A stretch of 64,000 nt of DNA from Girardia tigrina (taxonomy: Eukaryota). The stretch is taken from assembly GCA_001938485.1 (NCBI GenBank), contig MQRK01240841.1, positions 1 through 64,000 on the forward strand, given 5' to 3'. The notes below the pieces were generated by a model. The model saw only the letters and a program-made list of their open reading frames with translations. It was not told where the DNA came from and searched no databases. A program made the translations under genes and the position numbers. Of this stretch, positions 1-64,000 are shown piece after piece; positions within the stretch are counted from its first letter, which is position 1; the number at the start of each line of letters is the position of its first letter.

Positions 1-189
1 GCCAAGGTGATTGCGACCGTTGCTAGAGACCCGGCGGCCAATCGGAAGCGTTGCCATGGTAACCGCGACCGTTGCTATGGTGATCGCGACCGTTGCTATG
101 GTATCCGCGACCGTTGCCATGGCAACCACGGTAACTAGTTACGACCCCCCCCCGGGGGGGTGGTCCAGAACTCTCATTTTTCCCCTACT
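1..189. mobile_element. Right terminus of a long-TIR non-autonomous element (Polinton/Maverick-like) with ~21-bp GC-rich subterminal repeats, inserted in a mariner-like transposase
   Basis: Tandem ACCGTTGCYATGGTNANCGCG units, then a C-run/G-run palindrome, ending ...CATTTTTCCCCTACT. Same architecture as the right end of 34174-36042 (...CATTTTCCCCCTACT). Confidence 0.65.
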
Positions 190-756
190 AATTAACGTTT
201 CACACATAACACGTCTAAGAGCGCAATCTTCTTCATACAAAAGTTGCGTGGCTGGAATTCTGTAGGGGAACATTTTTATGTCGTTTCGTAATACTTGAAC
301 AGTTCCATAAGAGCAATTTAGAGTTGACAATGATTTCCTGATAGAAGACTGGGGTTCTTGCTTAAAATGTTCTGCTATCTCATTTTTCTTTTCATCATCA
401 ATTGGTGGTCTTCCATATTTTGAGACATTTAGAACGCTTACTGTTTTTTCAAACTTTTTGAAGGTGCTTCTAATACCTTTTTCGGTTGGAATATTTTTCC
501 ATTTAAGTGGTTGAAGTTCTCTTCTTACTAAAGTCACTGACTCATGCTTCGCAAATAAAATACACAATTTTTACACACTAATTTACATCCATTTTGAATC
601 TAACACTTAAAACAATAACAACAATTAATACATTTAAACAAATTGTACTCTTAATTAAATTTTAAAGAATAAGCTTCAAGATGCCTTAAAAATAAATACA
701 ATATAATAAAAAGTTATTGCAGTTTAAAACCTTGTAGTTACTTTATTATCACCCTG
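190..756 (-). mobile_element. Tc1/mariner (rosa/maT-like) transposon, 5' part with HTH region
   Basis: Minus ORF contains YGRPPI and SIRKSLSTLNCSYGTVQ..LRNDIKMFPYRI (HTH). Terminus ...CACCCTG followed by TA at 757-758. ORF is cut at ~190 by the element above. Confidence 0.75.
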
Positions 757-3039
757 TATAATAAAAATAAAAAAAATTATAGTAATTTTTTGAAAAAATA
801 AAAAAATTCTCAAATTGAAGACAATTAATAAAAATAAATTTGAAAATCGAAAATTAAAAATAAAATATTTTTTATTTATTCCCACATTTTATTGATATTC
901 TCATTGACTTTAGCAATAGAAATAAGAATTTGTTAATGGAATTATTGACAATTCTGGTCAAACATGAATTCATGGACGATTCTCAAAATAATTTAATTTG
1001 AAAGAAATTTTAAATAATTCCGAAAATATTCATTTAATTAGAAATAATTCATTCAGGAAAAATATTTTGTTATCAACATTTAAACAATTTAAACTCTCTA
1101 TTCAATATGTAAATTGAAATAATCTGATGAAATATTCGCCGAAATTTTCAACAAAAAAATAATGCAGAGATAAGATATTTAATTTATATTATGAAATAAT
1201 AATATTTATTGAGACAGAAAATAGTTAAAGTCTATGGAATCATTAGACGGAAAGTATATTTAAATATTTGAAAAATTTATTTATAAATTATGTATACCAT
1301 CATCAAGTTTTAGTTTAATATTTCTTCTTTCAACAAATTTTAAAATTCATTTTTTCGTAAAAGATGTTTAGCTTTTAACAAAGAATTCATGCATATTATA
1401 TTATGATTTGTCGTTATTGTTATTTATATTGAAAAACATCTCTTCTGTCAAAAATTAATTTAGTGCTATAATAAATAACCATTCCCTGATCCTTTTGGCT
1501 TACTGCTTATATATATATATATATGTATAACTTAATTAAATAAAATTAAACAATTAATATAAAAAAAGAATTTAATAAAAATGAAATTATAAAAGTAATT
1601 ATTGAATGATGGTATTTTTTTATTTTATTGAAACGAACAAACAATTGTTGCTAATGAATCATTGAATCAAATGAATTAGCTGTGTCAACAGAGAATCCAG
1701 TGGCTAGTGAAGAAAATGGCTTGCTATGATTGATCAACCAATTAGAGCGAGCCTTGGATCAAATATATTTTCACAATTTTTATCTACGATTAGTGAAATA
1801 TTTCTCGAACACCTTGAACGATTTTGAGCATTTAATTACTAGAAAAAAATTTTCTAAACTCTTTGAACGATTATAATTTTAACATTATAATTATTTGTGA
1901 GATTTAATTCATAAGTTATATGAATTTCGATATTAAAATTTATTTATCAATCTAAATTGAATTTTGTATTACTATTTTTGCTGAATACGTTATTGAAAAA
2001 TTATTATTTGAGAAGCAAACATCTACTCACTAACAAAAAATTCCCGAGCTTAAATTTTGACGGGGCGACTCTATTACTTCCACCGTCCGGTCTTTGGGGC
2101 AACCTGGAAATCGGGAGGAATAAGTTAATTTTCTAAAAGTCTTTTTATAAAGAAATCTAAATTAGATATTTTTCTAAAACTTTTTCATGGATCTGGAGAT
2201 ATGCTAATCAGACCAATCAGAATGGGAAAACTAATGGTTGACTGAAAATTTCATACAAAGCCTAGATAGCATGAAACTATCACTTTAAGGAATATTGCTT
2301 TGAAGGATAGCTAAAAATTTGCAATTTTAATATAGTTCAATAGCAAAAATGAGTAATAAATCATTCATCTGTGGTAACATAACATAAGTATAAAAAATTT
2401 TCTGTGGAAACTGTCCACAACTCATTTATAAAAACTTATTAAACTTTAAATATTATTTTCGACATTTGGTATTTATTCCTTTTGGATAATCAGTTTCACT
2501 TGTCACTTACGTCAGTGAAAAAGTAATACATAATTGATAAACTTTCATTTAAGGAACCTTTTAGATCCCCAAACATCATATTAGTTTAAAAGACTTAAAT
2601 TAAACTTAACTACATAGCCAAAGTTTTGGAATATTTACTTTTTTCTTTATTTTCCTTTTATATTTCAAAATTTTACGAGCCTTCAGAATACCAATTTTCA
2701 AACGAGTTATGAATAAAACATTATAAAATGCCGTAGTCAACAACAATTTCAGCATTCAACATTTAAAATATTCCTCCCAGTTAAAAAGTATTGTTTAGAA
2801 AATCAATGAAAATTTGTTTCTTATTTGTATTTTACACTTATCTTTCACAATCATTTGACATTAAGAGTAAGATCTTCAATAAAAGAATTGCAAATTTACC
2901 GGAAGATATAATTACCGTAATTCGGTTTGCAGAAATTTATTTTTAAAAAATATTAAAACCAATGAATATTTATTAAAATTTATTAATAGCAATATAAATA
3001 CAATTTGTTTTTTTGTTATATTTCGAAGCATTCTTTTTA

Positions 3040-4700
3040 CTGCTCTGAATTAAAATATGAACGCAAAACACATAGTACATCCAGACTTTTATCGTGTAAG
3101 CGGTATCTTATTTTTATACAAATTTGTCCTGCTGCAGAGAATGCCCTTTCGGACAATAAGCTTGTAGATAGTACAGTGCTGCTTGCAAATATCATCCCTT
3201 CTTTCATACTTCAATAAAATATCGAACTTCTCTTTTCACTACTCCAATTAATTTATAATTTGTTTTATTGCACTTAGGTCGACTTTCAGGCTCTTTTATG
3301 TTTGTTTTTTGATTTATGATTAACTGAAGTGGAAGTAAATGAAGAAGTCTTCATGGATAAAGTCGTGTCAGCTTGTGGTGTACTATTAGGGACAAAAATG
3401 TTATCAGATTCTTCATCAACATAAGTTTCGGGTTCGTTGTCATCCTCCTATAATTCATCACTTCTATCGTAAAATGATCCTATTAATGTTACTTTATTCT
3501 TTTAAACTCTTTTTTATTGCTTTGATTAAATAAATCGTAGTTTTCGGCTTCCTTAAAAATGGAATCTGGATTATGAAGAAATAGTAGCACATCAGAATTA
3601 GCTGATCTTATTTGTTTTATATGTAAAATTAAAGCTTCACTAAGTTCTTTGCTCATAAAATTATTTTGCTTTTGTAATTCATCAAGCATAAACTTTAAGG
3701 AAATTTCTGTGCTAAATAATGTGGCTTAATTGTTGCGAATTGCTATCTCAGTCAATTTAATTGGCATTAATGCTGATAACAGTATAGAAAACAAGTAGGT
3801 TTCTTTAAACTCAAGAATTATATCGACTATCAAGTCAAAAAGACTTTTGCGAACAGAATCTTTAAGTTGATCAAACCAATCCAACATGTTAAAAAATACC
3901 CCACCGTGGTTTAGAATCAAGAATTAATGAAAATTCTTTTTTTTTAATCCTTCTTGATATGAATTTGTAGATCTTCATTCTTAGTTGGTGAAAGACGATA
4001 CATCATTACAATTTTTCGTATTTTAGACACATGTAGATAGATCTTGATATTCTTCATATAACATTTCAAAACATGAGAGATGTTAATTATTTTGAAAGTT
4101 TCATCATTTATATAATCTTCTTCCACGTCGGAATTTTTATTTTCAGAATCTGAACATGTTGATACATCATCCTCCATTTCTGGTAATAGTACAGATTTTT
4201 AAAGGACGTCAACCACAGTTAACTGAATACAATGTGCTTAACACATCCGTGAACTCTAGCTAAACCAATATTCCAAAATTTCTTATGAGTATAAATATTA
4301 ATATTAATATAGCATCGATTCTTTACTAAAGTCCATTCATCAAACGTTAGACTGCATTTTGCGCCAAGATTTATTCGAGATAGCATTTCTTTAATAATAT
4401 TTTGGGATATGTTTTCACCGTACTAAATTACTATTTTTCTTCTACTGTTCGATGACTTTGGTATTTCATTATATCCTTTTGCCTTTAATAGTTTTCTGAG
4501 ATCATAAGATATACATAATTTAATAAAAGGAAGACCATTGTTTGCAGTCATACGAGCAATAACAGTAGGAAGAGAATTATCAACAGTTTTAGAAAAGTTT
4601 ATTGTTAATGTAGTTTTGGAACTGCAACAATTAATTTTTAAGGTGTTGCAAGTCGAACACCGTTTCAGATTTTTCTCTTTTTAACAAATTAATGTTGTGC
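3040..4700 (-). mobile_element. Degenerate hAT transposase remnant
   Basis: Minus-strand fragments resembling LPTVIARMTANNGLPF, the C..H-type motif HCIQLTVVDVL, and a C-terminal dimerisation motif SERAFSAAGQICIKIRYRLHDKSLDVLCVLRSYF. Many stops and frameshifts. Confidence 0.7.
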
Positions 4701-4739
4701 TGAGTTTAAAGATGATACAACTAGTGCATATATGATAGT

Positions 4740-5437
4740 GGTACATACCAATAGTGCTTCCTCCCTTACTGACGACATTGAAAAATAAATGGATTTTAAA
4801 GTTTGGCGCTCCAAAAATTATAATGTGTGATTGCGGTAGATCATTTGAATCAAAGCTAGTAAAAGAGTTAGCAGAAAATTGTAAAAGTAAAATATTATTC
4901 TCTAGCCCNNNNNNNNNNNNNNNNNNNNNNNNNNNNNNNNNNNNNNNNNNNNNNNNNNNNNNNNNNATCCACATATCATTGAAAGACAAAAAAGGTAGAG
5001 ATTGGACTGAAATTCTGCCTGAAGTAGAATTCATGATCAATGGTACTGTACAAAGTACAATAAAAATGAGCCCAGCAGAACTCGTTTATGGCAAGAAAAT
5101 TTCAAGAGAATGGTATGACGAAACCGACAAAGAAGATGATGAAATTAAATACGTAAAAATACGACAAGAGTAAAGATCAAAATTGTATAAAGAAATTGGA
5201 GAAAATAATAATAACGATAATAAAGATGACAAACAACTGATCGAAAGAGAATTTAGAGTAGGTGACTTGGTATTGATCAAAAAAACAAATGTGTCAAAAA
5301 CCGAAGATAGATATGAAGGACCAGCTAAAATTGTCGAGAAGCGACATGATAAAAGCTATATTATTAGATTCGAAGGGGGGCGTACCATTGTAAGAAACGT
5401 TGAATGGATACGACTTTTTAAACCGAGGGGGATGTGA
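4740..5437 (+). mobile_element. Gypsy/Ty3 integrase fragment (core and C-terminus)
   Basis: WILKFGAPKIIMCDCGRSF, W..ILPEVEF..N....STIKMSPAELVYG and FRVGDLVLIK...RYEGPAKIV (GPY/F-like motif). Spans an N gap. Confidence 0.85.
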
Positions 5438-5685
5438 GGAGAATTATTATCGAAACTAATAATTGTATGTTGTGTAATTTATGTATGGAATGTTTGAGGT
5501 GTGATCTTTGTATTGTTGTGTAATAGGTCACGACCGAAATAGTGTGTATGGTGAAATGAATGAGTGTGTTTGACCCAGATTGATGACGGCATTAATCAAT
5601 ATATATACTGATGATATTCCTCATTTTATTGTCTTTTAAATAAATTTTATGACAATCTCGAAGACTTTTAACAACTCATCTCACA
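5433..5685 (+). repeat. 3' LTR (~253 bp) of the Gypsy element
   Basis: Polypurine tract GAGGGGGA directly before TGTGAG. Ends CTCACA, a 6-bp terminal inverted repeat with TG...CA. Confidence 0.75.
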
Positions 5686-6973
5686 CATTTGTTATAATTA
5701 TTGATAGAAATTTAACAATTATATATCCGACCTTTTTACTATTTTAAGAGAGGACGTAATTCTAAGCAAAGACATGAATTGAGTATTGAGGACGCCATTT
5801 TTTCTTTTTAAATCCTACAGCATCAAATGGTTAATGATCGTTTCTTGAATTTTAATTTAAATTATCAGTTTATTAATAATTCAATATAAAAACCATAATC
5901 TTTATTTTTAACCCATATTCAAAATAAAAATCAATTAAATTGCTAAGTAGTTATACGTGCTCATCTAGTAAAATAAAGATATAAAATAAAATTGAAAAAA
6001 TAATAAAGAATTATTTTAAAAATTTAATTATAAAACATAATTTAATACAGTAAATACGGAGATTTTATGATTAAGATTAAATTATATTATTATTATTATA
6101 TTAAATTGTATTATGTTGGTAAATAGCTAAAACAGTTTTAAAATTTCATCAATAATTTATTTTACTAAGATTTTATAAAATGGTATTCTTTTAATTTATG
6201 ATTTATAGGAAGGGTTTTACGAAGTATGAACCACGACATTTTAGTTTATTTCTTATATTTTTAATAGAATCAATAAATTTATATCACAAAACAATTAATT
6301 TTTTAATCAATATTTATAAAACATTAGTGGTAGTTAAAGAGACGACATAACACAGAGGTATGAAATAAAGTAACTACAAAGTTTTTATTAAAAGCAAGCT
6401 AGAAAGAATTTGAATTTGAAAAATTTTTAATTGTGGTTTAAATTGTTGTAGGTTTTCTATTTTAACAATACGTGTAAATTATAAGTTACTTAACGATCAT
6501 GGAAAAGACATCAATCTTTTGATAAATTACATTACCTTAAATTTGTATATGTTTTCAAATACTTGATCTAACAAGGTTTTTGTGGAACCTGTAGCATTTT
6601 GTAACTAATCTTTTAAACTTACATTTTTAATAACATTCACATGTCATTCCTTTAAAAACTTTTTCATTATTTCTTACTTTTTATACTGACCACAGCTAAT
6701 TTACCTTCTATTATGACATTGAAAAAATCAAAAATACTGAAATTTACTTGACTTATTTATTTAAAGTTATCTTGGAAGCTACGATCTCCGAAAACCCTCA
6801 TGCTTTGACTTTCTTTAATCAAGAAATGAGATTTTTGATTGCGGTTTTGATATGAGATCAAGTGAGCCGCTTAATTATAAATTAAGGTATCGAAAACCAT
6901 TTTTAGTCTGTATTGTAAAATTTCTAAAACATACATTTTAACTGTGAATTTGAATAGAATTGGCAAACTGTCG

Positions 6974-7683
6974 AATAAAAAATTTCCAAGCGAATCAAAT
7001 TTTTTTAATTTTAACGGTTTAACCGTCATGGTCAGAACAAATGATTTTTCAAACGAAATTTACTTATATAGTGCAAATAATGAATATGCAATCAATACGT
7101 AATCAGTACATCATTTAAAAACTCTCAATAAAGTTGTAGAGAATGCAGTTTAAACGTTAATTTTAGGATCCAAAGATCTTATATATAACGCTTCACATGT
7201 CACTCTCTCCCAATAATTTTTAAATTGAGAGCACAGAATTTTAAAGTGTTGTGAATTTATATCTCTTCTATATCCTGTAATGTTACTTCCACCTTCATTA
7301 CAACTGTATTCCATGATTCCCTTACAGAAATGACGTGAAGTCTCTCCAATGTATGTGGCGTTACACCCATTACATGTATATTTATAAATAATATACGAAC
7401 ACTGTCCTAATGACGTTGGAGATTTATTGTTGAACATGCTTTCAATTTTTGGGTGCGGGATATTACTTTTAAACTTATAAAATCTTTGGATCCTAAAATT
7501 AACGTTTAAACTGCACTCTCTACAACTTTGTTGAGTTTTTAAATGATGTAATGATGACGTATTGATTACATAATCATTAACTGCACTACATAAGTAAATT
7601 TCGTTTGAAAAATCATTTGTTCTGAAGATGACGGTTAAACCATCCAAATTAATAAATTTTGATTGGCTTGGAAATTTTTTATA
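6974..7683 (-). mobile_element. 5'-truncated Penelope-like retroelement: GIY-YIG endonuclease end flanked by inverted pseudo-LTRs
   Basis: IIYKYTCNGCNATYIGETSRHF...EALYIRSLDPKINV is a PLE-type GIY-YIG. Segment ~6974-7183 is the reverse complement of ~7478-7683. Confidence 0.85.
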
Positions 7684-10394
7684 CATTTTAAGTATTTCAT
7701 ATTATTTCTGAATAACTCTATATAGGAAATTTTGATTAAATCTTTTCCATGTAATTAAATGCCAGTAACGTTTGTTCTCCGTTTATGAAATTCAGCAGTT
7801 TTGTAAGCACTTTTTTCAGAATAAAGATACTTTCTTCAATGAAGTTTTTTACAAGATGTACGATAGATAAAATTTTAAATTGAAACATTGTTTACATAAT
7901 ATCGAAATGTGATTTAAAATTTAGAGATTATACAACGATGAAAAACTAATTATTGTGTAAAATTGTTGAAGCGTTATTATAATTGAAATAATTTTTCATG
8001 TTTTATTAACAGATCAAGTTACAACTCCATAAATATATACAGATATTTATTTATTAAAATTTCGTAAACTAAGGACGTGTATATATATATATATATATAT
8101 ATATACTTCTGCAAGCGTTAGTAATTCTGATTATGCTATGTTGCAAAGAAATTCATGGAACCAATCATCCCTTCCTTACTCAAATTTCTCAGTTTACCCA
8201 TAATCGTCCTATTTAGGTTATGAATTAGAAGATTACTTTTTTTGCATTACGAAGAGTCTTCATGAACAAGGTTTTTTTTGGAATTAAAGCAAGAATATGG
8301 ATTAGCCTCTAGATGTACTATGCTGTTATCAGGTTTTAGGAATTAATGAGGAATCTTCAAAGGCTTGTCCTGAGCTTTATGTTAAGTTCCGGTTTTTAGT
8401 GTGAAGCCCGAATTTTAAGACTTTGTCTTGCTCTTGGATATTAAAAGACGTTGCTAGGTCTTCTCAAAAATAACAATGTTAAATAAAAACCACTCTTCAT
8501 TTTCTTCTCAAAAAATCAGGTATTCTTGAAATTACCTACACAACTCCCTAAACAAAACATTTTGTTTAAACATAAATTTAAGTTTTCTTCTACAAAAGTA
8601 TTGCAGAATGTCGTCATAAATTGATGGAAACATTTTTTCTGTCCCTATCTTCAAAGTAGAAAAACTTTGAACGATTTCTCTAATAGACAAAATATCATCC
8701 TCCATCTTACTTTATGTTAGTCGGGAGTTTATTGACCAACAACATGATCTTTACATGCATTTGCTTGAAAATCTTTTCTATTTTTATGATTTCTTGATCA
8801 ATTTATAATGGTCTTCTAGGTCCTTCTGTATCTGAAATGTCTTTTTTTCCATGCTTAAATTAAGTAAATCAGTTGTAAAATGTTGTTTGGTAGGTACATT
8901 TGATTCCATAAACACTCTGTAATTCTTAGATATCAATTTATCGTTACATAATAAATATGAATCTCCTTTTATTTCTTATATGAGTTATTACATTGGACTA
9001 ATTTAAGAGATGTTGATAAAAAATATTTTCATTAAAAAAAGCAATCAGATAGTTATAACTTATTTTATACTATCAAATTGACACAAAATCGACTTAGAGA
9101 ATATTATTTTTGTATAACCACAAAAAGCTCTACATTCTCTAAAAATATTATATCAAAAATTTCCTATCAATCAAAATAGATTCACATTAATTAAATAATT
9201 CTCTGTTAAAAGTTTAACTGTGTTAGTTGCGTTTATGCCATTGTCGTTATATAGCATTTCAGAAGTCATATTTAACACAAAAAATTTATTAATGAAAATA
9301 AAATCATACGTAAACAAATTTCTCGGTAATTTAATAATTTTGCCATAATTAATTTATTACATTTTTTTAATTTATTTATTAATTTTAAATTATAATTGTA
9401 AAATTTATGTGTAACATTTTATCAAAAACTTTTTAAATTTTAATTTACAAAAATTAAATTCTTTTAAACTTTTTTTAAAAATTATTTCGTAAAAATATTA
9501 TATATTTTAATCTGTTATTAATTATTTTAAAATTTTTATTCTAAAACATTTTTTAATCATTTTGCTCTTAAAATATATCAATTTTTATTAATGTAAACAT
9601 TTTATGGTTTTATATAATTTTTATTAATTTTTGTTTTATTTAGAAAATTAGTCTTAACGTTTTAAGTATTATAACTTTTTGTATTTATTTATTTTCTAAA
9701 ATTTTTAATTAAACAAAATCAATTAATTATTCGGCAAAGTGAAAATTTTAACTACTCTTCATACACTGAAAGACAATTTTAAATTGACTGAAATCACTGT
9801 TTATCCTAATTGCTTTATTAAGATTCCTAAGGAAGAATGTCCCAAGATCCAAAATTCAATCACTTCAGACACTTTGTAAAAATGTTTTGAAAATATTTTT
9901 TCTTGAAGGAATAAAACAATTTAAATTTTTATTCAAAGTTTATTTTTAAATTAGAGAGAAACAACTTATACATTATATTCTGTGAGATTTACAATTGTTC
10001 TTAAACAAATATTTATCTTTTAGATGATTTCTTCGCTGATGTGAAATCGAAGTAATTCAAGAAAAAACAAAAACAAAATCAAGGTAAAAGACAATTGCTT
10101 GATTGAACCTTCAAAGAGACTCTTAGACAATTTTCAAAAAAAAATAATCAAATTTATTTAATAATATGATTTACATTATCAATGACTCTATTTTAATTAA
10201 TTTTCTCCCACGGAATTTGACATCTGATTTACGAATTTTATTCAATTTTAATTTTATAATTTTTATGAATAAAGGTCAAATTATAATCGGTTCGAAAAAA
10301 ATACAATCTACGCAATTAATAAATAATTAACTGAAATAAATAAATTACTTGTTTAAATATTTATTAATTTTCAAGTTGATTTAAAATATTCTAT

Positions 10395-11050
10395 GTATTC
10401 TTGATTGTGAGGAATATTTTAATTTGCTTGAATGTGTAAATGTATGGATGCTGTATGTTGATTTAAGTATGTTGAATCTAGAATGGTGATTCTCCCACCC
10501 AGATGGAAATTGGTATTTTTTTATTAAGTTTAAAGTGATTGACTATTCGAACATAATTGAAATAATGATTTGATAAGTTTAAATTTTTTAAATTAACAAT
10601 TAAAATTAAGTTTAATATTTTTTAAGAAAAGAAAAGCATTTAATTAGATTTAAATAAATTTAATAAGATTTAAATTAAAGTCATTTTTAATAATTTGATA
10701 ACATTTTTATAATTATGTCTATTTATTTAGTATTAATTATTTATTATTTGATTTTTCTGCAAAAAGTTTTTGCTGGAATAATTATATTTTGTCACAACTG
10801 AATATTTCAATGACAAATTGCATGGCGCTCTTATTCCTAAATGGTTTAAATTATTATTTTTAAATCATATTTTAAAAAGATTTAGAAAAATTGTTCGAAT
10901 AATCATGATTAAAATTAGAAATAACGAAACCAATTAGAGCGATGTCAAACGATGAAAGATCTTCCGAGAGTGTGATGACTCTAAATGTGATAATAATAAT
11001 AGTAATTCAAATGAGAATTGTCTCAATGTTCTTAATATTGATGATAATAA
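10395..11050. repeat. Dispersed repeat, unclassified family (copy 1)
   Basis: Long near-identical blocks shared with 62685-63115, e.g. GATGCTGTATGTTGATTTAAGTATGTTGAATCTAGAATGGTGATT. Confidence 0.8.
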
Positions 11051-11141
11051 ATATGTTCAAGTGATTGTTTAAATAATTTAATTTTTGGTAGATTTATACT
11101 AATTCCATTAATGTTCGATATCAATTACATATATTTCTACA

Positions 11142-12300
11142 TACATTGGATTCCCAAGTTATTATGGACACTTAATGTTTTTTTAAATTTTAAATTTATA
11201 TATTGCTTTCAAATTTCCAGGCAACTAACTTTAATAAATAAAAAACATTGAAGACTTAAAATAAATTGCTTACGCAAAAAAACCATATAAAGTACAGAAA
11301 ATTACAAATATTGTCTTAAAAGTGATAGGAAAAAAAATGATAAAACTTTTTCAAAAACAAAATATTACTGTCTCACTGTTCTCAATTGAAGGCGTCTATG
11401 CGTCGGGCCATACTTTCTTTACAGACTTTAGCAGAATCTATGACATTTTGGATATGATGCCACACTCTCGACAGCTTCTATTAGCTTTTGTTTAGTTGTT
11501 ATCACTTGCTTAGCTACTACCCTTTTTGTGATTTTCCACATGTTACTCATGTAGTTTATATCCAAAGGAATTCTGCAGTCAGTGTAAGACTTAAGCATGT
11601 TTTCATCTTGAAATTCAGTGACATTTCTGGCTGTGTAAAATGGTGGGGAATCGTGCATAAAAATATACTCTTCCCCATTTAAAAACCATTCTTTCATCTG
11701 AAGAAGAAGATGAGTTACCAGCACTCGCTGGTATTGGTCTTTTCTCATCGTTCCCTAGAGATCCCGAACCTCTGATTGAAATCACATACCACACCATTAT
11801 ACTAATGGTATGTTTTACCTTTTCAACAAGGTGATCCTGGAGGAGCTGCTCTCCAGGGCGCCGTCTAACAATATAGCATTTGTACAAAAATTTGAGAAGT
11901 TGATCCGTCGGAGATTCCTGTAGAACGATACCATAATACATAAATATCATTTCTGAATAAAAAAAATGTTAATTACATGACTCAGTACATATGCTGGTGA
12001 TTTTTAGGCCATTTAAGTTTCTGTTTTCATTGCCTAAGTCAGACATGGTCGTTTAATAGGTTGATGACTCATCAGGTTTTCTTCAGTAAAAAGTCTTTAA
12101 ATTGTCTTTTTCTAAACTTTAATTCATTTGTTATTATATAGCGGTCAGGCGATCTACAGTCTACAATTTTCGAGACATATTCCTGATTTTATGGTCAGTA
12201 AGAAGAGTTGTGATTCTTTTCTGACTCATTTTTCCATTCGAGCTACTTTTAAAGGCATGTTGTTTTACTAAAGTTTGTTCTCATAACTCGAAATTAAAAA
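11142..12300 (-). mobile_element. Degenerate Tc1-like transposon
   Basis: VRRRPGE..L...VKHTISIMVW..IS.RG.G and FMHDSPPFY motifs in frameshifted ORFs. Confidence 0.7.
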
Positions 12301-13704
12301 CTCCAATACGGAAAACAAATTTCGAAAGTAAGAAGAAAAAAGTACATAATTTATACAAATTACTTTTTAAGTTTTATTGTTTACATAAAAATAAATCTTG
12401 TCGATCTAAAGTTTATTTTCCAATGAGTTTTCAATGTTTTTTCAATAAATATTTACGATTTTCTATACTGATTTGAAAATATTTTCTAATTATCAAACTT
12501 TCTAATTTATTGAAAAAAATATTTTACTATCAATTAATAAGAATTTAAGTTTCAAAAAATATTTATGTTTTTAAATCGTTTAAAGGGGGAAATGATCCAA
12601 CAAAAATGCACATAACAATTTCCTAAAATCATAACAAAAAATAAATAAAAATCAGCAAATATTATTTTCAATCAAAGTATTCAGTAATTAAAAATAAGAA
12701 AAAAATATTCAATTAAGTAAAATATATTCCTTTCAAAGCTAAAAAGAAATTAAGAATAATCCAAATCCGGAAATTAATTATGACTTATTTTACAATTATT
12801 AAATTGAAATTTATTTTATTGATTTTTTTCGTAAATTAAAAGTATTTTTTTCTTAATAATTCTTTATACTGTTTTTAAATGGTATGTATTTTTTAAGATT
12901 TTTTTTTTATTTTATATATATTTTTATATATGAAAAAAATGATTTTTGTTAATATTTTTTTAATTTTTTTATATTTATATTTTATTAATTATATTTTTTT
13001 TAATTTTATATTTCATTTATTAATATTTAAATAGAATATTTTTATTTAAAAAAATTATTTTTATAAATTCAGAAACGTTTTGTTAATCTTTTTTTGTAAA
13101 AGGTTAATGAAAATAAACGTATAAATAAATTAATATTGACTGTTATTTTGTGAACACAGAAATTGAATTTATTAAAAATAAGAAACTCTAATATAAAAAA
13201 TTTTTAAAAAAGATAATTATAAAATAATCTTTTAAAGAATATAATCTAATTACTTCCTTTATAAAGAAATTCTTTTTTATCAAATGTCACACTGCAAGAA
13301 AATTAGTTTTACTTTTTTTATACTTGTCTACATTTCATATTATTATATATATAATTAAATGTTATTCTGTGTCCAACAGATTTTTTTTCGTGATGGGTTT
13401 AAATGCAATACAATGTTACTTTTTTCTACAATACTTCATAACGAAAAAGTAATTTCTATTTATACATTTTATAAAAAAATGTTTTTAATTTCGTAAATAA
13501 TTATCAACAATTAACAGTTTTTATCTATAATCGTATGAAAGTTTGTTGACAAAAAGAATTCTCTTGTTGACTATACTCGGGAAAAAGAGAACAAAAAGCA
13601 AGAGAAAAATAGAGAGCAATATTAAAGATATTCGAATATTAAATGAATTTTATAGATTAATTTCCTTTTAATTAATCTATCTTTACTCTTAATGATATTT
13701 GTTT

Positions 13705-14010
13705 TCTGTGAGGAATACTTGGTGTATAATTGTTTTTGTAGTTTTTGCATGTTCAAATGTTGTATGTTGATTTGGGATTGTGCCTCTCCTAATTAGATAG
13801 ATTATCAATATTTAATTTCTTATAATCTGAAACTAATTTATTTAAATTTAGATTTAATATTCAAATTTTTAATTTTTATTATTGCAACTTTTAAGCAATT
13901 TTATTGATTTTATTTTTGTAAATTTTTAAATAATTAAAATCAAATTAATGTTTAAAAATGAATATAGCAAAATTTTATTTAAGCCAATAAAATTTAAATT
14001 AAACATTTTT
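13705..14010. repeat. Dispersed repeat related to 54120-54410 and (inverted) 57400-57598
   Basis: Shared TATGTTGATTTGGRATTGTGYCTCT...GAAACWAATTTAWTYAAATTTA...CCAATAAAATTTA. Confidence 0.6.
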
Positions 14011-14068
14011 TTATAAAATAATTTTCTCAAGCATAGTTCAGATTATAATGAGAGATATTGAACATTGA

Positions 14069-14560
14069 GTGATGGATTATAGTGAAAGTAATACTATTGA
14101 TCATCATAAAGATGATAAGAAATGTAAATGTAATAAATGTTCTGTCAAATGTGTGAGTTCTCTTAACATGGTGACTTCACACCACGTGACTCCGAACATC
14201 AAAGTTCCAGAAACATTCGATGGATCCGAGCACAAATTAGAAGAATTCCAGATAAGTTTTAACAGGTATTTAAAGATTATGGGATTATCAAAGGAGAGAA
14301 AAATCATACTAGTAACACCCTACTTGACTCCAGATGCGATTCTGAGATACGAGAAGGCCTCAGGGAGCACTTACGAAGAGAAAATGCGAGCAGCATTTTC
14401 AAATGAGAAGTCTATTTTAAATTTGACGAAAGATCTCATAGAGTTAAGAGTAGGTTGCGGTGACCATTTGCATTCCGCAAAGCAGAGAAGATAATCGAAA
14501 AATTAATGGAGAAAAAGTTTGGTAAGAAAGAACTATCAAACTTGGTCTATTCTCATATGA
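14069..14560 (+). mobile_element. Gypsy-type gag fragment
   Basis: KVPETFDGSEHKLEEFQISFNRYL is a retrotransposon-gag N-terminal motif. Frameshifted and truncated. Confidence 0.6.
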
Positions 14561-14699
14561 TTGACGATGATAACGTCGATCAGGAGATAGCGATTCGAGG
14601 TGTAACAAAGGCAGAAGAGATTGAAAACATACATTCAAATCCCATTGACGAAATGTAAGCAACGGGATCGCTTCGGCTTTTTCCGGTTCACTATCATGT

Positions 14700-15792
14700 A
14701 AAATTAATTCCTCTTCAAATTTTCCGTGTTGTGAATTTCATCATAAAGACATAAAATCTTCCATGGCCTCTGATAACTGCTGTTCTGCAAGACTAAATTC
14801 CCTAAAACAATGACCAGATTTGCTGCATATTATACATTTATCCTTCAATGGATATTGAAAACGCCTGTCATCATTTTCCACGCAACAAAAACACTGACCT
14901 TGGTTCAGTCGATCTTCGTACGGCGGGGGTAGTCCACGAAATCTATAATAGAGTTTTTGAGCTAAATGTTTCAGAGAAACAGAAGGCTGCTGTCTCACCG
15001 GCGTTTGTCGGAATTCAGAAATAACCGATTATGTAGGACTAATCCGGTTGGAAAAGTCCCTATCTATGAATCTCACATCCATTGATCTTTTGGGACCAAA
15101 CTTAGACTGCTGAAATTGCATTTTTGGTTGGTATTTCAGAGCTTGCACATAATTTAGGGGATTCTTCCGCTTGATATTTGTCTTATTATTAAAAGCATTT
15201 ACTTCAATTTTATCATCTTCCGAGATCTCGCGTTTCTCGTAGACCTCCGCCATTGACCTCATATTTTCTCTCTTCATTTCCGGTTTCAGAACCAGTGAAT
15301 CTCTCAAACCGGTACTACGCACCCGTTTCGTTAAATTCTCATTTAAGATTTGTTCCCGACTCAACTTTGAGTCTAAAACACTGTTAATTAGTTTCTTTAC
15401 CCGGATTTCAAACGTGGTAAATCTCTCTTTTGGCTCTTGCTTGACATTTGCCAGTTCCATGAAATTATCCAAGATTTACTTCTTTACCATAAATGTGTCA
15501 CGAAACCAATCTCGAGCTTCTACCTTAGTTATTTCATTCCTTTTTGAGTTCTTCCATAATTCTGCAGCTTCTTACAATAATAAATCAAATGCACTGATCA
15601 AAGGCGAATCATTTAATGACAGACACTCCTTGATATCCTTTAGCAATTTTCCAGCCTTTTGCAATTCTTAACCGTAAAACTTACGGATATTGAAACTGAA
15701 AATTTCTTGAATCTTCTTCGGCAGCGACTCAAACAAAATATTTCTTTTTTTGGCTTCTCGTAATTACGTTGATATTCTCGGCGTGGTCGCCA
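14700..15792 (-). mobile_element. Gypsy-type gag remnant with degenerate zinc knuckles and PBS
   Basis: KQEPKERFTTFEIRVKKL (gag Q...E....F motif). Two decayed CX2CX4HX4C knuckles. TGGCGACCACG PBS on the minus strand at 15782-15792. Confidence 0.7.
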
Positions 15793-15889
15793 GTTACATT
15801 TTTAGTTTCTTTAAAATCCATAAGTCATATTCCGCGTACAAAAACAATATTTAACAATTAATCAATCACACATAACTACTACAACATTA

Positions 15890-16130
15890 TTTTTCTTCAC
15901 GACAATACTAGACTGCACGTCTGAAAACCACTGAAAAAGTACTTGCAAACACTTAAATGGAATGTCTTAATCAAACCACCGTATTCTCCAGAAATTGGTC
16001 CCTAGGATTTTCACCTGTTTTGTGTGATGGCTCATGGTTCGTTGCCGGATAAATTTACTTTTAACAATAACGAAAAGAAATCGTTATTTCGCCCTTAAAA
16101 CACAAAAAAATTGATTCCAACACCTAATAG
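15890..16130 (+). mobile_element. Mariner 3' remnant
   Basis: FLHDNTRLHV and PPYSPEIGPRDFHLF motifs. TIR-like ...CAACACCTAATA end. Confidence 0.6.
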
Positions 16131-19070
16131 ATTTAATATATATTATTTATTAAATTATTTCTAATTAATCAGTTGACGTTCATATAATCGATTTAAAACT
16201 GTTTTCGTGTTTTTCAAACGATTTAATATTAATTAAGCATCTATTTATTATTTTTTAATAATTTTATTATTTGGATAAAATTAATTTTTAATAAAGCATT
16301 TTCAATGGAATATTTTTTGTATTTTAAAGTTTTATTTACTCTTATCTGAATAATCTGAACAGGCGGTAAAATTGAGCAGTTGGTCGACATCCTTCAATGT
16401 CATTATTGGTAATTTGAAAGAATTTCCTTTTTCTACAGCTTTCATAGAATATAATCAAAATAAAATTTAATAAATTTTTAATTTTAAACACCTACAAAAT
16501 TATATAATATATTTTCAAGAATTTTATTATCTAAAAATAAATGTTGAAAAATTTTTAATAAATTTTTGTAATTGTTTTTCAAATAGAAAAAAATATAATG
16601 GAAATAAAGATAAAAATTATGCGATTAAAGTTTTATTAATTATTTAGATTATTCTAAAATTTTATGTTTTGTTGTAAAATTAAAAATAATGATAAATAAT
16701 AAAATGGTTATATTTTCTCGTCATACATTTGAAATTGTATCAATTTTAAAATAAAAAGTCTGTAATTTATTGTTCTAAAATCTATTTTTTTAGTGTATAA
16801 ATCGGAATTATCAAAATTTATTTTACTGAATAAATAAATATATTGAAGTTGTTTGCTCAAATATCTTGAAAGACAATCTTATCAACATTTTTAAATAACA
16901 AAACCATCAGGGAACTTTAGTTAGGAAATTCTTTTTTCTTTTACTATATTTATCAGGACAAACAAACCATAAAATATCCATGATGTTGGTTGAACGATAA
17001 ATGGAGCCTCGGTATTTTTTTAGGTGTCTTTCGCTGAATGCTGAATGATTTTTGAATTAAATATTTCATGATATTAGTCACGGACCGAATCTGTATGTTT
17101 AGAATTATTGTTCGTATAACAAGCAAAAACAAGAATTGAAATAATCATGTAATCAATGGCATTTGTGATTTGTAATTTTAGAAAAATCTGTGCATAAAAT
17201 CGGAAAATAAGAAACAGGTCCTTAAGTAAAGCTCATATGAGAAGTGCAGAAGGGTAGGTTTAGATTACGAATTATTAGAACCGGAATTTTAAGATTTAAA
17301 AGTAAGGCATGTGGAGACATGAATTTCGCATTTCAGGTTTCTTAAATTGCTCACAACCGAAAAATAATCTTTAAGCTATATTTTCTGATTCGGAAATAGC
17401 AAATATTACTGGAGGAAATTGGCCTCAAAACATCTAAATGAATTTGTGTTAATGTATATTCTCCATATCATTATTTCCTATTCATATCGTCTGTATCTAA
17501 TAACATGCGTTATGTATTTTTCAATTTTTTATTTCATTTAAAATTTCAATTTATTAATAATTGTAATATATCAAGTCATGTGGGCATTACAATGATAATC
17601 TTATCTTATAAAGATGAATTTTGTGTTTGAAGACGTACAACCAAACTTTCCTTAAACATTTTCATTCCCACAGGAAGTTCAAATAGTTTTCTAAGAGTAT
17701 TAAAAAATCCCCGGAAAAATCTCCGAGTTCACAATTTATTCAACCACATTGCTATTTTTTCAAACTGCCGAAATACTGATTTTTTATAATTTTGGATTCA
17801 GCTGACTTTTAAATACTTTATCACAAATGTAACTTTTTTCTTACCGCAACACTTTTCCTTGAAAGAAATCTGATACGCCAATCTAGCAAATGAATACTTT
17901 GTAAACAAAAATGAATAAATTTATTGAAAATCTTTTGAATAAACAATATAAGGCGATCTGAGCTCTTAAATTTTAGTATTTAAACTATTTCTAGTAATAT
18001 TTTAATGATTATATTCTCGTCTTATGGTTTGATTATATTAAAATAATTAAAAATTATGTTTTAACGTCATAAATTTATTTATATAAAAAGATTATTCCAA
18101 AGAACATGTCAAGAAGTTGAAAACCCTTCGAAACATATTTGAGGTATATTTAAATTCCTGCAGTTATCTGTAAAGCTTTTAGGACCATCTATATGGAAGG
18201 TCCAAGATAAGGCATTTCTCGAGTTTAATTTTGTTTATTCTTTGATTTACACTTTAATCCTTCAGGAGGATCCACTTCCTTAGTTTGCTATTGTAGTTCT
18301 TAAAAAATAAATCTTCCCATTCAGCCAAAAAACCAAAACAGGAATTCTTAAAATTAAAATTTCATCTTTTTTTGACCTTCCTAACCACTTAATATGAACC
18401 TAAAAGAAAACAAATAGTTTCTTCCTAATAGTTTCTTTACAAGCACAGAAGCAAGCTTTCATTCCCCAATACCTTTCTCAATGATCCTTAAGAAGATTGT
18501 ACGGCAATATCCCATTATCTTAATTACAAAATATTGCATTATATTTCCTTATGTGCGTCTCACCTCAATAATCTATGTAGATAGTCCATTGATTAACAAT
18601 CTAAGTAGTGATTATTTTATGTATAAATATTTGTGCTACAGAATAATTTTCTTATAATGTGTCGATTTACTGTACAAAGTTTGTTTAAGTAGTTTTTAAA
18701 AGTTTTTTTCAGACTAACATTGTAAAAAGGTTTACCAACAAATATAGCGCGATATAATTATTTTAGTGTAATATGTCTGTTTGAAACTCATACTCGCCTC
18801 CTAGAACTATTCTAATTAGTTTTCATAGGATAATTTAATTAAATATTTTTTATAGGAAAAAATATAACTTTGATGAAAGGTCTATCTTTGATAAAAAGAT
18901 CAGATTAAATCCCCAAAACCACCAACAATATTTAAACATTAAATTGCGTTTTATTTTTATTTAATTATTTTTTAAGTTATTAATTTGATAATTATACCAT
19001 AATTATGTACAATTTATTTAATTTAAACGTTTTTCTCTTAATAATAGATCTAGTCCTAAAAGACAAAAGG

Positions 19071-19341
19071 ATGAGAGAATGGTCCGCAGTTGCTTATTTA
19101 TCCTGTTACGTTATCATTTTGATTTTAACATGGTTTCTAAATATTTTTCTAACAATCGGTATATGCAGCAGTCGTCAGCTTTTCCGCTGTAAATCCAAAA
19201 AACCGACCCCCCATTTCCAGTCAGCCTCCCTCTCGCGATGTGCACAACTGGCTAATTATTATTTTATTACTTCAATTTGTCTCTCAAATATAATCTCAGT
19301 CTCTCTCAATCCACCGTCATTCATAATGATGAATTGGTTTT
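19071..19341 (+). CDS. Exon encoding TM1-TM2 of a 5-HT2-like orphan class A GPCR
   Basis: MREWSAVAYLSCYVIILILTWFLNIFLTIGICSSRQL...ANYYFITSICLSNIISVSLNPPSFIMMNWF aligns to 5-HT2 TM1/TM2. Donor T|GTAAGT after 19341 (phase 1). A possible acceptor ...AATAG|19048 means the start could lie in an earlier exon. Confidence 0.85.
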
Positions 19342-21788
19342 GTAAGTTTATTTTGGTTTTAATTAATTTACAGTTGCCTAAGTAATTCTTCTATTTTTTA
19401 TTAATAATTGTGGACCAAATTCAATCAAAATAATGCATAATGCATAATCTTCTATACTTAATTTATTACTATTTTTATTATTATTATTAATAATAATATT
19501 AATAATAATAATATTTTAATTTGAGTTTCATTAATTCTAGGAATTTTTCATTATCAAAAATTTATTATTTCGTCATTTATTGTATCAAATAAAGATTATT
19601 TATAATTTTATTTATTTATAATTAATTATTATAATTTATTAATAACATAATCATACCGACAATTCAGATCTGAAATTTTACATTGAAAATGTTTTTTATT
19701 CTTACGAGTCTACAAATAAAAATATTTTTAATACTTTTTTTGTTAAAGAGATGCTGAAAATCCTTGAAACATTTTGCGACATTATTAATGGAAGATTCAT
19801 AATCAATTCGATAAAATAAAATATCTCCGAGTTTAATTTTTCTCTTTTTATGAACAATTAATTCTAAATTGATTGATTAAATCTTTCTTATTTTAGGAAA
19901 TTTATTTGTGGATTAGGATTCAATCATGAGCTTTTATGTAAAAATGTTTATTATATTACAATTTTTTATTAAATTAAATGATTTCCCACATGATATTACT
20001 CGTAAATAAAAATTTTTCAAAAGTTTTTTTTTAATTTTTAAATTTCGTAAAACTGCAACATAAATTTTTTTAGAACCTTTGAACTGAAATGTCTAATAAG
20101 GTTTGACATTGTTGTGAGAATAGGGATACTAAAGTGGATTAAATATAGGGTGAACCGAATTTTTAATCCACTTACGAATATAAATAAAAATAAAATCAAA
20201 ACGTTGAATTAAAAAGATTATATTAGTAATAATGCAGCAGAAGGATAAAACGAAGGATATCATAAAAAAAAAAGAAAATCAGTTATAGGGGATTCAATGA
20301 GTAAAAATGTTACTTTAATGTTGTCCAAAATTGATCATCAACAAAATAAATAATTGTATGGAGTGGTTCACGAATTTTCACGAAGATAAATACAAATCCG
20401 AAACTTTGAAGATGACTTGATTCTTAGAATTCCTCGGTTGAAACTTGGTGAGAGTGGTTTCTAATATTTTGGCTTTAAATTCATCTATTGAATCTTGTAT
20501 TGTTTTTTTATTGACTTTTTTTATTGTTATAATTCTAATTATATTATAATAATAATCTTAATATTATTATTATTATAATAATATTATATATAATTCTGCT
20601 AATATATAATTTTTTATTATCTTCCTAATTTTATCTTCTGTTATTGATTCTTTCTTTTCTCAGCAGTCCTCTCTAATTATTATTTACATAAATAAAAAAA
20701 AAATAAATCCCATTCAAAATACAAAAATGATTTTGTTTATAACACCACACACAAAAATAGATATTCATATGTAGATTTTGTTATAAATAAAAAAATATGC
20801 GGGCACTACAGATAAGATGGAGATTAGCGTAGGGATAAATAGTAAATTAAGGTATAGTATTATTATAGTGACATTATATTATAACAGAGTAGGGTGTAAC
20901 GGAAGGTAAAAACGAAAGTGAATAAAATGAATTACAATATAACACGAAAAAAGTCGAAAAAAAGTATATACAATGAAAATGTTAATTTGGAAAGTGGTAT
21001 ACCATATCAAATAACAGCTCAGTTTTGATAGACTAAAGACTCGGCACATTTAGATTTTGAATAGGATCGAATGAATTTAGTTCGAACTTTCGAGAGTCAA
21101 ATTGTCGTTTCTTCAATATTTTTTTCTTCTTGAATGCTCATCAACTTCGGTTTTGAAGGAATATTTTGTCGAAATAAAGGTCGGTAAAATTATTGGAGAT
21201 CCTTTGAAAGGTTATTTTGAAATTAATAATTAATGTCCTGAATAGAAAGTCGAAAACCAGAAAACGGAAGCTTGGAAATTTGTTTCTAATATTGTATTAG
21301 TTCCAATGGATTTATCGATTTTTATTTTTAAAATTATATATATTTAATCTATACATAAGCGACAGGTCACTAAAAATAACGTTTTTTACAAATAAAATTG
21401 GTATTATTTTGAATCTAAAAGCATCATACTGGATAAATCACAAAGACAAAACATAACAGTCCAAGAAGTAGCGTTTAGATAAATGAATAATTTAAATTAA
21501 GTTCCAAAAAATATATCAAATTACGTGAATCAATTTCAGTAAAATAAAAATTCAAGACCCATTTCAGTTGATCGCTTGAATAATTGGAAAAGATAATAAA
21601 ACATTTTCTAAAAATATAACCTTGTGATTAGAAAGAAGTTTATACGTAATGACATTATTGAATTTTAAAAATTATGAGAAACTAGAATAGGACCCATCAT
21701 GTATGAAATGAAAGCTACATTTTCATATTTGAAAGTTTCTCTTATTTACATATTTTTAAAATTCGAAAATATTTTTAATCTTAATATT

Positions 21789-22500
21789 CTAGACGTTCTA
21801 GCCAAGCAAGACGGCCCGTGAAAGTAAACAACAAAAAAATTAATTTCACAAAACTTTCAATCATCATAATAAAATTTAATATTAAATTTAAGCACTTTGG
21901 AGTTTCATTTATTGGATGAAACATATTTTGCTTTTCTTTTGTTATCGCTTTTTAAGTTGTTGAATATCGTAAGAATTTTCTTTAACCTAACATAAACCTA
22001 AACTCTAACGTAAAACCCCAACTGTAACCTTTATAACTGAAATGTTGATATTATTTATTAATACCGAAAATTTGAAATTTTATACTAAATTGATTTTAAG
22101 CAATATAATTAGAAAAAAAGTGTAAGAAATCGTCATTTAACAATTTAATTAATGTATTATTACTAATATTTTTATAAGTATATTGTTATTAGTATATTCA
22201 TAAAACCTCTAACAAAATTACTTTTAGGAATCATATAAATAGTCATTATTCTAAATCAGTGTTGATATGAAAATTCATCAACCAACACTGTTTTTGGTTA
22301 ATTACTTCAACTTCCCGGCATCTTTTGGCAAAAGCGCTGAATCAGCAGAACCGCCTTGGTGCGGGCCGTGCAGATTGACCACGCTCTTACGTAAATTTGC
22401 TCCGGTTCCGCCGCAGTGTTGCATTTTGATCATAGTGTGACCGACAAACCAACAAACAAACTAACTAAATAACAAACTAACATTTAAGTCAAATATATTC
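21789..22500 (-). mobile_element. Non-autonomous Helitron-like element (copy A)
   Basis: Minus strand begins with a (GTTT/GTTA)n microsatellite then GTCGGTCAC, and ends with an imperfect GC hairpin plus CTAG (21789-21792). GC core similar to 24260-24400. Confidence 0.6.
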
Positions 22501-23494
22501 TTTATGAAAAATATTATATTTGATTACTTTTTTTAATAAAAAAATTATAAGAAAAATTTTTAATTGAAAATTTTATTTATTTTTTTATTAAATTTTTATT
22601 TTATTTATTATAGAATAAAAATAAAAATTATATAATATAATTGAAATCATTACAAATTAATTATTTCCGTTCAAAGTACATTGAATTAATTATTATATAT
22701 TTTTTAGAATTAATGTATTATTTTAATAAAATCTTGTTTTTTTGTAATAATAAAACAGAGAAATTGATCGGTTTATCGAAAGCTGATTTGTCGTTAGAGA
22801 AAAACCCGTCTCAATATGAGATTCTCCTGGCTAATTCCAGATCATTAATCCTTGAATTTTCAATTAAGTCTATATATTCATTTTGCATCAGAAAAATAAA
22901 TTCTTTATTTCGAATAATTTTATATTCTTGTATATAAAAAACGAAAAAAAATATTTTGTTTGATATAATCAAATCCATAAATTTGTAAAACAAAAAAAAT
23001 CCAAATAACTATTTAATACATTTCTTTTGTTTGTGATAATCAGAAAAAAAAATTACTACGGATTTTCGTTTTAATAATTAATTAAATTTATTTTCTCTGA
23101 TTTATATTTATTTCATGAAAATTAATCAAAAGAAATTTATTTATATTTAAATTTGTTGAAATAATAAAAAATAATAGTCAAAATTAAAGTTTACAAATAT
23201 TTTTTATTTCGGTTTTTTTAATATTTTTCGTTTCTCATTTATTATTTTATCTATCAAAATACAATTTTATTTTCCGATTTTCCAGTCTCATAAATGTTTG
23301 ATGTGTTTTGAATATCTCCCGCATTATCGATTTTAAAAGACATCATCAATTATCAAGTTTTTATTAATGCAAAAATACTCTTTATTTAAATAATTTTAAT
23401 CGAAATTAAATTCAATTATTTTACTTGAATTTTTGAGAAAGTATTTATTTCATAAATCTCAAACCGGTATAATAAAAATAAATAATAAATAAAC

Positions 23495-23830
23495 TCTCTT
23501 TTCGACCATGTTCTTTAAGTAAGAGTAATATTGCAGAACATAGGAAAGAATCTAAATGTGATGTTAATTCTGATAATTTCAAAATTCTGTGCAAGTATTT
23601 TGACAGTTATTGGGAGAGAGTGTCGTGTGAAGCATTGTTAATTAGGTCACGTTGTCCTAAAATCAATGTTCAATCGGCAGTCTCAACCAGCTTATTGAGA
23701 ATTTTTGATTAGCGTGATTACATGCAATCGATTACATAATCATCATTTTTGTATTTATATACAGGTGAATCGATTATTAATTAGTGACCTGAAGATGACG
23801 GTAGATCCGTCGAAATATATTGTCTTGAAA
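23495..23830 (+). mobile_element. Penelope-like element 3' end (GIY-YIG C-terminus plus pLTR)
   Basis: SNIAEHRKESKCDVNSDNFKILCKYFDSYWERVSCEALLIRSRCPKINVQSAVSTSLLRIFD* is homologous to the end of the 7150 ORF. Confidence 0.8.
23786..23824 (+). ncRNA. Minimal type I hammerhead ribozyme in PLE pLTR
   Basis: GAC-CUGAAGA-U-GACGG(UAGAU)CCGUC-GAA-AUAUAU-U-GUC: intact core, 5-bp stem II, palindromic stem III, 3-bp stem I. Confidence 0.75.
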
Positions 23831-24123
23831 TATATTTTTAAATGGATGAGTGTTGTTATTAAAAGAAAATTTTCGCCCGGATTTCGTATTATTAATAACT
23901 TATTTTAATCTTTTTTTTAATTTGACGATTAAATAATTTCATTTTCTTTAAATAAACTTCTTAAATTTTATCATGCAGAAACTATTATTATTAACAGAAA
24001 CTTTATTTACTTCTTGATTTTTTTAAATTTATAATTCTACTTTTAATTCTATTATTATTTCAAAAATTTTTAAAATATTTTCTTAAAAATTTCTAACAAT
24101 AAATATTTTTAAAGTATTTAAAA

Positions 24124-24438
24124 CTAGAAAAATACCCGTCAAATATGATGGGTGAGCTGAATTTTCGACTTCGAAAGTTTTAATTTTTAAATCGTAATTA
24201 TTATACTTCATTATTAATTGTTTTGAATTCTGTGTTAATTTAACAGTCAGTCATATAAATCGGATCCCAGGGCCTTTCGGCCAAGGTGCTGCAACGACAA
24301 AATTATATTGATGCGAGCTATCCAGATTGACCTCGATCTTAAATGGATTCACTCTGGTTAGTCCGCAATTTCGCATCGAAATGCGTGACCGACAAACAAA
24401 CAAACAAACACACTTTTAGACAAATATTATATATATAA
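24124..24438 (-). mobile_element. Non-autonomous Helitron-like element (copy B)
   Basis: Minus strand: TATATATAATATTTGTC...(GTTT)n GTCGGTCACG ... hairpin ACCCATC-ATATTT-GACGGGT, then TTTTTCTAG followed by T. Confidence 0.7.
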
Positions 24439-24906
24439 TAATTTAACTTTAATAACTTCGTTTTATGAGTATTTCAGAAATAAGAATTGTTCTTTCCAAT
24501 TTAATATGTTTTAAAATAACTGAGGTCTCAATAAAATTAAGAATAATAATTTCATATCGTTGTTCAATTGGAATTTCAAGACTTTCCTCATAAAATGCCG
24601 ATATAATCAATGGAAAATCTCCCTGGAGAATTATTTTCTTTGTTTAGTAAGAAGGATAAAGCTTGATTATTCTTCAGAATTTTAGATGACAATTTCGCGA
24701 AGTATTTATTTTTTTACTTATACATTTTTTCTTGAAAAATTAATAAATACGACAGTATATAAATTAATAAATAAAGAATTCAAGGAAAAAAATGAATTAA
24801 AACCTTGTAAAGTATCTAACGAAGTGTTGGGATCGAGAAATTTCACAGTCAACACCAGGCCAATTCATTAAGGGGGTACTGAGTCCGATGGAAAATTTCT
24901 CGGGAT

Positions 24907-25191
24907 CTGAAATAAAATAAAATGATTATTAAAGAAATATAATATTAATTAATTAAAACTAACCTTAATTGATTTTGCACTTTGATCGGAAATAAAAATA
25001 TAATTATTAAGATGACTTAATTGAAAAAAACTTACTTAATTGATCTGGAATCTGAAATTATAAAAACAATGATTATTTATTTAGTTATAAAAAAAACTTA
25101 CTTGATCGATCTGATCGTTGATCCTTGTTGATCTGAAATGAAAAATATGATTATGTTTTTTTTATTGTGCACTTTGATTGTTTGCACTTAC
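24907..25191 (-). other. Array of four short spliceosomal-type introns separating micro-exons, apparently non-coding
   Basis: Minus-strand GTAAG/GTTAG...TAATYAT...TTTCAG units of 59, 50, 49 and 57 bp. One acceptor reads CCG instead of CAG. Exons are 31, 16 and 23 nt. Confidence 0.5.
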
Positions 25192-26477
25192 TTGATTGTT
25201 TGGACTTTGTTTTCGATAGGAATCTGCAGGGGCTCATAGTGCCTGCCGTGATTATTGACGATTTGACAGTGAATAAGAAAAAGATCTTGAAAGATAATTG
25301 AAGACAGCTGATCGGTTGATAGTTACCGGTGGGTGCTCATAGTGCCTGCTGAGTATATTGATGATCTGGTAGTCGAAAAAAATGTTCTGTATAGAACATC
25401 TTAAATGTCACCGTCCATGAGAAAGTCTAATAATCAAACCTCCATCAACCTCAACCTTTTTTTGTTGTCATTGTTAAACCTTTAATATCAATGTTGGATA
25501 ATTGATGAACATTTATGTTTTTAAGTTGATTTATATTCTTTTAAAATATTTAAAGATTATTCTGTGGAAATATAAGAAATCATCAGAATATAAAACAACA
25601 TGATATCTATAGAGATTTGTTCTTCTAGACATCAGATGGATGAATATTTATTAAAAAAAAGTTTACGAGGAACCCGGAAGGTATTTGATTTTGTTCACTG
25701 GTAAATCATTGGGCCAGATGAACCTAACCTGTTAGAAAATTCAAAAATGTCCGGGTCTTATAAATAAAATTACTTTCAATTTTGAGACATCTCGATATGA
25801 TTATTAAATCTAAAGTCTTATGATCAAATGATTATAAAATAAATGAATTAAATATTTTGAAACCTTCTTAATAGCGCACAATTAAAGTGTATCCATTATT
25901 TTTATCTTCTGTTGGACTTTTATTATCTTTTTTATGTATTATTTTTGAATTTTCGTTCTAATCTTGTTTATAAATTTTTTTTGTAATGGGGGTAATGCTA
26001 CTAACATTAAAATGGCTTCTCATCACGGATTCAAGAGCACATACGATTTGGCAATGGAAACAATATTAGTAGCAAAACTCGGGTGCAATTGATTCAGTAT
26101 CCTAAAAATACAATAGAAAATAAAATTCAGAAATAAAATGTGTTAGAAATTCGAAGCACAAATACATTATTAAATTGTATAAATAAAAATACTAAAATGA
26201 AAATGTAATAGTAATTTTTCGTGAAAATCTTAAATGTATTTTTTTAAAATATAAAACAGAAATTATTAAATGAAATTTTACAAAACTTAAGATCATAAAA
26301 TTAAAATTTTGGGTAAATTAGAATATAAATTATACAAATGAAATTCGTAAAAAGTTATTTTCACAACAATAAGAATATTAGTTAGAATTGTAAAATATAA
26401 AAATGAGAATTTTAAAAGGTAACGAAAATTTCTAATTTAAAGCCTATATTGTTAATTGCACGTATAGAAATTTAGAA

Positions 26478-26612
26478 TGTAGGCATCCTCCGCCGGAGGC
26501 AGCTCACGAGGACCTCGTGTGGCTCTTACCCGAGCTAACAGCTCAGAGAGCTTTTCAGGAGCTGAGTCGGTGTATCACTGTACAACAGAATTGATTGACG
26601 ACAATGCCAACA
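26478..26612. repeat. 135-bp TG...CA element (solo LTR/TRIM-like) with a highly structured GC core
   Basis: Ends TGTAGGCAT / ATGCCAACA (8 of 9 inverted match). Several internal hairpins. Confidence 0.4.
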
Positions 26613-29029
26613 ACGTTAAAATTTAAATATAATCTGGAGTGAAAACCTTGCACCTAACAAAATAGATATGCCATGTTTCGAGAATTCAGACAAATCATAG
26701 ACCATGCTTTTTAAAATCCCAACAAAAATGATTTTAATTTTTAATTTGATATAAAATGTTCAATTTCTTATGGATGTACAGATAGAAAATGTACTAATCC
26801 TAATTTTTTATGAAAAATAATAAATTGAATTTTGGATTTTCTAAAATATCTGGTTTAAAATTATTAAGAGAATGAAAGACGTTTCATGGCTAAAAACCTG
26901 ACAATAATCTTTTTAAATTGGTTTTTATTTAAAATTTATATAAATAATATCATATTACAAAATGGAAAAGAACTTTTATTTTTAAAATAAAATTTGACTA
27001 ATAATTCTTTTCGTTCTATTTTTCTCATTATTATTTTTTTCTAAAATTTGAAACTAATTAATTTAATAGATTATAATTAAATTATTTTCACTGACTGAAT
27101 TTTATTTGATGGATTCTCTGTGATTAATGTTAGAGAAAGAGGAAATTAAAACACCACAATTAGTAATTGTTAAACAACAAACTTTTTTGAAGAAAATGAC
27201 ATCAAATATGTTTTATAAAAAATTATATTGGAAAGAAATACATATTAAAACCAATTTAATTAAATTAATTTTGTAATAATTTTAAATTTGTTTTAATTAG
27301 AAACCAGACGACAATAACTAATGAAAAAAAATTAAATATATTTGAAGGAATTTTGAATAAATTTATATGTTTTTTTGAAAATTAAAAACAATCTTAAATC
27401 GTTTTCAAACAAGTAAAATTTTCTTTAACCGCTACATTTAAATATATAAATGTGAAACCCAAACAGATAAATTGTTATATATGTAACATTTTATTTTAAT
27501 GTGCGAAAAATAAATTTTTCTAAGCACTTTTTAATTACATTAGATCAATTTATTTATTTATTTATTTTTTACAGTAGGGCCATTGTTTTTACTGCATGGA
27601 AACTGAAACTATATATTTAAAATCTGCATATACCTGGTCGAAAAAATGTTCTGAAACAATTTTTGTTACAACCTGATCAAATTTATTATAAATTATAATT
27701 ATTGGTAATTATAATTACAAAAGGGTTAGTACCTTATGACTTAGTTTATAATTAATTATTCAATCAAAGAGTACTATTCCTCTAATAAATATAAATAAAA
27801 TATTATAGTTCTCGAACTAATATAACAAGAAAAGGTCGGAAGAAAAGAAATCTTAATAAACAGAAATGGAATAATATGGAAGGAAAAATAAACAAATGGA
27901 AATATCAAACGATTAATTGTTAGAACTTTGTAGAATAATAAGAATGAATATTGTTCTTCAGACAATATATTAATTGTTATCTTCTTTCGGAACGACCGAA
28001 TACTCCATAATAAAGAAATAAAGAACTTTTTCGTAAAAATTTATTTCAATCAACAATTTTATACTCTTTTTGAATTGTCACCAAACTCTGAATATTAAAA
28101 CAATTTCTTTATTTTAATATGATTCAGTTATTTTNNNNNNNNNNNNNNNNNNNNNNNNNNNNNNNNNNNNNNNNNNNNNNNNNNNNNNNNNNNNNNNNNN
28201 NNNNNNNNNNNNNNNNNNNNNNNTTAATTATTATGATGAAATTTTCTTAAAGAATTTTACATTATTATTCATTTAAATCAATTTAATTAATTTAATTTAA
28301 ATTCCATGCGGAATCAACTAAATTAATTTAAATTAAATTAATTATCGATCAAAAATTTTAGCTTCTAATTTAATCCCTAACATTAATAATGTAATCCAAT
28401 TAGGTGAGATTAATTGAGGTCGAGGCCCTTGATTAAAAAATTTTGAACTTTGATTAAATAGATTATTTTTTACTGTCAGATTGGGGAAACAAATCGAGAT
28501 TTGTTTTGCGAATTTAAGCAATTTAATTAGTTTTTTTTTTAAAATCAATATTAATTAAAAATATTAAATGTTTATAAATAAAAATATATTAATTGATAAT
28601 ATAAATATATTATATGATAATAAATATGATTATATCAAGGGGTTGTACAATAAGTGGTCCTTACAGTGATATTTGATGAACAAAATCTTTCTTTTGATTA
28701 ATCTTTTTGGCTTTTATTGTATAATTAAATTATTATCATTTCACCAGTATGGTAAGGAAAACTTGTTTACGGTTTGTTCCACGGTACTTTGCCACAGAAA
28801 TGTTTGACAGAAATATATCTCGGGTTGTAAAGCGACAGACTTTGTGGAAAAATATTACTTCTCTTTTGACATTGACAGCTATGTTTTTTTTCGTATAAGA
28901 TTTGTTTTTTCTTCAACTTAAATCTTACACATTTTTCTAACTACAGTGTGCCCAATGGAAAACTAAAGGATTTTATGAAAGGAAAGTGCATTTAATTAAA
29001 CACATGATAAATGCAAACAATTATATTTA

Positions 29030-29490
29030 CATAAATAGTTGCTTGCTGTTTAGAGGTGTTCAAAATGTCTTCCAACATTGTGTCAAATCTTTTGAAGACC
29101 TTGAATCAACGAAGCTGTGACCTTGAGAATGACTTCCATGTCGATGTTATGTCATGCGAATAGTAAAGCACTTTTAAGTTCATCAACCGTGACAATATCG
29201 TTGCGTACAACTTGCAAATTTTTTAGAAGAATTTCCGAGACACTATGGTTCATAACCTTTAGGTCGGAACTGTTCTATGGCAACTCAGAAGGCCTGATGA
29301 TTTGAGATGTGTTCTTCTCTAACCAATTAACTGTAGCCGTAGCAGTTTGAGGTTTTGCCCCGTCTTAATTAAATAAATAAAATCCTTTGGGTTTATTTTT
29401 GTAATTATAAATTTATTTGCCTTTATCACGTGTTTAATTAATTACACTTTTGTTTCATAAAATCATTTGGTTTTCTACTGGGTGCCCTGT
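29030..29490 (-). mobile_element. Degenerate maT/mariner-like transposase remnant
   Basis: DGAKPQTATATVNWLEKN...NSSDLKVMNHSV motif on the minus strand. ...GGTGCCCTG followed by TA is TIR-like. Confidence 0.5.
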
Positions 29491-30189
29491 ACATTATGTT
29501 AACAACGTAGCTGTTGACTATTTATATAATATTTATATTATGAATACGAGCATCATAAGTTCTTATGGAGTAAATAATAGTATTTAAAAAAACTTATGTG
29601 ATGGCTAAACAATGTTTCGAATAAAATAGGAAACTTTAAAATTCTCTTTCTAGGTTAGTAGTTAAATTAATGAAAAAACATTAAAACTCCCGTTTTAAGG
29701 AAAAGCAATTTGAGATGAAATTTAAAAGAAACTCATTGAAAAGTAATACAAAAAAACTAATGACCAGTATTTATCTTTTTTAGAAATATATTTTTGTAAT
29801 AAAAACAATGAGATATTTATATGTAAAACAGAAGAGCGATTGTGATGTTTAATTATGTTTATCATTTATTTATAGGTTATTATTAATTTGTTTAATGTAG
29901 TTCTTTTGTAAATGTATCACCCAGGGATTCGATCTTCGTTAAGCATTCGTTTCATATGCGCATTATATATTTTTTAAAAATAATAAATAAATTATCGTAG
30001 CAAAAATATAAAATAACAGTTATTTGAAAGCCTATGTTTTCGATAATAACCTAATTAAGGATTACTTTCGAAAAAGCGTTCTAATTGCTAGGTTGATGAA
30101 AACATTCATGCACCATGTTAAAAGAGAATTTTTTAAATAATTCTGTGTATGCATTCATTCATTTTGTACTAAATTGGACCTTGAACAAC

Positions 30190-31290
30190 TTAACAACAAC
30201 CTTTCGATGATTTACCATCTGACTATCCAGAATACATAAATCAATGGTGCTAAAGAAACGAGCTCCAATAAGTTAATCTAGCATTTCCTCGATGTTAGAC
30301 ATCGGATAAACTTGTCTTTTGATCACTTTATTTAATTGCCTAAAATCCAAAGAAAGTCTAATTTCCTGTTTGTCTTTTTTTCACATACAAACCATAGGTG
30401 TGTTCCAGGATGAATTGCATCGTTTTATTATGTTGTTGTCTTCCAGATTTTTCATCAATTCCTCAATTTTATTTTCTAAATTTGCTGGTTGTCTTCTTGG
30501 TTTCAATAAAATGGGATCACCCTTTGTAACAATTGAATTTTTCAAAAGTTTTTTGCAACCCACATCCCATTTATATGCTATAAATATACCAATTTCTGCT
30601 AACATATCTCTCTTTCTGACAGCTCCAACAAACAACTGAGTTTCTCGAATGTTTATTGTTTGCATGATTCCATTTTGTTCTTTCCATAAGTAGTTTTACT
30701 AACCGTGAATTTGAAAATTGTTGGTGCTTTTGTACGATTTTGGCAAACATTTCTTTTCGATTGACTGCTGATATTTGAATTGATTCTTCTTCTCTTTCAA
30801 TACTGTCAATCTTCCGAATAACTTATTTGATCTGATCCACGTTATTGGTATCTCGTAAACGTAATTCCCTTTTGATAGTGCTATTCTTAATACAATATAC
30901 CAAAAAATACGCCATTAATTCTTTGTCATCCCATTTAATTTGACATTAATTATTTTAAACTATTTTTCCAATTTTATCGAAGTACAAATTTGCTCCATCC
31001 GAACCTTTTTCGTATGAATATAAATTCATAAAATCTTGTATTAACGATGAAGGTTTTGAAAATGCCATTCTGAGTCTTTCCTCGAACTCCACGATATTTG
31101 GGTCCACTTGTTCATAGACTGCAATTAAATCTCTGGAATGAAATGCCTTAACCATAATTCCTTTTAGATTTGGGTCGGTGCCAGGTACTTCGAAAAATCT
31201 TCTACATTCTTCAATAAATTCTTCTAAGTTATTTTCTTCGTTGTAAGTTTCGGTAACCAGATTCTTCCAATAACTGAACGTGGTCGCCAT
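30190..31290 (-). mobile_element. Gypsy element remnant: PBS, gag and 5' part of RT, internally deleted
   Basis: gag ETYNEENNLEEFIEECRRFF. RT NIIKRCNSSWNTPMVC...IRLSLDFRQLNK...YPMSNIEEMLD...FFSTIDL. TGGCGACCACG at 31279-31289. Confidence 0.85.
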
Positions 31291-32499
31291 TTTAGTCGAT
31301 ATCTAAATGAAATTAACAATACGAATTCAAACTTGTTACCAGAAATTTATTCGGATTAAAAGAAAACATAAAACATGCGAGAATTAATTACGAAATAATT
31401 GGAACCATATTTATTAAATTTTAAATAAATTAATAAAGATTTGAATGAAAATTCTAAACAATAATTTGATAATAATAATTTTTAATACTTATATTCTGCC
31501 TAACAATTACTATGAGGTAAGCAATGGATTTGTCACATTCAAAGTACCATAATGCAGATAATTTATGATACTCCAATGCATATTTACCTATGTTAGATAT
31601 TTCTAATCGAAAATCAATTACCTCGTAGCAAATAGAAATGCGGATGAAAATGCTTTTACAAAACCAGTATTGTAAGAGCATTGACACAATTACTATCAAA
31701 ATAATTATTAACATCAAATTTACAGTCATCAGAACTCTCGGAAGGTTTTTCATCATTTAACGTCATTCTTATTGGTTTTTACTTTTCTTTTTCGTAAAGA
31801 TTATTCGAACATCGTTTTATTAATCTTTCTTAAATATTCTTAAAAATTAAAAACTCTACATAAATTTATATTTTAATTGATTAATAAAATATTTTATCAA
31901 TTGATAAAAAGTATTTTAAATTTCAATTTATTAAAATTTTAGAGGCACAAATATATTATAAAAAATCTTCTTTAAAATTTAAGAAATTATAAAAATGTCT
32001 TTTAAGTAAATATCTTAAATTCCATTTTTAGGAAATATCAATTTGAATATTTTTTTGTAAAAAAATAGTTTTATAATAAAATTAATAAAAAATTGTGTAT
32101 TGAATGGCTCTACGACACAACACTCAACGTATAACTACTCAAGTGTATTTATTTTGCTAATTGTAATTTTTATGCAATAATTATATTCTTTTATGTATTA
32201 TAAAAATTTATATTTTTATCCATTCATCAGTACTCTGTTAATATTTAATGTCTATAAAAATTGGTCACTTCATCGATATCTTCTATTTTATCATTTTGCG
32301 AAACAAATGGAAAATAATGATATAGAATAGTTTACATATAAATTATTTATTCTTGTGAAATATAATTTGTTGAAATGTAGAATAACATATCGTTACCATT
32401 TTACAATTACATTTATGTATCTTGTAAATTAATATATAAATAAATTAGGACAAATAAACGACTAAAACAAAACCATTATTTCCAATATTAATTCACGCA

Positions 32500-32740
32500 T
32501 TTATTTATCTAAATATATGAAAAACATAATCATTTTCATCTGCTTCCATGTTCCTCCAGGATTTTTCAAAGCTCATTAAAACATTACTACAAGTTTTAAC
32601 ATTGATCATTGATATTTCAGCAAAGAAGTATGGAGGTATAATGTGTCCTTCTTTGCTGACAACATCTAGTACCATAATATAGATGATAACTTTGATGTGC
32701 ATGATGATGAGAATCCTTTCTTGGTTTCTGCATGTCAGGT
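32500..32740 (-). mobile_element. maT/mariner transposase fragment
   Basis: IMVLDVVSKEGHIIPPYFF...INVKT...YVF resembles the DD37D catalytic region. Confidence 0.5.
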
Positions 32741-32944
32741 TGTAGTGACCACAGTTTTACCCATTAAAATTTTTGAAGCAGTAAAGATACATTATGCAAA
32801 ATTAAACAATTAAAATAAAGAAATAAAAAAATTAACTTTACCTTAAACTTTATAATCGGTTATTCTTAACATCGCAAAATCAAAATTAATTGATCACAAA
32901 AATTGATTAAAATATATTAAAAAACAAAAAACTTTTCGTCAAAA

Positions 32945-33118
32945 TATATTGTGATAATTTCGACGGATCAACCGTCATCATCAGACTGAATTAACAATGA
33001 TATACTCGCGTTTATATATCAAAGCAATATTTATGTAATCATTATGTCATTTAAATCATGAAAATACTTTCAATAAAGTTGAAGAGGATGGTGTTTGGAC
33101 ATTGATTTTAGGATCAAA
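32945..33118 (-). mobile_element. Penelope-like pLTR with hammerhead ribozyme (32951-32986)
   Basis: Minus strand DPKINVQTPSSSTLLKVF, then GU-CUGAUGA-U-GACGG(UUGAU)CCGUC-GAAAUUAUC-AC. Confidence 0.75.
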
Positions 33119-33232
33119 AGTTTAAAGATCAAAAGTTGTTTTTTGAAAAATTCCTTGTCGTCATTTTTTAAATATTTATATAAAATATATTAATCATTTT
33201 CTTATAGAAAATGGTCAATAGTAACAAAATTA

Positions 33233-33447
33233 CCGTATTTTCCGGTATATAACGCGCACCTATTGTATAACTCGCAGCTCTTAATTTTTGGCATCCCTTT
33301 TTATGTATAGATAACGCATAGCAGGCATGGTGATATACCTAAGATATATACATCGTTATCCATAGTACAGGATTCACAGTTCAAATTTTGACAAAATTTT
33401 ACATTTTTGTATAGATAACGGTGCGCGTTATCTACCAGAAAATACGG
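33233..33447. mobile_element. MITE (pogo/Tc2-like), 215 bp
   Basis: TIRs CCGTATTTTCCGGTATATAACGCGCACC / GGTGCGCGTTATCTACCAGAAAATACGG, flanked by TA on both sides. Confidence 0.8.
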
Positions 33448-34173
33448 TACTAAAAACTAATTTTGTTTGAATAATCAAATTTCTAACGTGGAAATTAAAA
33501 ATGGTGGTTTATAATGAAATACTGAAAATAATACAATAAATTTTATTTCTTAATCGCCTTTCGAGTTGAATTCGTTCAATTTAAAAAATTAAAAACCGAA
33601 CCAGTCAATGCTTCAAAAGTATGTAAAAAAGTATCAATTACCGTTTCGTCAAAAGTTTTCGACCTTCCGAGCATTTATGACCACTATGCAGGTGATGGTT
33701 TTTTCTATTCACCTTTTGAACCTTTTCAAAAATGTTCTCATCGGAGAAGAATTTTGACATTTTTGTGTCCAAGTCTCATCACTCTTTCTTATTGATTCCT
33801 AGGATGTGAGCTGTTCTTAAAAAATATGACTTCATTTTCTCCCAAAAATATGATTTTGTGAATCACACCCATTTGTTGGTCATATAATGCATTAATGTGC
33901 CGGTGTAAGTGTTTGAGAAATGAATAAAGTTGAGGCATAAAAAAGTTTCCTTAATTTCATTATACCTCTTATTTATTCGGTAAACAAAGCTCTTTCAAAG
34001 CTTCCAAATCAAAATCAAGTGTACATACACAAAAGCGTCAAGCTATTTATTTTTCATGTTTATACTTTATGACTCTAAAGATATTTTAGACATTATACAA
34101 GTAAATATTAATGTACAAAGTTCATTAGTTTCCCTGTAATATAGTTTGAGCTAATTTATCGGTGCCAGCCTAA

Positions 34174-36042
34174 AAGAGAAGGCAAAATGGACATTCTGTC
34201 CCACCCCAATGGGAGGGTTTACCAGTTGCCATGGAAACGGTTACCATAGCAACGGTCGTGGTTAACATGGCAACGGTTCCGGTCACCTTAGCAACGGTTC
34301 CCATCACCCTAGCAACGGTTCCCATCACCCTAGCAACTGTTCTGACCACCCTTGCAACGGTTTCGTTCACCCTGGCACCGGTAACCAAGGGACGTTTTTC
34401 ATTAGCAACGGATGCAGTGATTCAAGGTGCTTGTAATCATGATAACGGTTACCGTATCCATAGCAACCGTGACCCTTTCTTTAGCAACCGAAGAAAAAAG
34501 TGCTAATCGATCGCTGCAGTGCCCAGATGTGTTTATCGATATTTTTAAAGTGCTAATCGATAGTACACATTGTGCCGCACATTTCTAATGTACAGTGCTT
34601 TTAATGTTGCACATGTGCAAAAGTGCAAAAATCAATACATTAAATTTTTTAAAAGTACTAGTGTCAAAAATCGATATCATGTGCTTGATGCACATTTCGT
34701 TTTTAATGTATCACTTGTAATAAATAGACACAAGGCGGGACTTTGAATTGTTAATTCTCTAAATATAGTCGAATTTTGTACAAAATAATGTAAATTATGT
34801 TTTATACTTTGCTGGCTAGACTAGGCTATGGACATTCCACCTCACTTTACTCTATAATACACAACATATCAATAATCGATTAGTTTACGTATCTTCAAAA
34901 ATCTAAGATCCTATTCCGACTATTAATCTATGGGTTTCTATACATGTGTTCAGACAGATTTTCGATATCTTACTTCCTTCGACCTCTGCCTAGCTCTTTT
35001 ATATAAAAAGCATAAATATAGTACACTTTGCACAATTGTGAACTTATTGATTTTGCACACTTGCACATGTGAAGTATTGTTTAACACATGTTCATTATTG
35101 ATTAGCACATGTGCAGTATTGATTAGCGAGTTTATACGAATGTAGTATTGAATTTTGCACTTTTTTCTGTAATTTTGGTGGTTTTACATGTTTTCAATGA
35201 TCTTTAAGGTGTTTTTCATGGTTTTAAAGGTAACGGTGATGGTTTCTAAGGTGTTTTCGATTGTTTTATATATAGTATTAAAAGGTTATGTATCATGGTT
35301 ACGGTAACCAAGGTACGTGTGATTGTTAGTGAGGTACATTAAATGATATGGAATCTGAATGTACGTATATAGGTTACTATTCAAAAGCATTAGCACTTTT
35401 TGAAATTCTGCTTTCTTCTGTCTCTAAAATCGATGTGCATTTTGTGTAAATATACACATTATGTTAATTATAGGAAAAAGTAATCAATATTTGAAAATTC
35501 TAATTGCACATTCAGATAAAAAATCAAAATGTGCATCAAACACATGATATCGATTTTTGACACTAGTACTTTTAAAAAATTTTATGTATTGATTTTTGTA
35601 CTTTTGCACATGGGCAACTTAAAAAAGCACTGTGCTAATACATTATAAATGTGCGGCACACTGTGCACTATCGATTAGCATTTTAAAAATATCGATAAGT
35701 ACATCTGGGCACAGTGCAGTGATCGATTAGCACTTTTTTCTACGGTTGCTAGGGAAAGGATTAGGTTGCTATGAATACAGTAACCGTTAACATGGTTACA
35801 ACCACCTTGAATCACTGTATCCGTTGCTAATGAAAAACGTTCCTTGGTTACCGTTGCTATGCTAATTAAGACCTTGGTTACCGTTACCCAGGGAACCGGA
35901 ACCGTTGCTACCTAGGCTAGGGTAATCGGAACCGTGCTAGAGTGATCATAAACCGTTGCTATGGTAACCGGAACCGTTGCCATGGCAACGGGTAACCCTC
36001 CCGGGGGGTCTTTTGTGGCAGAATGCCCATTTTCCCCCTACT
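34174..36042. mobile_element. Complete non-autonomous long-TIR element (Polinton/Maverick-like)
   Basis: ~520-bp imperfect TIRs (34174-~34697 / ~35527-36042) with 21-bp subterminal tandem repeats. Direct flanking duplication GCCTAA(A) at 34168 and 36043. AG...CT type termini. No real ORF. Confidence 0.75.
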
Positions 36043-36879
36043 GCCTAAACATTCATACTGAAAAAGAATGGTTGGTTTAAGTAGTTTTTACCCCAATTTA
36101 TCTGGGTCAACTTATTTATTTATATTTTTTAATTATTTATGTTGGGTTGCTCTAACAAGGAATGCAGATTTTTTTCTATTCTTTTTAAAAATATTATCTG
36201 CATACTTTATTATTTTTATATGAATTATTTTTAAGACAGCTTGATTTATCTCGATTTCAAAACAATAAAAATAAAAACAATTCATGCAAAAAAAGAAAAT
36301 TAGATGTTTAATTTATAAAAATATTTAATTAAAATTAAAATATTAAAAAGATATTAATTAAAATTAATTTTAAACACTTTTATTTAAAACAAAATAAAAT
36401 GAGAACAAATAAAATAGAAAGTATTTCTAATTCAATTTTTAAACAATTAAATTAAATTAATGAAACAAAATATTCCATTTTAATTTACATTTTAATTAGA
36501 TTTAGATTCAGAAATTTGAAAAATATTCAAATAATAAAAATTTATTTTTCTTTATATATATTTAAACATAAATAAATTAATTTTTGAATATTTTTTAGAG
36601 ATTTCAGAAAAAATATTAAAACATATTTTAAAAACAAGCCATAAAAAATTTTCCATGTAAATATATTTAATTATTTATAAATTTATTTCATTGAAAATAT
36701 TTTTTTAAATGGAATTTATAAACAAAAATATTTTATATTTTTTGGGGAAAAAAATATATTTTTTAATTAATATTTCCAAAAATTAAATAATAAATTGAGT
36801 TATAAAACAAGAAAAATTATTTATTTGTGTAGTGAATTTTTTCTAATTTAAATTAAATTTATATCCCATTGAAAATCGA

Positions 36880-37790
36880 TATGTTTTAAATTTGATGAAA
36901 GTGAAAAGAAATTTAAGGGACCTGATAAATCAAAACCATGATTTATAAAGTTCTTTATGAATTTCTTTATTATAAATAATTATATAGTTGGAGCTAGGTC
37001 TGGTGAGTATTTAGGATGATGCAGAAGTTCCAACTTGAGTTCTTGTAGTTTTGACACGGTCTTAAGTGCAGTATGTGGTATTGTATTGTCGTGGAGCAAG
37101 ATGGAAATCAACCTGTTTACCAAACGCGGCTGTTTTTCTTTGAGTTTCTGCATCACATCTTTCAATAGGTTGATGCAGACATCTGCTTTGGTTAGCGAAC
37201 AGGTTTCATGAAGTCATAATGGATTACACCTGCTGCAGACCACAAATCATTCACTATTAGTTTCTTTTGATAATTTTGTACTTTGGATAATGTTGTAGGG
37301 CTTTGTTCGTATCCACCCAGATTACTTAACATTTTAAATTATCATTTTAGATCAACTTTCATCACAAGTGACTGTAATCGCAATTTTAGCGACAAAGCAT
37401 CATCAAGGAGTACTTAAGCACTTTCATTTCTGATTTTCGTTCAACTCATGTGAAATCCTCTTCCCCAATTTGAGCCAAGTGATTCAATATTGTTTACTTT
37501 GTAACAGCAAATGTAAGCGATAAATCATGAGTTCTTTGTGATGAATCCACCTTCATGGTTACTTTCAGTTCATCATTGTCTACCCCTATTTTCGGGTGAT
37601 CCCGAGACTCATTAAGGTTAAAATTACCTTTTAGAAATTTCCTTTAAAAATTAAAGACTCTGTTGTTTATTAGCAGACTATACTATTGATTTTATATATA
37701 TTATATACTATTGATGTTTCTCATGCTTTCCACGTAAAAAAAATCGTACTTCATTATAGTTTGAATTCATGTCTTTTCCATTTTTTAAAA
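36880..37790 (-). mobile_element. Degenerate mariner (DD34D)
   Basis: LKEKQPRLVNRLISILLHDNTIPH...HPKYSPDLAPT. Upstream VTCDE-like motif. Confidence 0.8.
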
Positions 37791-38343
37791 TACTGATAAT
37801 TACAATTATTATTTTACAAAATCTCTTTTTGAAAGTTTGGTGTAATTGTAGCAAATAAGAAATCTATGAAAATACATATATCATTGCTTATTTTCTTTAT
37901 ATATCAATTTTTTTATTTTATTTTATTAAAAATCTTTCAGAAAAAAACATGAATTTTAGACTCCCTTTTGAGAAAAGAGTTGCAGTAATTTGAGAAATTT
38001 GAGATAAGTTGAGTCTGACTATCTCTTCATATTGAATTTTTGTAAGCCAAAGATAAATTATTTAGTTTAGAAATTGAAAGAAACTTGTCATCATTTAAAA
38101 CTCGATAGATAAGTCTGAATTTCAATAATAATCAATGGTTATAGGGAAAACTGGGAAAATAGTGGAAAATACACTCGGTGATTGCGTTTACCATTCTTCT
38201 TCAATAATGACTTGGTGGTAGATTTTACATTCCCAATAGTTTATTTAAGTTCAGTGAAGTTCTGACTTATAAATACAAAAGTATTCGCTTACAAACGTTG
38301 GACATACAATTCTCTATATTGACTGTGATTAGTTACTTAATTA

Positions 38344-39790
38344 CAGGGGCGTAGCCAACGCTAATCAATAGAGGGGGCTGCTGGAAATTTAGGGGGGACT
38401 CATTTTGGTATCATTTATTAAAATGTGACTCTTCTTAAGAAAGTACTCGATTACAATACTGATTAAGAATAATTGAAACAAAATTTGCTATTTAATTTTT
38501 TCAGTTTTTATGACAATATAACATAAAGTATGATAATTATAATTGTAATTTCCGGTTTTTGTTTGAGTTAAATCTTTGGAGCAATTTTTCCATATTGATA
38601 CATTTGGCTCGATTTAATTAAAAAGCTAGATATACCAAATCGAACAGACGAGCGTTATTATCGACCGTCTTTGAGGCCTGTTAATGCAAGTTAACACGGA
38701 ATAAGTCGATTCGCACGAGCTGTGTTGCATCCAAAGGCTGCTACACTGGCTAGCAATTTGTATTTTTCTTCAAATGCAACTCGCCGTTCATATATTGCCT
38801 GGAAGGATAAATACAAAACAAAAGATATCAATAGAAGCATTAAAAACTCAATTTTATCAAGAAAGGATCCAAATGAGCGTTTTTATCCAAATAGCTCTTA
38901 ACCACAACGAACTCTTCCCTTGAGGGTTGATTATTCCAAGGGAAACGAAAGGTTTTAATTTAAAGAAGTCCATATCATTTATTGATGATATCACCGTATG
39001 TAGTTCATCATTATCATGAAATCTGTGTTTAATCTCACTGTAAACAATGAATATCGTCCATAATACGCTGCTTGCAATGACTCAATGGTGTTTCTACTTG
39101 AATTGGGTGATGACATAATCTCTTAAACTTTTCATTTCAGTTTATTACCGCTTTACATTATTAAGAAATTATTCTTCATTTTCTGACAACAACAACTGAG
39201 ATTCTTGTTTGTATTATTTGAAAATTTTCTGTTTATCTGAGTTTAGATTTTGCAGCAAAGGTAGAGTTTATGATTTTCATGGTATCGTTAAGACCAATTT
39301 CTCAACGTTAGAGAATTTTGTCTGTGGATTCAACTAATCTCAATTTACATTTTATCTTGATTAAAACAATACGGAAATCGATATCGCTTAAAACTTTTAT
39401 CGATCCTTCAGTGAGAGCTACGTCATTTCCACCAACATTGGTTGATTGTATTTGTTTTAATGTTTGAAGAATTTCAGCATAATTGCTTAATATGATACTG
39501 GTAATTTTCAAATTGTCCTTGCCATCGATGCTCCAATAACCGTGGAACTTTATCACCTTAATAAAGTGCTGCAATTCTAGGATGTGAGAGGAATGCATGT
39601 AGCACATTGGTCGAAATATAGCTTCAAAATACTAACTCTGGAAGTAGCTTTTACTATCACCAGATGAAGCCGGTGATTGAAACAGTGAAAGTATGGTATT
39701 TTCCTTTGAAGTTTGACGTTTATCTTTGCTTGGAAGTCTCCAAATGATCCACTCATTATTCTAGCCCCATCGTACCATTGACTAAGCAGA
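38344..39790 (-). mobile_element. Degenerate hAT transposon (3' part)
   Basis: Terminus CAGGGGCGTAGCC with G-rich subterminal motifs. Minus strand SSCESTYSVLTCINRPQRRS-type dimerisation remnant. 39308-39607 fragment. Confidence 0.6.
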
Positions 39791-40414
39791 TTATGAGGAG
39801 ATAATTAATTTTTGGTTCGCTGATCCAAATTTAAATATATTTAAAAAAGATTATTTTGAATTAAAATCAAATTGAAAATTTAAAAAATTAAGTAGAATTA
39901 TTGACGTATTTTAGATTATAATTTAAAAACATTCTTTACAAATTTATTTTGAATTAAAATATTATTTTAATAGAAAAATTAGTTGATCAAAACAGATAAA
40001 AGATAAAACAGTATTTTTAAAAATAATTTAAATCTGATTAAAAAACTTTATTATTATTTGTAAAAATGTATTTTCAAATTTTAAATTAATTTAATGATAA
40101 GATTAAAACATTAAATATTTAAAAAATAAAAAATTGAATATTAAATATAACGTATTTTTAAAATTTCTAAAATAATAAAATCTTAAAAACGGTTTTTTAA
40201 AAAAAAACAGTGCAAAATTACAAAAACATCATATAAGATTTTAATTGAAATAATAATTATTGTATTACTGAATAATTATAATATGAAATAAAAAATAATC
40301 GATAAACATATGGAACAGGAATTTAAAAAAAATAATAATACTTTACTCACCGAACGACGGATAATTTTATGATAATAATTATAATTTGACAATCCCAGCC
40401 ATAAAAGCCATAAG

Positions 40415-42112
40415 AATTTTTTTTAAATCTAGCATAATACAACAAATTACGTAACAATTTTTTTCAAAAAATTTTGGAAAAACAAGTTAATTAATGATTC
40501 ATTTTATAGATTATTCAATTTTAAACAACTTTTTTGAAGTAAACGTATGCCCTGAAATGAACAGTAACAAAGTTATTTAATAAAAACAATATTTATTATT
40601 ATAAAAGATTTTAATAGTGAGATCCTTCTGAAACAATTACATTTCTTAATCGTCGCTCAAAGTTGTTTACAACTCTTTTTAACATTTCAGGAGTGATCTC
40701 TCGAATCCTGGCTTCAATTCGATTTTTTAAATCTTCCAAATTAACAACTGCAGTTCCATAAATACCATCCTTTATGAATCTCAAAAGAAAATAATCGCAT
40801 GGATTCAAATCAGATGAATAAGGAGGCCAACATATCCCTTTATCAGTAAATTTCTCTGAATCCAATCCTATTATTCGACTGTCAAAATGTTCTGAAAGAT
40901 AATCTAATACTTCGCAGGTTCCTTGCGGTCTAGCACCATCTTGCATGAAATAAAAGTCGTTTATTTTTCCCAAACCATACAAATAAGGTACCACTTGTTC
41001 TTGAAGAATGTTTAAATAAACCATTGATTTAATATTTTCAGAAAACATAACCGGTTCAATAATCATTTCTGAAGATAAACCACATCAGACAGTTAATCTT
41101 TTAGGGTGCAAGGGTTTAATAATGGAATAATGTGGATTTTCGGATTTTCAAATTCTACAATTTTGCTTATTAACTTATCCTTCCATTTGAAAGTGCGCTT
41201 CATCTGAAAACAAAATCTTTCCGAAATCAATATCGTTATTTTCTGCCATTGTCAACAATTGATTTGCAAATTTCAAACGTCTTTCACCAGAAAGTTGATT
41301 TATGGGTTGATCTTTTTGAATCTTGTATGGAAATAAGGACAATTCTTTCTTGATAATTCTTTGTACCGATGATTTGATGATATCCAGTTGCTTACTTGCC
41401 ATTATAATCGATGTTGAAGGGCTTTGCTTGATCAATTCCTCAATTTTCTTAACATTTTCTTCGACAATACTACTTCGCTACCAAAAATCATAAATTAGTC
41501 AAATACTCTAAAATAATGATAAAAATAGTTCAATTCATTTTAAATGCCTTTACTAACCTTTTAATTGTCTTTGGATCTATATTGTGGTGATTTCCAAACT
41601 TTTTCTTGAATAATTTAACCACTTCTGATGGTGAATTCGTATTACGATAAAATAAAACCATAAAACATCGTTGTTCTGTAGAATATCGGTTCATTTTCGC
41701 TGAATAAAGATGAAACTTGAACACTGTCGAAACTAAAACACACTCTAAATAAACAATATGGATTCTAGGAATCAAAATTTAATTACAAATTGGTCGATTT
41801 ATTGTTTTAATCGATGAAATTAATTTAAATATCGATAAATCAAAATTTTTAAAACTTATAATTTATTGAATAACTTTGTTACTGTTCGTTTTAGGGCATA
41901 AGTTTACTTCAAAAAAGTTGTTTAAAATTGAATAATCTATAAAATTAGTCATTATTTAACTTGTTTTTCCAAATTTTTTTGAAAATTTTGTTACGTAATT
42001 TGTTATATGATGCTAGATTTAAAAAAAAATTATTAGTCATTATACAATATATAGACCATTAAATTCAATTTAACATCAAAATTAGCGAAGGCATACCATG
42101 TGGGACACCCTG
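40415..42112 (-). mobile_element. rosa-like Tc1/mariner with long TIRs and a DD47D triad (pseudogenised)
   Basis: MNRYSTEQR start, ILFSDEAHF, FMQDGARP...WPPYSSDLNPCD. Inverted repeat ~40415-40578 / ~41869-42030. Right end GGGACACCCTG followed by TA; left TIR tip missing. Confidence 0.9.
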
Positions 42113-42358
42113 TACATTAATATATTGACAATATTACTTTAGTAAATAAATTGGTAAATAATCTTCACATAAGTTACCAATTTGATCTTCTGAGTAAGCT
42201 GAAAATAACAGAAATAAGAAAAATAATTTACAAAAATAGACATTTTATACACAAACGTTATTTAAACCATGATGTACTGTTAATATTATTATTATTATTA
42301 TTATGAATTTATAAAATATTCATTATTATAATTTATAAATAATTTCTTTTAAATTTAG

Positions 42359-43512
42359 ATATCAAGAACACAAATAATGCCAAACTATTTTGTCTATTTC
42401 ATTCAAGTATGAATACATTTCTCTGTAATCTAGCATTTCTTCATGTTTTATGTTCGAGTCTCGATACATTTTTTCGTTTACGAAATCCAAGACTTTATCT
42501 TGACAGTCAAAGACCCCAAACTACATTCCTCAAAGTTTCCGCACCTTGGATTGTCACAACAATCCAAGCTGCCTGCCAGTTGACAATTAACAATCAAAAG
42601 ACTGTAACAATCGAAAACTCACTTTGCTTAATTGACGATGGAAACTTCTTGATACTGAGAAGTGTGATATCTTATGCAGTTCCATTAGTCGTTTGTGTGA
42701 TTTTAATAATATTACAGATCATTTATTTAAGATTTCTTACATCAGTCAGTATTGCTAATTTAGAATTTCTTTTACGATCTTATTCTTTGAATAAAATTAA
42801 CGAAAAATGTGAGTCGGATGAAACCTGTCAACTAAATGCATTCGACAATAGTCAGTCTAATAATGAGATAAATGAAAACGAAGAAATGATTTCCGAAACA
42901 AACGTTATGGATAGTTCAATTTCCAGAGATCCTATTAACCCTATTCTACAATCGCCAAAATTAGTATCAGCAAGTACATCAAGAATATTGAAGCATAATT
43001 GCCCAAAGCACGGTCTTATTTCTTTTCCAGTAGTTATTCAAGAGTCTCCACAAATCATTGATTTGACTTCAACATCCAATCTTCTGACAATGAGTAATGA
43101 TAGAACAAAAAGCACTCTTCATAAATCAGTATCTTTTGAAATGCCAGACATAACAAATTTAGCTAAATCTGCTGAAACAATTGCTGAAATGAGAAACAAA
43201 GAATCCTCTAGATATTCTTCTAATAAAAAGTCATGGTTGAAAATGTATAAAACTGAGCAATTATCAATAGCGATGAATATGATAATGTGTATTATATCAA
43301 TTGGTGTATGGTCTCCTCTCATATTATCTACATTGGCTTACAAATTGTGTAAAGAATCTCCTTGTACCATTCATATCTTGGTTGACCGGATTAATGATTT
43401 CGAATGGTGGGCATATGCTGGGGGATTAGCATATCCATGTATTTTTCTGTTTATAGATTCCACAATACGAAAATCACTTAAATCATATATTTGTGCTCAT
43501 TTTAGAAAATAA
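42359..43512 (+). CDS. Terminal exon (TM3-TM7 and C-tail) of the 5-HT2-like orphan GPCR; spliced product 474 aa if started at 19071
   Basis: Acceptor TTTAG|AT, phase 1, in frame with the 19341 donor (T+AT = Tyr). TM3 Cys, SLDTFFRLRNP, ECL2/TM5 SLCLIDDGNFLILRSVISYAVPLVV, long ICL3, VWSP in TM6, LAYPCIF in TM7, helix 8. Intact 1154-nt exon. Confidence 0.9.
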
Positions 43513-44099
43513 TATAATTATTTAAAACATCGACGAAAAATCAAAGTGTATATAAAATTTATATCAGTCAACATCAAAAGAAATTACTCCTTCAATATTG
43601 TAACTTTTGTCATAGATGTTGTGACTTTATTCGAGTTTCGTTTGGATTTTTTTATAAATAAAAAAGTTTTTTCATTGTCAGAAATAGATAAACATTTTAT
43701 GATTGATTTTAATATACTTAAATTTTGGGCTTTTACTAAACTAAATAAATGTATAAATTGAAGCTCATAAGAGAAGCATGAGTTATTTGTACAAACATTT
43801 ATTAGGATTTGTGTTCTTTTCAATTTATAAAATTAAAAAATATATAAAATTACTTTCAAAAATGTCTTAAAAATCGACAAAGTAAAAATGTACACTAAAA
43901 CAAATTTTATTTTTTAATTTTTTTAATATTTGTATTAATTTTATTTTTTAAATATTTTTTAACAATTTTAATTTCAATCTGAAATTTTAAAAAACACAAC
44001 TTTTGATGTATCGCTTCATTTTATGAAAATTAAAAAATTTCGATAATACTCTCATCGACCCCTACTCAGTTTTTTTAAATATTTTCTTCACATGTTCCT

Positions 44100-46000
44100 C
44101 ACATATTTTTTCAGAATTATCTTCAAGAACAAATCTTATACCATGTAATCTTCAAATGACTTTATATGGTCCCTCGTATTTTTCTCGATCTTGAATTTTA
44201 TATTCAACAAGTATCTAAAGTATGACTAATATGTAAGTCAACCAATTTTACGTTTGCCTTATCAAAAACATAGTTTAGTATAGCTATAAAATATTTGTAT
44301 TTTTATGGAAGTAGAATGAATAATTTAATAATACTCAAGACCATCAATAACGAATGTATATTTTTCCTGATATGTTAAATTGTAATGTTCATGTACGAAG
44401 AATGAATTTTACTTAGGTCGTTAAACTAGAATCACCACTAAGGATATCCTTAAGATGTGAACGGAATAGTAATGGAAGAATCAAGATGACATCTGACCAA
44501 GATTGCATATCTTAAAATAATATTAAGTATACGACTTTATAATGACTAATTTAACAATAAAATGTTGTATAGACATTTGTTACATAAATATATACAATAA
44601 ATTATACATTTAAAGTAGACTCCTAATTACAATGGATTTGTTGAGACTTGATGATTCATTTATTGCAAGTATCTTTCCGTTGGCATTGATCTCTCCAAAT
44701 TTCGAGATTTCCCAATGTATCCATGAGTAATTTATATTATTTTTGGAATATCCAAATTATAGTTGTATAAATGAAAAAATAAGATAACTTTAATTAAATG
44801 TGATAAACAATTTTCTAATATATTTATTAAGTTTTCAACTCTTTTTTTTTAAATTGAATTGTTTTTAAATTAGTTGATCGAAATATCTTCCTTTAAACAG
44901 TGTCCCTCAGAATAAAATAACAGTTCTTTATTTTCATGTAATTTAACTTTTTTTACAAAATTTACCAAACAGAAAATTCTGGTCTGTTTGTTCTTTTTCA
45001 TATTTTAGTCGTTGAGGACTTATATTAAAAGCAAATTTGTTAGAAAAAATAACCTATTTTTCCGAAGATTATTATTATTGTACAATATAAGTTATTCAAT
45101 CTACCATCTTAGAAAGAGACTCATGAATGTTTTCATTCAATTTGCTTCATTTTCACGTCTTTTTCTCATTTATACGCATCATCTTTTAGACGCTGAGACA
45201 ATGAAGGTGATGATAAACAGCTCAATGTTAATGATCATTTGAGAATATTTAGACTCATATTCATAGCATCCAAATCAACAACAGTTTGTATTTTCCTTCA
45301 GTTTGCCTTAGGATTTATCAAAAATCGCATCGTGAGTGCTGTATTGATTCGATCAGGAAATTGTCTTTTTCTACCACTTTTTTCCTATTAATTGTGATCA
45401 AATTTGATCAGCTTCTTTTTATTTATTATTATTCCTGATGTTGTTAGGCGAGGAATATCTATATCAGATAAAATTCAGATCTGTTTCATCGTATGATTTT
45501 TTCAATAACTGAATAGAAGATAGTGGGTGGCGATCCATAATTTTAGAATCTAGTTAAGTTCTATTAATGATCTGTACAATTTATACTTAGAAATAGAGCT
45601 TTATTTGTATATTACAGTTAATTTTATTCAACCAAGTGTTTTAAATATTTTATATAGAAAATTCATTTTTTATTAGATATTTTTATTGCAAAATCTACGC
45701 AATGTTTGAGTCTGCAACATGCGAATTTAAAGATAGTTTGATTTGGTAACTTTTGTAAAAAGTTAATTTATATAGAAAAGTATTGATGGACTAATTTGAG
45801 AGACAATGTATTTCGTTATCCTTCATAGTTTGTTCAAAGTGTTAATGGTCGAAAGAAAACCTTATCTTTAACATCTAAGTATGGATTTTTCTATTTTTCC
45901 TCTTATTAATAAACAAGAAATAATTATAGATCAAGAATTATGAAGAAAGGTTTAATCTTGGATACTAGAACATACAAAGTACAGGACAAACAAAAAGCAT
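44100..46000 (-). mobile_element. Highly decayed LTR-retrotransposon pol-like remnant
   Basis: Minus-strand IMDRHPLSSI (RT D.HP.P.I-like) near 45520 in coding-like composition. Boundaries uncertain. Confidence 0.3.
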
Positions 46001-47059
46001 GCTATTTTTTCGAAAACAATTATCAGGTTTTATTCAGTCGCTGAACCAGTAAACTATCAATAAGCTGGTGCTATTTAATCTCTTTATTTTTGCAATGGCA
46101 CTGCATCAACAAATATTGGTGAACTAATCCAAGACAGAATTGTTGCTTCAAATTCTTCTATAAAATTGTTTTATTTGTTATGATAAGCAAAAGCAAAAGT
46201 TGCATTTTCTGTAAATGATTTTGTAGCCTCAGTATTTTTATACACTTAAAAAAATTTCAAAGTTCAAATTTAAAAACGAATGAATTTTAAAAAACAAATG
46301 TGCCGAAAGATAGAAATCAAAATAGAATTAGCAAGGAAATCAATTTTTGATAAACCTATTTGTAAATCATTAAATTGCTGCTGTCGAAACCATATTTTAT
46401 CATGATCCAAATTTTCTAATTGGTAATTTGTTTCCAAATTTACTCTTATATTTAAATGAAAGCCATTTTGGCTTAGCAACTTTTAATAGTTCACGAAATG
46501 ATTTAGTTTCGAGCAACTCTGGAAGCTAACCCTGAATCGAAAATATTCCATATGAAAATTGCGACAACTAACCCGACAAAATGTCGCGTGATCCGGTTGG
46601 AGGCGTCCCAGAAAAAAACAATGAAGAAATCAGCTCTTTGAGGTTCTCTATGTGACACAAATCAGCGGACTTCGACTTGTCCAGAATACTTAAATACTGA
46701 TTTTTGGTCGATAACCATTTCAAAATTTGTTAAACTTGAAACTTTAGAGTCGTTATTTTGTACGGACGGATTGTCGCCGGTAAAAAGATTCAAATTGCAG
46801 ATAAGTTTGCATTTGAAATTCTTGTATCGAGCTTTGTAAGATGGATTGACTATTTTTTTAACGGAATGCTACAAGAACCGTTTTTTTGCATTGAAAGACA
46901 GATTAAAATTCGAATTAAATTATTTCATCCATTTTGATTATTGAAAAGGTGGAAAAATGACATAAAATGCAAGTTACCCGCAAGAATTCTCCAACTCTGC
47001 ATATTAAATTTTTTTCTATTGATTAAAATCAATATATATATATATATATATTAAATATA

Positions 47060-48423
47060 CAGTGTCGCTCAAATTAATCCGTCAGTACATTTTTTTCATA
47101 TTATTTAAATTTGTACAAAATTTACCAAGCCAACCATTCTTGAAATTTTACATATAACTAACTTAAAGATTGAGTCAATTTATCAATAAAAATATCTCAT
47201 AAAAAATAAAAATTGAAATATTTATGTAAGATTTTCAAAAAAAATTGGTTGCTCAATTTAATCCATCATTACGTCATATCAATAAAATTTTATCATATCT
47301 GTAAAAGTTTATTAAATTATAATTACATTATTGTTTAAGAAACCAAGATAATAAAATCCTAATAAAATTTTATTAGAAAAAGACAGACCGAATAACGGTT
47401 ATTAATATTTTATGGGTGCTCTTTTTGCATCAATACAGCTTGAATTCGTCGAGGCATACCATCGATGAGACCATGACAAGCAGCCTTAATGTCCGGATCA
47501 TTGCTCCATATATCTTTTATTATATTTATGAGTTCTTCTTTGGTATTTATATGTACAATGTGAACTTTTCTTTTGACAAAAGCCCATAAATTCTCTATTG
47601 GAGAGAGATCTGGGCTATATGGAGGCCATTTTAAGACAGCAATGTTCTGGTTTTTTAAAAATGAAGTTCCAGACTTGGACTTATGACACGGCGCATTATC
47701 CTGCTGAAAAATATCAATCCCAAATGAATGGCGTTCATTCATTAGGGGTAACAGGTTCTTTTTAAGGATATTTATGTACTTTTCTCAATTCATGGTTCTT
47801 TCAACTATTTCTAAGGCTCCTGTTCCATCTTTTGAAAAGCAGCCCCAGACCATAATTCGTTTAAGAAATGGTCGATGTTGCCTTGTGTGTTCATTTTGAA
47901 TTAGTTGACCTTTTCTTTTTCTTATATATTGTGCTCGTGGAGGATTCATCGGAAAAAGAACCTAAAATTTAATGAAAAAAAATATTATGTAATATAACCA
48001 TTATTTATTCTACCTTCTTCCAAAGAAAAACATCCCACTTTTCGTACAATTTACACCATTTATATCGTACATCCTTTTGGCGCTTAGACAGTGAAGGTGG
48101 TATTAGAGGTCGGTATGAAGATAAACCACTTCTTATTAATGATCGTTTGATGGTATTAAGATTCACATTCATGGTATTCAAACCAACAGCAGTTTGTATT
48201 GTCCTTGTGGTTGCTTTAGGATTTATCAAAGCTTGAAAAATTTTTTGTAAATCTTGCACAAATATTTCAATTTTTATTTTTTATGAGATATTTTTATTGA
48301 TAAATTGACTCAATCTTTAAGTTAGTTACATGTAAAATTTCAAGAATGGTTGGTTTGGTAAATTTTGTACTAATTTAAATAATATGAAAAAAATGTACTG
48401 ACGGATTAATTTGAGCGACACTG
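47060..48423 (-). mobile_element. Tc1 (DD34E) transposon, IR/DR type, 5' internally deleted, with a 52-bp intron
   Basis: TA-flanked CAGTGTCGCTC TIRs with ~164 bp matching. FQQDNAPCH...WPPYSPDLSPIENLW (34-aa spacer). Intron 48013-47962. Confidence 0.9.
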
Positions 48424-49907
48424 TATACTATAATTGTAGCAGGCTTCTACACAGTCAACTATGTAAACAGTTATCAGTCATAGTCTGGAGATTTTTATTA
48501 TCAATATATATGTAATAGTTGTAATACTTCATATATTTTGAAAAAACTTTCATGATCTCTGTAAGAGAATCCAGAAACATAATAGTAAAAAAGAGTAGTA
48601 ATAAAGAAAAACATTTTGAAGATGTCATAAATACTGAAAACTTCAAAGTTATGTGTACTTGATTTAATAATTATTTTGATAGAGTGGTATTAAGAGCATT
48701 TATATAAGATTGCCTAGTGCACTCTTTAACTAATTTTTCTAGTAATTAATATTTTCAATACCAAAACTTTTTATTTCTTGTCTTAAAAAATATTCGTATT
48801 TTTGAATTTTATTAAAATATTCGTTCACAGTTGATAAAATGCGAATTTTGATGGTTGAATGAGTATTTTCCGTTTAGTTTCACTGCAAATTTTTTCTAAT
48901 TCACTTTAGAAATATATAAAATTTTATTTGAATAAAAAAATAAATTACTCCATTTACTTTAAAAAAAATTGAAAGATATGCAAAAACAAATAAATTGGAT
49001 ATATTTTTTTATAAATTTAGAAAAAAACTTTTACATGAAAGCCTTTGCTGGAATAGAAATTTTCTTATAAAACAAAACTTATATAATAATTATTGTTTAA
49101 CATAATAATTATTTCTTTACTGAAAAAAATTACTATCTGAATTCAATTAACCGATTCGTGGCCATCCAGTATTTTATTTTCATGTTTCATCATTTCCTAA
49201 GATTCACATGTGTCCTGATCCTCTATGAGGTTAGCGTAGACAAAATAGATTGTTCTTTTTTACCCAAATTTTTCTCCACTAACGTTTAAATGATTTTGTC
49301 TGATTTTCTAAATGTTACTGTTTGGTCGCTTGACCCATTTCTCCTTTCTATCAGTTCTTTCATAATATCCCGTATGAATTTTACCTTTAAAAAAGCCGCT
49401 ATTAGTTTCTTTTCACATCATCCCTCAGACGTAGCTTCATATTTTATAATTGCATCCTTAATCAAGGATTACTAATCTTGTATGGTGTTACAAGTAAGAT
49501 TTTCCTCTCTTCTGAATATCCAATTGTCGTCCCTCTCCTGTTGACGGTCACAATGAATGCCTCTACTTCTATCTCGGATCCTTCAAATATCTCTGATGTT
49601 CGGAATCACGTTGTTATGTGTCGCCATATTAAGAATACTAATATGATTTTAACGCGTTAATTGTCCTCAAGACAAATATTATCAAAACATAAGTAATTTT
49701 GCATTATACGATTGATTAAGAATCTTTATTCAATTATCTACACAAATTGGAACCTGGAAAATCTCTAAAAAATATGATAGGTTAAAATTATAATAAACAT
49801 TAATTATTTTAAAATATCAATTCGGTTTATTTATATAAAAATTTAAGATAAAATTTATCAAATTATTTAAAATTTTGAAATGATAATAAATTAAATAAAT
49901 TTAAATA

Positions 49908-51070
49908 TTAGGTTGGTCGAAAAATAATGGCGGTTTTTGAGCTTTATACTTTGTTTATCTACTTTGATATGTATATAAGTTTAAATGCATTAGTGTTAGA
50001 TATTATTTGAAATCTTANNNNNNNNNNNNNNNNNNNNNNNNNNNNNNNNNNNNNNNNNNNNNNNNNNNNNNNNNNNNNNNNNNNNNNNNNNNNNNNNNNN
50101 NNNNNNNNNNNNNNNNNNNNNNNNNNNNNNNNNNNNNNNNNNNNNNNNNNNNNNNNNNNNNNNNNNNNNNNNNNNNNNNNNNNNNNNNNNNNNNNNNNNN
50201 NNNNNNNNNNNNNNNNNNNNNNNNNNNNNNNNNNNNNNNNNNNNNNNNNNNNNNNNNNNNNNNNNNNNNNNNNNNNNNNNNNNNNNNNNNNNNNNNNNNN
50301 NNNNNNNNNNNNNNNNNNNNNNNNNNNNNNNNNNNNNNNNNNNNNNNNNNNNNNNNNNNNNNNNNNNNNNNNNNNNNNNNNNNNNNNNNNNNNNNNNNNN
50401 NNNNNNNNNNNNNNNNNNNNNNNNNNNNNNNNNNNNNNNNNNNNNNNNNNNNNNNNNNNNNNNNNNNNNNNNNNNNNNNNNNNNNNNNNNNNNNNNNNNN
50501 NNNNNNNNNNNNNNNNNNNNNNNNNNNNNNNNNNNNNNNNNNNNNNNNNNNNNNNNNNNNNNNNNNNNNNNNNNNNNNNNNNNNNNNNNNNNNNNNNNNN
50601 NNNNNNNNNNNNNNNNNNNNNNNNNNNNNNNNNNNNNNNNNNNNNNNNNNNNNNNNNNCCCTTTGTCCGGGATTGGTCAATCGAAAAAGTCCCATCCTTC
50701 TTCATGATAACGCTAGACCTCATATTTCAAAAGTGACTCTTCAAAAGCTTAATGAGTTGGGCTATGAAACCCTGATTTATCCACCATATTCACCAGACCT
50801 CTCGCCAACGGACTTCTACTTTTTCAGGCATTTGTACAACTTCCTACATGAAAAAATTTTCAAAAACCTAAATGATAATGCCTTCCAAGAATTCGTCGCT
50901 TCGAGAACCGATGCATTTTATGCTGATGGAATAAAACAACTTGATTCTCGTTGGAAAAAATGTATTGATGCCAATGGTTCATACTTTGATTAATAAACTT
51001 TTGTTTCTGTGAATTTGTACGTCTTTGAAGTTTGTGTCCCAAAACCGCCATTATTTTTCGACCAACTTAA
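49908..51070 (+). mobile_element. Mariner (DD34D) spanning an assembly gap
   Basis: TA-flanked TIRs TTAGGTTGGTCGAAAAATAATGGCGGTTTT / AAAACCGCCATTATTTTTCGACCAACTTAA. LLHDNARPH...PPYSPDLSPTDF...RWKKCIDANGSYFD. Confidence 0.9.
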
Positions 51071-52369
51071 TATTGTGTTAATTTAAATAAAAAAATTTAA
51101 GTTACTATTTTATTAGATGTCTTTCACTTTATACGTGTTATAAAATTTATCTGAAAGGGTTTTAAGTTTTCAGGAACTTTTTTTCTCCAGAAACCCGTTT
51201 GACTTGAAATATTATTTTAATTGTTGATAAATATTAATTTCATAAATAAACTTTTATAATCACTTTCAAACAAAATATGATTACTTTATAATATTTTTCA
51301 AAATTCGAGAAAAAGTTGTTTAAATATTTTAAAAATTACAAAAAAACAAGATAAATAAAATTCTAAAAAAATTAAATTATTTGAATATTTTAATAGCAAA
51401 CATCTTTTTTTTAATGCAAATTGTTTTATTTATAATTAATAATAAAATATAAAAGCAATTTTGCCTAAAACCTAAAAATTTTATTTAAAAGGTGGTTTTA
51501 AAAGTTTCGCGTATCAACATTAAACTTCATAAATTATTGTGTTGTTAAAGTTCTTGTTATAAGGTTGTTTGAAAAACTTAAGACACATTTTTTAAGCCAA
51601 GGGATTATTTAAATAAAATTAAATAATTGAGTCTTAAAAATAATCATCCTTTTGTATTTATGGTCATTTGCTATCTAAATGGTAGTAGAGAACTTCTCCA
51701 GAACGAAGTAATTATTTATTCAAAGCACTGATCTTGATGATGTTTGTGGCGTCATCCTTTTCGAACTTTCAACAGCACATGAAAATCTTTATTGATGGTT
51801 ATATGGAAAAATTAGGTCTTGAAGACAAGCTAGATATGTCAATTCTTCCAAACCTTGATCGAAAATTGCTTGTTTGGTTATCAAAATGTTTATCAATATG
51901 TCTTCGTACCCTATCATGCTTAAAGAAGACATTTTATAAGCCCATCGGATCAATTGACTTTTTTTGCAATTTTTGTGTAAGGGTTAATTTTTAGGTTTGA
52001 TTTTAGTAGATAATTAAAACTAACACTTTATTTATAACTCACGATGTACTTAGCATTAACGTTTTGCTGTAAATATGTGACTTGGGTGATGATTACTTTT
52101 AATACTCAGTTATTTAACTTTATTTAAATCCATTTTAGATTTGTTATTTTGATCCGAAAGAAAAACACTTTTTTCAAAAATATAATTGCAAGGACGCTAA
52201 TATCATTAGTTTCTTCAATGTTGGAATATTTCTTTTCATATATGGACTTACTAGCACAAAGAAACTTTTGATATAAAATATTTTTTAATTGAAAAATACA
52301 TTATCTTTAACCTTTTTTGACATTGAATTCCAAAATAAAATATTTTGTTCGAAAATTTTTTTACAGTTA

Positions 52370-53116
52370 GTCTCTTATTACTGCTGGATTCAATACGGTA
52401 GTGATTTTAGAAGAGTAAAGAAAGTTTTAAGAAAATCGGGTTTAATGGTTTGGGCCATGTTAGTGCCTAATGGCCTTATATCCTATGAAATAATGAAAGG
52501 ATGACAAACATCTATAAAATATATAGAACTAATTAAAAGAAAAGCAATTCCAATAATAAAACTAAATTATAAAGATAATTGGATTTTTCAACAGGACAAT
52601 TGTCCAATTCATACATCAAAAGATGCAAAGCAGTTCTTCAAATCATCAAATGTGACTGCTTTAAACTGGCCTCCATATAGTCCAATTTGAACATCATTAA
52701 AAATATCTGGTTCATTTTGGCCCAAACAGTTTATGATGGTAAATCAATTAAATATCTTTCAGAATTGGAAATGAGGATCAAAAAAGCCGTGTTCGAATTC
52801 AATGAAAATTACAGACAAATATCGAACAATCTTTATAATTCTGTTTCCTCTAGACTTTTTTTCTGTAATAATAAAACATGGAGACAGAATTAAGTATTAA
52901 TAAATGTGTTTTTTGTATGTTTCAAAACATCGTACGGTTAATTTTGAAATGCTTTTATTTTAAAATAAAGTTATTATATCAGTGTTAGAATTAAATATTA
53001 AAATAACACTATACATTTAGTAAACTAATATTGTGTAATCTGTAGTACGAATAAAATATCATATAATTGTATTTCTTTCAGTAATAGAATCGTACGGATA
53101 ATTTTGAAACAGACTG
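52370..53116 (+). mobile_element. Tc1-like transposon 3' half with IR/DR right end
   Basis: GLMVWAML, WIFQQDNCPIH...WPPYSP. Direct repeat CGTACGGWTAATTTTGAAA at ~52931 and ~53091. Ends ACTG followed by TA. Confidence 0.8.
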
Positions 53117-54119
53117 TACCAAGTCGCCCTACTAACTATTTTAACATCAAAGAAAACCTAGAAACCCATAGTGGTAAAATTGTCACAATCTAACCCTTCG
53201 TCGTATGATTCTTAGAAAGATGGCACCAATGAAATGATGACCTTCTGCAAAATATATTTTAGTTACTTGATGACATCTTGTAATATTCAACTAGAGTAGC
53301 CATATGAAACATCGCACTTTGAGCAAAACATTATCGCCAATTCGTATTATACATCTCAAAAGACGAGATTAATATAGATGACACTGCCCAATATCAAAGT
53401 TGTAACCTTTTTTCTAAGTATACTTTCCCGGTCATAACGCATAGTTCCTCATCTTGGGAAAAGGAGTATTAATATAGCCCGGTTTTAGGACATCACTTCT
53501 CTTAGGTATAGCAGAATATCTATATGGTATTTGCTTTTAAGTAATCGGTGCAATTAAATTAAATTAAACTTTTATGTATATTGTCTTTGTTTTAACTAAA
53601 AAAGTTTGTATGCACTTTTGCTAAAAATTGCTAAATTTTAGTATGTTTTTCTTTATTTTGGTCTTTATTTTTATTTAATTATTTATCTATTATTTGCAAA
53701 ATTGAAAAAAAACCACAATGATTTATGAGCTTTCCTTTCGGAGACAATTTGATATCGTTTGCTTTAATATGATAAGACACGCTAATAAAAAGAGAAGGAG
53801 ACATCTTTTTAAGTAGACAATTCTTATTAAACTGATGTATTTTTTTCTTAAAAATATAACATCTCATATATCAAGTACAAATAATAACAGCAATTTAAAA
53901 TTATAAAATTTATTCTGCCTTTTGATGGATAAATTAACCAAAATCTCCCAGGATGAAATACTTTTGATAATTTATAGGTTATTTTATTTCTAACATTTTC
54001 TATGACTTATGTTTATATCTATAAAGACATTAAATAAAAATTAATTACATATTTAAAATTTAATTTGCTTCAATTAATAATCTTTTTATTCAAATATATT
54101 AAGAAGGTTTATTCAATGT

Positions 54120-54410
54120 TATTGCGAGTAATGTTTGGAATGTTGATGTTTTTTGTTTGGATATTATATGTTGATTTGGAATTGTGTCTCTTCTACTCAG
54201 AAGGATGAAGAATATTTTAATTCTTAAAATATGAAACAAATTTAATTCAAATTTAAATTAATTAGTTGAATTTATTTTGATTTATGATTGTAAATTTTAT
54301 ATGATTTTATTAATTTTATTTTAAATTTTTTAAATTAATAAATCAAATTATTATTTTTAAATAATTAATATTCATTTTATTTTTAACCAATAAAATTTAT
54401 AGTAAATATT
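54120..54410. repeat. Dispersed repeat, copy of the 13705-14010 family
   Basis: Colinear similarity with 13705-14010. Confidence 0.6.
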
Positions 54411-57400
54411 TAAAAAAGAATATATTTTATAAGTTCAGATTTTTGGAAATTTAATCTTTTAATCGATGAAAATGAGGAAAAACATTAATATGGATTATCG
54501 AAAATATGATATAAATTGTGATTTCAATAAAAGTTGTAATAAATACGTGGTTTCTCTAAGCAACTATTATGGATTTTCCAAAAAAAATATTTTTGAAACC
54601 AAAAATAAATAAAAATAATATTTAACTTTAATTTTGTAGACTTATACGTAAAAATAAATTATAAGAAATTAAATAAAACTGAACTTATATTGAAAATTAT
54701 ACACATATTCTTGTACATAAATTATAAGGGTAGGTAATAATATAATGATTTATTTTAAACGTTAAATTTATTTGAAAAGTACATTTTGAATTCTTTTCGT
54801 AAAAAAAGATTCCTCCTTGAACCTGAATTTGGTATTAAGGTGGTCTAAGACCAAAAAATATATTATTGGTGAAAATAATTTATTTATGAAATCAATTAAG
54901 TTAGTTAATTTAAAATTATAATGAAAATTAATGCTTAAATTATCCTTTAATAATTAATATTAATATCATTTTCTAAATTTGTAGAAAACCAGTAAAATAA
55001 GTCCACATTACCACAATTCTTAAGATTATATAGATTACGGATATGGACTATAAAGGGTCTTATAATCGTACATATCGACGATAAACAATTTAAAAAATTA
55101 GCTGAAATACTTCAAGCAATCAAGTTCAGTTTGCCTTGGATCCTACTAAAAAGTAACAAAAAAGATTTCGAGCTGCAGTCATCGTTGCCATCAACAGAAT
55201 AAGATGATGCCTACTGAAATTATATAAATATTTGCATTTTATTTTTATACTTTAAGAGGGGTTAAAGTATACTGATAAATATTTTTTTATTAAAATTTAT
55301 ATATTGTTTTTATAATACAATAGGGTCATGTTTGGCTATCTTTAATTTACTTGATATTATTTCTTTTGAAGAAAGGTAATTTCGAAAACAAAAAATTCAT
55401 TTTTAAGGAAGGAAGTCAAAAAGAATATATTACTAAATTTATTATCGCCAGAAATTTAAAACCGACCATAAATCAAAAGAATCTTGGAAATAAAAGTCGA
55501 AACCAAAATTTCTTGATGAAAAAAGTACTACCAAGGAATATTCCTGAATTACAACAAAAAGGAACTCTAAAAAACCTACATTACCCTTGGAATCGTGAAC
55601 AAAGTCAATATTCAACATTTACAAATTTATTAAAACTTCAAGACATTAACATTATTTAAAAAAATTATTGAAGAACTACATTTTCATTTTTCGCAAGAAC
55701 CAGTTTCTACCTTTCCAAATATAAATAGATATATTTTATTTTAATTGAAAACTGTATAATATAGTACATATTGTTATTTTATTAATTTCCAGTTTTTGTA
55801 AAATTAATTTATACTAAAAAGTTTTTTAAACATAATTTTGTTATTTTAAATTCACAAATATTTATGTAAATATTATTTAAACTGAACAAAACTTTATGAT
55901 CACTTATTTTTAAATTGCTTAAACTAGCGCATTAATTAGTTTTGATTTTACTTTTAATTTTCGGGCATTAATTTATTTTAAAAAATAAAATTTGTAGTCG
56001 ATTAATTTTTAAACTCAAAATATTATTGTTAATTAAAATACTTTTTTAATACTTCCTTGTTTACAAATATTTCCAAAGATTTTTTAATATTGTATTTCTT
56101 TGTAAAAATAAAATTCAGTCAATTAATTTTTAAAAGTCACACAAAATATTATTTCTAATTAAACAATTTTTAACATTATATTATTTTGGAAAATCAATTT
56201 TTTTTAGATTTTTAAAATTTTTATTTGATTTTTGTCAAAGGATTTTAATTTATCATGTATAAATATTTAAATATTAAATTTGAAAATTTTATCGTTCGCC
56301 ATGATTCTATCATTTACAAGAAGACAAAAGAAATGTTAGATTTACATCATTTAGCTCTGAATCCTTCCTTAATCATATTTTTGCCGAAGACAATAAAGAG
56401 CTTTAAAACATTTGCCTTAAAAAGCAATCAAAAATACCAATTTACATGACTTTCTAAAATTTAAATTTCGAACAGTACAACAAAAGAACTAAAAAAAGTA
56501 GAAATACTTTGGTTTGTAAGTTGATTTAATGACTCAAACATTTCTTCGTTTTTTCCCTGAATTTTATTGTTAGCATAAATTTAATAATGAGGAAGTTCAA
56601 AGATATTTTAAATGGCCCACCTGGACAGACTGAAAGTTCCCTTTACGAAGAAAAATAGTATGGATTCAAACCCATAGAATGTTGTAAAAAGAAGAAGGTA
56701 TATTGGGAGAAGATAGAAATAAAGAATAAAGAATCATATATAGAGTGGTTGAGAAAATATATGTGTGATGAATAACTGTAATGTTTAAACTTTTTATGAT
56801 CCAAACAAATATTAACCCAATAAACAGTTTGGTCCATGTATAGCAAGCTATGCAGTTAAGGTAATTAAATTATGAAAAATTATTTTGGATCATATATGAT
56901 CCACTAGCGGGTAAGGTGTTGAATTCAATATTAGTATTTACAAATATGCTAAGTTATATATAAAAAAATCATATTTTATTTCGTAATTTTATGATTGTTT
57001 AAATTGGAACTTTTTAAAACACTAAAAGCGAAATATTTGTTAAAAAAATAATTATTCAAAAAATATTTTTTATATTCTGTTAGATAGAAAAATAAAAATA
57101 AGTTTTCAGTAATACTTGTATAATTATAATAAACAATTATTTATAACAGTTTTCATTTTTTGAGAAATTCGGTGACACTTTATTTGTTATATTAAGAACA
57201 CAATTGTGACTTTCAATATTTTTATGAAAATTACAAGTTGAATTATCCTCAGGACAATCTTTACCAAAGATTTCATACATTTGTATTCTTCTTAATAATT
57301 TATGACTTTATTTATATTATCTTAGTTAATGGAGATGACATAATATGTTAAAATATATACTACAAATTTTATTGATTAAAAATTAAAATGAATATTAATT

Positions 57401-58603
57401 ATTTAAAAAAATATTATTTTAATTTATTTATTTAAAAATTGTAAATAAAATTAATTAACTTATTAAAAATTTTACAACTATCTTAAATAAGAAATAAATT
57501 TAAACATTACATATTTTCAGATAATAAAATTTCCAATATTAATCATCCACGCAACATTCAAACACAAAACATCAACACTCCAAATATTCCTCACAATTTT
57601 TAAATAATTTTATTATTTTTAAAAATGATAAAATACCAAAATATTTACGGAATTTACTGTATTTCAAACTTTCTATACAATATAGCTTGTTTCCTATCTT
57701 TTTCGTCCCTCCAGCAGTTAAATATTACACTTTTAATAATACTTCTGTAAATCAAAATATTTGTTACAGTTGGCGAAATATTCATCATTAAAGAATAATG
57801 AACTTAATTGAATGTTTAATGACAGGAAATAATAAATTTGTTGCCACTTAGTAACAGTTATATGTCAAAACGATTTTCTCCGACAATTTAAACAAAATTT
57901 TAAATTTATTTGTCATCATTGCGAATATCCGTAATTGTAAAGTGCCTTTTCCAAATCAAACAGAAGTCGTTTTATGACTGTTGATTAAAATAAAATTTCT
58001 TGTTAAAGAAAAACGAGAAAAACATTTTTTTTCTTAAAATTGTTTTGAATATTAAAAAAAATAATTGTACTATATTGTATAATAAAATTGTATTGAATTA
58101 AAATTATATTTAATTAATATCAATAAAAATAATGTTGGTAAAATACCCATGAAGTATTTACAAGATCATTCTGAAATACACGAATTTTTTAATTTGTTTT
58201 AATTTAATGAAAATATAAATACATTAAACCAGTAGGTGATTTCGAATTAAAACAAAATTTCTGCCACACTGAAATATTAAAACAAAAATGTTCATTAAAA
58301 TGTAATATAAATATTTGGAATCAGTTATAAACTATTAAGCATGAAATTTGTAGGAATTTTTAGAATTAATTCAAATAGTTACAAATTGACAATGACTTAA
58401 AATTTTTTTTTCTGTTTTTTATTAGTATATATGTTGGTCAATAATAATTATATCAATAAAAATTAACTTCAATGATTCATAACCTGTTTTAATAATTAGT
58501 ATTTTAAAATATTGAAAAGGCAGAAATTCTATTATTAAGTACGAAATCCTACGTGATACATCAGCATCAGAAGCCATGCAAACCATCTAAAATGTAATCA
58601 GAT

Positions 58604-59599
58604 TAGTGTGTTACTCCTGGGATAAATACCCCGGGAAAAAACTTGGTTTTAGATTTCCCGAATCCAGGGAATTTGAAAGTTTTCCCGGGACTTTTAATGA
58701 GATGTTAAAATATTTGAAATTGAATTTAATTATATTTATTTTTTTATTAGAACCAATCAAAATACGAGTAAAAGAAAGAAGAAATCCGGATTAGATTTCA
58801 CAACTTAAATATTTTCAAAATCCAAATTTTTTTCACAAGAACTTATTATAAATGTCAATGATGAAAATAAAACGAGGCGTTGTGTAGAAACAGTAGAATT
58901 AAAGATTAAATAATAATAATAATGAAAATTAAATTATTATTATAAGTGATATTATATCGACTTCCACTACGGAAGCAGAAGAAGAATTAAAATTAAGGTT
59001 AAAAAAGGCAATTGAAGAATCAAAAGAGAACTGTGTACCCACTCCTACTACTAACATTATGACCTTCAAATATTGAAGAAAGAAATATTATTATTTGAAG
59101 GGACTGGTAAAATGACACTAAATTTAGAAAAATTATTTAATGTTTAATTATATTCAACCGACATCTAGGAGAGCGAATAAGTGTTTTCAAATTTATGTTC
59201 CAAAAACGATCAAATTTAATTGACAAGTCAATTAATGCATTATGCTTCCTTAAAACTTATTTTATTAGAAATGATAAAAAATAAAATATATTTCAATTTG
59301 TTTTGTTAATAATTATTTTGATTTAAATGAAACTTATGTGATTTATTTTGATGTGATTCAATGGATTTGAAATACTTAAATATATTATTATTTATATTTT
59401 TATTAAATTTTGCCAAATAAAACTTCAATAAACATATATAAATCATTTGTGTGCTCATCTTAAGTAAACAAAACCAAACATTTTTTATTGTAGAAATTAA
59501 TAAGAGTGAAATCCCGGGACCGGGGAATTTCCCGAGAAATAGATTTTTTCCAATCCCGAATCTCGGGAGTCAAAAAATATCTGGAAAAGTAACACACTA
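58604..59599 (+). mobile_element. Non-autonomous hAT element with 8-bp TSD
   Basis: TIR TAGTGTGTTACT / AGTAACACACTA. Perfect TSD AATCAGAT (58596-58603, 59600-59607). Subterminal CCCGGGA motifs. Residual IQPTS.ESE.VFS dimerisation motif. Confidence 0.9.
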
Positions 59600-59689
59600 A
59601 ATCAGATACAATGCTGAAACGCAGCAGTTAGTCTCAAATTGCTTCAGGAAATTCGTGAAAGGTAATTTTAATCTCACAACAGCACAACA

Positions 59690-60260
59690 TTTAGTCAAAA
59701 GCTCAAGACTCATCAAAAGAAGCTGAAGATGATTGGTTGGTAGGCTGCCACATGCGTTATCCATTATGCTCATATGAAACCTTTTTCGATCACATCAGAT
59801 GTGTACAGTAGCCAATTGGAAGATGTGATGAAGAAACTCAAAGAAAAACAACCGCGTTTGGTTAACAAGTCAACTCTCATCTTGATTCACGACAATGCAA
59901 AACCACATAATGCACTTAAGACCAAGAGAAAATTTATAGGAACTTGATTTAAAACTTCCCCATCATCCTCTATACTCACCAGACCTAGCTCTAACTGACT
60001 ACCATTTCTTTTTTAATTTTAACAATGTTTTGATAATAAAAATATTCAATTTCGAAGATGACGTAAAATTACCCTTCCAGGAATTTATAGATACTCGTCC
60101 AACAATTTTTTATTTAAATGACTTAAACAAGCCATCGCTCAAATGGTAAAAATGTGTCAAAAATATGGTTACATACTTTGTTGAATGACATAATATTTGT
60201 ATTGGTAAATAATCAAAAAATTTTGACTTTAGTTCTACGAATTTTATACTTGAAGACCTT
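59690..60260 (+). mobile_element. Mariner 3' remnant, same family as 36880-37790
   Basis: DVMKKLKEKQPRLVNK..LILIHDNAKPH...HPLYSPDLALTDYHFF. Confidence 0.8.
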
Positions 60261-62684
60261 ATATATATATATAATGTTTGATGAGTAAAAACGTTTGTAA
60301 TCTAATTATTTTTTTTCTCATTAAATGTTATGGATTTACTTATTCTCTTGAGTAGATCCAAACCTCTCTGTTAAAAATTAAGAGTGTCACCTTACTTTTA
60401 AGATAAGTAAATTTTGGTTTTATATGTTATTCTTATTCATTTAAAGTTAATTTTATAGATATAAAAGATACAATCATCTCTAAAGTACAACTGAAAATAA
60501 TATTTTCTTTATTATTGGACATTTAATAGTTAGTTGTATCCGAGATGAAAATTTTTCTTGTAATCCAAATTTCATTCCTTTCCCCAATATCGATTACGGG
60601 AGAATCAGGGAAACTTCTGTTTCATCAATTTTTTCTTTAAAAAGTACCTAGAATATTCTAAGAGGCATTTTTGCTTCTTTCCTTATCTGAATCAGAATTG
60701 GAGCTGCTATCATTACTGACACATTTTATCTTCTAGGTTCTCTATCGGGATCAAAATTAGTATTCCCATAGTCATTTTGATCATAATGCTTATCCAAATC
60801 TGTGGCTACCGCTAATTGTATTTAAGCATCGTCAATTACTGACAGAGTTCTTGAGGATACATACCATTTTTGACCTTCATATATTGAATTATTGATCATC
60901 CATTACTACTAGTGTTGCAATAGTCACAATTATTTCTGTCATTGCTTTTGATCCTCTCAATCCAACGGTATCGGAACTCTTTAACGGTTATCCACTAACA
61001 TACAGTTACTGCTATCTGCAACTTATATTCCCATTCTGTTGGTCATGATGGTGCTCAGATCTTTCTTTTTCGTTTTCTCTCGCCTTTATTTAATCAAATT
61101 TGAATTAATCCACAAATCCGTATGAAGATGAGAGAATCATACGTGTCTATAGTTTATTCTTCCATCTCGGTTCATCAGAATTTGTCGGGATCATCAAGCT
61201 CTTCTGTCATGAACCTCATAGATTTGTTAAAAGAAATTTTCATGTCTTTTACAAATAGATATCATGAAAAAGGTTCTTTAATTCTCATTGATGTACTGTG
61301 TGAGAAGTGGTTGCAACATCAATATCTGAATTCATTTTTTTAACACCAAAATTTATTAATATAACAACAATTCACATATTTAAACAAATTTTCCTGTTAA
61401 TTTAATTATCTCGCCACAAATTAATATACTAAATTCTTTTCTATTCAATTTTTAAAATCTTGCAAATTTATTAAATACATTTCACATTAAAACTAAAAAT
61501 TTATTTTAAAATTTATTTTTAAAATCGTCTCATAACTTATATTAAAATATATAAATTTTTATGTCTGTAAAATCATTTTTATTTATAAATAAATATTTAA
61601 TATTTAATGGTTTTCTTTTCATTTTTAATTTTAAGATATTTAATAGATACATTAAAAAATATTTTTTTATTTTTAAATAGATATTTAATTTTTTTATGAT
61701 TTTCTTTTATTATGTCATTTTTAATTTTTTAAAATATTTAAAAAACACATTGAAAACATATTTTATTTTTAAATACGTATTTGATTTTTTAATAGTTGTT
61801 TTATTATATTATTTTTAATTTTAAAATATTTAATAAGCATATTAACATTAAAATATTTTACCTTTTAAATTAAAAAAAGTAATAAATTATTCTGGTGAGA
61901 TAAAAATTTAAATTAACCCCTCATTTAGTATTTTTGAATAATTTTGTTTAAAATCTTAAAATGAATTTTAATTTTAAAAAAATTTTTACATTGTCTTAAT
62001 AATTTTCAAAAGTATTTTTCATACGTCTTGAAAATCAAACAAAAACATTTAAATTTGTCATTTTGATGGAAGTATATTTTGTTTTTATGTTCTCACTTAT
62101 ATTTGTTCCCATAAGCTTTGGCTTTTTGATTCATGAAAAGTTTAAAATTCATGTAGTAGATAAATAATTTTAATGATTAAATATTAGGACATTCGCACTT
62201 TGACCATGGAAAAATTATTCTAGCAGATATTTTTTCCAGCAGAAAATTTTATTATAAATTTATTTTGTTTGTTATTCACATAATATCAAACATCACTAAT
62301 TAAACAATTAGTCTTATGAGAAAATGAATAATAAAGTAATTAGAAAGTAAATTAAAGTAAAATAAAAATAATAAATAATCTAAAGAAAGATTTAATATTT
62401 TCTGTTATAAAAATAACATTTACTTTTATCTTTTAATTACAATTTTCTTTTAATAAAGTCTTTGTAGATGTAGAGAATATGAGATTTTAATTTAAATCTC
62501 TTTTATTTTTTTTTATTCACGAATAATCTTTTTTAAGTGTTTGCTTTTTTTTATTTTCCATAGATTTTAAGATTTGATTTAAATGAATTTTTAATACAGA
62601 TTTATTTTAATACAGAATTCAATTATAAATGTTGCTTTTGATGCCTGAATGTTCTTTTTTATTTTTCAGATATAAGGAACACTC

Positions 62685-63115
62685 ATGTTTATGAAGAATA
62701 TTTTAATTTGTTTGAATGTGTGAATGTATGGATGCTGTATGTTGATTTAAGTATGTTGAATCTAGAATGGTGATTCACCCACCCAGATGGAAATTGGTAT
62801 TTTTTATTTAAATTTAAAGAGATTGACTATTCGAACACAATTAAAATTAAGTTTAATATTTTTTAGTAAAATAAAATGCATTTTTAATAATTTGATGACA
62901 TTTTTATTATTTTAAGATTTATTGAGAAATGGTAAAAATTATTATTTTTTTAATTAATATTTAGAAAAATTGTTCAAATAATCATGATTAAAAACAGAAA
63001 TAAGAAAACCAATTAGAAGGATGACAAACGATGAAAGACCTTCTGCGAGTTTTAATGACTCTAAATGTGATTGTAATAAACATTCAAACGAGACTTGTTT
63101 AAATGTTCTTAATAA
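62685..63115. repeat. Dispersed repeat (copy 2 of 10395-11050, with internal deletions)
   Basis: Direct colinear similarity to 10395-11050. Confidence 0.8.
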
Positions 63116-64000
63116 TGTTTGTTATGAGAATAATCACACCGTTTTTAATTATTTATAAACTTTAATCATTCGAATAAAATTTGATATAATAATAATTTAT
63201 TTTTCTATTTTGTTGTTTCATGCACTCTAGGTTAAGAATAACTTTGGAGACGTTCAATGTAGAACTATTCTTCAAAAGCTTTTGAAACTTATATATATAT
63301 ATATATAAAACTCATATCTGTTATGACTTATTAGTATGTACAATGTAATTCACTTCCTGTATCCTCCAGTTCGTCTTTTTCTCTGAAAAAAAATTTTCAA
63401 GACTCACATTTAAATTGAGAGAATATAATTGTTTATTTTTGTTTTCGAATATATAGAGCATATTTGATTTAATAATCTACAATGATATTAATAAAACCTA
63501 TAACATTCTATATCAGCAAAAAGAGCAAAAAATTGAATTTATCAAATGCAGTGGAATTTAAATCTAATCATTTTTAATGTAAGAATGGCTTGGGAAAATT
63601 AGTAATTTTACTTTTTATATATAATTAATTTATTTTGCACCTCACTCTATTTTCGCCACCTTGTTCTTTCGCATGTTTTTAATTTTTTTTCTGTAATATA
63701 TTGTAAATAAATGTATTTTAACATACCTTTATATATTACTTCTTTTTTTTCAATTTTTTTTGTAAAACAATGACTTGCCTTAATTTCTTAGAGTAATGTG
63801 TTTTTTAATTGAATTTTTTTTCATTATTTATTTTAATTAAGTATTTTTCATTATATTTTTAATCATATAATATTTTTCCATTTTATTTTTAATTTAAATC
63901 TTTTTGTATATTTTTTCATTGATTTTTCTCATACATTATTTGTACATTTTGTTTTTTTCAAAACGTTGTTTTTTTATTGATTTTTCATTCTTATCATTCC

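Follow-up and report, generated by a model that had tools for sequence, protein, structure and literature searches.

Gene Structure at the Locus

The window analysed here, a stretch of 64,000 nucleotides from a Girardia tigrina contig, carries at positions 19071–43512 of the forward strand a single functional two-exon gene that encodes a 474-residue class A receptor. Exon 1 (19071..19341, plus strand) extends from the ATG at 19071 to ...TGG TTT T|GTAAGT at 19341, and encodes a very short N-terminus, TM1 with Asn1.50 (19140-19142), an extended ICL1, TM2, in which an Asn takes the place of Asp2.50 (19287-19289), and the start of ECL1; its final base is base 1 of the split Tyr codon T|AT. The phase-1 splice donor GTAAGT (19342..19347, plus strand) reads GTAAGA in the orthologous exon L018 and GTAAGT in the paralogous exon L013, and the acceptor, ...TTTCTTTTAAATTTAG with its pyrimidine/AT-rich tract (42344..42358, plus strand), ends in the same tttag|AT as that of the orthologous exon L001. 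Exon 2 (42359..43512, plus strand) runs from ...AAATTTAG|AT ATC at 42359 to the TAA stop codon (43510-43512), and encodes the rest of ECL1, TM3 to TM7 and helix 8. The initial annotation had proposed that two open reading frames 23 kb apart splice in phase into an intact receptor, and this was borne out: the join T|GTAAGT ... TTTAG|AT unites 271 + 1154 = 1425 nt, divisible by 3, into a frame of 474 amino acids plus stop, and the orthologue keeps the same join. This 474-codon frame is collinear with class A aminergic receptors, and its TM2-ECL1-TM3 portion is collinear with 5-HT2C across the junction, with nothing missing. Pfam 7tm_1 scores 18.3 bits on exon 2 alone, under the cut-off of 30.5 bits, and exon 1 alone yields neither a Pfam 7tm_1 signal nor, as a query, a significant database match; class A TM1-TM2 is reached only by a profile of exon-1 homologues.

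The intron (19342..42358, plus strand), 23,017 nt as written and with a GC content of 0.26, contains transposon debris, including retroelement- or transposase-like open reading frames, recognised from their translations, on the minus strand at 30381-31290 and 40611-41066. It holds one assembly gap of 89 N (28135..28223), situated in AT-rich non-coding sequence at a distance of 8.8 kb from exon 1 and 14.1 kb from exon 2, outside the coding sequence and spanned by no reading frame, which affects only the intron length and the assumption of a correct scaffold join. Inside the intron there is no second exon-1-like or exon-2-like match, and each exon type occurs in one copy on the contig.

Residue Signature of the Receptor

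Motifs of exon 2 were called from HMMER alignments to 5-HT2A/2C, and the replacement of Asp2.50 by Asn from the family alignment together with an alignment of the planarian receptor GCR085 to 5-HT2C. Every change that had been listed by eye (D2.50 to N, D3.32 to N, DRY to DTF, CWxP to VWSP and NPxxY to YPCIF) is present, and both cysteines of the TM3-ECL2 disulfide, Cys3.25 and Cys45.50, are kept, as had also been stated. Asn3.32 (42412..42414), which replaces the amine counter-ion Asp, lies in SMNTF, as against SLDVL, and the sequence D-T-F-F-R (42463..42477) stands where DRY is expected and places Arg3.53 one helical turn below. The pocket-facing position 5.42 is Arg (42658..42660), where 5-HT2 has Gly, canonical 5-HT2-type receptors in general G, A or S, and the 18 other aminergic open reading frames of the genome Ser. 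In TM6, V-W-S-P (43306..43317) replaces CWxP, with Trp6.48 and Pro6.50 kept, and in TM7 a second pocket-facing residue, Glu7.39 (43402..43404), is followed by Y-P-C-I-F (43432..43446) in place of NPxxY, with Pro7.50 kept. W6.48, W7.40, Y7.43, S5.43 and S5.46 are retained in the pocket. The long third intracellular loop (42736..43251), 77% identical between species at omega ~0.08, contains the motif H-N-C-P-K-H-G (42994..43014), for which the family pattern is H-x-C-P-x-H-G and in which H212, P215 and G218 do not vary among the planarian and schistosome members. All of these features lie on the plus strand.

Conservation between Species and Paralogous Genes

In a related species the orthologue has preserved the two exons, the start codon ATG, the donor and acceptor sites, the codon phase and all five odd motifs; its 90 + 383 codons are joined by a donor T|gtaag and an acceptor tttag|AT through a split Tyr codon, as in the window gene, and the sequence flanking its exons cannot be aligned to the flanks in the window. 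Exon 1 shares with its orthologue L018 the same ATG, 90 codons and 74% amino acid identity (omega 0.03-0.1), and exon 2 is 86-87% identical to its orthologue P0001 (omega 0.03-0.06). Within the TM core identity rises to 95%, with 99 of 202 codons synonymously changed and omega ~0.03. Because dS is saturated between the orthologues, these omega values of ~0.03-0.1 are rough. The gene is under strong purifying selection.

Four paralogues in the same genome, L003, L004 and L006 among them, have a phase-1 acceptor or intron at the same ECL1 site, and the paralogous exon L013 has the same phase-1 donor as exon 1. The closest paralogue is 43% and 49% identical to the window gene over the two exons, so that the divergence of the two matches. 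GCR085 (ANO39052.1) of Schmidtea mediterranea is the orthologue of this closest paralogue (L013 + L003; exon 2 85% identical) and hence a paralogue, not an orthologue, of the window gene, with ~42-49% identity. It is transcript-derived, has a complete open reading frame with no further coding exons beyond those two, and reads ...RWL-N-FNNNPLW across the same exon junction. It shares with the window gene N3.32, DTF, xWSP, YPxxY/F, R3.53, R5.42, the extended ICL1, the junction and the subclade, but differs in having His, not Glu, at 7.39. Saberi et al. in 2016 only catalogued GCR085, and their table gives it as an unclustered ‘Rho-x’ whose top BLAST match is a D-type dopamine receptor (PMC4862687). 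The AF2 model of GCR085 (pLDDT 77.5, pTM 0.77) has seven helices and helix 8 at pLDDT ~90, the region equivalent to the ICL3 of the window gene is disordered, and the top Foldseek matches are 5-HT2A/2C.

A Divergent Family of Spiralian Receptors

The window gene is a member of an old and conserved receptor family that spans flatworms and further spiralian worms and is as yet neither characterised nor named as a group. The sample here comprises 29 receptors or more, drawn from triclad planarians, trematodes, cestodes, one nemertean and other database sequences. Partial sequences from Macrostomum and an annelid show the signature and are likewise without R3.50, a residue that 28 of 29 clade members lack and all 80 canonical relatives carry; a long, well-supported branch splits the clade from these relatives. 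Losses that run through the family comprise Asp2.50 (in every member with TM2 available), Arg3.50 (with one exception), Phe6.44 and Phe6.52, and flatworm members further lack Tyr5.58, Asn7.49 and mostly Tyr7.53. Cys3.25-Cys45.50, Asp3.49, Pro5.50, Trp6.48, Pro6.50, Trp7.40, Tyr/Phe7.43 and mostly Pro7.50 are retained. What the family has gained is a basic residue at 3.53: all 31 clade rows of the residue table have R there, or K in the case of the nemertean, whereas canonical receptors have T, A, S or G. The flatworm branch has also acquired a helix 8 Asp and an invariant Arg5.42, found in 22 of 22 flatworm members as well as in the nemertean. At the intracellular end of TM3, the sequence D-x-[FY]-[FL]-R-L-x-x-P shows little or no variation throughout the clade. 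Only two changes are lineage-specific, namely Asn3.32, confined to the window gene with its orthologue and to the GCR085/L003 pair (the residue is Glu in flukes and Asp in other members), and Glu7.39, confined to the window gene and its orthologue (all other clade members in the residue table have K, R or H). Most of the motif losses are family-level rather than recent. The earlier description of a retained, neofunctionalised receptor therefore holds as regards retention under purifying selection, but not as the neofunctionalisation of one gene, since the losses are mostly clade-wide.

Affinity to 5-HT2 Receptors

Descent from the 5-HT2 lineage, as originally suggested, is rather likely in our view; clade membership is favoured by a profile margin of 40 bits and by a maximum-likelihood tree, but unproven. 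The nearest characterised relatives are 5-HT2A/2C, which the TM3-TM7 part resembles more than any other solved receptor. With exon 2 as the query, 5-HT2A reaches 54 bits, D2 reaches 30 and 5-HT1A 25; the family profile gives 103, 60 and 49 bits, respectively, and the nemertean member 102 bits versus 72. Among 1.84 billion proteins the nearest canonical ones are of 5-HT2 type (lamprey 5-HT2B, Lingula 5-HT2C and Tubulanus 5-HT2B-like). The segment matches first read by eye were confirmed for the TM5 stretch CLIDDGNFLILRSVISYAVPL, which matches 5-HT2A/2C in the HMMER alignment, whereas ‘WSA in TM1’ has no statistical support by itself. In a maximum-likelihood tree, based on ‘quick’ searches and 190 columns, to which the genome contributed its 18 other aminergic receptors and 13 that are non-aminergic, the family and the 5-HT2-type receptors fall on one side of a branch with an SH-aLRT of 98. 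An AU test, however, does not reject a placement of the family outside the whole set of canonical aminergic receptors (delta lnL 8.4, p = 0.32), and the family stem is long (1.3-1.5 changes per column), a setting prone to long-branch artefacts.

The view of flatworm serotonin receptors as 5-HT1/4/7-like proved to be a misreading of nomenclature, because the names S1, S4 and S7 follow SER-1/4/7 of C. elegans (PMC4569474), and both the nematode SER-1 and the S1 receptors of planarians are assigned to the 5-HT2 type (PMC8584985). Planarians already have canonical 5-HT2 receptors, the “S1” clade; GCR012, GCR027 and GCR086 of Schmidtea mediterranea are annotated as 5-HT2b/2a/2c-like, and this genome has three CYLP-type S1-like open reading frames.

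Possible Function and Alternative Explanations

That the gene is real and under selection is very probable. A pseudogene, or unrelated frames that only seem to splice, might be suspected from the 23 kb intron with its assembly gap and from the weak Pfam scores, but this reading is already largely refuted and highly improbable: ATG, donor, acceptor and phase are conserved, each exon type has a single copy on the contig with matching divergence from the paralogue, and the mRNA of that paralogue carries exactly this join. It is a working gene, not a relic, because the orthologue is intact, with both frames open at low omega and saturated dS, and because GCR085 derives from a transcript and has its splice at the identical position. 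The possibility that the family is instead an independent, fast-evolving class A lineage, its likeness to 5-HT2 being partial or a long-branch artefact, is unlikely, although the AU test, the long stem and the ‘Rho-x’ listing of GCR085 with its dopamine-receptor match all speak for it. Against it stand the 30-43 bits by which 5-HT2A/2C outscore all other types of solved receptor in three independent queries, the best tree, the ECL2-TM5 motif C-x-x-x-D-x-N-F, which is shared with 5-HT2-type receptors and not with the 18 other aminergic open reading frames, and the Gly5.42 of non-flatworm members (the nemertean being listed with Arg), which is 5-HT2-like and unlike those same 18.

Taken as a whole, this account of the gene is probable; on the proposed mechanism, its product would be a ligand-binding, signalling-competent orphan receptor. 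How it would signal, and what it would bind, can be proposed only tentatively, from residue identities and general GPCR knowledge alone. Its cytoplasmic coupling surface may have been remodelled, with Arg3.53 at its centre a turn below where Arg3.50 was lost, and its pocket, with Asn3.32, Arg5.42 and Glu7.39 and without Phe6.51/6.52, would no longer take serotonin in the classical pose, so that a small molecule bearing an acidic or a zwitterionic group would be the more likely ligand, or else an amine that Glu7.39 anchors. It is conceivable, if somewhat doubtful, that the receptor binds a ligand and activates no G protein, acting as a scavenger or decoy, as an arrestin-only signaller or as a modulating partner of canonical receptors. 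The joint replacement of all five classical activation residues, D2.50, R3.50, Y5.58, N7.49 and Y7.53, together with that of F6.44 of the PIF motif, fits such a G-protein-silent receptor equally well, and the extreme conservation of the TM core would then reflect some binding function; however, the near-invariant intracellular end of TM3 with its fixed basic 3.53 looks like a maintained rather than a relaxed coupling surface, and ICL3 has a conserved motif and is constrained. A receptor still for serotonin or another monoamine, anchoring the amine on Glu7.39 and signalling conventionally despite its odd motifs, is improbable. The retained W6.48, W7.40, Y7.43, S5.43 and S5.46, the Glu at pocket position 7.39 and the D or E at 3.32 of most clade members would suit it, and since the schistosome receptors SmGPR-1/2 with N3.32 respond to histamine (PMC3289605), Asn3.32 alone does not abolish amine responses. 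Yet L, I and T stand in for F6.51, F6.52 and N6.55, every flatworm member has a cationic Arg at 5.42 and most members have K, R or H at 7.39, and the SmGPRs, unlike the window gene, keep DRY, CWxP and NPxxY. The non-amine ligand of the initial annotation is not forced, given the retained pocket residues, Glu7.39 and the SmGPR-1/2 precedent, and the decoy, constitutive and dimer-partner roles that it put forward are no more than possibilities.

Comparison with Known Systems

The 5-HT2 receptors (HTR2A/2C, SER-1 of C. elegans and the planarian S1 clade) give the best sequence and fold matches, and share with the window gene the TM3-ECL2 disulfide, the ECL2-TM5 motif, a C-K-E-S-(P)-C pair in ECL3, W6.48, W7.40 and Y7.43, the S5.43 and S5.46 of 5-HT2A, and a helix 8 that has a Cys close to where it ends. 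The window gene departs from them in its Asn for D2.50 and D3.32, DTF for DRY, Arg at 3.53 and 5.42, S, L, I and T for F6.44, F6.51, F6.52 and N6.55, Ile for Y5.58 and YPCIF for NPxxY, as well as in its four-residue N-terminus, longer ICL1 and lack of a tail past helix 8. The ACKR family and C5aR2 are DRY-less vertebrate class A receptors of chemokine and complement peptide lineages that have lost the Arg3.50 switch, and they are a possible model for G-protein-independent action, a resemblance that is functional speculation. They are unrelated to the window gene, and to our knowledge have no fixed replacement Arg at 3.53. Among flatworm receptors, SmGPR-1/2/3 are amine-like, carry Asp3.32 to Asn and are found in schistosomes only (PMC3289605), but their clade keeps DRY, FxxCWxPFF and NPxxY, all of which the window gene lacks, and the latter belongs to a different, phylum-spanning clade. 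PROF1/Srfb and other flatworm-specific orphan rhodopsins are likewise class A orphans in which the classical motifs have degenerated, and the PROF1 genes are intronless, with no significant homology to known GPCRs (PMC3261222, PMC6114109); the window gene, in contrast, has an intron, clear similarity to 5-HT2 and a different motif pattern, and its family extends beyond the flatworms.

Gene structure and splicing

The receptor gene lies in an AT-rich stretch (GC about 0.25 across the window) with many transposon remnants, and consists of two exons on the forward strand. Exon 1 (19071–19341) begins with an ATG at 19071 and comprises 90 codons, ending ...AAT TGG TTT T before the donor GTAAGT at 19341/19342. 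Exon 2 (42359–43512) follows the acceptor ...TTTCTTTTAAATTTAG at 42358/42359, opens AT ATC AAG... and supplies two completing bases and 383 codons, with a TAA stop at 43510–43512. The predicted junction reads ...AATTGGTTTT joined to ATATCAAG..., the split codon (T plus AT) encodes Tyr, and both exons together amount to 1425 nt, or 474 residues and a stop. The intron, 23,017 nt as written, owes its length to transposon debris. In and around the gene, ORFs at 30381–31290 and 40611–41066 (reverse strand) and at 50700–50993 and 4754–5173 (forward strand) have translations that, judged by eye, resemble pieces of retroelement gag/pol, of integrase and of mariner-type transposase, and a DDE_3 transposase lies at 47410–47742 on the reverse strand (Pfam E 1.8e-13), which was the only Pfam family detected in ten intron and flank ORFs. 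An assembly gap at 28135–28223 falls in AT-rich non-coding intron, distant from either exon and crossed by no frame, and it matters only for how long the intron truly is and for whether the scaffold was joined correctly.

A mini-intron of 32 nt in the long ICL1 (GTAAAT...CCAG, 19189–19220) was considered and rejected by eye, as its excision shifts the frame into a stop; the extended ICL1 is also present in the orthologue from a related species and in GCR085 of Schmidtea mediterranea (ANO39052.1; Saberi et al. 2016, PMC4862687). Among the planarian genes compared, the window gene shares a phase-1 intron in ECL1, about 10–12 codons before Cys3.25, with its orthologue and with three paralogues from its own genome. 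The paralogous loci comprise exon-2 copies with 49% (L003), 31% (L004) and 35% (L006) identity to the window gene and an exon-1 copy with 43% identity (L013), all with phase-1 splice sites at the identical ECL1 position. GCR085, which derives from de novo transcriptomes and is flagged as a complete ORF, is the orthologue of L013 and L003; its start and end coincide with those of the window model, and it reads ...RWL-N-FNNNPLWKVYC... across the predicted junction. Since this transcript-derived protein spans the exact junction, the two-exon architecture is established at the mRNA level for the sister gene. For the window gene itself, there are sequencing runs containing 94–98% of the exon-2 words, their assignment to RNA being a guess. 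The paralogue counts are upper bounds, because the assembly (1.43 Gb in 255,254 contigs) contains redundant copies or haplotigs, with several receptor loci recurring on two to four contigs at identical scores and offset coordinates (C138876/C217292/C224409; C138265/C138266/C252806; C42092/C131204/C226617/C252701).

Conservation between species

Both exons of the window gene are present in genomic contigs of a related species from one public run. The exon-2 contig shows 86–87% amino-acid identity with the acceptor tttag/AT unchanged, and the exon-1 contig 74% identity with the ATG, the 90 codons and the donor T/gtaag all unchanged; beyond the exons nothing aligns. Synonymous divergence is saturated (dS >1.4) and dN is 0.05–0.17, giving an omega of roughly 0.03–0.1, and of the 202 codons of the TM core, 99 carry synonymous differences and only 10 alter the residue. 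The unusual motifs described below are all identical between the two species. The low omega at saturated dS, together with this identity of motifs, excludes a pseudogene and bears out the initial annotation, which had taken the gene to be an intact, retained receptor.

Receptor identity and fold

All searches with the window gene were run exon by exon, with GCR085 as the full-length proxy. Exon 2 alone scores 18.3 bits on Pfam 7tm_1 (PF00001; E 0.0018) against a gathering cut-off of 30.5, and exon 1 alone gives no score; canonical receptors of the same genome reach 100–237 bits. Searched against all solved structures, exon 2 retrieves 5-HT2A/5-HT2C first (E 1e-13, 54 bits), followed by D2 at 30 and 5-HT1A at 25 bits, and it aligns with TM3–TM5 and TM6–helix 8 of 5-HT2A/2C. 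Exon 1 alone matches nothing among the database sequences searched, and a profile of its homologues matches TM1–TM2 of aminergic receptors at E 1e-10 to 1e-7 (5-HT4 1.6e-10; 5-HT2A 1.2e-7). The exon alignments and fitting hydropathy peaks indicate a class A seven-helix topology, and the landmarks Cys3.25–Cys45.50, Pro5.50, Trp6.48, Pro6.50 and Pro7.50 occur in the window gene and in nearly all members of its family. The AF2 model of GCR085, built from an 80-sequence alignment (pLDDT 77.5, pTM 0.77), shows seven helices and helix 8 with pLDDT values around 90; ECL2 forms a hairpin, and ICL3 is disordered.

Alignment to 5-HT2A/2C upholds the motif changes that had been read by eye, namely Asn for the amine counter-ion Asp3.32 (42412–42414), DTF for DRY, VWSP for CWxP and YPCIF for NPxxY, with Cys3.25 and Cys45.50 kept. 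Position 2.50 is Asn according to the TM1–2 alignment of the family and the alignment of GCR085 to 5-HT2C, so that the activation microswitches 2.50/3.50/5.58/7.49/7.53, canonically Asp/Arg/Tyr/Asn/Tyr, are N/T/I/Y/F in the window gene.

A family of receptors lacking Arg3.50

A six-member profile searched against 1.84 billion representative proteins returned 946 matches, headed by receptors without Arg3.50. Named flatworm sequences with the family signature come from S. mediterranea, Macrostomum, Schistosoma, Fasciola, Dicrocoelium, Calicophoron and Schistocephalus, and others from the nemertean Tubulanus and the annelid Capitella, with several further members from public assemblies; no vertebrate member of the family was among the best matches of this search. 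The Macrostomum and Capitella sequences, which carry DTW and DTF motifs, are partial and were left out of the trees. Ranked beneath the family are canonical DRY/NPxxY receptors, of 5-HT2 type where named (lamprey 5-HT2B, Lingula 5-HT2C, Tubulanus 5-HT2B-like). A word-based protein search yielded, besides the orthologue, a single Schistosoma protein and failed to retrieve GCR085, and its blanks are therefore uninformative. The family is monophyletic with SH-aLRT 100 (29 rows) and its flatworm part with 98, and a subclade uniting GCR085 with the cestode/trematode LPxxL group reaches 99.

Arg3.50 is missing from 28 of 29 clade members and from the flatworm branch entirely (22/22), and is present in all 80 canonical DRY/NPxxY relatives compared. 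Position 3.53, which is T/A/S/G in the canonical relatives, is Arg throughout the 31 clade rows of the residue table, flatworms included, except for Lys in the nemertean; the window gene, with Thr3.50 and Arg3.53, shares this combination. Asp2.50, Phe6.44 and Phe6.52 are lost from the clade and the flatworm branch alike (canonical Phe6.44 80/80), and position 3.37 is Asn or His in both (canonical T/S). At 7.39 (canonical V/L/T/E) the clade usually has Lys, Arg or His, and Glu is, among flatworms, peculiar to the window gene and its orthologue. Other characters distinguish the flatworm branch. At 5.42, Gly in 8 of 9 non-flatworm rows stands against an invariant Arg; Tyr5.58, kept in 5 of 9 non-flatworm rows (canonical 74/80), is lost; Asn7.49, kept outside flatworms only in the nemertean (canonical 80/80), is also lost; and Tyr7.53, kept in 6 of 9 non-flatworm rows (canonical 80/80), is mostly lost. 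Helix 8 carries an invariant Asp in flatworms (clade Asn/Ser/Val; canonical N/S), and the branch has an ICL3 motif H-x-C-P-x-H-G. The window gene bears these flatworm markers (Arg5.42, Ile6.52, the helix 8 Asp and the ICL3 motif), and its pocket positions 6.51/6.52/6.55/5.42 are Leu/Ile/Thr/Arg, compared with Phe6.51 in 80/80, Phe6.52 in 78/80, Asn6.55 in 69/80 and G/A/S at 5.42 in the canonical relatives. In the residue table, Asn3.32 is confined to the GCR085 pair and to the window gene with its orthologue; in flukes this site is Glu and in the remaining members Asp. The residue table and the TM1–2 alignment thus recast most of what had been regarded as losses of a single gene as old, fixed characters of the whole clade or its flatworm branch, accompanied by fixed gains.

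The ICL3 motif lies at 42994–43014 of the window and recurs in L004 and L006 and in the database proteins P0002 and P0007–P0010; it is conserved from planarians to schistosomes and Fasciola within an otherwise fast-evolving ICL3, and might serve in metal binding or docking. The GCR085 copy is degenerate (H-F-H-P-Q-V-G, without Cys) and falls in a region of low AF2 confidence. The sister group of the flatworm family (P0027, P0029, P0032, P0036, P0043 and P0052, from public assemblies, mostly environmental or sequencing-run assemblies) is mostly without Arg3.50, and carries Arg3.53 and Gly5.42, G/V/Q at 7.49 and a conserved ICL3 motif S-C-T-L-L-L-R; the partial Capitella protein P0068 is similar in its motifs.

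Affinity to 5-HT2 receptors

The nearest characterized relatives of the family are consistently 5-HT2A/2C. The family profile scores 103 bits against them, compared with 60 for D2 and 49 for 5-HT1A, the nemertean member 102 against 72 bits for the next type, and GCR085 52 against 38; the margin over the next receptor type is 25 bits for exon 2, 43 for the family profile and 30 for the nemertean member. Foldseek on the GCR085 model likewise places 5-HT2A/2C at the top. An ECL2–TM5 motif is common to the family and 5-HT2-type receptors, as is the Gly5.42 of the non-flatworm members, and both are absent from 18 other aminergic ORFs of the own genome.

An initial tree, in which six aminergic ORFs served as outgroup, had no root and, since an unrooted tree cannot show the closest groups, 12 more aminergic, three S1-like and 13 non-aminergic ORFs were added. 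The resulting 98-row tree, with sequences joined to the alignment by MAFFT --add, holds 29 family members, 38 5-HT2-type receptors (35 from the database and the three S1-like own-genome ORFs), 18 other aminergic ORFs, three of them labelled alpha-2-like or 5-HT1A-like from their best solved matches, and 13 non-aminergic class A ORFs. The family is again monophyletic (SH-aLRT 100, stem 1.33), and in the maximum-likelihood tree it shares one side of a branch with the 5-HT2-type receptors (SH-aLRT 98, length 0.70), with no resolved position inside the 5-HT2 set. The rival placement, outside all canonical aminergic receptors, is not rejected by the AU test (delta lnL 8.4, p = 0.32). The 5-HT2 descent first proposed thus stands as far as nearest relatives and the maximum-likelihood branch are concerned, and the AU test leaves the outside placement standing beside it; judged from sequence comparison, derivation from the 5-HT2 lineage is the best-supported reading and a probable one.

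That a planarian should have a 5-HT2 relative is in itself unsurprising. The initial annotation had started from the premise that flatworm serotonin receptors are usually classed as 5-HT1/4/7-like, which proves mistaken: the names S1/S4/S7 follow C. elegans SER-1, SER-4 and SER-7 (PMC4569474), and both SER-1 and the S1 receptors of planarians are assigned to the 5-HT2 type (PMC8584985). S. mediterranea receptors annotated as 5-HT2a-, 2b- and 2c-like exist, and the Girardia tigrina genome holds three CYLP-type S1-like ORFs. What is surprising is the rewired sister family rather than a 5-HT2 relative. A second, milder departure from CWxP is seen in the same lineage, where a canonical 5-HT2-type clade from G. 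tigrina and a nemertean has Tyr for Trp at 6.48 (C/F-Y-L-P; L045, L046, L048 and P0041, P0044, P0050, P0079, P0083, P0086, P0099), which fits the published planarian S1 receptors.

Proposed ligand and signaling mechanism

In aminergic receptors, the side chains at 5.42 and 7.39 point into the ligand pocket, and Arg3.50, Tyr5.58 and Tyr7.53 form the switch facing the G protein. The helix-kink prolines are retained in the window protein, as are Trp6.48, Trp7.40 and Tyr7.43. Its pocket, with Asn3.32, Arg5.42 and Glu7.39 and without Phe6.51/6.52, argues against a classical serotonin pose, and would accommodate a ligand that is acidic or zwitterionic, or else an amine bound through Glu7.39. SmGPR-1/2 have N3.32 and yet respond to histamine (PMC3289605), and hence one residue is a poor guide to ligand class. 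At the cytoplasmic end of TM3, D-x-[FY]-[FL]-R-L is invariant or nearly so across the clade, which suggests that Arg3.53, on the same helix face, may have taken over the function of Arg3.50. On this reading, a maintained coupling surface is more probable than a silent decoy; the likelihood of a role independent of G proteins is nearly as high as that of coupling through the surface. Combining these points, we tentatively propose, as something possible rather than probable, that the family is an ancient spiralian 5-HT2 branch in which the coupling Arg moved by one helical turn, from 3.50 to 3.53, and the pocket turned from cation-binding to cationic, Asp3.32 and the aromatic TM6 giving way to Arg5.42 and Lys/Arg7.39. 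The product would be a receptor with non-canonical activation whose ligand is a small molecule of acidic or zwitterionic character, for example an amino-acid or indole-acid metabolite, and the receptor in question occurs in flukes and tapeworms, both parasitic.

Significance and comparison with known receptors

If the family signals, Asp2.50, Arg3.50, Tyr5.58, Asn7.49 and Tyr7.53 would be shown to be dispensable for the working of a class A receptor, and the fixed Arg3.53 is a directly testable candidate for signaling without those microswitches. If the pocket reading is true, planarians, flukes and tapeworms would sense an unknown small-molecule transmitter or metabolite. Conservation in Schistosoma, Fasciola, Dicrocoelium, Calicophoron and Schistocephalus, with no vertebrate member among the best matches, makes the family a candidate parasite-selective drug target. 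Its genes are easily missed or misfiled, because exon-by-exon scores fall below the Pfam 7tm_1 cut-off and the database labels ('hypothetical', 'dopamine-like', 'alpha-2 adrenergic-like') are misleading. GCR085 is listed by Saberi et al. as an unclustered 'Rho-x' receptor, and the locus tag of the Fasciola member has no match in the supplements of McVeigh et al. Three 16-mers of the orthologue's exon-2 contig likewise have no match in the Saberi et al. supplement, a blank of no weight given a truncated file and a possible difference of species. No publication was found in which the clade is recognized or in which its signature or affinity to 5-HT2 is described, a weak negative given that most subscription journals lay outside the search.

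Two known flatworm groups were compared with the window gene. The PROF1/Srfb orphan rhodopsins are intronless and without homology to known GPCRs (PMC3261222), whereas the window gene has a 23-kb intron and matches 5-HT2A at E 1e-13; the intron and the clear 5-HT2 homology rule out membership in PROF1 or fwRhod. The schistosome amine-like SmGPR clade shares Asn3.32 with the window gene but combines it with intact DRY, FxxCWxPFF and NPxxY motifs, all three of which are missing here, so that identity with that clade is ruled out as well.

Follow-up and report, generated by a model that had tools for sequence, protein, structure and literature searches.

The Drosophila elements HeT-A and TART give rise to multiply spliced non-coding antisense RNAs (PMC2615633, PMC3235214; also PMC1636488), and the reason for such splicing in retroelements is described as enigmatic by the HeT-A study (PMC2615633). 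In maize, spliced long non-coding RNAs (lncRNAs) contained within LTRs are described, in the available part of the source, as enriched in young copies (bioRxiv 10.64898/2026.05.08.723830). The giant Burro (GYPSM1) elements of planarians, which are of the Ty3/gypsy type, have the order env-PR-dUTPase-RT-RH-IN after gag (PMC6431247).

The locus described here lies in a 64,000-nucleotide stretch of Girardia tigrina DNA (contig MQRK01240841.1, positions 1 to 64,000 of the forward strand), which we refer to as the window. A first-pass annotation, made from the sequence alone, had noticed on the minus strand a tandem array of four intron-like units separated by micro-exons, and had proposed that it was a multiply spliced non-coding RNA or 5'UTR, possibly carried by a transposon. 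The literature searched, with Repbase outside that search, yielded no description of antisense mini-introns arrayed in tandem within an LTR, planarian LTRs included.

A solo LTR with an intron-like array at its U3 end

The segment that carries the array forms the 5' (U3) terminus of a solo LTR, which is damaged and belongs to a family with hundreds of copies ('U3' here denotes the LTR's first 370 nt). The suspicion that it was transposon-borne is thus borne out, and the genome search for copies that the annotation had proposed recovered hundreds of them and an LTR family as the parent element; three queries of this dispersed repeat returned 927, 773, and 425 first-look candidates, with 40 scored for each. 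When compared by blastn with a natural full copy (L009), the window LTR aligns in two blocks of 89% and 92% identity, is missing approximately 240 nt between its internal repeats, and ends approximately 125 nt before the far end. The features of the window copy are as follows:

24821..24824, plus strand: left target-site duplication GAAG (4 bp, read from the sequence; duplications in the family are also 4 bp)
24825..25727, plus strand: solo LTR remnant in element sense, U3 end first (blastn against L009)
24825..24906, minus strand: predicted last antisense exon within the LTR (82 nt, reaching the LTR end)
24907..24963, minus strand: intron-like unit 4 (57 nt; homologous to the single unit of the sister LTR family)
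24964..24986, minus strand: predicted micro-exon 3 (23 nt)
24987..25035, minus strand: intron-like unit 3 (49 nt; acceptor ends CCG)
25036..25051, minus strand: predicted micro-exon 2 (16 nt in the window copy; 22-23 nt in the family)
25052..25101, minus strand: intron-like unit 2 (50 nt)
25102..25132, minus strand: predicted micro-exon 1 (31 nt in 25/25 fully parsed copies)
25133..25191, minus strand: intron-like unit 1 (59 nt in the window copy; 42-47 nt in 45/46 parsed copies)
25215..25382, no strand assigned: two units of an LTR-internal tandem repeat of approximately 103 nt (unit number differs among copies)
25906..25946, minus strand: LTR far end with a second GAAG, inverted and displaced by approximately 180 nt (read by eye against the LTR ends; too short for blastn)

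The positions and lengths of the four units, the micro-exons of 31, 16, and 23 nt, the 103-nt spacing of the duplicated repeat, and the TGTTGG end at 24825 are all as first annotated, as is the 52-nt intron of a Tc1-like element elsewhere in the window (47056-48427, with 187-nt inverted repeats; the intron lies at 48013 on the minus strand). The internal tandem repeat is shared with a sister LTR family at 72%.

Full copies of the family mostly have LTRs of 1.3-1.5 kb, and most copies having both ends show TG...CA termini with a 7-bp inverted repeat. Target duplications of 4 bp are exact in 19/29 cases, carry one mismatch in 8/29, and are lacking in 2/29, these two being L057 (a 5' LTR) and L033 (which has internal sequence on one side); the tally omits duplicate rows and L020, whose duplication is exact. 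Two LTRs flanking one internal region were not seen on any one contig of this fragmented assembly; each type of LTR junction was seen on its own, and L084 has both of them flanking a single gapped LTR.

The four units combine GT-AG ends, a branch-like word, and a host-typical length, which by sequence are features of spliceosomal (U2) minimal introns. Their lengths match those of inferred host introns: among 22 kinesin introns deduced from profile scores, not from RNA, 16 measure 40-59 nt, with signals weaker than those in the units. A strict pattern of donor, branch word, and acceptor, composed after the units had been seen, finds these four units only on both strands of the 64 kb. With a loose GT-AG pattern, the window has seven minus-strand and four plus-strand matches, three of which fall in the array while the other eight are scattered over both strands; at least three such matches were obtained in 0/5000 dinucleotide shuffles of the segment. 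Compared with one another, the unit interiors score hardly above shuffled sequence (0.52-0.64 versus 0.46-0.58), and the units agree in end words and size despite this divergence. Extra units in L033 and L066 adjoin assembly gaps and were left uncounted.

Several traits of the array proved to be peculiar to the window copy. Its 16-nt exon, 59-nt intron, and CCG acceptor were read correctly but are not family traits, the family values being 22-23 nt, 42-47 nt, and AG, and we therefore attribute all three to decay; the A-to-C change in the unit 3 acceptor is private to this copy (1/56 aligned copies). The branch-like word TAATYAT, which had been reported for every unit and is indeed present in each unit of the window copy, is absent from intron 1 of one subfamily, and the statement that the exons carry TAA fails for the 31-nt exon, which has none. 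The window copy is decayed and probably lacks a role of its own.

This copy sits between two exon-like plus-strand ORFs (18984-19385 and 42343-43512), possibly belonging to a rhodopsin-family receptor with a repeat-rich intron of approximately 23 kb between them. The two ORFs may form one GPCR gene; the second alone has a Pfam match, a weak one to 7tm_1 (E 0.0012, under the cut-off). Its location is what recommends the array as an antisense regulator of the GPCR, and the end words common to the units, which probably arose by duplication, are what recommend it as a decayed tandem repeat. We regard these two readings, together with kinship to micro-exon genes, as extremely improbable: the array is family-wide in a recently mobile LTR, it maintains no frame, and the window copy is damaged. 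Copy number and LTR anatomy argue against all three, which we consider largely refuted. The notion of a dedicated GPCR regulator is unlikely, the window copy being just one of many insertions, and a decayed one.

Schistosome micro-exon genes are protein-coding, with symmetric exons whose lengths are multiples of three. The exons here differ in both respects, measuring 31, 22-23, and 23 nt and varying in frame between subfamilies: micro-exon 2 is 23 nt long in one subfamily and 22 nt in the other, so that no reading frame is kept. The array is not a micro-exon gene, and the earlier view of its RNA as non-coding is upheld.

Orientation and lineage of the element

The primer site of the family is complementary to the 3' end of host tRNA-Pro (a tRNA-Pro gene is present in L243) and starts 8-10 nt beyond the LTR end opposite the intron-bearing end. 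Matches at six junctions number 18/18 in L169, 17 in L084 and L057, 14 in L156, and 9 in L233 and L241, where the score of 9 reflects a one-base offset and the exact primer word is present in both. The internal region contains capsid-like and zinc-knuckle remnants reading toward the intron-bearing LTR end; a Retrotrans_gag match (E 0.002) falls short of the cut-off, knuckle motifs are visible downstream of the primer site, and the sister family has a zf-CCHC match with an E value of 1.7e-10. In L084, both junctions are found in one orientation. From the direction of gag and the exact primer site, it follows that element sense is the window plus strand and that position 24825 marks the 5' terminus of U3, so the four minus-strand units are antisense to the element's own RNA. 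The opposite arrangement, in which the introns would be in sense orientation and precede a primer-like word, was rejected since the strand opposite the units carries both gag and the exact primer site, and for the same reason the array is not the 5'UTR that had been suggested.

No intron array was found on either strand within 1500 nt or less before the primer site in other tRNA-Pro LTR families; among 18 tRNA-Pro loci scanned, the array occurs only in L233 and L241, the two copies of the present family (family A) with enough upstream sequence. The other tRNA-Pro-primed families (L229-L247) share a GC-rich block and carry, 40-60 nt in from the LTR end, a further primer-like word; one tRNA-Pro gene pair is located in L243.

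At the 3' LTR junctions examined, a polypurine tract before the LTR is absent, and an inverted tRNA-Pro primer-like word is found instead (for example in L083, L084:510-540, and L081:1982-2010, and at other 3' LTR junctions). This word adjoins the intron-bearing LTR end in 14/14 distinct junctions picked up by pattern. Its commonest form, identical in 8 of the 14, lies 6 nt from the LTR and agrees with the primer site for tRNA-Pro in 10 of its first 11 bases. The geometry of the word could suit tRNA priming of the second DNA strand, or the word could be a relic; a search of the literature turned up no case of a polypurine tract supplanted by a tRNA site.

At L081:5697-5740, L113:4862-5150, and L167:4952, the element is joined to related sequence that runs the opposite way; nesting with deletion, assembly error, and template switching are alternative explanations for these junctions. 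These opposite-sense chimeras, along with the recurrence of the inverted word, could be taken to mean that the family is copied both ways, the intron strand then being another genomic RNA, with priming at the inverted word and with introns that mark it for export or decay. We find this very improbable, as the inverted word is imperfect whereas the true primer site is exact, an intron-less LTR was not found genome-wide (at junction 4), and the chimeric junctions look one-off (1/25 for L081) in a fragmented assembly.

With respect to coding content, eight internal stretches contain no env or pol, bar two weak matches (a 13-residue integrase tail, E 0.16, and a chance-level env, E 0.44), and 0/178 candidates passed in a protein search with gag. 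The env-pol of L081 was considered as a sign of the parent element and rejected, such a junction being found in 1/25 cases and the env-pol belonging to another element. A sister gag family (76-82% identity) runs on into a Monjiviricetes-type fusion protein, and the interior of family A matches it at 26-61%. Gag is followed by env in two gag relatives of the same genome, L256 and L248, while a distant gag relative (L382:3371-7606) has env-PR-dUTPase-RT-RH-IN in one 1412-aa frame. This domain order is that described for Burro, and the family is on these grounds filed as a putative non-autonomous relative of Burro-type Ty3/gypsy elements, not as an autonomous Burro member. It differs from Burro in being without env and pol and far smaller (Burro exceeds 20 kb), and introns in LTRs go unmentioned in the available part of the Burro report (PMC6431247). 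Copies of the gag-env family (L248, L256, L258, L260, and L262-L266) begin at tandem repeats of approximately 60 nt; no LTR or primer site was seen upstream of them, and in L248 and L249 no protease or RT was seen directly downstream of env.

The sister LTR family (L346-L375 and L388:2794-4560) has LTRs of approximately 2 kb and 1528 candidates. Its primer site is at the equivalent LTR end and is presumably of tRNA-Lys type. A sense ORF of approximately 240 aa without a Pfam match lies within the LTR, and there is a possible 58-nt sense intron. On the antisense side this family has a single unit, homologous to unit 4, with GT in 14/16 and AG in 15/16 loci (16 of 30 loci reach that end); the donor is weak and the register is ambiguous by one base. 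The comparison suggests growth from one ancestral unit to four, in an unrooted comparison from which the direction of change can only be inferred.

Conservation of the units and competing readings

For the conservation analysis, 127 hits were reduced to 85 distinct sequences, 67 full-length gap-free ones, and finally 56 colinear copies, the 11 left out of the last set being truncated or internally deleted. The colinear copies fall into two subfamilies of 39 and 17, which differ by 6% within and 16% between. GT and AG are present in 53-56 of the 56 copies at seven of the eight junctions, and the eighth column is an alignment slip.

The annotation had held that the splice signals were better conserved than the spacers, and had proposed examining GT/AG conservation across copies. 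The claim stands modestly, and between subfamilies only. Subfamily differences affect 0/16 GT/AG sites and 3/48 end sites, versus 40/160 interior sites (p=0.013 and 0.002, respectively, from 25/56 copies with segments aligned separately); when substitutions alone are counted, the values are 0/16 and 3/48 versus 25/145 (p=0.058 and 0.044), and the significant tests all derive from one subfamily split and motif-anchored alignments. An unanchored column test, one alignment slip included, is not significant (p=0.12-0.32). Rare private substitutions strike GT/AG as often as interiors (0.019 versus 0.013 per cell), indicating that no selection is seen on inserted copies. An intron-less DNA copy of junction 4, the only junction searched, was found nowhere in the genome (0 against 136), a result that fits antisense introns and non-introns alike and so does not discriminate between them.

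Other parts of the array are also conserved. The micro-exons differ at 12/77 sites, not significantly more often than the splice ends (p=0.10), and within unit 4 the interior has hardly changed between subfamilies (1/45 sites). Conservation of exons and of the unit 4 interior at the level of the splice ends would be expected were the whole U3 end constrained promoter DNA, and LTR enhancers reside in U3. The main rival to splicing views the array as promoter or enhancer DNA of U3 in which short factor-binding words alternate with AT-rich spacers, its splice-like look being incidental or only occasionally put to use. CAAAG-TCA-type words, which we take to resemble HNF4 and ONECUT sites, occur in the upstream exon and in the micro-exons, and Burro1 has been described as intestine-enriched (PMC8532177). 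However, the four diverged spacers keep a near-consensus donor and acceptor and a length of 42-57 nt on one strand only, which is beyond what binding sites need, and we consider the enhancer explanation somewhat unlikely. Splicing and enhancer function are compatible: the exons could serve as binding words while the spacers act as introns.

We consider real splicing of the four units, as predicted from their signals, to be rather probable. The fuller reading that we prefer, in which they would be spliced from a non-coding antisense LTR transcript with a cis-supporting role, has an even chance at best. Introns on the packaged sense strand of a retroelement tend to vanish at reverse transcription, whereas antisense introns are copied intact; the antisense position of the units may explain how they persist through reverse transcription. 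The antisense RNA would start mid-LTR, cross the array, and leave via the U3 end, entering host DNA from a solo or 5' LTR and the element itself from a 3' LTR. One ancestral unit would have been multiplied to four, with donors and acceptors near consensus. Splicing adjacent to the promoter may stabilise the antisense RNA and support LTR promoter activity in cis; enhancer RNA splicing is described as contributing to enhancer activity (PMC7035876). Mimicry of host mRNA, which the annotation had raised, would be a hypothetical role.

It is also conceivable, if improbable, that the introns are real and that their spliced antisense RNA acts against the element, as a piRNA precursor or antisense regulator, instead of aiding its promoter. 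HeT-A antisense RNAs are linked to a small-RNA pathway (PMC2615633), antisense RNAs from retroviral 3' LTRs can favour latency (PMC8622228), and the geometry at a 3' LTR is such that the RNA would run into the element; against this, 3.7 kb of minus strand beside the LTR in L113 is without a convincing ORF. An extension of the preferred, cis-supporting reading, which we put forward as speculation and think quite unlikely in its entirety, is that the lineage evolved an antisense intron cassette that reverse transcription cannot remove and amplified it from one unit to four. The spliced divergent RNA would then mark the LTR as gene-like and either boost transcription or blunt PIWI silencing, and the second strand may be tRNA-primed.

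Comparison with described systems

The family offers a comparative case, with four units set against one in the sister LTRs, hundreds of solo copies, and short fixed junctions. Should the units be spliced, every solo LTR also supplies the genome with four pairs of strong splice sites; otherwise, the array would be an ordinary LTR enhancer structure.

Among LTR systems, the maize lncRNAs resemble the predicted planarian RNA in having introns within the LTR and a short middle exon and in being non-coding, and differ from it in being transcribed from the sense strand, with a mean intron of 1303 bp and typically three exons; the pipeline of that study, as given in the available part, retained same-direction reads only (bioRxiv 10.64898/2026.05.08.723830). 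Antisense transcripts from the 3' LTR of deltaretroviruses are LTR-driven and spliced, as is proposed here, but are often protein-coding, and the portion of that account at hand makes no mention of a tandem mini-intron array (PMC8622228). The ta-TRIM of taeniid cestodes, also an LTR element of flatworms, is likewise non-autonomous, has many solo LTRs, and gives rise to spliced lncRNAs that start in the LTR. In contrast to the planarian family, it is described, in the available part of the source, with LTRs of 198 bp, a polypurine tract, splicing on the sense strand, and no intron array (PMC4558846).

In layout the array resembles HeT-A and TART: as in the available descriptions of those elements, several introns, here predicted from sequence, occur on the antisense strand only, in a terminal non-coding region of a retroelement. 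Splice-site conservation across subfamilies, which is described for them, is modest in our case and significant in anchored tests only. HeT-A and TART are non-LTR telomeric elements whose alternative splicing has been shown in RNA, whereas the planarian family is a dispersed LTR family with predicted splicing, and its tandem minimal introns, separated by exons of 22-31 nt in an LTR U3, differ from what is described for them. The array may function as an analogue of the HeT-A and TART antisense RNAs; the element is not a member of those families.
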